In this document: positions 1-64,000 of the stretch, one piece after another
How positions within the stretch are numbered: position 1 is the stretch's first letter
Layout: each line of letters starts with the position of its first letter
Assembly (NCBI RefSeq): GCF_004010195.1
Contig: NC_057757.1
Coordinates: 3,106,967-3,170,966 of the forward strand
DNA: 64,000 bases
Direction: 5' to 3'
From: Chiloscyllium plagiosum
Taxonomy: Eukaryota
Position numbers and translations under genes: made by a program
Notes under the pieces: generated by a model
What the model was told of the DNA's origin: nothing
The model's input: the letters and a program-made list of their open reading frames with translations, nothing else
The model's database searches: none

Positions 1-370
1 CCCCACTCCTCCTCTTTCTCCCTCTTCCCCCACCCCTCGTCTCTCTCTCTCTCCCTCCCTCTCTCTCTCTCTCTACCCTCACACCCTTCCTTTCTCTCCC
101 CCCTCCCCTCCTCTCGCCCTTCCTCTCTCTCTCTCTCTCTCTCCCTCCCTCTATCTCTCCTTCAGCCTTAGTTGCATCCGAGCTGGAGCTGCGAGAGGCG
201 GCGTCCCCAGGATCCCGTCAGAGAGAAAGACAGAGAGAGAGAGAGAGAAAGAGAAAGAGGAGGCTGGGGTGCGGGAGGAGAGAGAGCGAAAGAGACAGAG
301 AGAGAAAGTGGGAAGAAAGAGAGAGAAAGGCAAAGAGAGGGAGAACGAGAGAGAGAGAGCGAGACAGGCA
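1..370. repeat. (CT)-rich tract (1-160) and (GA)-rich tract (~218-370)
   Basis: Low-complexity polypyrimidine then polypurine runs around a ~55-bp GC-rich spacer. Confidence 0.9.
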
Positions 371-610
371 GATAAATATCAGACCGGTTGGACCAACGCT
401 GTCTTTAAATCTGAAACTAACCGGACCCTTCAGTTTCACCTCGCGCTGACCGGTCGGTTCTGACCAGTCCGGCCACTCGGCTGTTACTTTCACCCAGAAA
501 CTGACCGGACCTTTCCCTTTCATTCCATCTGACCCCGACACCTTGGCAAATCATCCGTGTGACGGGACCGGAGACCCGTCCCCAAACCCAGCACTGGAGC
601 AGCTCTTACC

Positions 611-1103
611 CCCAGGGACACGGAGAGGACACAGAGCCACCCCCAGGGACACGGAGAGGAGACAGAGCCACCCCCAGGGACACGGAGAGGAGACACAGCC
701 ACCCCCAGGGACACGCCCAGGGACACAAAGCCCCATCCCTAGGGACACAAACCCCCACCCCTAGGGACACAGACCCCTACCTCCCAGGGACACAGACCCC
801 TACCTCCCAGGGACACAAAGCCCCATCCCTAGGGACACAAACCCCCACCCCTAGGGACACAGACCCCTACCTCCCAGGGACACCCCACCCCTAGGGACAC
901 AGACCCCTACCTCCCAGGGACACAAAGCCCCACCCCTAGGGACACAGACCCCTACCTCCCAGGGACACAGACCCCCACCCCTAGGGACACAAAGCCCCAT
1001 CCCTAGGGACACAGACTCCTACCTCCCAGGGACACAAAGCCCCATCCCTAGGGACACAGACCCCTACCTCCCAGGGACACAGAGAGGAGACAGACCCCCA
1101 GGG
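611..1103. repeat. GGGACAC-core minisatellite (mostly ~21-23 bp units; ~32 bp period at the 5' end) upstream of the GPCR ATG
   Basis: Repeats such as cagggacacagacccctacctcc and ctagggacacaaagccccatcc. Confidence 0.92.
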
Positions 1104-1167
1104 ATGGGGGGAGACTCTGTCTGACCAGGCCGCTGACCCCCCGGTGGGGAGGGACTCAGCCACCACC

Positions 1168-1494
1168 ATGGCTAACGAATCTGCCTTCTCCCGGGACGAT
1201 CTCCTTCAGCCGGACGGAACCTTCAACGAGTCCACCTTCAGCAACGTCTCCCTGGAGCTGCTGAGGAACCTCATCCACTCGGTCCGGCACAGTACGGGCT
1301 CTCAGAGCCTGACGGTCAGGGCATTACTGATCGGCGCTTACACACTCACCATCACCGTCTCCCTATTCGGAAACCTCCTGGTGTGCCAAGTATTGCTGAA
1401 GAACAAGAGAGTGAACACAGCAACTGGCCTCTTCATCACCAACCTGGCCATAGCAGACCTGATGATAACCCTGCTCAACACCCCCTTCACTCTG
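1168..1494 (+). CDS. GPR83-like class A GPCR, coding exon 1 (N-terminus, TM1-TM2)
   Basis: Strong Kozak gccaccaccATGg. Encodes ...QSLTVRALLIGAY...SLFGNLLVC...NLAIADLMITLLNTPFTL, closely matching GPR83 TM1/TM2. Donor CTG|gtaggt, phase 0, 327 nt. Confidence 0.93.
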
Positions 1495-1625
1495 GTAGGT
1501 TGGAACTCACCTTCACTCGCTGGATCATGGCTGCCTTGAGGGTGTCCCTACTCCTTACCTCCAACCCTCGCATCCATCCCCTCTACTCCCCAGTCATGGT
1601 ATCATTGAATTCCTACGACCAGAAT

Positions 1626-2062
1626 TACTCTGTATCTAACTCCGTGCTGTCCCTGCCCTGGGAGTGTTGGTTGGGGGACAGTGTAGAGGGAGCTTTACTC
1701 TGTATCTAACCCCGTGCTGTCCCTGTCCTGGGAGTGTTTGATGGGGGACAGTGTAGAGGGAGCCTTACTCTGTATCTAACCCCGTGCTGTCCCTGCTCTG
1801 GGAGTGTTTGATGGGGGAACAGTGTAGAGGAACGTTACCCTGTATCTAACCCCGTGCTGTCCCTGTTCTGGGAGTGTTTGATGGGGGACAGTGTAGAGGG
1901 AGCTTTACTCCGTATCTAGCCCCATGCTGTCCCTGTCCTGGCAGTGTTTGATGGGGGACAGTGTAGAGGGAGCTTTACTCCGTATCTAGCCCCGTGCTGT
2001 CCCTGTCCTGGCAGTGTTTGATGGGGTGACAGTGTAGAGGGAGCTTTACTCTGTATCTAGCC
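1626..2062. repeat. 70-bp minisatellite, ~6 copies
   Basis: Unit tactctgtatctaaccccgtgctgtccctgtcctgggagtgtttgatgggggacagtgtagagggagctt starts at 1626, 1696, 1766... Confidence 0.95.
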
Positions 2063-2682
2063 AATACGGTTCCTCTGACCCTGTTCAGGTGCCACGTTCT
2101 GAAGAGGATATTCTTGACCATGTGTTTTGGTCCGTGGCTAGGTTGTGAAGTTTTGCTGTGGTTAACCAGGTGGCACTGCCTCTCTCACCAGCTGGCAAAC
2201 CCTTTGTATGGCCACTAAGTTGTGGAGCTGCCAGTTTGGAGTCCATCCCCATGCTGTCTCCAAACAGTTTGCTGCAGCCTTTAATTCTTGTCACCAGTCC
2301 GGAGAGCATTAGTTCAGAGTTGTCTCAACACCACTCCATGCTCAACCCCACTTATTTTCCAAGTGAGCCCTTCAGCCCCTGCCATCAGTTCAAGGTCCAA
2401 TCCAGAGCCCTCATAAACCAGGCTGACACTCCCACGGATGACCTGCAGGAGGTGCTGAGCTGTCCTTGAGCCTGGATGTTCAACCCTGCCTTACTCCAAA
2501 AGGGAGTATGGATCTCTCCCAGTCACCAAATGGAGGATGGCACCTTCGATACCGCTTGCGGGATCTTGCTGTGTACAGCCTGGCGGCTACAGCCCTCGCA
2601 TTTGTGCTGGGCTGTGGAGAAGCAATGGGAGGGTCGGAGGTCCTGGAAGGCGCTACCCAACTGCAAAATCTTTCCTATCAAT

Positions 2683-3113
2683 GAATCTCTGCAGTGTGGA
2701 AACAGGCCCTTCAGCCCCATAAGTCCACAGCGACCCTCCGAAGAGTAACCCATGCATATCCATTCCCCTGCTACTCTACATTTCCCCTGACTAATGCACC
2801 TAACCTGCACATCCCTGAACACCGTGGGCAATTTAGCACGGCCAATCGACCCTAACCTGCACATCCCTGGGCACTATGGGACAATTTAGCATGGCCAATC
2901 GACCCTAACCTGCACATCCCTGGGCACTATGGGGCAATTTAGCACGGCCAATCCACCCTAACCTGTGCATCTTTGGATTGTGGGAGGAAACCCATGCAGA
3001 CCAGACAAGGGGAGAATGTACAAACTGCACAAAGGCAGTCACCCGAGGCTGGAATTGAACCCGGGTCCCTGGCGCCGTGAGGCAGCAGCGCTAACCACTG
3101 AGCCACCATGCCA
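2683..3113 (-). mobile_element. tRNA-derived V-SINE (HE1-like) with ~3 internal 53-bp repeats
   Basis: Pol III A/B-box-like head (tggctcagtggttagc...gggttcaattcc) on -, V-domain, and CR1-like tail gggcctgtttccacactg. Confidence 0.85.
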
Positions 3114-3413
3114 TCCTATGCACTTCAAGGCAAGCAACGGGTTTACTGGAGACTCCTGCGGTGCTAGTGTCCCAACCTCTGAGCCAGGAGACTCGAGTTC
3201 AAGTCTCACCTGCTCCAGAGTATATGCCTTAACATCTCTGAACAGGTTGGTGATAGAAAGTAGATTGACCTCACTTAAAGCAGTTGTTGGCTGGGTATGG
3301 GTTGGTGAGGTCTTCTCAAGTCACAAAGGGGACTGTGGCTTGTGGGTGGGTGGGGTGGGTGGAACAGGAAGACAGCATCACCTCCAACGCTGAGCTGTAA
3401 CGTTCTCCCTTAG

Positions 3414-3719
<306 letters not shown>

Positions 3720-4157
3720 TAACTCCAGCCAAGTTTGGCCTGGGAGCCAGAAACCATAAATGGACGCCACACAGCAGTTATCAAAAAACCAACTATCCTT
3801 GACATTCCAGACCCCAACCCACGTCTGAGAGACATGGCTCTCTGATCCCATTCCTACCTCTTCAGTCCAACTGACAAGTAACTCCATTCCCTCCTCACTC
3901 TGATCGTTCCCGCGCTTTGTTCACCCAGGGTTATGCAGCACAGAAACAGACACTTCCTCCATTAAATCAATCATCATGTTCCCTACTCCTGCAGCTTCCA
4001 GCTTCCACCAGTGGTAATCTATAATGCTTCCCTCAATGTCTCCCTGTGCAAGTGAGATTCACAGTCTCCCCACTGTCCGGGTGAAGACCAATCTCCTCAA
4101 TACCTGATTGGATTCATTAGTGGTGGTCTCCTAGTTTTCCCCTTCACCGCAAGAGGA

Positions 4158-4750
4158 GACATAGGAACATAGAAAATAGCTGCAGGAGTAGGCCATTCGG
4201 CCCTTCAAGCCTGCCCCACCATTCAATATGATCATGGTTGGCTGTGCAATTTCAGAATCCTGCTCTTGCTTTCTCTCCATTACCCTTGATCCCTTTAGCC
4301 GCACGTCCAAATCTCTTTTGAATATATCTGCTGAGCTATCCCCAACAGCTTCCTGTGGGAGAGAATTCCACAGGCTCCCTACTCTCAGAGTGAAGAAATT
4401 CTTCCTCATCTCCATCCTGAATGGCTTATCCCCTTATTCTTAGACTCTGACCCCTGAGTTCTGGACTTCCCTCAACATCGGGACGATTCCTCTGGCATCT
4501 AGCCTGTCCAGTCCCATCAGGATTTTATATGTTCCATGAGATTCCTCCTTCTAAATTCCAGCAAGTACAAGCCCAGTCGATCCAGTCTTTCCTCATACAT
4601 CAGTCCTGCCATCCCGGGAATCAGTCTGGTGTTCCTTCGCTGGAATTGCTCAATAGCAAGAATGTCCTTCCTCTGACTAGGAGACCAAACCTGCACACAA
4701 TACTCAAGGTGTGGCCTCACCAAGGCCCTGTATAACTGCAGCAAGAGATG
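4158..4750 (-). mobile_element. CR1-type LINE, 3' fragment
   Basis: LYRALVRPHLEYCVQVWSP...; MRKNFFTLRV.SLWNSLPQEAV; short-repeat tail. Confidence 0.85.
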
Positions 4751-4992
4751 TTTCCCCTGTCTCTGATCTCTGAAAAATCTTCCATTGTTTTCCTGACTTT
4801 CACTCACCCCTGGGAGAGCCCTTCCTGGTGAAGGGCTTTTGCCCAAAACATCAATTCTCCTGCTCCTTGGATGCTTTTTCAGCCACAATACCTTTGACTC
4901 TTAATCACCCCTCAGCCTTCCCTTTTCAAGAGAATAGAGTCCCAGAATGTCTATCTTTTTCTGATATCCTTTCCAGATATATTTCCTGTTAT

Positions 4993-6040
4993 TATAGAGT
5001 CATACAGCACAGAAACAGACCCTACAGTCCAACCAGTCCATGCCGACCGTAATCCTAAACTAAACTAGTCCCACCTGCCTGCTCCTGGCCCATCTCCCTC
5101 CAAACCTTTCCTATTCATGGACTTATCCAAACGTCTTTTAAACATTGTAACTGTCCCCACATCCACCACTTCCTCAGGACGTTCATTCCACACACAAACC
5201 CCTCTCTGTGTAAAATAACTACCCCTCATATCTTTTTAAAATCTTTCTCCTCTCACCTTAAAAATATGCCCTCCCCCCCCTCACTGGGTCTCGAACTCCC
5301 CTACCTTAGGAAAAGACACCAGACACCTGTAATTCACCTTATCTATGCCATTCATGATTTTATAAACCTCTATAAGGTCAGCCTCTGACGTGAGTGAAAA
5401 ATATCCCAGACTATCCAGCCTCTCGTTATAACTCAAACTCTCCTTACCCGGCAACATCCTGGTAAATCTCTTCTGGACCCTCTGCAGTTTATATATATAT
5501 AAATTCTATAACAGGGGCACTAGCACTGGACACGCTATGCCAGGAGAGGCCTTACCAATGTTTTGTACAGCCTCAACATGACGTCCCAACCCCTGTCATC
5601 AAAGCAGGAGCAATTTACTGCAGATGCTGGACTCTGTACTGAGAACAAAAAGGGCTGGAGATCAGGCAGCATCCGTGCAGAGAGCAAGCTCGTGTTTTGC
5701 ATCGAGATGATTCATCGTCAGCGCTGACGTGAAGCTCTGAGCGACAGTAATCTAGCCTCGAAACGATAGCTTGCTCTCTCTCCACGGATGCTGCCCGACC
5801 CACTGTGATCTGCGGCACTGTTTATTTACAGCCCTGCACTCAAAGGACTGAACAATGAAGGGAGGCAGGCTAAACACTTAACCGGCCTGTGATGCAAACT
5901 TCAAATTATCATGTACCTGAACCCCTGTAATACCTCGCATTTATCCAAATTAAACTCTATCTGCCCCTCTTCAGCCCAATGGTCCAATTGATCAAGGTCC
6001 CTTTGTAATCTTAGTAACCCTCTTCACTGTCCACAATACT
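4993..6040 (-). mobile_element. CR1/HER1-type LINE, 3' fragment interrupted by a PLE-terminus insertion (~5600-5830)
   Basis: Typical CR1 3' UTR (atagagtcatacagcacagaaacagacc) and RT C-terminal remnants. Confidence 0.8.
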
Positions 6041-6202
6041 CTGTTGTAAATCTTCTCTGCACTCCTTTCCCTCACCTCTGTATAACCAGCTTTCCATAAC
6101 AAAATGGTCTGGCAACTCTCTGGCATTTTAACCCCTTTATACCCCCCCCCCCCCCCCCCGTGAGATCACAGTTGCCCCAAGAATGGCAGTGTTTCCAAAG
6201 GC

Positions 6203-6430
6203 GAGAGTGTGGTGCTGGAAAAGCACAGCAGGTCAGGCAGCATCCGAGGAGCAGGAGAATCGACGTTTCGGGCAAAAGCCCTTCATCAGGAATGAGAGGC
6301 TCTTGCCTGAAACCCCGATTCTCTGGCTCCTCGGATGCTGCCTGACCTGCTCAGCTTTTCCAGCTCCCCCCCCCCCCCCCCCCAGCATCAACCTCTCGAC
6401 TCTGATCTGCAGTCGTCACTTTCTCCTAGT
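6203..6430. mobile_element. Fold-back pair of Penelope-like element termini
   Basis: gctggaaaagcacagcaggtcaggcagcatccgagga... is inverted against ...tcctcggatgctgcctgacctgctcagcttttccagc. Confidence 0.8.
6262..6289 (-). ncRNA. Minimal type I hammerhead ribozyme core
   Basis: Minus strand reads CUGAUGA-A-GGGC-UUUU-GCCC-GAAAC-GUC, with palindromic ACGU stem III. Confidence 0.75.
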
Positions 6431-7356
6431 GTTTCAAGGGGATTGAGCCACTTTCTGGGGCCATTGGGAGACCTATGGTGATGTAGTGGTGATGTTGTTC
6501 CATTTACTCTCCTGCACACGAAGCAAAGAACTCTTGAAGACTTGAGTACAAATCCCACCCTGAGGCGGTCAGATCTACATTGCATGAAATGTAAAGCCAG
6601 TCTCAGTTCACCAAAGAAATCTACGGTCTTTATCTGGTCTGGCCTACATGTGACCCCCAACCCACAGCCAAAGTTTGGGGGGGGGTTGTTGTCTGTGAAA
6701 TGGCCACCAAGGCAGTTAGAGGTGGACAAATGAATGTTGCCCCATTCCCATTGTATGCCTCAATCCCATTAAAGTAATAAAGTAAATTGGAGCCTAATTT
6801 CTACAACAAGACCATAGTCTTTGCAAGGTGAACGTCCTATCCTTATCCTCCATCCTAACCCAGGGTCTTTTGGAGAGTCACGTACAGGAGGCTGTTCAGT
6901 CCATCGAATCCATGCCATCTCGCTACGTAATAGCACTCCATACCCCAGATGGCTCCCTGGGAGTTGATTTCCCTCCAAGTGCCCACCTCTTTCTCTTCTG
7001 AAGTCGTTCATTGTCCCATCTTCCATCCCTCACATCGTGGCCAGTGAGGTCTAGGTCATTCCACTCGCAGTGCAACTCCTTCCTCATCACATCCCTCTCC
7101 TGCATCTCAAACCCAAAACCTTACAGCTGTGTCCATGCACCTTTGTAACTGCAAGAGACCCTTCCCGTACACCTATCTAGATGCAACATAATCTTGTATA
7201 CCACTTCCCCGTCAATCTCTTTTGTTCCAAAGTGGGCCAACTAATCTTGCAACGAGAACCACCTCAAACATCCCACCCCCACGCTCCCCTCTCCAATAAT
7301 CAGCCCTTTAGACATCCTCTAAACCAGGCCAATAACTGCACTTTAATGATGGTACA

Positions 7357-8932
7357 TGGGGAGGTGATGGCTTATTGGTATTATCGCTAGACTGTTAATT
7401 TATATTTGCCAGGAATTGGTGTTGGAGAGACTGTTAGGTCTGAAGGTTGATAAGTCCCCGGGGCCTGATGGTCTACATCCCAGGGTACTGAAGGAAGTGG
7501 CTCGAGAAATCGTGGATGCGTTGGCGATTATTTTTCACAGGATCAGTTCCTGCGGATTGGAGGGTGGCTAATGTTGTACCACTTTTTAAGAAAGGTGGGA
7601 GAATGAAAACAGGAAATTATAGACCAGTTAGTTTGACTTCAGTGGTGGGAAAGATCCTGGAGTTTATTATAAAGGATGAAATTATGACACATCTGGATAG
7701 TAGTAACAGGATAGGTCAGAGTCAGCATGGATTTATGAAGGGGAAATCATGCTTGACTAATCTTCTGGAATCTTTTGACAATGTAACTCTGAAGATGGAC
7801 GAGGGAGATCCAGTAGATGTAGTGTACCTGGACTTTCAGAAAGCTTTTGATAAAGTCCCACATAGGAGGTTAGTCAGCAAAATTAGGGCACATGGTATTG
7901 GGGACAAAGTACTAACTGTCATGTGATTTTAATTTGCATATTGACTGGACAGATCACATGGATAAGGATAACATGAAAGATGAATTTCGAGAGTACATCA
8001 GGGATAGCTTCTACGAACAATGCATTAGAGAATCTACCTGGCAACCTACCTACATCTAGGAATGTATAATGAGGTTAGATTGATAAGAGATCTCAGTTAC
8101 GGATCCTTTAAGGATAGCAACATGGTAGAATTTCAAATCGAATTTGAAAGAGAGTAACTCGGGTCTGGAATGGCGGGACTACCTTACGCTGATAGATTGG
8201 AGCGACTGGGCTTGTATACCCTTGAGTTTAGAAGACTTGAGAGGGGATCTGATTGAGACATATAAGATTATTAAGGGATTGGACATTCTGGAGGCAGGAA
8301 ACATGTTTCCGCTGATGGGTGAGTACCGAACCTGAGGACACAGCTTAAAAATACGGGGTAGATCATTTAGGACAGAGATGAGGAGAAACTTGTTCACCCA
8401 GAGAGTGGTGGCTGTGTGGAATGCTCTGCCCCAGAGGGCAGTGGAGGCCCAGTCTCTGGATTCATTTAAGAAAGAGTTGGATAGAGCTCTCAAGGATTGT
8501 GGAATCAAGGATTATGGAGATAAGGTAGGAACAGGATAATGATTAAGGATGATCAGCCATGATCATATTGAATGGTGGTGCAGGCTCGAAGGGCAGAATG
8601 GCCCACTCCTGCACCTATTGTCTATTATTATCTATTAAAATCCAGAGATCCTGGTAATGTTCTGGGGACTCAGGTTTGAATCCTGCCACAGCAGATGGTG
8701 GAATTTGAATAAAAATCTGGAATTATGTGTTTAAGGACAACCATGAATCCATTGTTGGAAAAACCCATCTGGTTCACTAATATCCTTTAGGGAAGGACAC
8801 TGCCATCCTTACCTGGTCTGGCCTACATGTGACTCCAGAATCACAGGAATGTGGTTGACTTTTAATTGCCCTCTGGGCAGTTGGGGATGGGCAATAAATA
8901 CTGGGTCTAGCCCTCATCCTGTGAATGAGTAA
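7357..8932 (+). mobile_element. Second SINE family split by CR1 insertions (head 7357-7400, body 8637-8932)
   Basis: Head gatggcttattggtattatcgctagactgttaat resumes as atccagagatcctggtaatgttctgggg...gggcaataaatactgg. Confidence 0.65.
7415..8635 (+). mobile_element. CR1 LINE ORF2 pieces (RT N-terminal part and a 3' end)
   Basis: PADWRVANVVPLFKKG...NYRPVSLTSVVGKILE...QHGFMKGKSCLTNLL...YLDFQKAFDKVPHRRL; LRGDLIETYKIIKG. Confidence 0.92.
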
Positions 8933-9146
8933 ATGTTTTAAAAATAGCTGATCTGATCCAGGGGAAATGGTGGCACAGTGGTAATGTTGCCAATTCATTA
9001 ATGTTCTGGTGTAGCTGGGTTTAAATTTGGTTACTATTCATGGGCTGCGGATGTCACTGGCTGGGCCTACATTTATTTCCCACCCCTAATTGTCCAGAAG
9101 ACACTTATGTGTCAATCCCATTGCTGTGGGTCTGGAGTCACATGTA

Positions 9147-9471
9147 TCATAGCATCCCTACAGTGTGGAAACAGGCCAATCGGCCCTTTGAGTCCATAAT
9201 GGCCCTCTGAAGAGAATCCCATCCAATCCCTGTAACCAGACATTTCCCATGGCTAACCCACCCAGTCTGCCCATCCTTAGACCCCATGGTGCAATTCCCC
9301 ATGACCAATCTACCCTAGCCTGCACATCTTTGGACTGTGGGAGGAAACCGGCGTAAACCCAAGCAGACACAGAAGAATGTGCAAACTCCACACGGCCATA
9401 TGCCCGAGGGTGGAATTGAACCCGGGTGCTGTGAGGCAGCAGTGCTAACCATTGAGCCACCATGCCACCCA
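9147..9471 (-). mobile_element. V-SINE inserted into the second SINE family, 7-bp TSD
   Basis: acatgta at 9140-9146 and 9472-9478. Confidence 0.85.
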
Positions 9472-10070
9472 ACATGTAGGCCAGACTGGGTAAGGATGGC
9501 AGCTCTCTGTCCCTAAAATGAGTCAGAAGGGTTGTTAAGACAATCAATGATGGTCCTTCGTTCCAGATTGTTATCAAATTGCACCATTTGCCAAGATGGG
9601 GATTTGAATTTGCATCTCCAAGACCTTAGTGCGGGGCTCTGGTGACATGGCAACGCCTCTCCGCAGCTTAAAATCTTATCTCAAGAAACGCTCTCCCTAA
9701 TGCCCTTAAGGGAAGGAAATCTGCCGTCCTTACCCAGTCCGGCCTAGACGTGACTCCCCGACCCCTGATGTGGGTGACCCTGAAATGGCTAAATGGGCCA
9801 CTCAGTTCAAAAGCGCTGAGAGACGGGGCAGTAAACGTTGGCTTCATCTGCATCCCAGACTGACTCAGCCTGGATAACCAGGAAGAACTGAGGAGCCTTT
9901 GTCTTTGCTGAGGAAGTTGTTTTGAACATAGGACACGTCAGCAGCTCCACAGACTCATTGAAACACAGAGCGCGGACGGTGTGTCACAGACTGAACTGCG
10001 CATGAGTCACTCTGTTCGGTTCAGTGAAAGCTGCAGTGGTAATTACTCGACTGTCGATGCTTGCTTACAG

Positions 10071-10204
10071 GCGATTGTGCATCCTCTGAAGCCTCGCATG
10101 TCGGTTCCCCGGGGTATCATCTGCGTCGCTGGCATCTGGGTCCTGGCCTCCTGCTTCTCGCTGCCTCACGCTATTTACCAGAGGCTCTTCCGCTTTGTGT
10201 ACAG
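10071..10204 (+). CDS. GPR83-like GPCR, exon 3 (ICL2-TM4)
   Basis: Acceptor tgcttacag|GCG. Encodes AIVHPLKPRMS...IWVLASCFSLPHAIYQRLFRFVY. Donor AG|gtaggc, phase 2, 134 nt. Confidence 0.95.
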
Positions 10205-10666
10205 GTAGGCCAGCCCGCACAGTCCAGGAACGCGGGAGGCGATGGAACACAGAGCCGCGCAGTATACAGCCAGACCCTTTGGCCCTTCTTGGCCGAGCCT
10301 AAACCCTCCTCTTTCCAGGCCATGGGCCTTGAGTGTTGGCTGCAAGAGGTGATGGGCCCACGGGTCAGGTAGTTGGCTGCCATGGGCGCCTGCTCATTAG
10401 GAGCAGGAATAGGCCATTTGGTCAATCTAGCCTGCTCGATGAGAGTGGGGCTGATCTGATCTTAGCCACTGTCCTCACTCCCACCCACCCCTTACAGCCT
10501 CTGACACCCAAAAGTCTAACTGTCTCCGCCACACCTCTATCCAAACGATTCTCAATAACTCCACATCCACCATTCTCAGGGTGGGTGGAAAGACTCCTGC
10601 CCTTCAGAGAGGAAAGAAAATCTGCTCATCTCTACTGTAACACCATATTCTCTTCTATTACCCTGA

Positions 10667-10940
10667 CATAGAATCCCTACAGTGTGGAACCAGGCCATTT
10701 GGACCATACCGATCCCCCGAGGAGCAACCCAACCCCAAAACTCTTGCATTTCCCATGGCTAATGCACCTAGCCTGCACTCTATGGGCAATTTAGCATGGC
10801 TAATCCACCCTAACCCAATCCTCTTTGGACGGTGGGAGGAAACCCACACAGAGATGGGGGAGAACGTGCAAACTCCAAGGATAGAATCGAACCCAGGTCC
10901 CTTCGCTGTAAGGCAGCAGTGTTATCCACTGAGCCACCAT
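10667..10940 (-). mobile_element. V-SINE
   Basis: Same head, V-domain and tail as other copies. Confidence 0.8.
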
Positions 10941-11149
10941 TTCTCCCATACCTGAACAGCACGGTGTAAGGTATGATCTGCTAGGACAGCATGCAAAACA
11001 ATACTGTTCACTGTCTCTCAGTACACGTGAAATAATAAATCAAATCAAATCAAATCAAAAGCTTCAACCTTGAAGTGTAATTACTCAAAAATCATGGCAC
11101 TCATTTCAAAGTAATGTGTTGGTAGGGGGATAATTACTGACTCAGGGAG

Positions 11150-11540
11150 AGAAATCTAGGCTGGGACAGTTTTCGCTGGAGTGTCAGAGGCTGAGGCATG
11201 ACCTTATAGAGGTTTGTAAAATCATGAGGGGTATGGATAGGATAAATAGACAAGGTCTTTTTTTCCCCAGGGTAGGGGAGTCCAAAATTAGACGGCATAG
11301 GTTTAAGGGAGAGGAGAAAGATTTAAAAAGGAACTTTTTCACACAGAAGGTGGTACGCATATGGAATGAGCTGCCAGAGGCAGTGGTGGAGGCTGGTACA
11401 ATTACAACATTTAAAGGGCATCTGGATGGGTACATGAATCAGAAGGGTTCAGAGAGATATGGGCCAAATGCTGGTAAATGGGACTAGATTAGGTTAGGAT
11501 ATCTGGTCAGCATGGACGAGTTGGACTGAAGGATCTAAAT
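11150..11540 (+). mobile_element. CR1/HER1 LINE 3' end
   Basis: MRGMDRINRQGLFFPRVGESKIRRHRFK...FFTQKVVRIWNELPEAVV. Confidence 0.9.
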
Positions 11541-13129
11541 CAAATCAAATGAAATCAAAAGACTAGAGCCATGATCTTTAAGCTACTGACCCCGAGTTTT
11601 AGACTCTCTCACAAATGGAAGGAAACTCTTACCTTCAACCCTGAGGACCTCATTAGTCTCAATAAGATCACCGCTCATTCTGGGGGTATTGGCCCAGTCT
11701 CTATCCTCTCAGGATAACTCCTCCTATCCTGGGTGCCAGTCAAACGAAGTTCTCGAAACTGCTTCTAACATCTCCAGGAGCAATCATTGTGATGTCCTTA
11801 CCTCAATAAAAAAAAACAGGCTTGCATGTAACACTCAGAGATCAATAAAAATGAACTGGGATCTTTCTGTGTAATGTAGTTATAGTGGCCTGTGGGGAAG
11901 TGGCTGGAACAGAGGGTAATTAAAAATGGTAGCCCTCAGTTTACAGTTCTCAAGAAGGATCACTGGACCCGAAATGTTGACTTTACTTTCTCTCCATGGA
12001 CCTGCTGAGTTTGTCCGGCAAGTTCTGGTTTTGTTTGCGATTCCCAGCATCCGCAGTTCTTTGGATTTTTTTGTTAAACTGTCAACCTAGCTCCTCTCCA
12101 CTCCGATTTCTGAATTTATCTTCTAACTTGCCTCGGGTACTGCAAGCGTTAAGTACACATAGAGGTGAGGCTCCTTGTTCATCTATCCTCCCTCGTTTTC
12201 AGCTGAAACCTCAAACCTGAGTTCCTACCACCATCTTGATTCATAGATTTATACAGCACAGAAAAAGCCCTTTGGCCCATCAAGTCTGTACTGACATTAC
12301 CATTCAAAGTGCGCTAATCCCAATTTCCTGCTTTGTCTCATATCCCTGAATGTTATGATATTTGAAGTACTCATCCAAATAATTTTTAAATGTCGCAAGG
12401 TTTCCAGCCTCTACCTGAAGGTTTTACACTTCTTGTGAACCTCCTCTCACCCCAACTCCCCTCCCCTGTCAAGGCCAGTCTATCCTTGCTTAGATATGGG
12501 GCCCACAACACCTCACAATATTCTGACCAGAACCTCAGCAGTACGTCGCTGCCCTTGCTCTCCAGCCCTCTCGAGATGAATGGCAACATTACATTTGCCT
12601 TTGGAACTACCTCCCTCTGCACTGTAACGATGCTGTGGTCCTGATACAGAGGTGGTGGAGTTCAGGGAGGCGGTTCCAGAGCTTGGAAACTAAAAGAACA
12701 GCGACCAATGTTGGGAGGATTAGCATTAACGATTCACGTCAGAGGCTGGCATTGGAAGAACATAAAGATCTCTCATTGGTGTTTTGGGCTGGAGGAGATT
12801 GCGGAGATAGAGATGACGAGAGCTCGTGGTGACTCGAGTAGGAGGAAAGGTAACGACAAAGACAAGATGGTGCTGGAGGAAGGGTAGGTCATTGGGAGAG
12901 GGTTGGTGGTGAGGGGGTGATGGGTGAATGAGATATGCTGCGAGTTGAGATTTTTATGACCTGAAATTCACAGCACGTGGGAAAGAGGGCGTCTATTCAA
13001 GATGGCTGTCAACTGAGGTGACACAATATAGGAAATAGGAGCAGGAGGAGGCCAGTCAGCCCTTCCATCCTGACCCACTGTTTGATGAGATCAGATCAGA
13101 AAGTGGCTTTAGCCAACTTCCCTCATAGC

Positions 13130-13665
13130 GTCATAGAATCATACAGTATGGAAACAGACCCTTCTGTCCAACCCAGTTCATGTCGACCATAATCCCAAAC
13201 TAAACTAGTCCCACCTGCCTGCTCCTGACCCATATCCCTCCAAACCTTTCCTAGTCATGGACGAATCCAAATGACTTTTAAACATTGTAACTGTATCCCC
13301 ATCCACCACTTCCTCAAGAAATTCATTCCACACACGAACCACTCTCTCTGTAAAAATGTTGCCCCTCCTGTCATTGTTAAATCTTTCTCCTCTCACCATA
13401 AAAATACACCCCCAAGTCTTGATAGCCCCCACTTTAGGGAAAAGACTCTTGCCATTTTCCTTGTCTATGCCACTCATGGTTTTATAAACCTCAATGTGGT
13501 CACCCACCAACCTCCTAGGCTTCAAATAGAAGAAGTCCCAGTCTATCCAGCCTCTCCTTATAACCCCATTCTTGGTAACATCCTCATAAATCGTTTTTGC
13601 ACCTTTTCCAGTTTAATACCATTCTTCCTACAGCAGGTTGACTAGAATTGTATGCAATGTTCCAC
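13130..13665 (-). mobile_element. CR1 LINE 3' end
   Basis: GDHIEVYKTMSGID...FTERVVRVWNE. Confidence 0.85.
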
Positions 13666-13671
13666 ATTTAG

Positions 13672-14640
13672 AATTGGAATTAGAATCCTTACCACGTGGA
13701 AACAGGCCATTCGGCCCAACAAGTGCATACCGACCCTCCGAAGAGTAATTCGCCCAGACCCATTCCGCTACATTTACCCCTGAGTCATTCACCTAACCTG
13801 CACATCCCTGGACACTATGGGACAATGTAGCACGGCCAATCCACCCTAATCTGCACATCCCTGGACACTATGGGACAATGTAGCACGGCCAGTCCACCCG
13901 AACCTGCACATCCCTGGGCACTATGGGACAATGTAGCACGGCCAATCCACCCTAATCTGCACATCCCTGGGCACTATGGGACAATGTAGCACGGCCAGTC
14001 CACCCGAACCTGCACATCCCTGGGCACTATGGGACAATTTAGCACGGCCAATCCACCCTAATCTGCACATCCCTGGACACTATGGGACAACTTAGCATGG
14101 CCAATCCACCCTAACCTGCACATCCCTGGACACTATGGGACAATTTAGCACAGCGTATCCACCCTAACCTGCACATCCCTGGACACTATGGGACAATTTA
14201 GCACGGCCAATGCACCCTAACCTGCACATCCCTGGGCACTATGGGACAATTTAGCATGGCCAATCCACCCTAACCTGCACATCCCTGGACACAATGGGAC
14301 AATTTAGCATGGCCAGTCCACCCTAACCTGAACATCCCTGGGCACTATGGGACAATTTAGCACGGCCAATCCACCCTAGCCTGCATATCCCTGGACACAA
14401 TGGGACAATTTAGCACGGCCAATCCGCCCTAACCTGCACATCCCTGGGTACCATAGGACAATTAAGCATGGCCAACCCACCCTGACCTGCACATCTTTTG
14501 GACTGTGGGAGGAAACTGGAGCTCCCTGAGGAAACCAATGCAGTCACGGGGGAGAATGCGCAAACTCCACACAGACAGTCGCCCGAGGCTGGAATTGAAC
14601 CTGAGTCCCTGGTGCTGGGAGGCAGCTAACCCCATGCCTC
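13672..14640 (-). mobile_element. V-SINE with a ~13-copy 53-bp internal tandem array (13795-14495)
   Basis: Unit cacatccctggacactatgggacaatttagcacggccaatccaccctaacctg at period 53, lying between SINE tail and head. Confidence 0.9.
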
Positions 14641-15194
14641 CCCCCCAACCCTCGTCACTACTCCCACACATGGTCTTGACTTATATACGCCACCTCTCTT
14701 GCAATGGAGGTCAACACTTGCTTTCTTAATTTGTTGCCTGTTAAATGTGATTAATGTACAAAGATGCTCTGCACAGCAGCACTCTCTAAATGTTACATAT
14801 CAATTGCAACATGTAAAACCAATATCACCACTGCTGAGAGTGCCTACAGCAACCCTTGCTGACCCATCTCGGTGGACAAATATGCCCACTCCAATTTCGA
14901 AATTGCAATGCCCGCAGGCAAATCATTTCCAGTGTAGCCAAAGGAATAACCTCAAAAGCTTTTCTAATTGGTTTCTGAGGTGAAGTCCGTACAATCGCTG
15001 TGTTACCTATCAGCTGGAGTGTATTGCATATCACTGACTTGAAAATTGTATATTGTAAATAAAGTGCAACTCATGCAGAGGGTGAGTGTTGCGTTAGATT
15101 GAAGACTGGACTGAAGTGTCTGCTATCCACATTCTGTGCCTGTGACAACAAATACTTTAGTCATGTTTGTGCCTGACCTGGTTTTGATCCTGTT

Positions 15195-16750
15195 GTAGAG
15201 CAGAGAGACCTTGGAGTTCAGGTACATAATTCTTCAAAATTTACATCACAAAAAGGCAGGGTGGTTAAGAAGGCATTTGGCACACTTACCTTCATTGCCC
15301 AGGCCTTTGAGTACAGGAGTTGGGGTGTCATGTTGAGGTTGTACAGGACATTAGTGAGGCCTCCTCTGGAGCACTGTGTCCAGTTCTGGTCTCCCTGTTA
15401 TAGGAAGGATATGATTAAACTGGAGAGGGTTCAGAAGAGATTTACCAGGATGTTGCTGGGTATGGAAGGTTTGAGTTATAAGGAGAGGCTGGGACTGTTT
15501 TCCCTGGAGTGTTGGAGGTTGAAAGGTGACCTTATAAAGGTTTTTAAAATCATGAGGGGTATTGAAAAGGGAGCTGTCTTTTCCCTAGGGTGGGGGTACA
15601 AGAATAAAGGGCACATTTAAAGGTGAGAGGAGAAAGATTTTAAAAAGACACAAGGTACAACTTTTTTTACACAGAGAGTGGTTCGTGTGTGGAATGAACT
15701 TCCTGAGGAAGTGAAGGATGTGGGTACAGTTGCAAAATTTAAAAGACATTTGGGTAAGTCCATAAAGAGGAAAGGTTTGGAGAGATATGGGCCAGGAGCA
15801 GGCAGGTGGGACTAGTTTAGTTTGGGATTATGGTCGGCATGGACTGGTTGGACTGTAGGGTCTGTTTCTGTGCTGTATGACTCTATAATAACAGGAAATA
15901 TATCTGGAAAGGATATCAGAAAAAGATAGACATTCTGGGACTCTATTCTCTTGAAAAGGGAAGGCTGAGGGGTGATTAAGTGTCAAAGGTATTGTGGCTG
16001 AAAAAACATCCAAGGAGCAGGAGAATTGATGTTTTGGGCAAAAGCCCTTCATCAGGAAGGGCTCTCCCAGGGGTGAGTGAATGTCAGGAAAACAATGGAA
16101 GATTTTTCAGAGATCAGAGACAGGGGGAACATCTCTTGCTGCAGTTATACAGGGCCTTGGTGAGGCCACACCATGAGTATTGTGTGCAGGTTTGGTCTCC
16201 TAGTCAGAGGAAGGACATTCTTGCAATTAAGGGAATTGAGTGAAGGTTCACTGGACTGATTCCCGAGATTTCCCAGGATGTTGCCGAGTATGGAGGGTTT
16301 GAGTTATAAGGAGAGGCTGGATAGAGCGGGACATTTTTCACTCGCGTCAGAGGTTGAGGGGTGACCATATAGAGGTTTATAAAATCATGAAAAGCATGAA
16401 TAAGATGAATGATAGGTGTCTTTTCCTAGGGTGGGGGAGTTCGAGACCGGGGTGGGGGGATGGGGGGGCTGGCATATTTTTAAGGTGAGAGGAGAAAGAT
16501 TTTAAAAAGATATGAGGGGTAGTTATTTTACACAGAGAGTGGTTCGTGTGTGGAATGACCTTCCAGAGAGAGTAATGGATGTGGCTACAGTTACAATGTT
16601 TAAAAGACATTTGGGTAAGTCCATGAATGGGAAAGGTTCGGAGGGATATGGGATAGGAGCAGGCAGGTGGGACTAGTTTAGTTTGGGATTACGGTCGGCA
16701 TGGATTGATTGGATTGTACAGTCTGTTTCCGTGCTGTAGGACTGTATAAC
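15195..16750 (+). mobile_element. Composite of CR1 3' fragments and a PLE terminus; largely an inverted copy of 4611-5470
   Basis: ORFs 4828-5052(+) and 15828-16052(-) differ at 1 of 74 aa; CR1 motifs on both sides. Confidence 0.85.
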
Positions 16751-16818
16751 TGATGAAGGTTTTATGACTGAGCTGTACATTCTGGAGTGTAAGTGTGAAC
16801 ATGCCTGTGATTCTCTGA

Positions 16819-17508
<690 letters not shown>

Positions 17509-18379
17509 TGTGCCAAAGAGGCAGGAGAGGGGCTTCAGGAAGTCGCTGCACAGCGCCACCCACTGGCCAGAGCCTGGGACTACACTGTTACTGTTTACAT
17601 ACAAAGGTTCCCATTTACACAGAGGAGGGTGGGACTTTCCTCTCCTCGGAAGTGGGCAGAGGAGGAAATACTTGGGCGGGTTGCCCCTGGTGAGTTTATT
17701 GCCACAAAATTCGAGATGAAAAGCTTCAATTGACCCCCGTGCCCCCCCAACCAATTGTAAGACCCTTAAAAGTGGTCAATCAATGGCCAGTTGAAAGGCC
17801 CTATCTCGCCACCTCCTGTACCAATTGCCCCCATTCCTAGTGGGAAAGGAAGACTGGGGAACTATGGTGACCTTCCTGAGTGTTTGGTGAGGCCTCCAAA
17901 TACCCCATCCCAGGGGGTAATCGCAGGCACAGATGACGGACGAGGCTGTAACCTTGGGAAGTAAACCCCTGCTCTTACCCCCGATGTCCCTGGCCCCGTG
18001 TCTCTCATCGAGAGAAAAAGAAACATTCCACATCCAGCCATGGGTCCCAACTCGGCAAGTGGTAGGTACCAGGAAGATTCTGTTCAATAGAACAGGGTAT
18101 CACAACCATTTCCCTACCCAGACCCCTCATCCATCTTAAAAAAAAATCATAGGCTACTGTAATACCATTGAAGTGTGTTCTTTTCTGAAGATGGTTAGTT
18201 CATGTGCACAAATGCTCAATCGTTTTACATTTTAGTTGATGTGAAACTTAGTGCTGTTGAAGAGTGAGTGCCAAAACATTAAGGTAGTCTTGACTAACGT
18301 ATGCAAAAAAAAAGTGAAACAGAATAACCAAAAGGTCAACCAATCTAAGAAGAGAGCAAATCTGGGAGGGAAAATCAGC

Positions 18380-18858
18380 AGCGTGGTTAAGGAGGCATTT
18401 GCTGTACTTGCCTTCATCACTCAGCCCTTTGAATATAGGAGTTGGGGTGTCGTGTTGAGCTTGTACAGGAACTTGGTGAGGCCTCTTCTGGAGCACTGTG
18501 TCCAGTTCTGGCCGCCCTGTTATAGGAAGGATATTATTAAGCTGCAGAAGGTTCAGAAGGGATTTACCAGGATGTTGCCGGGAATGGAAGGTTTGAGATA
18601 TAAGGAGAGGCTGGAGCATAGGAGGTTGGAGGGTGACTTTATAGAGATTTATAAAACCATGAGGGGCACAGATAAAGGGAATGGCAGGTGGGGCATTTCA
18701 ACACTAGGGAGCATATGTTTAGGGTGAGATGCGCTAGATTTAAAAAAAGACATGAGGTGCAACGTTTTTACACAGAGTGTGGTTTGTGGCTGCAATGGAC
18801 TTCCTGAGGAAGAGGTGGATGCAGGGACAGTTACAACATTTAAAAGACATTTGGATAA
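18380..18858 (+). mobile_element. CR1 LINE 3' fragment
   Basis: VVKEAFAVLAFITQPFEYRSW...LVRPLLEHCVQFW. Confidence 0.85.
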
Positions 18859-19545
18859 GTGCTGAGGGAATGATGCAGCACTGGGAGAGTGATGCAGTGC
18901 TGAGGAGTGAGGCAGTGCTGAGGGAGTAGGCAGTGCTGTGGGAGTGATGCAGTGCTGAGGGAGAGATGCAGTGCTGAGGGAGTGATGCAGTGCTGAAAGG
19001 AGTGATGCAGTGCTGAGGGAGAGATGCAGTGCTGGGGGAGTGATGCAGTGCTGAGGGGGTGAGGCAGTGCTGAGGGAGAGATGCAGTGCTGAGGGAGTGA
19101 TGCAGTGCTGAGGGAGAGATGCAGTGCTGAGGGGGTGAGGCAGTGCTGAGGGAGTGATGCAGTGCTGAAGGAGAGATGCAGTGCTGAGGGAGTGATGCAG
19201 TGTTGAGGGAGTGATGCAGTGCTGAGGGAGAGATGCAGTGCTGAGGGGGTGAGGCAGTGCTGAGGGAGTGATGCAGTGCTGAAGGAGAGATGCAGTGCTG
19301 AGGGAGAGATGCAGTGCTGAGGGAGTGATGCAGTGCTGAGGGAGAGATGCAGTGCTGAGGGGGTGAGGCAGTGCTGAGGGAGTGATGCAGTGCTGAAGGA
19401 GTGATGCAGTGCTGAGGGAGTGATGCAGTGCTGAGGGAGAGATGCAGTGCTGAGGAGGTGAGGCAGTGCTGAGGGAGTAATGCAGTGCTGGGAAGTGATG
19501 CAGTGCTGGGGGAGTAATGCAGTGTAGAGGGAGTGATGCAGTGCA
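18858..19545. repeat. 19-bp minisatellite (gcagtgctgagggagtgat)n, ~36 copies
   Basis: Direct reading; it produces the repetitive minus-strand ORFs. Confidence 0.95.
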
Positions 19546-20378
19546 ATGCCTAGTGAGTGCAATGGTTAAACTGATCTGCCCCCACAATGTTGACTTTTCT
19601 CTCCAGTAGGTATTTGATGAGGCACTACTTATATTAGCTTCTATAACATCAGAAGCAGAGAAGGAGTAACAAAGTATGGAAAGATTTTTCTTCCAGCTCC
19701 TGGTATGTTTCCGTAGTACCGTCAGTGGCACTGTCGTTCCTGGGCGATCTACTATCTGTTGCAAACAGTAGCACAATCCAACAGCATGCCACGCTTTCAG
19801 AGGCCCCGGTTAAGATGGAGTCTGAGATCCTCCTCTCCTCATGTCACACATTATTGTACAGTGAGGATATCACAATTATCTCAGAGGTGTACCACTTACT
19901 TGCTTTGAGCCAGTTTGACTTTGGCTGTGCCATCTGTAGGAGGAGCTGTATGTTTGATGTCTTTTAACTACATTGTAAGGAGGAACCACGATGTGCCACC
20001 ATCAGATGGGCCGAAGGGCTGTCTTTTTTTCTACACTTACCTGATTGTCTTTCTCCTGCAGACCAATCCATCGAGCCCTCGCAATCTGTGACGGCCGTGT
20101 GCAAGTGCAATATCGAGGGAACACCTGGAAATAATACTTCCACTCCAGATGGGACAACCTCGATGATTTGCAAACCAAGACCCACTCAAGATTTGAACCT
20201 CGTGTTCACCTCTGGGGTTCATTCCAGATATTCAGAGAAGCCATTTTGTTTCACAATGCTCCACCTTTCACCTCTGGTCGCCAATCTTGGTTCACCACTA
20301 TCTTTGCTGTTTTTGTTCATACAGCATTTGTCACTGGATATTTCGCCCCTGCCTTCTATCTAATGACCTTGTACAAAA

Positions 20379-20964
20379 TGTTATGGACCAGGCCAGACCC
20401 TCTCAAACTATTTAGGTTGCCTGGACCCTAACTTTTTCTTATTTGAAGGAAAATATGAAGTGTCTTTCCCAAATGCGATGGTCAAATTCCTTGATGTTAA
20501 CTAAAGTGCAATTTATTTAAACATTGTGGTTAAAATACAGAAAAAAAGAGAAATTTAGAATAACTTAACTCTATTGGAAAGCTTAACCAAATAGTAGATA
20601 CAGTGCCCATTATTAATTAACAGTTCCAATACAATAACATCCCATAAGTACACCCCTTGGCAGAAAGGCAAATTCAGACAGAGATTCTCACATGCAGTTT
20701 TCCAATCCAGGAGGAAAGAGGATATCAAGAGAAAAATTCAGAGAGCAGCTCAGAGACATTCACTGAAGCTTCTAACTGTTTTCAGACCCCAATATTTTCT
20801 GATGTGACCCAGAAATCCTGATCTGTCAGAGCTAGCCACATGCATTCAGACTTCATTAAAATGAGCTATTTACCATACCCCAGACAGTTCGGCACCTCTG
20901 CCTTTTAAACTCTCTTCAAAAACACCAGGACATAATAACCTCCCAATGCCACTGCATCATCACA
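20379..20964 (-). mobile_element. Solo LTR, family 2
   Basis: TG...CA ends; both ends are reverse-complement homologous to 30585-31212. Confidence 0.65.
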
Positions 20965-21544
20965 AGTATCTTCTTCTTTACAGCTGTGTTTAAATCGAGA
21001 GACTCCTGGATGGTGTCCATATGACGCAGGAACAGAATATGGCCATTTGACCCATCGAATCCGTTCCGTCATTCAATGAGATGATGTGGATTGGAGGATA
21101 ATGGGTTGAGGATAAATTATAACAGAAGGTGACAGATGTGATGCAGGGGTTAGAAGCAGGCTAAAGAGTTGGAATTAGCTTTGTTGTCACAGGTACCCAA
21201 ATGAGTACAAAGAAACGTACAGTGAAGTGAGGGGAGAGTAATTCTGCAAAGATGAATGACCTATAACGAGGAGAATCCTCCCGAGGCGCGTCATTCTATC
21301 CACTTTCCTGAAGGCCTCCCAAGTCTGGATAATAAATAAAGATCTGTGGGAGCAAATAGAGGTCTTTGAATCACAGATGCTAAGTCTTTGCTGCATATTC
21401 CTTATGCAGACCATGCAACAATGGAAAAGGTACTTGAAATTGCAAAAGAGGAAAAAAATCTGAAGCAGCAGCATGCAGAGAAGAGAATGCCAGAATTTCA
21501 GCGGTTCGATCAGAACCGTAAACCTACAGACCTACCTCCTGGAG

Positions 21545-22247
21545 GGAACTTCGGGTGCAGATTCATAGTTCCTTGAGAGTGGAGTTGCAGATAGACAGGA
21601 TAGTGAAGAAAGCATTTGGTATGCTTGCCTTCATAGGTCAGTGCATTGAGTACAGGAGTTGGGAGGTCATGCTGCGGTTGTACAGGATATTGGTGAGGCC
21701 ACTTTTGGAGAAATACCTCACACAATTCTGGTCTCCCTGCTGTAGGAAGGATGTTGTGAAACTTGAAAGGGTTCAGAAAAGATTTACAAGGATTTTGCTG
21801 GGATTGGAGGATTAGAGGCTTGAATAGGCTGGTGCTGTTTTCCCTGGAGCATCGATGGCTAAGGGGTGACCATACAGAGGTTTATAAAATCATGAGGGGC
21901 ATGGATAGGGTGAATAGACAAAATCTTCTTCCCCAGGGTTAGGGAAGTCCAGAACTAGAGGGCATAGGGTTAAGATGAGAGGGAAGGATTTAAAAGGGAC
22001 CTAAGGGACAAATCTTTCAAACAGAGGGTGGTGCATGTATGGAATGAGCTGCCAGAGGAAGTGGTGGAGGCTGGTACAATTGCAACATTTAAAAGGCATC
22101 TGGATGGGTATATGAATAGGAAGGGTTTAGAGGGATATAGGCCAAAAGCTGGCAAATGGGACGAGATTAGTTTAGGATACCTGGTTGGCATGGACAGGTT
22201 GGACTGAAGGGCCTGTTTCTGTGTCGTACACCTCTCTGACTCTATGA
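21545..22247 (+). mobile_element. CR1/HER1 LINE 3' end
   Basis: IVKKAFGMLAFIGQCIEYRSWEVML...; 3' UTR ending gactctatgac. Confidence 0.9.
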
Positions 22248-24139
22248 CACGGTCTGCAAATAGTTGGACATCCCTGTGGTACTCCTACAGCCTTCCACTC
22301 AAACTAATTATCCTGTCTCTTCTGTTTCCTATCTGCTAAACACAATTTCCCTTTCGTAACTCCAGGCTGGCTTTGTCTAATCCCTATGGTATTTTTCAGT
22401 GTCCTGTCATCACCTCCTCTATAATACAGTAATTTTCCCTTCAGCTTGTGTTCGGCTAACCAGTCTCTGATTCTGATTTATTCACTGTCTCCTTTTTCAA
22501 GCAGTATACAGTAAATTTGTCACCCTCCAGTTTCCCAAGACTGTTTCAGAACATACAGAATTCTGTTGATGACAGCCAATGTATCCAATATTTTCATGGC
22601 CACTTTTTCCTTTCGTACCCTAGGATGTAGATTATCAGGCCAGGCAATTGATCAGCTATCAGTCCCCTTAATTTCTCCAGCACCTATCTTGCTTTTAATA
22701 GTACTACTTTTCTCCTTTCCTAAAGGTGTGTGCTTCAAGAAATTCCTTTTGTTGGCAGACAGCGAGTCCCTGTGAATGAATGCATGTCGCTTCAAGTTTA
22801 GTGTCAACAGATGACATTATGAGCTCAACTCGTTAGCTTAAATCGGTGGTTGGTATAGCTTGGGATTCTTCATCAAGTGTTGCCTTGGGAACCTGTAGTT
22901 CCCTGGTTTATTTTCCATGGGAATAACTTGGCCAATCAGGATCAACTTGCCAACCAATCAGCACACCTTTCTCCAGCAATACAATTTGTCTTGCTCATTT
23001 GAAATTTGGCATTCTTGAGTTGTGTCCTGACAAGTACCAGGACGAAAAGCATTTGCATAATGCTTCTCTATATAATCGCACAGAAAATTAGATAGCGAGG
23101 TGTCAGGACAGATTTTGTCAAGGAGAAATATTTGATCAGCAGGTGAGAAAGGGTTATAGAGAAGGGGTCAGGTGCTAAAGTCCAATTGATCGCTGGCACA
23201 GTTGCTGATGGTGTGGAGGAGAAACTGATTCAAACTGGAGGAACACAGAATAATTGGAGAGCTGCAGAAAGTTAAGAAAGGCTGACGTCATGGAGGGTTT
23301 TGAACACAAGAATGTGAATTCTTAAATCTTGGGTGTTTCTAGAGTGGTAACCAATACTTTCTCGTTAATCTTAAATTGAAGACTGAAGTTTGCCAACTTC
23401 AAATGTAAATATTAGCTTGTGATGTGATATGTCCCTGTGTCCCTTCCTTTTTTTGTATTCTTGACAGTAATAATTTAAATAAACTTGTGGAAAGTGGTTT
23501 ATCTTGTCTAAAGTTGTTTTGAAAAATATATTGAAAACTAGTTATGCAGGGGCACATGACGAATCCAAGTTTATTTATCCAGGAGACAGCAACAGAGTGG
23601 CAAAATCCTGCAGAAATTAACTACATGATGCCACCTAATGCCTAAAGGCTGTAGTTGCACTGTTACAGTTGACAGGGCAAAATTGGGTGGGAGTCATTGA
23701 CAGAGGAAGTCACAACAGGAGAAATGCGATCCAGGATCACGGGAGAGCAGAATCGAGCGTAGTTGGAGAGGGAAAGACAGACTGGAGATGGGATTTAATG
23801 GGAGTGGTGGCAGTGAGGCTAAACGATGGAACAAGCACAAAAATGTTCCCAGAAATAGAATAAATGCAACAAAATCAAACCGAGACATCACAGGAGAGAG
23901 CAGTGATGTAACTGATGGGTATTCTTTGCATCTCCTGACTTAAGCTGCGACTCTGAACAGTGTAAAAAACTTTCCAGAGATAATTAATAGAACTTCAACT
24001 CAAGGTTTGCTCATCCTTTCGAGCTAAAGGGTCTGAGTTTGGTCTGATGAGCAAACAGAAGACTTTTCTGACCTATGCTTATGGAGAAATAAGGGTAAAA
24101 TAAAAGCAAGAGCACATTTTCTGTTTAGTGAAGATAAGA

Positions 24140-24570
24140 TTGAGGAGCCCAGGCCCGGAAATTGCAAGATGTGGGAAATCTGACATTCACCTGGTGGTCT
24201 GGATGACCTGGGGCACAGGAGGTATCTCCACGTGGAGAAACTCAAGCTCTGGGGTTTGGAGTTTGAGGGTGCAGCCACACATTCAGAACGCACGTCCAGC
24301 TTTCAGGAAGCACAGGAGGAAGAGGGATTAGGTGGCCACCAGAAAGAAGAAAGGGACCAGACAGGCAGTGATGGGAAGGCCAGATCTCACTCACAAATCG
24401 TTTCTCAGGCCTTGAAAAATGGTGAAAGTGATGGTTCCTCTGTGGAGGCCAGGCAGAGCTCACTCAAGGAAGGATGTGCAACAGTAATAAAGGCGGGCAA
24501 TTCATTCGCAAGAGGAGGAGGCAGACTCGTTTGCAACCGTAGATGCGACTGAAGATGGCATGTTGCTTGG
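24140..24570 (+). mobile_element. Degenerate CR1 ORF1 (esterase-like) remnant
   Basis: TVIKAGNSFARGGGRLVCNRRCD resembles the CR1 ORF1 SGNH start (VVIGDSIVRG..RRFC). Confidence 0.4.
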
Positions 24571-24571
24571 C

Positions 24572-24964
24572 ATCATAGAATCCTTACAGTGCAGGTAGAG
24601 GCCATTCAGTCCATTGAGCCTGCACCAATCCTCCGAAGATCATCAATCCTGGATTTCCCATGGCTAAACCCCCTAACCTGCACATCCCTGGGCACTATGG
24701 GACAATTTAGCACGGCCAATCCACCCTAACCTGTACATCCGTGGACACAATGGGAAAATTTGGCTTGGCCAATCCATCTGAAAGTGCACATCCCTGGGCA
24801 CTATGGGACAATTGAGCACTGCCAGCACAACTGACATTGTTTGAATGTGGGAGAAAACCAGAGCACACAGAAAACATGCAAACTCCACACACCCGAGGGG
24901 GAAACCAAACTGGGTCCCTGGCACTGTGAGGCAGCAATGCTAACCACTGAGCCACAGTGCTGCC
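24572..24964 (-). mobile_element. V-SINE with ~3 internal repeats
   Basis: Head, V-domain and tail visible. Confidence 0.8.
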
Positions 24965-26677
24965 AAGTGTAGTGTGAGGTGCATTAGGGAGCGCCGACAA
25001 GTTCTACTCCCATCATTTAGAAGCACGTCTTCATCCCACATTGGATGCTCGGTTTTGACTTACTCTTGTACTGGTGGCTTATGGAGTGGACAGTCCCTGG
25101 TCAGTCACTCGCATCAATTACAAAGGCACCCATTTGAATTCCCGATCAGTGAGTCATCTCTCTGGGTGAGCTTCCTAATGCACTCACCTCCTGAGTGACT
25201 GGGAAAGGTGAGTGACTGTTTTCTTTTTGAGTGGTCTCAATCAGCTAAGTCGTGATTGCTGATGAGTTGCCAGAGGGATTCACAAAAAGGGCAGTAGTCA
25301 AAATGCAGGCTTGTTGCTTTTTGATTGCACCATGTATTGGTGAACATGCAAATTAGGAGCAGGAGTAGGCCATTCGACCCTTCAAGCCTGTTTCTTCGTC
25401 AGGGGGCTCTGATGTGATGGTGACCTCAGTTCTGGCCTCCTTCCTGCTATTAGGCAAAAGTAAGGACTGCAGATGCTGGAAACCAGAGTTTAGATCAGAG
25501 TGGTGCTGAAAATGCACAGCAGGTCAGGCAGCATCTGAGGAGCAGGAAAATTGACATTTAGGGCAAAAGCCCTCCTTTCTTACTATTGTTTCCTTTGTGA
25601 GCCATGAATCTGTCTACTTCAGTCATAAAAATGCCCTTCCCTCCCTTCTGGCATAAATCATTCTAAAGAGTCATGACCCTGTTCGACAAAAACACAGCTA
25701 CCCCTCATTCTAGTCTTCTCTTTTGAGAACATCCACCCTGTTCATAATCCTTTAAGATCGCACACATTTCACAAGGCCACTGCTCATTTGTATTGCAACA
25801 CATAATACCCAGAAGGAATATGGAATCATGGTTTCATTTTAATTCCTGGCTATAATCAGTGGCAAATGTGTCTTCAGATATTCCCTAATCAGGGGCACTT
25901 TATTGCAAAGAAATATCAAGTATTTGGCTGCATGGGATGACTAGATGATGCTAATATAATCCCGATTCCCCATTTTCCTCATCTCCTGAACTACATCGTT
26001 TTCCTTTTAGTTTTTCCCATCTATTGCTCTGCCTTCTTGTCCCATTGGGATGGAACTGCTTGCTGGTGTGCTACTGAGTGTCAATGGAAGAGGGCCTATC
26101 CCAGAATGCATTGGGATTATGAAAGGCCTCTATTGAAAAACTGAGGCAGTGAGAAGGGGAGACAGAGGTTTTCAGGGTGAGATCCTCACTCAATTAAGAA
26201 GAATTGGTATCATTGCAGGGGTTTAAAACCCCTCAATCCATACCTTCTCACCCTCTCTCCTCCCCCAAGGCACGGTGACCCTTAGGTTAAACCCATATCT
26301 GTCGTCTCTCTCTTAATGACAGTGCAGCCCTATCATTCTCTGAGACTAGGTCTGTACCAGTATGACACAAAATACTCCAGCTGTGCCCTAACCAGCATTC
26401 TGTACAGTTCCAGCTTAACATATACCATGCCTTAGCTAAAGAGGACAAGCACCTTCTAGGCCTTCCAAAGCCCTTAGCTACCTGCCCTGCTATCTTCAGG
26501 ATCTATATATATGCACGGCAAGGTCACTCTGATCTCTATACTTTACAAGGTCCTACTATTCAGAGTGTAATACCTTGCCTTGCTAGTCCTCCCTACCTTT
26601 CCAAATTGAATTCCATTTACCACTAGTCTGACCTTTTGAGATCCTCCAATTTACAGTGACCATCCTACTTACCACCT

Positions 26678-26980
26678 TAAAATCCCTACGGTGTGGACAC
26701 AGGCCATTCAGCCCATTGGTTCACACCAACCCTTCTGAATGGCATCCCATCCAGATTCACCCCCTACCCTATCCCTGTAACCCTGCATTTCCCACGAACA
26801 ATCCACCCGAACCTGCAGATCTTTGGACTGTGGGAGGAAACCGGAGTTCCTGGAGCAGACCCACGCAGACATGGGGAGAACATGCAAACTCCACACAGAC
26901 AGTCGCCCAAGGGTGGGATCGAATCTGGGTCCATGGCAGAAGTGAGGCAGAAGTGCTAACCACTGAGCCACCGTGCTGTC
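26678..26980 (-). mobile_element. V-SINE
   Basis: Full head, V-domain and tail. Confidence 0.85.
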
Positions 26981-27436
26981 CAATTATACGGAAAACAGTC
27001 TCAGAGTTGTTCAAGGAGGAGGGATTAGTGAGTTCACACACATACAATAAAAGACTGTGAGCGCTGGAAATTAATGCTGAAACCTAAAATCAGACATTGC
27101 TGGGAAAACTCAGTAGGTCTGGCAGCATTTGTGGAGAATAAGCAAAGCTAATGCTTCGGGTCTAGTGAGTTCTGAAGAAGGATGACTGGACCAGGAGCTA
27201 AAGCCCTCCTATATCTCTGCAGCCACCTCTTTATCCCCTCCATCCTTCTATTGTTAAACTCACTACTGTGTAGCACTGGGAGCAATCCAGAGATTAAAAC
27301 CTTTGAAACCCTGCTTTTCAATTCCCTCCCTCACTCCCTAAAGACTGTTTGCATTTCTCTTTCGTGCTACAGCATTGGTCCCAAAAAAGACTGTTCGCCC
27401 TCCCCCTTCATTCCAAGACATCTTTGACCATTGGCA

Positions 27437-28735
27437 TTGGCTTAGTGATTAACACTGCTGCCTCACAGTGCCAAGGTCCGATTCCAGCCTTGGTCAACTG
27501 TCTATATCGAGGTTGCATGTTCTCCTCGTGTCTGCGTGGGTTTCTTCTGGGTGCTCTGGTTTCCTCCCACAGTCTAACGATGTGCAGATTAGGGTGGATT
27601 GGCCGTGCTAAATTGCCCCATTGTGCTCAGGGTTGTGCAAGTGAGGGTGGATTGGCCGTGCCAACTTGTACCATAGTGTCCAAGGATGTGCAGTTTAGGG
27701 TGGATTGGCCGCGCTAAAATGTCCCATAGTGCCCAGGGATGTGCAAGTTAGCGTGGATTGGCCATGCTAAATTGTCCCATAGTGTCCAGGGATGTGCAGG
27801 TTAGGGTGCATTGGCCGGACTAAATTGTCCCATAGTACCCAGGGATGTGCAAGTGAGGGTGGGTTGGCCGTGCTAAATTGCCCTATAGTGTCCAGGGAAG
27901 TGCAGGTTAGAGTGGATTGGCCATGCTTAATTGTCCCATAGTGTCCAGGGATGTGCAGGTTAGTGTGGATTGGCCGTGCTCAATTGTCCCATAGTGCCCA
28001 GGGATGTGCAGGTTAGAGTGGATTTGCTGAGCTAAATGGTCCTGTAGTGTCCAGGGATGTGCAGGTTATGGTGGATTGGCTGTGCTAAAATGTCCCATAG
28101 TGCCCAGGGATGTGCAAGTTAGCGTGGATTGGCCATGCTAAATTGTCCCATAGTGTCCAGGGATGTGCAGGTTAGTGTGGATTTGCCGTGCTAAATTATC
28201 CTGTAGTGTCCAGGAATGTGCAGGTTAGGTTGGATTGGCTGTGCTCAATTGTCCCATAGTGTCCCAGGGATGTGCAGGTTAGGGTGGATTGGCCGTGCTA
28301 AATTGTCCCATAGTGCCCAGGGATGTGCAGGTTAGGGTGGATTGGCTGTGCTCAATTGTCCCATAGTGTCCCAGGGATGTGCAGGTTAGGGTGGATTGGC
28401 CGTGTTAAATTGTCCCATAGTGCCCAGGGATGTGTAAGTTTGAGTGGATTGGCTGTGCTCAATTGTCCCATAGTGTCCAGGGATGTGCAGGTTAGGGTGG
28501 ATTGGCTGTGCTAAATTGTCCCATAGTGTCCCAGGGATGTGCAGGTTAGGGTGGATTGGCCATGTTAAATTGTCCCATAGTGCCCAGGGATGTGCAGGTT
28601 AGGGTGGACTGGCTGTGCTCAATTGTCCCATAGTGTCCAGGGATGTGCAGGTTAGGGTGGATTGGCCGTGCTAAATTGTCCCATAGTGTCCAGGGATGTG
28701 CAGGTTAAGTTGGATTGGCCATGCTTAATTGCCCC
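27437..28735 (+). mobile_element. V-SINE head followed by ~21 copies of the 53-bp unit
   Basis: (gggatgtgcaggttagggtggattggccgtgctaaattgtcccatagtgtcca)n from ~27580; no SINE tail seen. Confidence 0.9.
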
Positions 28736-28899
28736 ACAAATGACTCTTCATATTCTTTTCCCACCTTCCACTTCAACACTGCCCCCCCAACCCTTTCACA
28801 TTCTTACATTTCAAAGGGAGACAGCAACATCATGTGGTAGTCATGGGGTTAAGTAATTCAGCAACTCGAACAAACTAGGAACACAGGTTCAAGAGAGGT

Positions 28900-28902
28900 A
28901 AT

Positions 28903-28933
<31 letters not shown>

Positions 28934-28974
28934 TGGAATATAGAGAGGGTAGATAGATAGATAGAGATGGAAAA

Positions 28975-29013
<39 letters not shown>

Positions 29014-29186
29014 TGGAATATAGAGAGGAAATATAGATAGATAGATAGATAGATAGACAGACAGATATGGAATATAGAGAGGAAATATAGATAGATAGAT
29101 AGATAGATAGACAGACAGATAGATAGATAGATATGGAATATAGAGAGGGTAGATAGATAGATAGATATGGAATATAGAGAGGAAAT

Positions 29187-29284
<98 letters not shown>

Positions 29285-29290
29285 TAGAGA
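28900..29290. repeat. Compound (GATA)n microsatellite
   Basis: (taga)n blocks interspersed with tggaatatagagagg. Confidence 0.95.
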
Positions 29291-30584
29291 AAAAGTAGAT
29301 AAACTGATAGAGAAGGATAGAAGGCTATACAGAAGAATAAATAGAAAGATAAGGACAAATCAAACTGGATAGATAGGTGCAGAATGGGTTCGTTAAAAAT
29401 CATGGCAAATCATAGCAGCTTATGATGGGTATAAAACAAAATTAGCTAATAAAATGAGTGATTAAAATTTACAGCGTAGTTCTAGGCAATCATTAACATA
29501 AGACCTAATCATAAAATGAGCATTTAAGTACGCTAATAATTACAATCTGTTGCAAAATGCTGATCTGGTTCATTTACAGACTCGAAATGAGACCTTGCCT
29601 GCACTCTGCGTTTTGTATTGGAGTGCCAAAGCTACTCTGACACATGTAGAACCAGAATGTGTGTTTCCCTGTGCTGTAAAACAGAGAAAGCTCTGACTGG
29701 ACTATGTTAGAAAGCCAACAAATCCCACCTCCCATGGCCACTATCTCTTTCCATAACCACATGGAATTAAATGTGCAACGGGGTTAAAGAAACAAAGCAT
29801 TAATCTCCAGTTGAGATGTAGAATGAATAGAGCACATGATAATCTAATCCCTACTTTATAAAACCTAAAGACATGGTGTCCAAAATTTTAATTTGTCATA
29901 ACATTGTTTAGGTATATAGTCAGATATCTTGAAATTTTGGAAAGGATGCTTAGCAAAGGAGTTTGACCATGGTAGCAATAATTAAGCTTTTGGAAGGAAT
30001 AAGCTGCTTTAATGAAGACATTGAGTTTGCAGCATTTTCAGAGTGAGATGACCTGACCCTGGGCGTGAAAAGAAACTGGATTTGAACACAACCAGAGAGA
30101 TAACTTGCGCACAGCAAAGTTCTAGTGTCATCCCACTAGAAAACCTCATCACCACAGATGGAGGATTCCTGTAAGTGAATTCAGAACCTACACCATTAAA
30201 AGTCAATTCAAACAGCCAGAACTGATCTAGGAAGACACTTCAGTACAACCAGCTCATGTGAACATTATCTTTGGTAATGGATTATCATTTGAGACAATCT
30301 GTAAATATTTATTTTCCTGCATTGAACAGTTACTTGGTTGAAGAACTCATAAGAGCAGACTTTGTGGTTGATATTTTTTGAAAAGCATAATTATATATAT
30401 TTACATCAGTTAAAATATTGTTGATGATCTTTACATCTTTGCTTCAGTAACACACTGGTATAATGTATACAATTAGCAATATCACTGCCCTTTGCAAATT
30501 CAAACTTAGTTGTGACAGTGGAAGTGTGGGACTAAGCAAGGAATCTGTTCACCCATCTTAATTTGGCCAGAGTGTCATTAAAAT

Positions 30585-31212
30585 TGTGACAATGCTGTGA
30601 CTTTAAGAAGTTATTTTGTGCTGGCTTTTTCTTTGAAGAGAGACTGTAAGGCAGAAGTGCTGAGACGTCTCTAAGAAAGTAAGCAATTTGTGAAACGATG
30701 ATTTTAAATTGAAACAATAGAAGCAGCCTGGCTGGGTGTGGGTTGCTCCCATAGATCAGGCTTTCTAGTTTGTTTTAGTTTTGGGGTTTAGTTTTAAGCA
30801 GAAACCTTTGGAATCTCAAAAGATTTAGAAACTTCAGTGAATGTCTCTTAGCTGCCAATTACTCTGAATTTTGTTTTGATGTATTGTTTCCTCCTAGATT
30901 AGAGAACTGCAGGGAAGAATCTGTGTCTGGATTTGCCTTTTTGCCAAAGGGGTGTGCTGATGGGACGTTACTGTACCTTAATTAGTATTAGGCACTGCAT
31001 CTATCATTCGGGTAAGTTTTCCAATAGTTAAGTAATTCTAAATTCCTCTTTCCTTTGTATTTCAACTATAATGTTGAAATGAATTGTGTTTTGCTTAACA
31101 TCACATCACATTTGGAACAAACACTTTACATCTACCTTTAAAATAATAAAAACATAAGGGTCTAGGCTACCTTCTTAAAATATTTTGAGGGGTTCTGGCC
31201 TGGTCCATATAA
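30585..31212 (+). mobile_element. Solo LTR, family 2, with 4-bp TSD AAAT
   Basis: aaat|tgtgacaatgc...ggcctggtccatataa|aaat; homologous to 20379-20964 and partly to 54560-55088. Confidence 0.7.
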
Positions 31213-32104
31213 AAATGTAGATAATTCTCACACAAGTTAATGAATTCAACTTGACAGCATATGATCTGTCAGACAACAGAAGGAGATGATGGTGCAAGAC
31301 TAAAGGAAATGGCAAAAAAGCAAGTGAAAGAAGCAAAAGATGGGTCTCGGGAAGGTGTGAATGGCAACAGCATATCCATGACTGATGGCTGGTGTGTGAG
31401 AAACTGGGAGCTGTGGTTACTGTCTGAAATAATGTGGAGTTCAGAACATGTATTCATTTTTAAATTGTCAAACTGCCCACTAGAACCAGTAAATAGTCTG
31501 CGAATAAAAGTATTTACCATTTACTGGCCAGCTGTGGAAGAAATAGATAGGTGTTAGAAGGTTTACAGAGTATCAGGTGAAAACCTACATTTTCAGTACA
31601 TTTTGGGGGCAGTAACCCATTCCCATTCCCATTGCATGAAACCTCTGTGTGGAGTTTGCACATTCTCCCTGTGTCTGTGTCAGCTTCCTCTGGGTGCTCC
31701 GGTTTCCTCCCACAATCCAAAGATGTGCAGGTTAGGTGAATTGTCCATGCTAGATTGCCCATAGTGTTAGGTGCATTAGTCAGGGATAAATATAGGGTAG
31801 GGGAATGGGACTGGGTGGGTTACTCTTTGGACGGTCAGTGTGGACTTATTGAGCCAAATGGCCTGTTTCCAAACTTTAGGAATCTAATCTAAAGTGCTCA
31901 CTTTGGAGTAATGTGCACCGTTCTGGTTGCCCTGCTATGGCAAGGATAGTATTAAATTGGAAAGAGTGCAGATTTACAAGGATGTTACTGGGACTGGAGG
32001 GTTTGGGTAGGAGGACAGTCATAGAGTCATAGAGATGTACAGCACGGAAACAGACCCTTCGGTCCAACTCATCCATGCTGATCAGACAACCTAACCTAAT
32101 CTAG

Positions 32105-32233
32105 ATAAAAACAATGACTACAGATGCTGGAAACCAGATTCTGGATTAGTAGTGCTGGAAGAGCACAGCAGTTCAGGCAGCATCCGAGGAGCAGTAAAAT
32201 CGATGCTTTGGGCACAAGCCCTTCATCAGGAAT
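32105..32233 (-). mobile_element. 129-bp PLE terminus inserted into a CR1 3' UTR, 14-bp TSD
   Basis: ctaacctaatctag at 32091-32104 and 32234-32247; contains a degenerate hammerhead (ctgatgaagggcttgtgcccaaagc). Confidence 0.85.
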
Positions 32234-32496
32234 CTAACCTAATCTAGTCCCATTGGCCAGCACTTGGCCCATATCCCTCTAAACCCTTCCTATTCATATA
32301 CCCATTCAGATGTCTTTTAAACGCTGTAACTGTACCAGCCTCCACCACTTCCTCTGGCAGCTCATTCCATACACGTACCACCCTCTGCGTGAAAATGTTG
32401 CCCCTTTGGTCCCTTTTAAATTTTTCTCCTCTCACGCTAAACCTATGCCCTCTAGTCCTGGACTCCCCTACCCTGGGTAAAGACCTTGTCTATTTA

Positions 32497-32780
32497 CTGG
32501 ATCAGTGGTGCTGGAAGAGCACAGCAATTCAGGCAGCATCCGAGGACAGGCAAAATCGACGTTTCGGGCCAAAGCCCTTCATCAGGAATAAAGGCAGAGA
32601 GCCTGAAGCGTGGAGAGATAAGCTAGAGGAGGGTGGGGGTGGGGATAGAGTAGCATAGAGTACAATAGGTCAGTGGGGAAGGAGATGAAGGTGATAGGTC
32701 AGGGAGGAGAGGGTGGAGTGGACAGGTGGAAAAGGAGCTGGAGGGGCTGAGTCTGAGGGCGGAGGTGCGGGATGTGGACG
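32497..32780 (-). mobile_element. PLE 3' region running into the assembly gap
   Basis: Same terminus as 6203-6293, plus purine-rich sequence shared with 48865-49298. Confidence 0.75.
32558..32585 (-). ncRNA. Minimal type I hammerhead ribozyme core
   Basis: CUGAUGA-A-GGGC-UUUG-GCCC-GAAAC-GUC on the minus strand. Confidence 0.75.
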
Positions 32781-33596
32781 NNNNNNNNNNNNNNNNNNNN
32801 NNNNNNNNNNNNNNNNNNNNNNNNNNNNNNNNNNNNNNNNNNNNNNNNNNNNNNNNNNNNNNNNNNNNNNNNNNNNNNNNNNNNNNNNNNNNNNNNNNNN
32901 NNNNNNNNNNNNNNNNNNNNNNNNNNNNNNNNNNNNNNNNNNNNNNNNNNNNNNNNNNNNNNNNNNNNNNNNNNNNNNNNNNNNNNNNNNNNNNNNNNNN
33001 NNNNNNNNNNNNNNNNNNNNNNNNNNNNNNNNNNNNNNNNNNNNNNNNNNNNNNNNNNNNNNNNNNNNNNNNNNNNNNNNNNNNNNNNNNNNNNNNNNNN
33101 NNNNNNNNNNNNNNNNNNNNNNNNNNNNNNNNNNNNNNNNNNNNNNNNNNNNNNNNNNNNNNNNNNNNNNNNNNNNNNNNNNNNNNNNNNNNNNNNNNNN
33201 NNNNNNNNNNNNNNNNNNNNNNNNNNNNNNNNNNNNNNNNNNNNNNNNNNNNNNNNNNNNNNNNNNNNNNNNNNNNNNNNNNNNNNNNNNNNNNNNNNNN
33301 NNNNNNNNNNNNNNNNNNNNNNNNNNNNNNNNNNNNNNNNNNNNNNNNNNNNNNNNNNNNNNNNNNNNNNNNNNNNNNNNNNNNNNNNNNNNNNNNNNNN
33401 NNNNNNNNNNNNNNNNNNNNNNNNNNNNNNNNNNNNNNNNNNNNNNNNNNNNNNNNNNNNNNNNNNNNNNNNNNNNNNNNNNNNNNNNNNNNNNNNNNNN
33501 NNNNNNNNNNNNNNNNNNNNNNNNNNNNNNNNNNNNNNNNNNNNNNNNNNNNNNNNNNNNNNNNNNNNNNNNNNNNNNNNNNNNNNNNNNNNNNNN
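32781..33596. other. Assembly gap (816 N)
   Basis: Run of N. Confidence 1.
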
Positions 33597-33714
33597 GAGG
33601 AAACACACGCAGACACGGGGAGAATGTGCAAACTCAACACAGACAGTCGCCCGAGGCTGGAATCGAACCTGGGACCCTGGTGCTGTGAGGCAGCAGTGCT
33701 AACCACTGAGCCAC

Positions 33715-35432
33715 TGTACCAGCTTCCATCATTTCCCTGGCAGCTCATTCCATACCACCCTCTGCGTGAAAAAGTTGCCCCTTAGGTATCTTTTAACTTT
33801 CTCCTCTCACCCTAAACCCTCCCCCACCCCAGGGAAAGACCTGGTCTATTTACCCTATCCGTGCCCCTCATGATTTTATAAACCTCTATAAGGTCACCCC
33901 TCAACCTCTGACACTCCAGGGAAAACAGCCCCAGCCTGTTCAACTTCTCCCTATAGCTCAGATCCTCCAACCCTGGCAACATCCTTGTAAATCTTTTCTG
34001 AACCCTTTCAAGTTTCACAATATCCTTCCGATAGGAAGGAGACCAGAATTGCGCACGATATTCCAAAAGTGGCCTAACCAATATCATGTACAGCCACAAC
34101 ATGACCTCCCAACTTCAATACTCAGTGCTCTGAGGAGAGGCTGGATAGGCTGGGACTTTTTTAATTGGAGTGTAGGAGGCTGAGGGGTGACCTTACAGAG
34201 GTTTACAGAAATATGCATAGATAAGGTGAATAGAAAAGGGTTTTTTTTCCCCCCTAGGGTAGGGGAGTTCCAAACTAGAGGGCATAATTTGAAACAAGAA
34301 CAGAAATTACTGGAAAAGCTCAGCTGATCTGTCAGCATCTGTGGAGAAAAAGCAGAGTTAACATTCTGGGTGAAGTCAAACTTCCTCAGATTGACAGCAT
34401 CCACAGTTCTTTCGGTTTTTTATTTCGAGCATAATTTCAAGATGAGAGGAGGAAGAATAGATAGGGACCTGAGGGCTAACGTTTTCACACCGAAGGTGGT
34501 TGGTGAATGGAATGAACTGCCAGAGGAAGTGGGAGGTGCAGGTACATTTAAAAAACATTCAGTCAGGTACAAGAATAGGAAAGGTCTACCAGGATACGGG
34601 CCAATTGCGGGCAAACGGGACTAGTTTAGTTTGGGACACCTGGTCAGCATGGACGAGTTGGGCCGAAGGGTCTCTTTCCATGTTGTATGACTCGATGACC
34701 CCTCTGCCGATGTAGAAGGTGCAGGTTCATAGCTCCTTGAAAGTGGAGTCGCAGGAAGAGAGGATAGTGAAGAAGGCGTTTGGTATGCTTTCCTTTATTG
34801 GTCAGAGTATTGAGTACAGGAGTTGGGAGGTCATGTTGTGGCTGTACAGGACATTGGTTCGGCCAATATTGTGAGCAATTCTGGTCTCCCTCCTATCGGA
34901 AAGATGTTGTGAAAACTGAAAGGGTTTAGAAAAGATTTACAAGGATGTTGCCAGGGTTGGAGAGTTGAGCTATGGGGAGTGGCTGAATAGGCTGGGGCTG
35001 TTTTCCCTGGAGTTTTGGAAGCTGAGGGAACCTTTACAGATGTTTATAAAATCATGAAGGGGCATGGATAGGATAAATAGACAAAGTCTTTTCACTGGGG
35101 TGGGGGAGTCCAGAACTAGAGGGCATAGGTTTAGGGTGAGAGGGGAAAGATATAAAAGGGACCTAAGGGGCAACATTTTCACACAGAAGGTGGTGCATGT
35201 ATGGAATGAGCTGCCAGAGGAAGTGGTAGAGACTAGTACAATTGCAACATTTAAAAGGCATTTGGATGGGTATATGAATAGGAAGGGTTTGGAGGGATAT
35301 GAGCCGGGTGCTGGCAGGTGGGACTAGAATGGGTTGGGATTAGAATGGGTTGGGATATCTGGTCAGCATGGACGGGTTGGACCGAAGGGTCTGTTTCCGT
35401 GCTGTACATCTCTGTGACTCTATGAGTCTATG
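33715..35432. mobile_element. Cluster of CR1/HER1 3' fragments (33715-34125 -, 34130-34700 +, 34715-35432 +)
   Basis: LVRPLLEY..QFWSP..RKD..KLERVQKRFTRMLPG and FTQKVV.VWNELPEEVV motifs. Confidence 0.88.
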
Positions 35433-36279
35433 AGACAGTGAGTTTTTTGGGATAAAGCCAAGGGGGTTTGGATGCTACCCAACTTGTACACCTCAATCAC
35501 CTAAGTGATAGGCTTTTTGCTCCCAAAATTGTTCATTATAGAGAGCCAGCAGGCGACGGGAACTAACCAATGTGTTGGAAATCAAACCCCGGCTAAAGTG
35601 ATTGACTGGTAGTTTCCAAGGTGAGATAAATGCACTTCAGTTGTTACAGACCTGTGTCCACGCTGTGCATGGAATAATGAGTTCCATTAGCAGAAAATAG
35701 TAAGACATTTCACTCATCGCGAGCATAATCAAAAAAATAGGGGATTGATTAATGAAGGCTGCATGATGCTGAAATTCAACAGAGATTGGAGCCTAATTTG
35801 TTGGGCTGGAGATATTCGCTGCACTAAAGGTTCACTTGTCCTCGGAGAAGTGCTGCTTTGATGTATTCCATTAAGCAACAGTTCAGTTCAGTTCAGAGAA
35901 GATTTTCAGAACGGAACGTTTGCAGTAGCAAAGAAATAGCACTATCCATGCTCTGCAGGATATGTTTGAATGCAAGGAGTAGGAACAAGCAGAGGCCATT
36001 CAGCCCCACTTTTCCCTCATTAGACAAACCCCTTCAACTGAGAAGGACAGTCAAGGGAACCTTCCGTGAACAGCCGTCAGTACAAGTATGCCCATCTTTA
36101 AGGAAGAATCCCAAAACAAGGTGGGGTCTCACCCATACAGGTGTAGCAAGACTTGCTCACAATTTCCCTTGGGATAACAAAGTCAGGTATTCCACTTGCC
36201 TTCCCAATGGCTTCCTATTCACGTGTGGGGCTGACCTTTTCTGAGTCAAATACAAAGACACTCTGCAGCATTCTGCAGT

Positions 36280-37400
36280 CATCGAGTCACAGAGATGCAC
36301 AGCATGGAAACAGACCCTGCAGCTCAACTCATCCATACTGAACAGACATCCTAAATTAATCTAGTCCCATTTGCCAGCATTTTGCCTTATCCCTCTAAAC
36401 CCTTTTGATTCATGCACCCTTGAAGATGCCTTTTAAATGCTGTAATTGTACCAGCCTCCCCCACTTCCTCTGGCAGCTCATATCATACACTTACCACCCT
36501 CTGTGTGAAAAAGTTGCCCCTTAGGTCCCTTTTAAATCTCTCCCCTCTCACCTTAAACCAATGCACTCTAGCTTTGGACTCCCCTACCCTGGGGAAGAGA
36601 CCTTGGCTATTCACCTTATCCATGCCCCTCATGATTTTATCAATCTTGAAAATGTTACCCCTCAGCCTCCAATGCTCCAGGGAACACAGCCCCATCCTAT
36701 TCAACCTCTCCCAAGAGCTCAAATCCTCCAACCCTGGCAACATCCTTGTAAATCTTTTCTGAACCCTTTTAAGTTTCACAACATCCTTCCGATAGGAAGG
36801 AGACCAGAACTGCATGTAATATTCCAAAAGTGGCCTCACCAATGTCCTGTACAGCCGCAACAACACCTCCCAACTCCTGTACTCAATACTCTGACCAATA
36901 AAGGAAAGCATAGTGGGCGGCACGGTGGCACAGTGGTTAGCACTGCTGCCTGTCAGAGCCAGAGACCCGGGTTCAATTCCTGCCTCAGGTGACTGTCTGT
37001 GTGGAGTTTGCCCATTCTCCCCTTGTCTGCGTGGGTTTCCTCCAGGTGCTCTGGTTTCCTCCCACAATCCAAAAATGTGCAGGTTAGGTGAATTGGCCAT
37101 GCTAAATTGTCCATTGTGTTAGGTGAAGACGGGAATGGGTCTGAGTGGGTTGTGCTTTGGCGGGTCGGTGTGGACTTGTTGGGCCGAAGGGCCTGTTTCC
37201 ACACTGTAAGTAATCTAATCTAATATACCAAACACATTCTTCACTATCCTATCTACCTATAACTCTACGTTCACAAGGAGCTATGAACCTGCACTGCAAG
37301 ATCTCTTTGTTCAGCAACACTCCCCAGGACCTTACCATTATGTGTGTAAGTCCTGCCCTGATTTGCCTTTCCATTTATCTAAATTAAACCCCATCTGCCA
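36280..37400 (-). mobile_element. CR1/HER1 LINE split by a full-length V-SINE (36914-37223, +)
   Basis: CR1 ...aaaggaaagcata resumes as ataccaaacac after the SINE tail (taatc)n. Confidence 0.88.
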
Positions 37401-37739
37401 CTCTCTGATTGGAACCACAGTCTTATTCTTGGCTCCCTGCCCCAACAGTTTTGTCAAGGCATGCCTCAGTCCATGCCGCACAGGAACAGGAGGGGGTCTG
37501 GTATGGCTAAGTCAGCAATTCCATCTCTGATCATTGTGAACCCCAACATGAGACTTAAGCGCTGAGTCTAAGCTGGCACCCTACAGTGATCTACCTCACT
37601 GCCTTTATGCAGAACAATGTCGAACCTCATCCCTTCCAGATCTGCCTGGAACTATTACAAATAAAATCAATAATCTACTTTGTCTACAATATGATTGATA
37701 ACAATAAGATGAATGAATTGGCACTTCTACTGAGCCAAC

Positions 37740-38570
37740 AGTGGGGAGAGGGATGCAACAAGTTCTAGACAATACCCTGGCTTGGGCCGATAAGTGGCAA
37801 AAAATATTCACGCCACACAAATACCAGGCTGTGAACACTCTAACCACTGTCCCTTGACATTCAATGGTGTTACCATCACTGAGTCCCCCATCCTGGGGGT
37901 TACCATTGACCAGAAACTCAACTGGACTTTCCACATAAACTCAGTGGCTACAAGAGCAGCTCAGAGACTAGGAATACTGCAGCGAGTAACTCCCCTTCTG
38001 GGTCCCCAAAGCTTGTCCACCATCAACAAGGCACAAGTCAGAATTGTGATGGAACATTCCCCACTTGCCCCTAGATAGGGGCAGCCCCAACAACACTCGA
38101 GAAGCTCGACACCATCCAGGGACAAAGTAGCCCCCGCTTGATTGATACCACATCCACAAACATCCCCTCCCTCCACCACCGACGCTCAGTAGCAACAGTG
38201 TGTACCAGCTACAAGATGCACTGCAGCAATTTACCAAAGGTCCTCAGGCAGCACCTTCCAAATCCATGGCCACTTCCATCTAGGAGGATGAGGGCAGCAG
38301 ATATATGGGAACACCACCCTCTGCAAGTTCCCCCAACCAAGCCACTCACCATCCTGTCTGGGAAATACATCGCCATTCCTTCACTGTTGCTGGATTGGAA
38401 TCCTGGAACTCCCTCCCTAACAGCATTGTGGGTCAACCCTCAGCAGGTGGTCTGCAGTGGTTCAAGAAGGCAGCTCACCTCCCACATTCTCAAGGGGCAA
38501 CTAGGGACGAGCAATAAATGCTGGCCTAGCCAGCGGCGCTACTATCCTGTGGGTGGATGAGAAAAAAGAG
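37740..38570 (+). mobile_element. CR1-superfamily LINE distinct from HER1, 3' end
   Basis: ILGVTIDQKLNWTFHINSVATRAAQRLGILQRV...KAQVR.VMEHSPLA; tail gcaataaatgctggcc shared with the second SINE family. Another copy at ~48725-49825 (-). Confidence 0.75.
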
Positions 38571-39167
38571 AGACACATCGATTCAACATTTCAATCTTCT
38601 TCGGAACTGAGTAAGTATCATTGTGTCGAACTGTCATCTCCAGACAGAGGCTATCACAGACAGTGATGGGCTGAAAGGGACGCTGTTGGGCCGTGTGTGT
38701 GTGTGTGTAGAGAAAGCTTTACTCTGTATCTAACCTTGTGCTGCCTCTGTCCTGGCGTGTTTGATGGGGTCAGTGGAGAGAGAGCTTTAATTTCAGTTTA
38801 ACAGAGTAGAGAGAGCTTTACTCTGTATCTAATCCCAGCTGTCCTGGGATAGCACTGGGAGTGCCACCTTTGAACAAACATTAAACTGGAGTCAAAATCA
38901 CACCAGCTGTTTTCAAAAAGAGATTCATCATTCTTACCAGTACCTAATAGTAATAAAAAAATCAATTAACATAATGAGGAGAAAATAGTTTTGCTCTTGG
39001 CTAGTACTCTATTCATTAAGAATCCAATTTGTCTCCTCACTGTAGCAATTCAATTAAAGTACTCATCTGAAATAAGTAGCCTGGCAATCCAAAAACACTT
39101 AATTCGAGCAGCTGCTACCACCTCTTTTGGAAGGGAGAACTACAGCAGTTTTGAAATATTAGATACA

Positions 39168-39475
39168 GAGTGTTTGATGGGGACAGTGTAGAGGGAGCTT
39201 TACTCTGTATCTAACCCTGTGCTGTCCCTGTCCTGGGAGTGTTTGATGGGAGATTGTGTAGAGAAAGCTTTACTCTGCATCTAGCCCCGTGCTGACCCTG
39301 TCCTGGGAGAGTTTGATGGGAGATAGTGTAGAGGAAGCTTTACTCTGCATCTAGCCCCATGCTGTCCCTGTCCTGGGAGAGTTTGATGGAAGATAGTGTA
39401 GAGGAAGCTTTACTCTGCATCTAACCCCATGCTGTCCCTGTCCTGGGAGTGTTTGATGGGAGATAGTGTAGAGGG
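39168..39475. repeat. ~69-bp minisatellite (family of 1626-2062); degenerate copies at 38705-38850
   Basis: gagtgtttgatggg...gtgtagag..agctttactctg.atcta units. Confidence 0.92.
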
Positions 39476-39512
39476 TATAACTGTCAGACAGTTCCTGGTA
39501 AATATTATTTAG

Positions 39513-39522
39513 TTTATTTATT
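39513..39522 (-). terminator. Two overlapping AATAAA poly(A) signals over the protease stop codon
   Basis: Minus strand reads ATG AAT AAA TAA AC, giving AATAAA at 39522-39517 and 39518-39513. Confidence 0.55.
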
Positions 39523-39882
39523 CATCTCAGGCCATAGAATTGCCCAGGTCAGTGTAACAGTCGAGCAGAGGATGCTGCAATGGTCAGTTCTGGAGGCCCT
39601 GGAAGATTGTGCTGTCAGCTCCCGGTAGGGGAATGAAGCCTGGGACAGGGTGTTCTCATCCACCACTTGTCGCGCAGGTTCAGAGGGAATGTCCCTTCCC
39701 GGGATGTAGGGTTTTCCGGCCTCGTCCGCCATCGTCTCCAGCCAGTCCAGGTAATTGGCAAGCAGGGTGTACACGCCTGGACTGCGAGACTGCCCACACC
39801 CGCTCCCCCAGCTCACGATGCCAACCTGGATCCAAGACTCGGAGTTCATGCCTTGACACATCAGTGGACCCCCGCTGTCTCC
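39514..39882 (-). CDS. PRSS55-like serine protease, last exon (Ser195 plus C-terminal extension)
   Basis: Acceptor gctttgtag|GGA. Encodes GDSGGPLMC...[14 protein letters not shown]...PGVYT...NYLDWL, then a hydrophobic tail and TAA. Confidence 0.93.
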
Positions 39883-39992
39883 CTACAAAGCAAACACAAA
39901 CTACTCAGCACCATCGGAAATCTCTCCGGAGTGGAGTGTAAGAACAAAGCCCTTCAGTTAGAGTGTGATACTCATTTCCCCAGAGAACTGTC

Positions 39993-41840
39993 GAGGTCAT
40001 GGTCAAGGGGGTGATAGGAGGAGGTGTCTTTGACTTGGCGCCTGGCTCGACCATGACCTCACTCCCCTCCACCCCCCCCATCAGCAAACCATCATCTCCC
40101 AGACCATACAGAACCTCATCACCTCAGGAGATCTCCCACCCACAGCTTCCAACCTCATAGTCCGGGAACCCCGCACCACCCGCTTCCACCTCCTTCCCAA
40201 GACCCACAAGCCTGACCACCCTGGCCAACCCATTGTCTCAGCATGCTCCTGCCCCACTGAACCCATCTCCACCTACCTCGATATTGTCCTATCCCCCCTA
40301 GTCCAGGAACTCCCCACAGATATTCAGGACACCACCCACGCCCAAGACTTCCGTTTCCCCGGCCCCCAACACCTCATCTTCACCATGGATATCCAATCCC
40401 TCTACACCTCCATCCGCCATGACCAGGGCCTCCAAGCCCTCCGTTGTTTCCTCTCCAGATGTCCCCAACAGTACCCTTCCACCAACACTCTCGTTCATTT
40501 GGCCGAACTGGTCCTCACCCTTAACAATTTCTCCTTCGAATCCTCCCACTTCCTCCAGACCAAAGGGGTAGCCATGGGCACCCGTATGGGCCCTAGCTAT
40601 GCCTGTCTCTTTGTTGGCTACGTAGAACAGTCCATCTTCCGTAGTTACACCGGCACCACTCCTCACCTCTTCCCCCGTTACATTGATGACTGCATTGGCG
40701 CCACCTCGTGCTCCCGCGAGGAGGTTGAGCAATTCATCAACTTCACCAACACATTCCACCCTGACCTTAAATTTACCTGGACCATCTCTGACACCTCCCT
40801 CCGCTTCCTGGACCTCTCCATCTCCATCAATGATGACCGACTCGACACTGACATTTTTTACAAACCCACCGACTCCCACAGCTACCTGGATTACACCTCT
40901 TCCCACCCTATCTCCTGCAAAAATACCATCCCGCATTCCCAATTCCTCCGCCTCCGCCGTATCTGCTCCCAGGAGGACCAGTTCCATCACAGAACATACC
41001 AGATGGCTCTTTCTTTAGAGACCGCAATTTCCCTTCCCACGTGGTTGAAGATGCCCTCCAACGTGTCTCGTCCACATCTCGTCCCTCCGCCCTCAAACCC
41101 CACCCCTCCAACAAGGACAGAACGCTCCTGGTGCTCACCTTACACCCTACCAACCTTTGCATAAACCGCATCATCCGCTGACATTTATCGCCATCTCCAA
41201 ACAGACCCCACCACCAGGGATATATTTCCCTCCCCACCCCTTTCCACCTTCCGCAAAGACCGTTCCCTCTGTCACAACCTGGCCAGGACCCTCCAACAAC
41301 CCACCCTCCCATCCTGGCACCTTCCCCTGCCACCGCAGGAATTGTAAAACCTGTGCCCACATCTCCTCCCTCACCTCCATCCAAGGCCCTAAAGGAGCCT
41401 TCCACATCCATCAAAGTTTTACCTGCACATCCACCAATATCATTTACTGTATCTGTTGCTCCCGATGCGGTCTCCTCTACTCTGGGGAGACTGGACGCCT
41501 CCTAGCAGAGCGCTTTAGGGAACACCTCTGGGACACCCGCACCAATCAACCACACCGCCCTATGGCCCAACATTTCAACTCCCCCTCCCACTCTGCTGAG
41601 GACATGCAGGTCCAGGGCCTCCTCCACCGCCACTCCCTCACCTGACGCCTGGAGGAAGAATGCCTCATCTTCCGCCTCGGAACACTTCAACCCCAGGGCA
41701 TCAATGTGGACTTCACCAGTTTCCTCATTTCCCCTTCCCTCAGCCTCACCCCAGTTCCAACCTTCCAGCTCAGCACCACCCTCATGACCTGTCCCACCTG
41801 CCAATCTTCCTTCCCACCTATCAGCTCCACCCTCCTCTCT
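39993..41840 (+). mobile_element. Neptune-type Penelope-like retroelement (RT, Cys-rich linker, GIY-YIG endonuclease); 5'-truncated and frameshifted; intronic and antisense to the protease
   Basis: MDIQSLYTSI...NNFSF...QTKGVAMGTRMGPSYA...RYIDD...FLDL...YKPTD...SSHP; PCHRRNCKTC; NIIYCICC..C..LYSGETGR.LAERFREH. Confidence 0.92.
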
Positions 41841-42221
41841 GACCAACACAGACAGTCGCCCAAGGCTGGAATTGAACTTAGGACCCTGGCGCTGGGAGGC
41901 ATCAGTGCCAACAAAATAGTTTCTCTTTATCTACCCTGAAGCTAATGCTTTCTCGGGGGGGAAATCCGCTGTCCTTACCCGGTCCGGGCCTCCCTGTGAC
42001 TCCAGACCCACAGCCAATGTGCTTGACCCTTAATCGCTCTCTGAGCTGAGTCTGTCAGTGGCAAAGGGCAATTAGAGATGGATATCAAACAACGGCCCTG
42101 CACACCAATGCCCACACCCTGGGCAAAGGAAAGAAGGACTGGCCTGTGTCTTATTGAGGGGCCGAATGATCTCTCCTGCTCATTCCATCAGCACCACTGC
42201 AACAAATAAGACAGGATTTAC

Positions 42222-42355
42222 CTGACAAGCATCTCGTCCACCTTCCTCGTAGCCAGCGCACAGCATGTTCCGCGTCAGATCTTTCACCCACTTCTGGCAG
42301 CTGTGCCAGTCAATGAGCTCCACTTCCACCTCTTGGAGAATCATTGGTCTCTTCT
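42222..42355 (-). CDS. PRSS55-like serine protease, penultimate exon
   Basis: Acceptor ctccctttag|AG. Encodes KRPMILQEVEVELIDWHSCQKWVKDLTRNMLCAGYEEGGRDACQ. Donor CAG|gtaaat, 134 nt. Confidence 0.93.
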
Positions 42356-43312
42356 CTAAAGGGAGGTGATAGACACAGGATTCAGCATGGCCTTTCCTAC
42401 CCACGCTGACCAAACCCGTAGAGTAGGCGTTCCACCGGGACCGGGGAAGGGGGGAGCTGGTGCGCCATGGTGGTGCTAGCCAGCGTCAGGGAGGGGACAT
42501 AGCCGGGAGAGAACTGAAGAGGGGATGGATGATGTTGGAGCTACGGGAGGGGGAAGTGATAATGAGGAGACAACAGACAGGGACCAAGGAGAAAGGAGAG
42601 GGAATACAGTCAGTAAGTACAACAAAGAGAAGGGTGAGGGTTACAGCGACTCTCTTTATAACAGATACCCAGAGGTTCATGGTTACAGACAAGAATCTAA
42701 TTGAGGAGTTCAGTGTAGTTCATATATAAAATAACAGATTTGTGAGAGTGAGTTACAGTCTGAGATATGTGTGTGTGCGAGTGTGTGTGTGACTGTGTGT
42801 GTGTGAGATGAAGGAGTGAAGAGTATTGTAGGGTAAGCTGTAGCACAGGGTGGGGTAGCAGGTTGAGGTGTTCCATGGAGTGGGGTGGACGGCGGGTGTA
42901 TATGGGTGGGGAAGTGTTTTACAGTGGACCTCCCGTGGGCCCAATCTCTCCACCTGGTACTGAGTGACTGTGTATGAGGGTCCCCCTACTTTTGGAGACC
43001 GTCCATTGTGCTAACTCCCCCTGAGCCACCTAGGCTGGCACACAGAAAGCCCTCTGCCCCACCTCTCACTGGGACTTCATACCCGCGGTGATGGGATGAA
43101 GTCTTTAAACATTCATCCATCGGTTCCTGGTGGGTGCTGATATATCATGAGGGTGCTGCCCCCTCCTCCCTGGCCAACATCCTGTCCGTTAAAATTCTCG
43201 CCCTGTCACCAAAATCTCACGGCGAAGGAAGTGGGGGAGGGGCGGGGCAGAGATCCCACTCCAGTGTAACCTACCCAAGGCCCGTTTATACCTCAGGGTC
43301 CCCGCGCCTCAC

Positions 43313-43569
43313 CGTGTTGGGTTATACCCCATCCAATGACAAAACAGGGTTTCCACTCCTCGATGTCGAACTGGTCGCTGAGGGGAAGCAGAACAGGCAA
43401 CTGGTCTTCACTGAAGGCGATGGGGGTCTGCAGCTCCACCATGGCGATGTCATTGTCCAGGCTCGAGTGATCGTAGTCCTGGTGAATGATGACTCCAGCC
43501 ACCCTGAACGCCTGCGCCTTGTGGTGCCCCAGTTCAATGGAGCCTGTCTCCACCGAGAGCTGCTCTGCC
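43313..43569 (-). CDS. PRSS55-like serine protease, Asp102 exon
   Basis: Acceptor tttctgtgcag|G. Encodes AEQLSVETGSIEL...IIHQDY...LDNDIAMVEL...PCFVIGWGITQH. Donor G|gtgagg, 257 nt, phases 2/1 fit the neighbours. Confidence 0.92.
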
Positions 43570-44134
43570 CTGCACAGAAACCGATCTGTCAGTACCAACC
43601 CTTTGGTCTTCCCACCACCTCCACTCTTCCACTCTCCCTCCCCTAGGGCTCCGACATCCCTTTCCAATTGCTCAAACTCCATTTGGAAGCCTTGACCTAC
43701 AGGCCTAAATTTAAACAGGCCCTGGCCTACCAGAGATGGTTGTTTACGATGGCTGCTACGATGGGTGGTGGGAGGAGAGGGCAGCCAGGGGCGAGTTTGC
43801 TGTTGCGGGATTGGAAATCCTCTCAGCCCCATCCCAACACCAGCTTCGGAAAGGGCCATGTCAGGATGACCAGCTCCCTCCCAAGAGAGACCTTGAGGAG
43901 GTCAGTAGGCCGAGCACAGGTGAGAGGGGGTTACCTCAGAAAGGTGTTTGCCAAAAGCGTGTGGTGTTGAAGGGCTTATGCTTGAAGTGTCGATTCTCCA
44001 GCTCCTCAGATGGTGTCTGGCCTGCTGTGCTTTTCCAACACCACACTCTCGACTCTGATCCCCAGCATCTGCAGTCTGCACTTTCTCCTCAGAAAGGCAT
44101 TTGTCAGACCAAATGGAAAATTGGTTGGGTTAGT

Positions 44135-44817
44135 GTACAGGGGAGTGAGAGACACCAATCAGTGTACAGATATCTCCCTGAGAGAGAGGGGACTGTGAGA
44201 CACCAGTCAGTGTACAGATATCTCCCTTAGAGAGAGAGAGAGAGAGAGAGTGAGATACCAGTCAGTGTACAGATATCTCCCTGAGACAGAGAGAGGGGAC
44301 TGTGAGACACCAGTCAGTGTACAGATATCTCCCTGAGAGAGAGGGGACTGTGAGACACCAGTCAGTGTACAGATATCTCCCTGAGAGAAAGGGACCTAAG
44401 GGACACCAGTCAGTGTACAGATATCACCCTGAGAGCGCGGGGACAGAGAGATACCGTCAGTATACAGATATCTCCCTGAGAGAGCGGGGACAGAGAGATA
44501 CCAGTCAGTGTACAGATATCTCCCTGAGAGAGAGGGACTGAGAGACACCAGTCAGTGTACAGATATCTCCCTGAGAGCGCGGGGACAGAGAGATACCCGT
44601 CAGTGTACAGATATCACCCTGAGAGCGCGGGCACAGAGAGATACCCGTCAGTATACAGATATCTCCCTGAGAGAGTGGGGACAGAGAGATACCAGTCAGT
44701 GTACAGATATCACCCTGAGAGAGCGGGGACAGAGAGATACCAGTCAGTGTACAGATATCTCCCTGAGAGAGCGGGGACAGAGAGATACCAGTCAGTGTAC
44801 AGATATCTCCCTGAGAA
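44135..44817. repeat. ~46-49-bp minisatellite in a protease intron
   Basis: gagagagcggggacagagagataccagtcagtgtacagatatctccct units. Confidence 0.93.
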
Positions 44818-44863
44818 CTGTTTCACTCGTTTTGGACTGCACTCTTGCGCTGCGCCGTATTCA

Positions 44864-45076
<213 letters not shown>

Positions 45077-45319
45077 TCAACTACAATCCTCTTGCTCAGT
45101 ACTTTTAACACGTCGCTAATGTGGGCGAGGCGGGTGGAACCTAATACCAGGCCTCAGTGGCTCGTTCCGAAGGGGAGATTTCCGAAGATTGGCTCAAAGA
45201 GCGGGAGGGTGGATGGAGGCGAGTTTGAAAGGTGGAGAGGTCCAGGGAGGGAAGTCCAGACCCAATGGAACACAAATGGGAAGCAACTAAAATTGGGAAT
45301 TGAGTTTTTTCATTTCATG

Positions 45320-45705
45320 GTCGTGTCCTGGGGAGTTTTGCTGAACAATGAGACCTTGGAGTGCAAGTTCATAGTTCCTGGAAATGGAGTTGCAGGTAGA
45401 TAGGATAGTAAAGAAGGCATTTGGTATGCTTGCCTTTATTAGTCAGAGCATTGAGTATAGGCGTTGGGAAGTCATGTTGCGACTGTCCAGGACATTGGTT
45501 AGGCCAATTTTGGAATACTGTGTTCAATTCTGGCCTCCCTGTAACAGCAAAGATGTTGCTAAACTAGAAAGGATGCTGAAAACATCTTATCAAAACCGGA
45601 GGAGATGCAGGGACTTTTTCCTCAGACCGTCGGAGGCTGAGGGGTGGCCTTATACAGGTTTATAACATCACGAGGGGCATGGTAAATAGACAAGGTCTTT
45701 TCCCC
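45320..45705 (+). mobile_element. CR1/HER1 fragment
   Basis: QVDRIVKKAFGMLAFISQSIEYRRWEVML. Confidence 0.85.
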
Positions 45706-45839
45706 ATGATGCCTGCATCGAATGAATAAAATGTCAGGTAAATTTGGGAACTGTGTTTACTTATTTGGAAATCTTTTGTGAAAGTTCCCTGGAACATCAG
45801 GGTAACAAGGACCTCTACGTCAGACTCTGAGTTACTGAC

Positions 45840-46882
45840 TGGAGCTTCAACACCATAGTTCCAACCAAACTCACCTTCAACCTCCGAGACACAGGACTCT
45901 GCAGCTGGATCCTCGACTTCCTGACAGGCAAGCTACAATCGGTCAGGGTAGGTGACAACACCTCCTCTACGATAATCCTCAACACAGCAAGGCTGCGTAC
46001 TCAGGCCCTTACTGTACTCCTTATACCCTCACGACGGTGTGGCCACATTAAGCTCAAACTCCATTTACACATTTGCTGATGACACCGCTGTACTGGGTCA
46101 TAACTCAAACATCAACGAGACATTGTACAGGAAGGAGACAGAGAGCTTCGCAGCTCAGTGATAAAACAACAACCTCTCCCTCAATGTCAGCAAAATCAAG
46201 GAGCTGGGGTATCAACTTCAGGAAGTGGAGTGGAGGACATGCCTGGGATGGAGGCGATCAAGAGCGACAAGTTCCTGGGAGGAGATATCACCAGTAATCC
46301 GTCCTGGTGCACCCACATTGACGTTACAGTCAAGAAAGCACACCAACGCCTCTCCTTTCTCAGGAGGCTAAGGAAATTCAGCACGTCCACAATGACACTT
46401 CCCAATGTTTATAGGTGCACCATGGAAAGCACTCTATCTGGATGCATCACACTTCAGTACGGCAACTGCTCTGCCCAGGACTGCAAGAAACTACAGAGAG
46501 CTGTGAACACAGCCCAGTCCATCACCCAAACCAACCAACATTGATACTGTCTACACTTCCTGTAATCAAAGACCCTTCCCGCCCTGGTTACACTCTCTTC
46601 ACCCTCTTCCATTGAGCAGATGGTACAAAAGTTTGAAAACATGTACCAACTGATTGAAGAACAGCTTTTTCCCCTCTGTTACCGGACTTCTGAGCAGACC
46701 TCTCATATGTTAGAGCTGATTTCTCTCTGCACCTTCTCTGTAGCTGCAACTCTACATTCTGCATTTCTGTTCTGTTACCCTGATGTACTTGCGTAAGGTA
46801 TGATTTGCCTGTAGAGCACACAAAACAATTCTTTTCACTGTATCTCGGTACATGTGACAATAGTAAATCAAATCAAATCAAA
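45840..46882 (+). mobile_element. Rex1/Babar-type LINE 3' part with (caaat)n tail
   Basis: FADD; KFLG..I....SW..H.D...KKAHQRLSFLRRLRKF...YRCTMES.LSGCIT..YGNCS; the same tail occurs at ~10960-11058. Confidence 0.75.
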
Positions 46883-47617
46883 AGATTGTGGAAGTGGTGG
46901 GTTTTGATTTCCAGGGTACTACCCCAGTGAGGTATAACAGCATGTAGGGGTAAGGAGCTCACTGGATTTGGTTGGAGCAGCCAATGGGAGTTTTTAAGAC
47001 CACCTAGACCACCCAGTGCTCCTACTCATAGGTCTGCCTTTCTCATCCCATCCTTTAGTCTCCCCAATGCATTGTGACCTCGACTGACACTCCCAGTGCC
47101 AGCACTGAGGTGGTGTTGCAGTATCGGAGGTGCCATATTTTGTGTGTGGCAGAGAACAGAGACTTGATCTAACCCCATAGGTTAAATGTACAAGATTGTC
47201 TCAAACTATTTAACGGAATGGCAGGGGAGCTCTCTATCCCACCTCCTGATGGTCCCAGGGCCAACATTTAACCATCACTAAAACAAGAGATCCTGACAGT
47301 TGCCATGGTATGCTGCGAAGGGAACATTTTCCAAACTAATGTCAACCAACACTGTCTTAGATATGATGTGCCAGTCCCATGACTTGCAGCTAATCTGCAA
47401 ATTAGTTGCTGAGGTCCCTGTGCTTCCCAGTCCCCTAGTGAGCATTATTTGGGAGACAGGCAATATAGATCCCATGGTATTCTTTGCTCCTGATCCCTGT
47501 GTGTGATTGGTACATGGATGCGAAAAGAAAGGGAGAGTGCGACGTTGTCACATCACTGCTTGTGGGATCCTCCTGTGCACCAACCAATAACGGCATAGCA
47601 AAAAAAATACTTGATGG

Positions 47618-48370
47618 CGTTACCACACCACGGCGAATCCTTCTTTTAATTCAACCAAACAGCCAGAAAGGCTCACCTCGCCTCGTAATCTGTTAAAATA
47701 TAAGTGACAGAGAACTCCCAAATTCCTCTATTTAAAGAAAATAACATCAATTTATACTTTAACTCTAAAAGTGAACATTAAACAACAACTATTCATAACT
47801 CTAAGCCTCCTTTCTCTTAACTGTTTATTATCTGCCTCCAACTCTATAGCAATATGCTGTTCCATTAAGACACTTACTAAAATTACATCAAATTAATTTC
47901 AAAACCACACAGCCATTGTAGTCTTCGGTGTCTGTCTTCTTCCAGCTGAAGATCTCCCTGGGTCGTCTTCTTTCTTTTTATTGTCAATATGCTTCATATG
48001 AAAAGGTACCTTTGATAGAGAGTGTTTCCTAATTTCTTGGATCTGTGTCGATGGCAGTTGCTCTGCCTCCAATTTTCAAAATGCCTGCCTTTTTTAGAAC
48101 TCCAATATTGGATTGTCTCATTGGTTAAATGTTGGCAAAACAATCAATTCAAACTCGATTGGGTTTTAGTACCCTGGGGCATAATTTAAACTGATTGGTT
48201 AAATTGGAATTGTTGTCAAAACAGCAACCAACTCAGGCATCCACTCCACAGCCAAATGTTATGTATTTTCCATTTTCCAGTACACTCTGGGACTGCCATC
48301 GAGTCATATCACACAGCTCTCAGTTCAGAACAGCATTCACTCTCTCTTACAAGCCTTCAACTTCATAACA
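47618..48370 (-). mobile_element. Solo LTR, family 1
   Basis: Reverse-complement homolog of 62021-63452 (tgttatgaagttgaagg...gtaaca); flanks atgg/attg suggest a 4-bp TSD. Confidence 0.75.
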
Positions 48371-48864
48371 ATTGGCCCTGAAGTGCTTTGGGATGCTCTG
48401 AGGTTGTGAGAGGCCGCTACACAAATGCAAAGTTTCTCTTAATATTGTAGAGTTGTTATGGTACTGAAGAAGGCCTTTCAGCCCATTGTGCCTGTCCTGG
48501 CTCTGTTACCCAGTGCCCATCTCACCCCATCTCCCTGCAGGCCATTTCTATCCAATTAACCATCTGATGCCCCTCTTGGAAGTCTCAATGGAACCTGCCT
48601 CCACCACATTTCCAGGCAGTGCACTCCTGACCCTAAGTAATCACTGGGTGAAACACTGTGTTCCTCACATTGGTTTGCTAAATTCACACATCACTTTAAT
48701 TCTTAAGTTTTTATTGCAAATTCAGTTATTGGATGTGTGTGTTGCTGGCTGGGCCATCCCTAGTTGCACCTTCAGAAGGTGGGGGTGAGCTATCTTTTTG
48801 AACAGCTGCAGTCCCATGCGGTGTAGGGATACCCACACAGCGCCCATTAGGGAGGGAGTTCCAG

Positions 48865-49298
48865 GATTCTGGATCAGAATGGTGCTGGAAAAGCACAGCA
48901 GGTCAGACAGCATCCGAGGAGTAGGAACATTGATGTTTCGGGCAAACACCCTTCAGGACTGAAGGCAGGGATCCTGGATAGGTGGAAAAGGAGCTGGGCA
49001 GGTCGGGCAAGTCCGGACAGGTCAGGGGATCGAGTTTCTGGAGGTTAGAAGCTGGGGTGAGGTGGGGCAAAAGGAAATGAGGAAACTGTTGAAATCCACA
49101 TTGATGCCCTGGGGTTGAAGTGTTCCGAGGCGGAAGATGAGGCGTTCTTCCTCCAGGTGTCGGGTGGTGAGGGACCGGCGGTGGAGGAGGCCCAGGACCA
49201 GCATGTCCTCGGCAGAGTGGGAGGGGGAGTTGAAATGTTGGGCCATGGGGTGGTGGGGTTGATGGGTGCGGGTGTCCCGGAGATGTTCCCTAAAGCAC
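48865..49298 (-). mobile_element. PLE 3' end: GIY-YIG C-terminus, 3' UTR and degenerate hammerhead terminus
   Basis: FREHLRDTRT..PHHPMAQHFNSPSHS...EERLIFRLGTLQPQGINVDF, followed on the same strand by cctgaagggtgtttgcccgaaacatc. Confidence 0.88.
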
Positions 49299-50884
49299 TT
49301 CTGACCCAGCGACACTGAAGGCACGGCCGATTTATTTCCAAGTCAGGATGATGAGTGGCTGGGAGGGGAACTTACAGGGGGTGGGGTTCCCATGTCTCTG
49401 CTGCTCTTGTCCTTCTAGATGGTTGAGGTCGCAAGTTTGGAAGGTGCTGTCTGAGGATCTCTGGTGAGTTTCTGCAGTGCGTCTTGTAGATGGTACACAC
49501 TGCTGCTACTGAGCGTGGGTGGTGGAGCGAGTGGACGTTTGTAGATATGATGCCAATCAAGCAGGGGGTTGCTTTGTCCCTGGATAGTGTCGAGCTTCTC
49601 GAGTGTTGTTGGAGCTGCCCCCATCCAGGGGCAACTGGGGAGTATTCACTCGCACTCCTGACTTGTGCCTTGATGATGGAGGACAGGCTTTGGGGAGTCA
49701 GGAGGGGAGTTACTCACTCCAGGATTCCCAGCCTCTGACCTGCTCTTGTTGCCACTGTGTTTATGTAGGTGGTCCACTTCAGTTTCCGATCAATGGTAAA
49801 CCCTAGGGATGTTGCTCGTTGGGGGGACGATCATTCTTAGTTTGATATTTAAATTCAGTACTGGAGGTTGGTGAATAATCCCCACCGTGTGTCCAGGACA
49901 AGCGGCTGGAATTTCCGGTGTGACTGTTCATATTTTGGGAAACTGCGGAATATCAGAAATGCATCTGTGCCCATTCAGTGAGTGAGATGTATTCGGTGAC
50001 AGTCTGCTTCCACCTGCTGGTAAAAACGAGAACTGTGGCTGGATTCCACTGCCTACACTGACATCGCTGCCTCTTCGTAAAACTGACCAAAAATTTCCTT
50101 CCCTCCCCTATGCCTTTGTTTTTCACGGGATGTGGGCATCACTGGGCAAGACTGGCACTTCATGCCCAGTCCCTAATGGCTTTAAGCTTAATTGGTCATT
50201 TCAGTGGGCGGACAAGAGCCAACCACATTGGCGGTGGGTCTGGAGTCATGTGTAGGTCAGACTGGGTAAGGGAGGGCAGAGTTCCGTCCCTAAAGGACAT
50301 TTGTGTGTTTTTTTAAAGGAATATTTTCTAACCAACCAGGTCAGAGATGTTATGACTCAGCTCTGGAGCAGGTAGGTTAGATCCTCCTGACTCAGAGATA
50401 CGGGCACTACCACAGCAGCGCTCCAGGTATGATGCCATTTAATGCCTATCCACAATTAAGATTAATTCCAGGTACTTTCACTGAATGTAAATTGCACCAA
50501 CTGGGAAGGGGTTGACTGTAAAATCTTAGTCTGCCACTACTTCCCCCAGATGAATTTGTCCCCCTCTTCCTGCTCTTCCCCACAGCCTTGTGGGCTCCCT
50601 CCCCTCAGATCATTGATCCAAGTATTTGCCGAAGGCTTGGATTACATCTGCCTCCACCCTACATGTGACTCCTGACCTATTGCAATGCTGCTGGCTCCTA
50701 ACTACCCCTCTGAAATGGCTACCATGTGTTCAAGGGAGGGGCAGTTAGGGATGGGCAATAAATGTTGGCCTTTCCTGAAATGTCTGAAGTCCCCTATAGG
50801 CCAGAGGTCCCTCCCTGAAGGCCATCAGTAAGTCTGATCTACCTTAACGTCTCCTTGGTCACACTGACATCATTTTAAACATCT

Positions 50885-52445
50885 ATCATACAGCACAGAA
50901 ACAGGCCCTTCAGTCCAACTTAGCCATGCCGACTAGATATCATTAATCTAGCCCCATTTGCCAGCTTTTGGCCCAATCCCTCTAAACCTTTCCTATTTAT
51001 ATACCCATCCAGATGGCTGTTAAATGCTGTAAATGTACCAGCCTCCATCACATCCTCTGGCAGTTCATTCCATACACACACCACCCTCTCTGTGAAAAGT
51101 TGCCCCTCACGTCCCTTTTATATCTTTCCCCCTCACCTTAAACCTATGCCGTCTAGTATTGGACTCCCCTACCTGGGGAAAAGACCTTGACTATTCACTC
51201 AGTCCATGCCCCTTATGATTTTATAAACCTCTTTAAGGTCACCCCCTCAGCCTCCTGTTCTCCAGGGAATAAAAGCCCCAGCCTATCTAACCTGTCTTTA
51301 TAAGTCATAGAGTCATACAGATATACAGCGCAGAAACAGACCGAATTCGTCCATGCTGATCAGATATCTAAACCTAATCTGGTCCCATTTGCCAACACTT
51401 GGCCCATATCCCCTAAACCCTTCCTATTCTATACCCAACCAGATGCCTTTTAAATGTTGTCATTGTACCAGCCTCCACCACTTCCTCTGGCAGCTCATTC
51501 CGTACACGCACCACCCTCTGCGTGAAAGAGTTGCCCCTTAGGTCCCATTTACACTTTGTCCCTCTCACCCTACACCTATGGCGTGTAGTTTTGGACTCCC
51601 CCACCCCAGGGAAAAAACCTTGTCTATTTACCCTATCCATGCCCCTCATGATTCTATAAACCTTTATAGGGTCACCCCTCAACCTCCGACGCTCCAGGGA
51701 AAACAACCCCAGCCTGTTCAGCCTCTCTCTTTAACTCAACCCTGGCAACATCCTTGTAAATCTTTTCTGAACCCTTTCAAGTTTCACAACATTCTTCCAA
51801 TAGGAAGGAGACCAGAATTGCATACAATATTCCAAAAGTGGCCTAACCAATGTCCTGTACAGCTGCAACATGACCTCCCAACTCCTGTACTCAATGCACT
51901 GATCAATAAAGGTCAATCCCTCCATTCCCAGCAATTTCCTGAACCATCTCCAGCTTAATATTATCCTTCTTATAACAGGGTGACCAGAACTGAACACAGT
52001 GCTCCAGAACAGGCCTCACTAATGCCTTGTACAACCTCAATGTAACATCCCAACTCCTATGCTCAAGTCTGAGCAATAAAGGCAAGCGTGCTAAAGACCT
52101 TCTTAACCACCCTGTCTATATGTGATGCAAACTTCTAAGAATTATGTACCTGAACCCCTAGCTCTCTCTGTTGTACAGCACTATCCAGGGCCCAATGTTT
52201 GTGTAAGTTTTGCCCTTGTTTGTTTCAAAAGCAAAATGCGACACCTCGCATTTATGCAAATTAAACTCCATCTGCCCGTTGCCCCAATTGATCAAGATCC
52301 CTTTGTAATCTTAGATAACCTTCTATGCTGTCCACAATGCCACCAATCTTGGTGTCATCTGCAAACTTACTAACCATCCTCAACCAAATCATTTCTATAA
52401 ACGACTCACCAAAGTGGACCCAGCACTGATCCCTGTGGAACACCG
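50885..52445 (-). mobile_element. Three stacked CR1/HER1 fragments
   Basis: GVPQGSVLGP, SKFADDTKIGG, LVRP.LE.C.QFWSP motifs and 3' UTRs. Confidence 0.85.
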
Positions 52446-52957
52446 CTGGAGCAACCTGTCACCACAGTCTCTGTCTCCTGCTCATTTGAATCCAATTGGC
52501 AAGCTCTTTTCTTTTTCGGGTTAGCTCCACCAGGGAAGCGGGGGGGGGGGGGGGCTTTGAGGAGGGGGATGTGGGGGAAATTGGTGCTGGGGTTTGAACT
52601 CAATTGAACTTTCCGTTTGACAGATGGCACACCAATAGTTTCCTCAGGAACCGCTGATCCCTCTTAATAAGCGAAATAAAAGGCCGAGGGAGCCAAAAGT
52701 CAGAGTCATGAATAATAAAGAAAGGGCCTTCTGTTTTCTTTCAAGCTATCTGTAAGTAAAATGTCAATAATTAATGCTTAAATACCATCCAACAGTTTCC
52801 AAGCCTGGGCAGCTCTGTTCCCTCAAAGGCAATGTGTCCATAGTTACTGTGCTGACATTAATCATCGGCTTGCTGTAATTAAACCTAACCTCCTCATTAA
52901 AGGGCAAGGGGTCCACCAGAGGAATCATTGCCTCTGAATGGGAAGTCTGGGCTCTAA

Positions 52958-53680
52958 ATCATAGAATCCCAGTGTGGAAGCATGCCATTCAGCCCATTGA
53001 GTCCACAACAACTGTCTGCAGAGCATTCCACCCAGACACCAGCCCCCACCCATCCCATCCTGGTTCTGTAAACTCCCATGGCTAACCCACCCTCACCTGC
53101 ACATCCCTGGGCACTATGGGACAATTTAACACGCCCAATCCACCCTAACCTGCACATCCCTGGGCACTATGGGACAATTTAACACGCCCAATCCATCCTA
53201 ACCTGCACATCCCTGGACACTATGGGACAATTCAGCATGGCCAATCCACCCTAACCTGCACATTCCCAGGGCACTATGGGACAATTCAGCATGGCCAATC
53301 CACCCTAACTTGCACATCCCTGGACAATATGGGACAATTTAGCACAGTCAATCCATCCTAATCTGTAGCACAGTGGTTAGCACTGCTGTCTCACAGCACT
53401 AGAGATGCAGGTTCAATTCCCACCTCAGGCAACTGTCTGTGTGGAGTGTGCACGTTCTCCCCGTGTCTGCATGGGTTTCCTACAATTTAGCATGGCCAGT
53501 CCACCCTAACCTGCACATCCCTGGGCACTATGGGACAATTTAGCAGGGCCAGTCCAACCTAACCTGCACATCTTTGGACAGTGGGAGGATACCGGGGCAC
53601 CTGAATGAAACGCACGAAGACATGAGGAAGAACTTACAAACTCCATGCAGACAGTCACCCGAGGGTGGGACCAAACGTGG
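52958..53680 (-). mobile_element. V-SINE with 53-bp array and an oppositely oriented SINE head inside (53366-53480)
   Basis: Tandem units 53093-53365 and 53480-53572 are interrupted by gtagcacagtggttagcactgc...gtttcc. Confidence 0.8.
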
Positions 53681-54242
53681 ATGCCCTTTGGAGGGGTTGG
53701 CGAGGACTCAATGGGTCAAATGGCCTGTTTCCTCATTGTTGGAATTCTATGATTCTATAATTTCCTTGGGGATTTGTCAGTCTTTAATTATAATAATTTT
53801 CTTATTAACCTTTCCCTAACGATTGTAACTGTTTAATTTCCTACCTCCCTTTCACCTCTGTGATTATTTCTGAGATAATAATTCTATCCCCTACAGTGAA
53901 GGCAGACACAAGATCTCCATTTAGTTGATCTGACAATTCCTAGTTCTCCATTAATGGTTCCTCAGATTCACTGTCTGGAATAGAGACCACCACTACCTGT
54001 GGGTTATTCTCCAAGTTGCTCACCATTCTGACTTGGAAATACTGACTCACTGATGTTGATAGCCCTGAAGTATGCCATTCGGCCCATCGTGCCCACCTTG
54101 TCTAATCAGATCTGAACACACACGAATCCAATTTCCCAGCTTTGATCCCACAACTATGGCAGTGCAAGTGACTGGTGAAAGACACGCTGAAATGTTTTGC
54201 AAATTACCCACTCAGGCACTGAGACACCCATGACCATGTGAA

Positions 54243-55475
54243 CCCGGCATGATGGTTCAGTGGTTAGTTCAGCTGCCTCATCAGCGCCAAGGACCCGGGT
54301 TCGATTCCAACCTCAGGCAACTATCTGTGAGGAGATTGCACATTCTCCCCATGTCTGCGTGGATTTGCTCTGGTTTCTCTGCCAAAGATGTGCATGCTGA
54401 ACTGCCCCCATAGTGTACAGTGATGTGTAGGTTAGGTAAATTAATCAGGGGAAATGTAGAGTAATAGGGGAGGGGAATGGGTCTGGGCGGGTTACTCTTC
54501 AGAAGGTCGGGGTAGACTTGTTGGGCCTGTTTCCACACTGTAGGGATTCTATGATGAGAATTTATTAAAACACTACAGTTTAAACATGAACAGAAGAAAA
54601 CTGAATTTAGAATAACTAGTGGAAAAGGTAACTGATGTGATACAGTAACTATTACTCATTAACTGTTCCAGTTCAGTAGCATCCCACAAACACATCTCTT
54701 GTCAAAAAGGTAAATTCAAACACAGATTCTTACAGGCAGGAGGGAAGAACATGCACATGGATAGCATTTAGTTGAGGGGTGCGTAGGTTAAGTTACTATA
54801 TTTTACATTAGGATTAAATCTCGGCACAACATCGTGGGCCAAAGGGTCTGTTCTGTGCTGTGAATTTCTATAAAAGATTTCAGGAGACGGTCAGAGGAGT
54901 TCTTTACTGAAGGTTGCAACTCCCCTGGACTCCCACATCTTGTGACTGCTCCAGCTAAACCAAACTAGAAGCAACCTGAACTGGGAGAACTGGCCACTCC
55001 CCTGACATCGTTAAACTCGACACTTTTTTACCTCTGTTGCAAAAAACCAAGGACCAACTAACCTTCTTAAGGTAGCAACATCATTACAAAAGTCCACCAA
55101 TCATGTCCTAACCAGTGTTTTATACAATTTCAGAATAACTCCCTTTTACTTGTATTTGATGCCTCGGCTAATGGAACAGTGGCTCAGCGGTTTGTGTCAC
55201 TGTCTCATAGCGCCATGGTTTGGGTTCGATCGCACGTCCGGGTGACTGTGTGGAGTTTGCATGTTCTCCTTGTGTACGCATGGGTTTCCTCCTGAAGTCC
55301 AAGGATGTACAGGTTAGGTGCTAAATTGCCCCATGGCATCCAGGGATTTGCAGGCTATGTGGGAAGTACAGAGATCGGGTAGAGAGGTGGGTCTGGGTAG
55401 GATGCTCTTCGGAAGCTTGGTTTAGACTTAATGGGCCGAATAGCCTGCTTCTATACTGTAGGGATTCTATGACTC
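54243..55475. mobile_element. Two V-SINEs (+; 54243-54553, 55172-55475) flanking a partial family-2 LTR (54560-55088)
   Basis: SINE heads and tails; LTR similarity to ~20510-20964. Confidence 0.7.
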
Positions 55476-56165
55476 CAATGGAGTCATGTATTCCATATGC
55501 CTTCCTACCAACCTGCCCAGAAGTCTTTGGGTGTTCAACCATGGTCCCTCTGCTTCCCATCGTCTGATCATTCTCAATGTCATCTCTTGCCTTTTTGGAT
55601 TGAATTCCATTTGCCACTGTTCTACTCAGCTGACCAGTCCATTGCTATCCTCCTGCAGTTTAAGGTTGTCCTCACTATTTACCACCTAACTAATTTTCAT
55701 CTCATCAGTGAACTTCTCGATCATAGCATGTTACAATTAAGTCCAGTTCATTTACGTACACACAACAAACAGCCAGGTCACAGAAACATCCCTCTAGAAT
55801 CATCACCTATGGGTGCAGGAACATGATTCTTTGAGGTTTGTGACACATATAGGCAGGGCAGTTAAAAAGATGCTTGGCACACTTGCTTTCATTGCTCAGT
55901 CCTTTGAGTATAGGAGTTGGGACGTCATGTTGAAGTTGTACAGGATGTTGGTGAGGCCTGTTCTGGAGAACTGTGTCCAGTTCTGGTCACCCTGTTATAG
56001 GAAGGATGTTATCAAGGTGGAGAGGACTCAGAAGAGATTTACCAGGTTGTTGCTGGGTATGGAGGGTTTGAGTTATAAAGAAAGGCTGGATACGTTGTGA
56101 CTTTTTTCACTTGAGTGTAGGACGTTGAGAGGCGACGTGATAGAAGATTATAAAATAATGAGAGG

Positions 56166-56846
56166 TGTGGGAAAAGATCTGCCACCCTGCCTACCCATAT
56201 AGCAGGCCCACACTGAACACAGGAAACTTGGCCAAACTATACCAGAAATGCCCAGAATGCCTCAGCAGTGACCAAACAGGCTGACAAGCGAAACCAGACA
56301 GCACTCGCAGACACTTCCCAACACCCACTAACAATGCCAGATCAACACAGCTGTCCCAAAGTCCCGAGGACAGTCTCATAACACAGCAATACCAACGCCA
56401 CACAAAGAACAGATGGAGAGACACCATCATACCTTGCACCCAGGACAGGAACAATGGAATTCTCACCGACCTGCAAAGAGAGCTAGAATCTCCTGATCCC
56501 ATCAAGAACTCATGGATACTGTCCAGGATGGTACATTGTATCGTCAATCAGGACATTCTTCCGATAACTGCTTCTCAATTATCACCATTGTAGCTGGATT
56601 ACTCCATTTCCAAATACATTGTATCTTTCCCCATTTCTAATCAACCTTATTGTATAAGATTATTATAAAACCTGGCTTCTTCCTCAGCTCGAGGAAGAGA
56701 ACCCTTGATCTACCTGCACAGACCGTCGGTTCTGTGTCAGCCCAGTCAATTTCTCTTCCAGCGATCTTGCTTGTAATAAGCAGCTTGTCAATTTCACCTG
56801 ATCTGGTTTGTGCGGCCTCTGCTTCATTGGGCTAATTTCTCCGACA
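56166..56846. mobile_element. Solo LTR, family 3, with 5-bp TSD, splitting a CR1 (55810-57195)
   Basis: aatg agagg|tgtggg...ctccgaca|agggg tatagatag; removing it restores the CR1 sequence. Confidence 0.7.
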
Positions 56847-57344
56847 AGGGGTATAGATAGAGTTGATGATACTTGTCTTTTCCCTAGGGTGGGGGTACAA
56901 GACTAGGGGGCACATTTTTACGGCGAGAGGAGAAAGATGTAAAAAATATACAACGTGCAACGTTTTTACACAGAGAGAGTAGTTTGTGTGTGGAATAAAC
57001 TTCTGGAGGAAGTGGTGGATGTGGGTACAGTTACAACATTTAAAAGACATTTGGATAAGTACATGAGTAGGAAAGGTTTAGAGGGATATGAGTCAGGAGC
57101 AGGTAGGTGGGGCTAGTTTAGTTTGGGAACATGGGCCAACATGGACTGGTTGGACTGAAGTGTCTGCGTCCATGCTGTGAGACTGTATGACTCTAAAACT
57201 CTGCTACCACCCTCTGATTACTGCCTCTCATCAGCTTTGGATCTAATATGCCACTTCGCCTCAGATCTCACAGGCTCTTGTCTTCTCAGCTATTCTGTCA
57301 GTGTCATTGGGTCAAAATCCTGCGACTCCCCCCGCTATTGGAAC

Positions 57345-58128
57345 ACTATGGGTGAATGTACAACAGGGTCTACAATTTTGGGAAGACAAATCAGGGCAGG
57401 ACTTATGCTGAATGGTAAGGTCCTGGGGAGTGTTGCTGAACAACGAGACCTTGGAGTGCAGGTTCATAGCTCCTTGAAAGTAGAGTCACAGGTGGATAGG
57501 ATAGTGAAGAAGGCATTTGGTATGCTTACCTTTCTTGATCAATGCATTGAGTATAGGAGTTGGGAGACTATGTTGTGGCTGTACAGGACATTGGTTAGGC
57601 CACTATTGGAATACTCTGTGTAATTCTGGTCTCCCTGCTATAGAAAAGATGTTGTGAAACTTGAAAGGGTTCAGAAAAGATTTGCAAGGATGTTTCCAGG
57701 GTTGGAGGGTTTGAGCTACAGGGAAAGGCTGAATGGACTGGGGTGTCATCGGCTGACGAGTGACCTTATAGAGATTTATAAAATCACGAGGAGCATGGAA
57801 AGGATCTTTTTCCTAGGGTGGGGTAGTCCAAAACTAGAGGGGCATAGGTTAAGGTGAGAGGGGAAAGATTTGAAATGGACCCAAGGGACAACATTTTCAT
57901 GTAGAGAGTGGTGCGTATATGGAATGAGCTGCCAGAAGAAGTGGTGGAGGCTGGTACAATTACAGCATTTAAAAAAGCATTTGGATGGGTATATGAATAG
58001 GAAGGGTTTAGAGGGATATGGGCCAAATGCAGGCAAATGGGACTAGATTCATTTAGGATATCTGGTCAGCATGAACGAGGTGGGCTGAAGGGTCTGTTTC
58101 TGTGCTGTATATTTCTAAGTCTCTATGA
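57345..58128 (+). mobile_element. CR1/HER1 LINE 3' end
   Basis: EQRDLGVQVHSSLKVESQVDRIVKKAFG... Confidence 0.9.
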
Positions 58129-59199
58129 CTAGTCGATGGCCAGAACCTACATGTGACTCCAGGCCCTTGGAATGTGGTTGACACTTATTGGCCCTCTGGG
58201 CAATTAGGGATGGGCAATACATGCTGATCCCATGCACATCCCATGAATGAATAAGGGAAAAGGGTAAACATGAGAGCCACAACTATTGAATATCTTGAGG
58301 AGAATGGATATTGGAAGAGACTGAGGCACATGGTTTAAGACAGAGATGAAGAGACTTTTTTTTTCTCTCAGACAATCATGAAATCTCTCCCCCAGAGAGC
58401 ATTGGAGGCCTGATCACAAAATACGTTCAAGGCCCAATTAGACAAGAGTTTTAATAAACAACAGATTTGATGGTTGTGGGTGAACTGGCAGAAAAGAGTG
58501 ATCACAACCAGATCAGCAATGATCTTAATGAATGGTGGAGGAGGCTCAAAGGATCAACTATAGGAGTGAGGAGCAGCAAGAGGCCATTCAGCCCCTTGAG
58601 CCTGCTGTGCCATTCAATAAGATCATGGCTGATGTGATATATATGCATGACTGCATACTCGCCCCCAATAACCTTTCACCCTCTTGTTTATCAAGAACCT
58701 ACCTGCCCCTATCTTAAGAAATATTCAAAGACTCTGCTTCCACAGGATGAGAGTTCCACAGAGTCATGGCTCTCTGAGCGAAAAGAATTCTCTTCAACTC
58801 AGTCTTAAATGGATGGAGCTTTATTTTCAAACAGTAACCCTTAGTTCTTGACGCCCCTCTATGAAACAACACTTTCACCACATCAACCCTGTCAAGACAC
58901 CTCGGGATCTTATTTATTTCAGTCAAGCCACCCCTTACTATTTCAAATTCCAATGAATGCAAGCCCAGTCTGTCCAACTTTCCTCACAAGGGAACCCATC
59001 CATTCAAGGGGTTAGTCTGGTAAACCCTCTCTGAACTGCTTTTCATGAATTTGCAACCTTCCTTAAATAAGGAGACCTGTACTCTCTATAATTGCTGCAT
59101 ACCCACTCTATTTTTGTACTCAATCCCCTCCACAAACAGTAGCATTCTGTTAGCAACTGTGATGCTCTATTAGAAACAGTAGCATTTCATTTAAAATTA

Positions 59200-60111
59200 C
59201 CGTATATACTTATGTAAACGTTGAATTTTTTAGGCTATTTTTAAAGGTTCAATTTATAGGGTCGACTATTACACGGGCACTAGTTTTGAGGGGCTGAAAT
59301 TCATGCTGCAGTTCGAAATACCATATTATTAGCAGAAGTCGATTTGATCGCTCAACTAATCTCGGGTAAAGAAGAAAAACACAACAAATTATGTTAAAAG
59401 CCAGAAGAAGGTAATTACCAAATGAAAGCGAGAGTAACAAGAATGAATTACTGGTAGGAAATTTTATTTTTACATACCGGTACGAAAATTTAACATGTCA
59501 AAGATTTATTGAAATCCTGCAAAGTCACACTGTTCAACATCATCATTGCCTGGTATAGTGTCACACTTAAAATGAAACATTTATTCAATTCTTCAATTTT
59601 CCTCCCATTTACTCTCGGATGTAATGAACCTCAGCAACATTAACAAATTTGTCAAAGAACTAAAGATATATGTAGCTAATATATCTCGCTTTTAGTCAGA
59701 TATAATGGCACAATTAAAATAATTAACTTTTTAATGATATTAACTTTTGGAAGTATAGCGAACAAAGGATAATAAGCTCTGATGGACTTAGTATCAGTCT
59801 GAATGAATGAATGAATGAATCAAAACATTCTGTGGTAAACCAAGTGGGCTAAGTAGACTCATGAATGACTGAATAGAGACGCAATACAGTAAACAAAGAG
59901 CGATGAGTAGAGATACTGGTATGAATGAATGAATGCAATTTTGTTTAAGTGGGTTAATGGGAACATGCAATTTCCTTTTTAAGAGGTTTATAATGTGATA
60001 TAGTCGGGTCAACTTTTACACAAGCTGCTATTTATGGAAAATACAAGATTTCTTGGCCAAAGTAAGGGGTCGACTTTTACATGAGGTTGACTTTGACACA
60101 AGTATACATGG
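59200..60111. mobile_element. Non-autonomous Tc1/mariner (Tc2-like) DNA transposon
   Basis: Imperfect TIRs ccgtatatacttatgtaaacgttga / ttgactttgacacaagtatacatgg; TA on the left; subterminal gggtcgact..tac repeats; no transposase. Confidence 0.6.
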
Positions 60112-60259
60112 TCGTAACCTTCTAATAGAAATAATAACATTCTATTAGAAACAGTAACATTTCATTAGAAACAAGAACATTTCAATAGAATTAGTACCCT
60201 TCTATTAGAAATAATAACATTATCAGAAAGAGTGACATTATATTAGAAACAATAACATT

Positions 60260-60888
60260 CATAGAGCCATAGAGATGTACAGCACGGAAACAGACCCTTC
60301 AGTCCAACCCGTCCATGCTGACCAGGTATCCCAACCCAATCTAGTCCCACCTGTCAGCACCTGGCCCATATCCCTCCAAATCCATCCTATTCATATACCC
60401 GTCCAGATGCCTTTTAAATGTTGCAATTATACTAGCCTCCACCACTTCCTCTGGCAGCTCATTCCATACACGTGCCACCCTCTGCGTAAAAACGTTGCCT
60501 CTTAGGTCTCTTTTATATCTTTCCCCTCTCACCCTAAATCTATGCCCTCTAGTTCTAGACTCCCCCACCCCAGGGAAAAGACTTTGTCTATCTATAAAAG
60601 GTCAGTTAGACTCGAAACGTCAGCTCTTTTCTCTCCTTACAGATGCTGCCAGACCTGCTGAGATTTTCCAGCATTTTCTTTTTTTGTTTCAGATTCCAGC
60701 ATCTGCAGTAATTTGCTTTTATACTTTGTCTACTTATCCTATCCATACTCCTCATGATTTTACAAACTTCTATAAGGTCACCCCTCAGCCTCCGACATTC
60801 CAGGGAATACAGCCCTAGCCTATTCAACCTTTCCCTATAGCTCAAATCCTCCAACCCTGGCAACTTCCTCATAAATCTTTTCTGAACC
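60260..60888 (-). mobile_element. CR1/HER1 3' end with a PLE-terminus insertion (60591-60722, TSD actttgtcta)
   Basis: actttgtcta at 60581-60590 and 60723-60732. Confidence 0.85.
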
Positions 60889-60956
60889 ATTCTACTAGAA
60901 ACAGTAATAATCTATTAGAAATAATGACATTATCTTCGAAACAGTAACTTTTTTTT

Positions 60957-61269
60957 AGATTACTTACAGTGTGGAAATGGACCCTTCGGCCCAACAAGTC
61001 CACACTAACCCGCCGAAGCGCAACCCACCCAGACCCATTCCCCTACATTTACCCCTTCACCAAACACTACAGGCAATTTAGCACAGCCAATTCACCTCAC
61101 CTGCACATTTTTGGACTGTGGGAGGAAACCGGAGGACCCAGAGGAAACCCACGCAGACACAGGGAGCAACGTGCAACCTCCACACAGTCAGTCGCCTGAG
61201 GCGGGAATTGAACCCGGGTCTCTAGCGCTGTGAGGCAGCAGTGCTAACCACTGTGCCACCGTGCTGCCC
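60957..61269 (-). mobile_element. Full-length V-SINE
   Basis: Head gggcagcacggtggcacagtggttagc on -, tail ctgtaagtaatcta. Confidence 0.88.
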
Positions 61270-62042
61270 ACAAATAATAATTAGTAACATTCTATTTGAA
61301 ACAATAACAATCTGTTATAACTAGTGAGCTACTTCAAGGGATGACAGTGTACAGGCAATGCCAAACGTTTAAGAAATGCACGGGAGGACAGCAATAACTG
61401 CTTATTCCTGTCCAGCACAAAAGTAAAATGAGTAAGAGTGCCAATCCATGTCTGACAAAGGAAATTAGAGGTAGTATCTGATCCAAGGAAGAAGCATACA
61501 GATTGGCCAAGAAAAACAATAGGTCTCAGGATTGGGAACAGTTTAGAATTCAGCAAAGAAGGATCAAGGGATTGATGAAGAAGGAGAAAATACAATACAA
61601 AAATAAGCTTGAGGGAGCATGAAGACTGGCATCTCTATCAGTATGTGAAGAGAAAGAGATGGGGACAAAGAAATGACTGAGCAATTAAATATATATTTTG
61701 GTTCTGTCTTCACAAAAGGGAACACAAATCAGATACCAGAAATGTTGGAGAACATAAGATTTAGTGAGAGGTAGGAACTGAGGGAGGTCAATATTAGTAG
61801 AGAAATGGTGTGGGAAAATATGATGAGATTGAAAGTAGATAAATCCCCAAGTCCTGATAATCTACATCTCAGAAAGTGGCTCTCAAAATAACGGATGCAT
61901 TGGTGGTCATTTTCCAGGATTCGATAGACTCCGGAATAGTCCCTGTAGATTGGAAGATAGCTAATGTCATTCCAATATTTAAAAAGGGAGGTAGAAAGAA
62001 ACCAGGTAATTATAGACCAGTGTTATGAAGTTGAAGGCTAAT

Positions 62043-62239
62043 ATAAAGTTAAAAATCACACAACACCAGGTTATAATCCAACAGGTTTAATTGGAAGCAC
62101 ACTAGCTTTCGGAGCTCCGCTCCTTCATCAGGCGGCGCTCCGAAAGCTAGTGTGCTTCCAATTAAACCTGGTGGATTATAACCTGGTGTTGTGTGATTTT
62201 TAACTTTGTACAACTCAGTCCAACACCGACATCTCCAAA
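62043..62239. mobile_element. Palindromic PLE-terminus element (71-bp arms) with 11-bp TSD
   Basis: Arms 62045-62115 and 62137-62207 differ at one base; tgaaggctaat/tgaagactaat flanks. Confidence 0.85.
62103..62131 (-). ncRNA. Minimal type I hammerhead ribozyme core (different sequence family)
   Basis: CUGAUGA-A-GGAGC-GGA-GCUCC-GAAAG-CUA on -, with palindromic AGCU stem III and CGC/GUG stem I. Confidence 0.75.
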
Positions 62240-62556
62240 TGAAGACTAATGCTGTACCTTTAAGAGAAGGTGAAAGCTGTTTTGCACTGAGAGCTTGCAG
62301 GCACCTGACATGTAACTGACTAGCAGTCTCAGAGTGTACTGGAAAATTAAAAATATGCAACATTTGGCTGTGAAACAAAGACATGAGTTTTGGTTGCTTT
62401 GTTTACAACCATTCAATTTTAACCAATCAGTTTAAATTATGCCCCAGGATACTAAAACCCAATCAATTTTACATTTATTGTTTTGCCAACATTGAACCAA
62501 TGAGACAATCCAATCCAATGTTTGGGGTATAAAGAAACAGACATTTTGAGAGTTTG

Positions 62557-62990
62557 ATTAGATTAGATTCCCTACAATGTTGAAACAGGTCCTTCGGCCC
62601 AACAAGTCCACACCAACCCTCCGAAGAGCGACCCACCCAGACCCATTCCCCTACATTTACCACTGACTAATGCACCTAATACTACGGATAATTTAGCATG
62701 GCCAATTCACCTAACCTGCACATCTTCGGACTGTGGGAGGAAACCAGAGCACCTTGAGGAAACCCATGCAGACACGGGGAGAATATGCAAACTCCACACA
62801 GACAGTCACCCGAGGCTGGATTCAAACCTGGGACCTTGGTGCTGTGAGGCAGCAGTGCTAACCACTGAGCCACCGTGGCGCCCCTAAAATCAGATTCTAC
62901 CATGGTGGGATTTGAACCCAAGTCCCCAAAACATGCGCCGAGTTTCTGGATTAATAGCCCAGGAATAATACCACTAGGCCATACTGCCCT
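62557..62990 (-). mobile_element. V-SINE (62557-62884) adjoining a head of the second SINE family (62885-62990), inside the LTR
   Basis: (atcta)n tail, V-domain and head; agggcagtatggcctagtggtatta head on -. Confidence 0.8.
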
Positions 62991-64000
62991 ATACATTTGT
63001 GAGAGAGTTAGTGAGAGAGAACAACTGCCATTGTCAGAGTAACTGCCAGCAACACACTCTCTATCAAAGGTAACTTTTTCATATGAAACATCTTAGCAAC
63101 AAAAGACCAAAGACAACCCAGACAGCAAGAGGAAGACATACACCGGAGACGACAGCTGCTGTCTGGTTTTGAAATTAAGTTGATGTAATTTTAGTATGAG
63201 TGGTTATTGGAACAGTATGTAGTTATAGAAGTGGAGGCAGATAACAAGCAGTTAAGAGAAAGGAAGCTTAGAGTTGTGAATAGTTATTGTTCAATGTTCA
63301 CTTTTAGAGTTAAAGAATAAATTAATATTTTTTATTTAAATAGTGGAATTTGGGAGTTCTCTGTCACTCAGACTTTAACAGATTATGAGGCGAGGTGAGC
63401 TTTTCTGGGTGTTTGGTTTAATTAGCAGAGAGTTAACCGCCATGTCGTAACACTCGTAAGTCTAAAATCGGTGGTGAGGAAAATTCTTGAATCCATTATC
63501 AAGGACCTTATGGTGAAGCATATAGAAAGCAGTGGCAAGGTCAGACAGAGTCAGTGTAGATTTATGAAGGGGAAATCATGCTTGACAAATCTGTTGGAAG
63601 TCTATGAAGATGTAATGAGTAGAGTTGAAAGGGAGAGCTAGTCAATGTGGTACATTTGGACTTTCAGAAAACGTTTGACAAAGTCCCACATAAGAGACTG
63701 CTGTGCAAGATTACAGTGTATGGGATTGGGGAAAGTCTACTGAGATAGCTAGGAAACTGGTTGGTAGAGGGGAAAAGACAAAGAGTAGGAATTTATGGAT
63801 CCTTTTCAAATCAGCAGGCACTAACTAGTGGGGTGCCACAGGGATCAGTGCTTGGACCCCAACTATTCACAATATGTAGTAATGATTTGGATGAGGGAAC
63901 AAAATGCAACATGTCAAAGCTTGCAGATGATACCAAGTTGGGTGGGAGGGTGAACTGTGACAAGGATGCAGAGATCCTTCAGCACGATCTGGATAGGTTG

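Follow-up and report, generated by a model that had tools for sequence, protein, structure and literature searches.

Penelope-derived repeats in the window

The window, a 64,000-nt stretch of the genome of the shark Chiloscyllium plagiosum (contig NC_057757.1), contains a GPCR gene, a protease gene and short dispersed repeats that the original prediction had assigned to the termini of Penelope-like elements (PLEs). When other copies from the genome were used to build profile HMMs, these matched 14 of the 14 listed repeats, confirming that these are PLE terminal-repeat ends. Family A models matched at 4822, 6192-6364, 16007, 25450, 32102, 32489, 43968 and 48876, family C models at 5610-5823, 11943, 27048, 34285 and 60596, and the family B model at 62037-62243, giving three families where at least two or three had been proposed. 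The copies and associated features are as follows.

4822..4875, plus: family A fragment with broken core, one of two copies inside a 608-nt inverted duplication
5610..5823, both strands: old family C-like head-to-head pair with degenerate cores
6188-6197 / 6428-6437: imperfect target-site duplication of the pair at 6198..6427
6198..6427, both strands: family A head-to-head insertion; short-tailed minus arm with core, long-tailed plus arm from +3, lacking CUG
6262..6289, minus: complete A1 hammerhead core of the minimal type, antisense to the GPCR gene; cleavage predicted after C 6262
11943..12070, plus: family C arm, degenerate core
16007..16058, minus: family A fragment with broken core, partner of 4822 in the 608-nt inverted duplication
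25450..25577, minus: family A solo long-tailed arm, truncated core
27048..27168, minus: family C arm, degenerate
32106..32233, minus: family A solo long-tailed arm from -4; core broken in GAAA; flanking duplication of ~14 bp
32497..32741, minus: family A 3' end, preceded by ~150 nt of true 3' UTR
32558..32585, minus: complete A1 hammerhead core of the minimal type, lying between the GPCR and protease genes
34285..34390, minus: family C arm, degenerate core
40034..41870, plus: broken autonomous family A PLE (RT, CxxC linker, GIY-YIG), antisense within protease-gene introns
43968..44092, plus: solo arm of family A, long-tailed and with a broken core; protease-gene intron, antisense
48876..49174, minus: family A 3' end, broken core, still continuous with the C-terminal stretch of the GIY-YIG ORF
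60596..60718, plus: family C arm, truncated core
62032-62042 / 62240-62250: 11-bp duplication (1 mismatch) of the pair at 62043..62239
62043..62239, both strands: family B head-to-head insertion; short-tailed arm minus, long-tailed arm plus
62103..62131, minus: complete family B hammerhead core of the minimal type; cleavage predicted after A 62103

The first reading of this DNA had overlooked that the copies at 6203 and 62043 are head-to-head inverted pairs with target-site duplications, as well as the 1.8-kb broken autonomous PLE at 40034-41870. A U6 match at 33932-34040 scored 20.4 against a gathering score of 44 and was taken as chance.

Minimal hammerhead cores

We found the three minus-strand cores (CUGAUGA, an A, stem II, GAAA) at 6289-6262, 32585-32558 and 62131-62103 to have the stems claimed for them, with palindromes ACGU, ACGU and AGCU and triplets GUC, GUC and CUA, respectively. 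Their identity with the published minimal type I hammerhead of PLEs holds: the families show CUGANGA...GAAA...NUH, have one additional nucleotide ahead of stem II, and share the G10.1-C11.1 pair and palindromic positions 15.2-16.2 without helix III (ACGU in A, C and D, AGCU in B). When the proposed check of stem II covariation was run on family majority pairs, stems I, II and III all appeared to covary between families. For stem I, the majority pairs are CG, UA, U-U, AU in A1 (n=84), CG, UA, UA, AU in A2b (n=11), CG, AU, CG in B (n=34), UA, UA, GC, AU in C (n=15) and AU, CG, GC in D (n=18), with family E left out of this table, D and E copies being mixed. The weak stem I predicted for the cores at 6262 and 32558 is borne out by family A1, in which it consists of 2 bp, a U-U pair and 1 bp.

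Within this single window, a loose descriptor of core plus stem II alone gave a count in the chance range (3 real matches versus 0-4 in 20 shuffles), and an Rfam search of the window returned no hammerhead match at E<=5. Genome-wide, exact family cores numbered 81,470 (A) and 16,283 (B), together ~98,000, and the reversed patterns numbered 0. The metazoan survey of Cervera and De la Pena 2014 (PMC4209133) names no sharks in the portion covered here and describes the same type I core with an extra nucleotide between A9 and G10.1 and a G10.1-C11.1 pair, the same palindrome at 15.2-16.2 without helix III in several families per genome, and motifs that mostly occur singly and dispersed, termed "probably related to truncated PLEs", along with opposite-strand pairs. 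The shark A and B stems II (4-5 bp) are shorter than those described there, and the counts given there, ~4,000 in coelacanth and ~9,000 in Xenopus compared to ~98,000 here, were obtained with different descriptors. The motif, its PLE linkage and its dispersal in truncated copies are thus already published, and the ribozyme finding is in itself ordinary.

Link to autonomous elements

Longer copies run on into RT/GIY-YIG ORFs. The element at 40034-41870 matched Pfam RVT_1 (E 2.8e-7) and, below the curated cut-off, GIY-YIG (E 0.0011); it carries frameshifts and stops, and its 3' end is missing ahead of the hammerhead. In 14 of 21 family A loci, the query match was followed by a sense core at a distance of 121-642 nt, and the copy at 32497..32741 belongs to the same subfamily as copies ~330 nt downstream of the GIY-YIG ORF. 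For family B, direct reading of three loci (L095, L110, L111) revealed RT-thumb, CxxC and YIG motifs in an ORF upstream of the core, while a Pfam search of the ORF pieces gave no meaningful match. Hence, an ORF with RT and C-terminal GIY-YIG is linked to the terminus, as expected of EN+ PLEs, in family B by motif reading. The RT-EN linker of both A and B ORFs contains CxxxxCxxC, as described for Neptune and Nematis in the part of PMC8557442 covered here; judged by this linker motif alone, the clade would be Neptune (or Nematis). A search for a full-length intact element retrieved nine long open frames, and those among the listed output were assembly gaps.

Architecture of the short copies

The sampled copies included 81 head-to-head inverted pairs, which measured 134-453 nt (mostly 160-250 nt) and had 78 distinct junction pairs. 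A duplication of at least 9 bp flanked 50 of 78 inverted pairs compared to 9 of 71 controls. The 3' ends of A, B and C copies fell into two peaks ~30-38 nt apart, and among the 74 classifiable pairs 62 combined one long with one short arm, where 50% would be expected (P=1e-9), the remaining 12 being long+long or short+short. A 3.4-kb element (L245) has the same anatomy as the short long+short pairs. Inverted 5' pLTRs, a one-sided 30-40-nt tail and a target-site duplication are the structure of EN+ PLE insertions, for which the portions of PMC3846280 and PMC8557442 consulted describe head-to-head pLTRs, a one-sided 30-40-nt tail and a ~10-bp duplication; by contrast, the shark copies mostly consist of just the two pLTR ends without an ORF, a reduction that we estimate to occur on the 10^5 scale in this genome, and their structure is here quantified.

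The 5' ends clustered just before CUGAUGA in 117 of 267 arms (81/187 in A, 36/80 in B; C, which has no upstream model, is left out of these counts), with a stop rate in A and B arms of 0.03-0.04/nt at -15..+4 compared to 0.002-0.007/nt farther upstream. Both this 5' clustering at the hammerhead edge and the long+short pairing go beyond the portions of published PLE accounts covered here.

The original prediction held that these repeats are distinct ribozyme-bearing mini-elements, a view that we did not find upheld: the copies are 5'-truncated, often inverted products with variable junctions and near-neutral core decay. We instead read them, with a probability of about 0.85, as short 5'-truncated, often head-to-head copies of PLE terminal repeats, likely made anew at each insertion and likely inert. 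That the copies are non-autonomous, retrozyme-like elements, which would be transcribed, cleave themselves and propagate as units, is very improbable, even though it would sit well with their very high copy number (we estimate a million short decaying PLE-end copies in the genome), with the narrow size class of the pairs and with PLE-derived retrozymes reported from vertebrates including one cartilaginous fish in the consulted part of bioRxiv 10.64898/2026.07.22.740005. Copying as a unit predicts a fixed length and a common internal junction, whereas 78 distinct junctions were found among 81 pairs; retrozymes are head-to-tail tandem hammerhead units, whereas the window copies are solo or head-to-head, and one short tandem was seen among the sampled loci (L092). 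Non-LTR retrozymes (PMC7229834 and bioRxiv 10.64898/2026.07.22.740005, in the portions covered) do resemble the shark copies in being short, non-coding, related to PLE pLTRs, equipped with a type I hammerhead and very abundant (126,247 motifs in axolotl), but they have a defined length and yield circular RNA, whereas the shark copies vary in length and are predicted to be folded shut.

State of the ribozymes

Further evidence against self-cleaving units came from the cores themselves, which decay at almost the neutral rate. Comparing core with flank, as had been proposed, gave a slight excess of conservation in family A (37 non-CpG core mismatches versus 51.4 expected, P=0.02) and no significant excess in family B (22 versus 25.2, P=0.30); the slightly better keeping of A cores relative to the tail may reflect subfamily variation of the tail or else weak selection. 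G12 was mutated in ~20% of copies (23/112 in A, 8/46 in B). Moreover, two of the three intact window cores, 6289 and 62131, are predicted to be buried within long, perfect hairpins, where adopting the hammerhead fold would cost 28.7 and 37.1 kcal/mol, respectively. Inserted copies are thus likely inert as ribozymes.

Most arms read through the cleavage site, 153 of 187 A arms and 67 of 80 B arms extending to +14 or further 5', which also speaks against retrozyme-like units. We sought a pile-up of 5' ends at the scissile bond in A and B matches and saw no sharp peak. There were 462 family B matches, and among the first 100, inspected by eye, ~5-8 started at the scissile bond versus 12-14 each at -4, -3 and -1. 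Of 3,578 family A matches, the first 100 likewise included ~10-13 starts at +28, compared to 9 at +26, 9-11 at +27, 5 at +29, 15 at +30 and 15 at +32. Family A arms showed a mild bump at +25..+32 (15/174, 0.011/nt versus ~0.004 on either side) that was absent from B (3/73); one 74-match cleavage-site sample was confounded by GTGTG slippage.

A proposed model of insertion

We suggest that the enzyme of the parent element makes each short copy afresh at insertion. The GIY-YIG/RT protein would nick both strands ~10-17 bp apart, and the two 3' ends would prime reverse transcription at two internal start sites, ~100 and ~130 nt past the core, with a single uncleaved RNA probably serving as template for both cDNAs. 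Both cDNAs would mostly end immediately before CUGAUGA, a stop probably set by the start of the transcript at that point, and would then be joined head to head, or one would be lost. Taken as a whole, we give this sequence of nicking, double priming, 5' stop and joining roughly even odds. Selection would maintain a working ribozyme in master elements rather than in the scattered copies. Counting against the view that each copy is made afresh, short copies could in turn be re-copied. In the part of PMC11167929 covered here, the green anole Poseidon PLE was reported to cleave and extend both strands in vitro, with uncleaved RNA as the main template and with two internal RT starts flanking the tail, to which the two 3'-end peaks seen here are alike; that portion gives no account of how inverted arms form or of a 5' stop hot spot. 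Poseidon belongs to a different clade by its linker, and the shark elements are known here from sequence.

The long+short arms and the 5' clustering fit double priming of one RNA with run-off at its 5' end. More specifically, we tentatively propose, at somewhat less than even odds, that one RNA starts at the first base of stem I, which is initiator-like, and is primed twice, with the cDNAs running off its capped 5' end. Raw counts before A-4 did not support a cap-derived G (G 5,354 versus A 5,629), the control position being itself G-rich (3,137 versus 1,205). On reading junctions, a single untemplated G was seen in 6 of 20 compared to A in 1-2 of 20 (P=0.09-0.24), which is only suggestive of a capped end.

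An alternative that keeps the PLE origin, and that we regard as unlikely though a real contender, is that the mirror arm arises at palindromes, where one cDNA or antisense RNA would prime itself or fold back, and that the 5' cluster reflects nicking at the ATT immediately before the core or RT stalling, with no role for the transcript 5' end. Many junctions indeed show microhomology, self-priming was suggested for head-to-head PLE junctions in the consulted part of PMC3846280, and the anole endonuclease favors ATT (PMC11167929, same portion), which family A has at -4..-2. Fold-back alone, however, leaves the different RT-start ends of the two arms in 62 of 74 pairs unaccounted for, and the 5' ends of family B cluster without an ATT at that site. 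As to stalling, stems II are longer in families D and E, and yet 0 of their 30 arms stop at the 5' hot spot, which speaks against stalling at the ribozyme. If double priming of a single RNA that starts at stem I is correct, it would place the start of a Neptune-type transcript on the ribozyme and would account for the inverted-pLTR-plus-tail structure, long without explanation; the formation of these inverted ends and tails is termed undefined in the covered part of PMC8557442. The value of the shark copies hence lies in the dataset, whose junction statistics, from the estimated million copies, make two predictions testable, namely that one RNA is primed twice and that the transcript starts at stem I.

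Host genes and RNA

The repeats had been proposed to seed ribozymes inside introns of both genes. Copies do lie within GPCR and protease introns, but the intact core at 6289 runs antisense to the GPCR gene, that at 32585 is intergenic, and the copy at 43968, in a protease intron, is antisense and has lost an intact core. Of the intact cores in the window, neither of the two placed relative to the genes (6289 and 32585) is thus in sense within a host intron. That some copies have been co-opted to cleave host pre-mRNA from within introns, in the way proposed for amniote hammerheads (PMC6155905), is accordingly the least probable of the readings considered, despite this precedent and the abundance of exact cores. 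In the parts of the papers covered here, the minimal hammerheads of PLEs cleaved little as dimers and not at all as monomers (PMC4209133) or depended on PLE protein for cleavage (PMC11167929). Family sequence does occur in RNA, in a single-cell poly(A) run whose 1,401 matching reads cover both directions and for 97% continue into unlike sequence, and where no pile-up of read starts or ends was seen in a library that is ill-suited to show such ends. Finally, the hairpins of window copies score as microRNA-like folds in Rfam, below thresholds, and matter for annotation because they could be mistaken for MITEs or co-opted ribozymes.

Hammerhead-bearing Penelope-like termini in the window and the genome

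Three hammerhead cores lie on the minus strand of the window and agree with the original prediction in position, stems, palindromes and cleavage triplets.

6262-6289, minus strand: core 6289, antisense to the GPCR gene
32558-32585, minus strand: core 32585, between the GPCR and protease genes
62103-62131, minus strand: core 62131, upstream of the first protease exon found

The two host genes encode a rhodopsin-family GPCR (plus strand, ~1168-17400) and a trypsin-family protease (minus strand, ~45070-39650). All 14 positions listed in the original prediction as repeats of Penelope-like elements (PLEs) were matched as terminal-repeat pieces (arms) by HMMs built from other genomic copies, and the window contained 11 matches to family A (two of them ORF-end pieces), six to C and two to B. 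A loose hammerhead descriptor was not convincing within one window (3 matches versus 0-4 in 20 shuffles; 50 versus 3-9 over 582 kb of sample), but the genome assembly had 81,470 exact cores of family A and 16,283 of family B, and 0 matches to the reversed patterns.

Sampling 140 arbitrary 10-kb stretches (1,358,737 non-N bases), we counted 210 arms of family A, 82 of B, 130 of C, 22 of D and 16 of E; these numbers extrapolate to genome totals of ~550,000, ~215,000, ~340,000, ~58,000 and ~42,000. Families D and E, which also carry hammerheads and do not occur in the window, lie at these loci of the assembly:

Family D: L062, L079, L089, L136, L149, L157, L160
Family E: L067, L074, L121, L133, L150, L153, L164, L172

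The GIY-YIG ORF of family D has no CxxC linker, and we take this family to be Poseidon-like. Both D and E have stems II of 6-7 bp; an ATG sits at the core, and ~50 nt upstream lies a TATA-like motif.

Longer copies continue upstream into PLE ORFs, and at 14 of 21 loci a sense family A core followed 121-642 nt (mostly ~330) beyond the GIY-YIG query match. One broken autonomous PLE of 1.8 kb lies within the window (40034-41870, plus strand), with a reverse transcriptase (RT) match at E 2.8e-7, a CxxC linker and a GIY-YIG match (E 0.0011) below the curated Pfam cut-off. It runs antisense across protease introns, between exons ~42450-42200 and 39880-39650, and an RT stretch of 289 codons remains open. 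The CxxC linker is a mark of Neptune or Nematis (PMC8557442). A second ORF, preceding family B, shows corresponding RT-thumb, CxxC and YIG motifs by direct reading, for which a Pfam search gave no confirmation. At L243-L251, young long copies fall on assembly gaps of 1.6-3 kb, which probably leaves full-length elements under-represented in the assembly.

Short copies as probable insertion products

The motif itself is real and was correctly recognised; the short copies, first read as ribozyme-bearing mini-elements, do not form a class of their own. The window copies at 6203 and 62043 are head-to-head pairs of arms, and 81 such pairs in the sample had 78 distinct junction pairs and lengths varying from 134 to 453 nt, so that the short copies do not constitute a single unit. 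Flanking duplications of at least 9 bp accompanied 50 of 78 pairs versus 9 of 71 controls. At L092:1361-1592, a short partial tandem of family B has a first core ending at the predicted cleavage site; the 3' UTR and then a second core follow this broken core.

The 3' ends of arms in A, B and C form two peaks ~30-38 nt apart, in agreement with the pair of RT start sites on either side of the 'tail' in an anole element (PMC11167929). A long-tailed arm was joined to a short-tailed one in 62 of 74 pairs (50% expected, P=1e-9; 7 of the 81 were unclassed), and likewise in the 3.4-kb element L245, a rule better explained by one shared RNA than by two independent RNAs. In the mechanism that we propose, staggered nicks on the two strands would serve as primers, each for one of the RT starts, with one RNA templating both arms. 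Since the majority of arms continue past the cleavage site, the template was likely uncleaved RNA.

In 81 of 187 A arms and 36 of 80 B arms, the 5' end fell between -15 and +4, counted from the C of CUGAUGA; per nucleotide, stops were about tenfold as frequent there as further upstream. Among D and E arms in the first 120 stretches, 0 of 30 ended there (contrast P=1e-7). This hot spot lies at TCATTC in A, at CAGTT in C and ~30 nt downstream of TATAAAT in B; TCATTC and CAGTT are initiator-like. These positions suggest that the cDNAs would run off at the transcript start. Rival explanations are endonuclease nicking at ATT for the hot spot and self-priming for the head-to-head junctions. Raw counts did not bear out the predicted cap-derived G (5,354 G vs 5,629 A; control 3,137 vs 1,205). 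Reading by eye the junctions of the first 20 G and first 20 A listed loci (one duplicate row omitted from each), we saw exactly one untemplated G at 6 of 20 and exactly one untemplated A at 1-2 of 20 (P=0.09-0.24 for these top-listed loci), an excess that is only suggestive as a cap mark.

PMC4209133 describes the motif and its scattering in truncated copies, opposite-strand pairs among them; the inverted terminal repeat (pLTR), one-sided tail and target-site duplication (TSD) are on record in PMC3846280 and PMC8557442. Retrozymes, as described in PMC7229834 and bioRxiv 10.64898/2026.07.22.740005, are tandem and unit-length, unlike these copies. The literature searched contained no shark description and no such mechanism; subscription papers, Repbase and supplements, which may list shark PLEs, lay outside it. 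The value of the find rests on the junction regularities.

Ribozyme fold and decay

The stems covaried between families, with a first stem I pair of C-G, U-A or A-U; the palindrome was ACGU or AGCU across families and G10.1-C11.1 was invariant. Such helix covariation makes it likely that the master elements were selected for the hammerhead fold. Among scattered copies, there was little sign of selection on the cores: non-CpG core mismatches numbered 37 in A, where 51.4 were expected (P=0.02), and 22 in B, where 25.2 were expected (P=0.30), and G12, which lies within a CpG, was mutated in 23 of 112 A and 8 of 46 B arms. Core plus stem II survived in 43 of 210 A arms. For 48-nt pieces, the hammerhead fold was predicted to lie 1.9-4.2 kcal/mol above the optimum; in context the difference was 28.7 (6289), 4.7 (32585) and 37.1 kcal/mol (62131). 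Minimal PLE hammerheads showed no monomer and weak dimer cleavage in PMC4209133, and cleavage needed PLE protein in PMC11167929. In the low-divergence subfamily A2b (L032:9521, L065, L083), stem I is complete at 4 bp (AUUC/GAAU), whereas subfamily A1 has a U-U pair in it; A2b is the most promising candidate for assaying activity.

Other features of the window

In the insertion at 6203, the long arm is broken by a run of ~19 C (6375-6392), possibly a sequencing or slippage artefact, and the copy carrying core 32585 is immediately preceded, in the minus-strand direction, by an 816-nt N gap (32781-33596). A 608-nt inverted duplication at 94% identity (4611-5218 and 15662-16269) lies in GPCR introns, with one truncated family A fragment common to both halves. 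A 53-bp tandem unit that apparently stems from a SINE-like repeat forms five arrays, in both orientations (2773-3029, 13686-14621, 24566-24865, 27466-28828 and 52932-53630), alongside minisatellites of 19-, 48- and 70-bp units.
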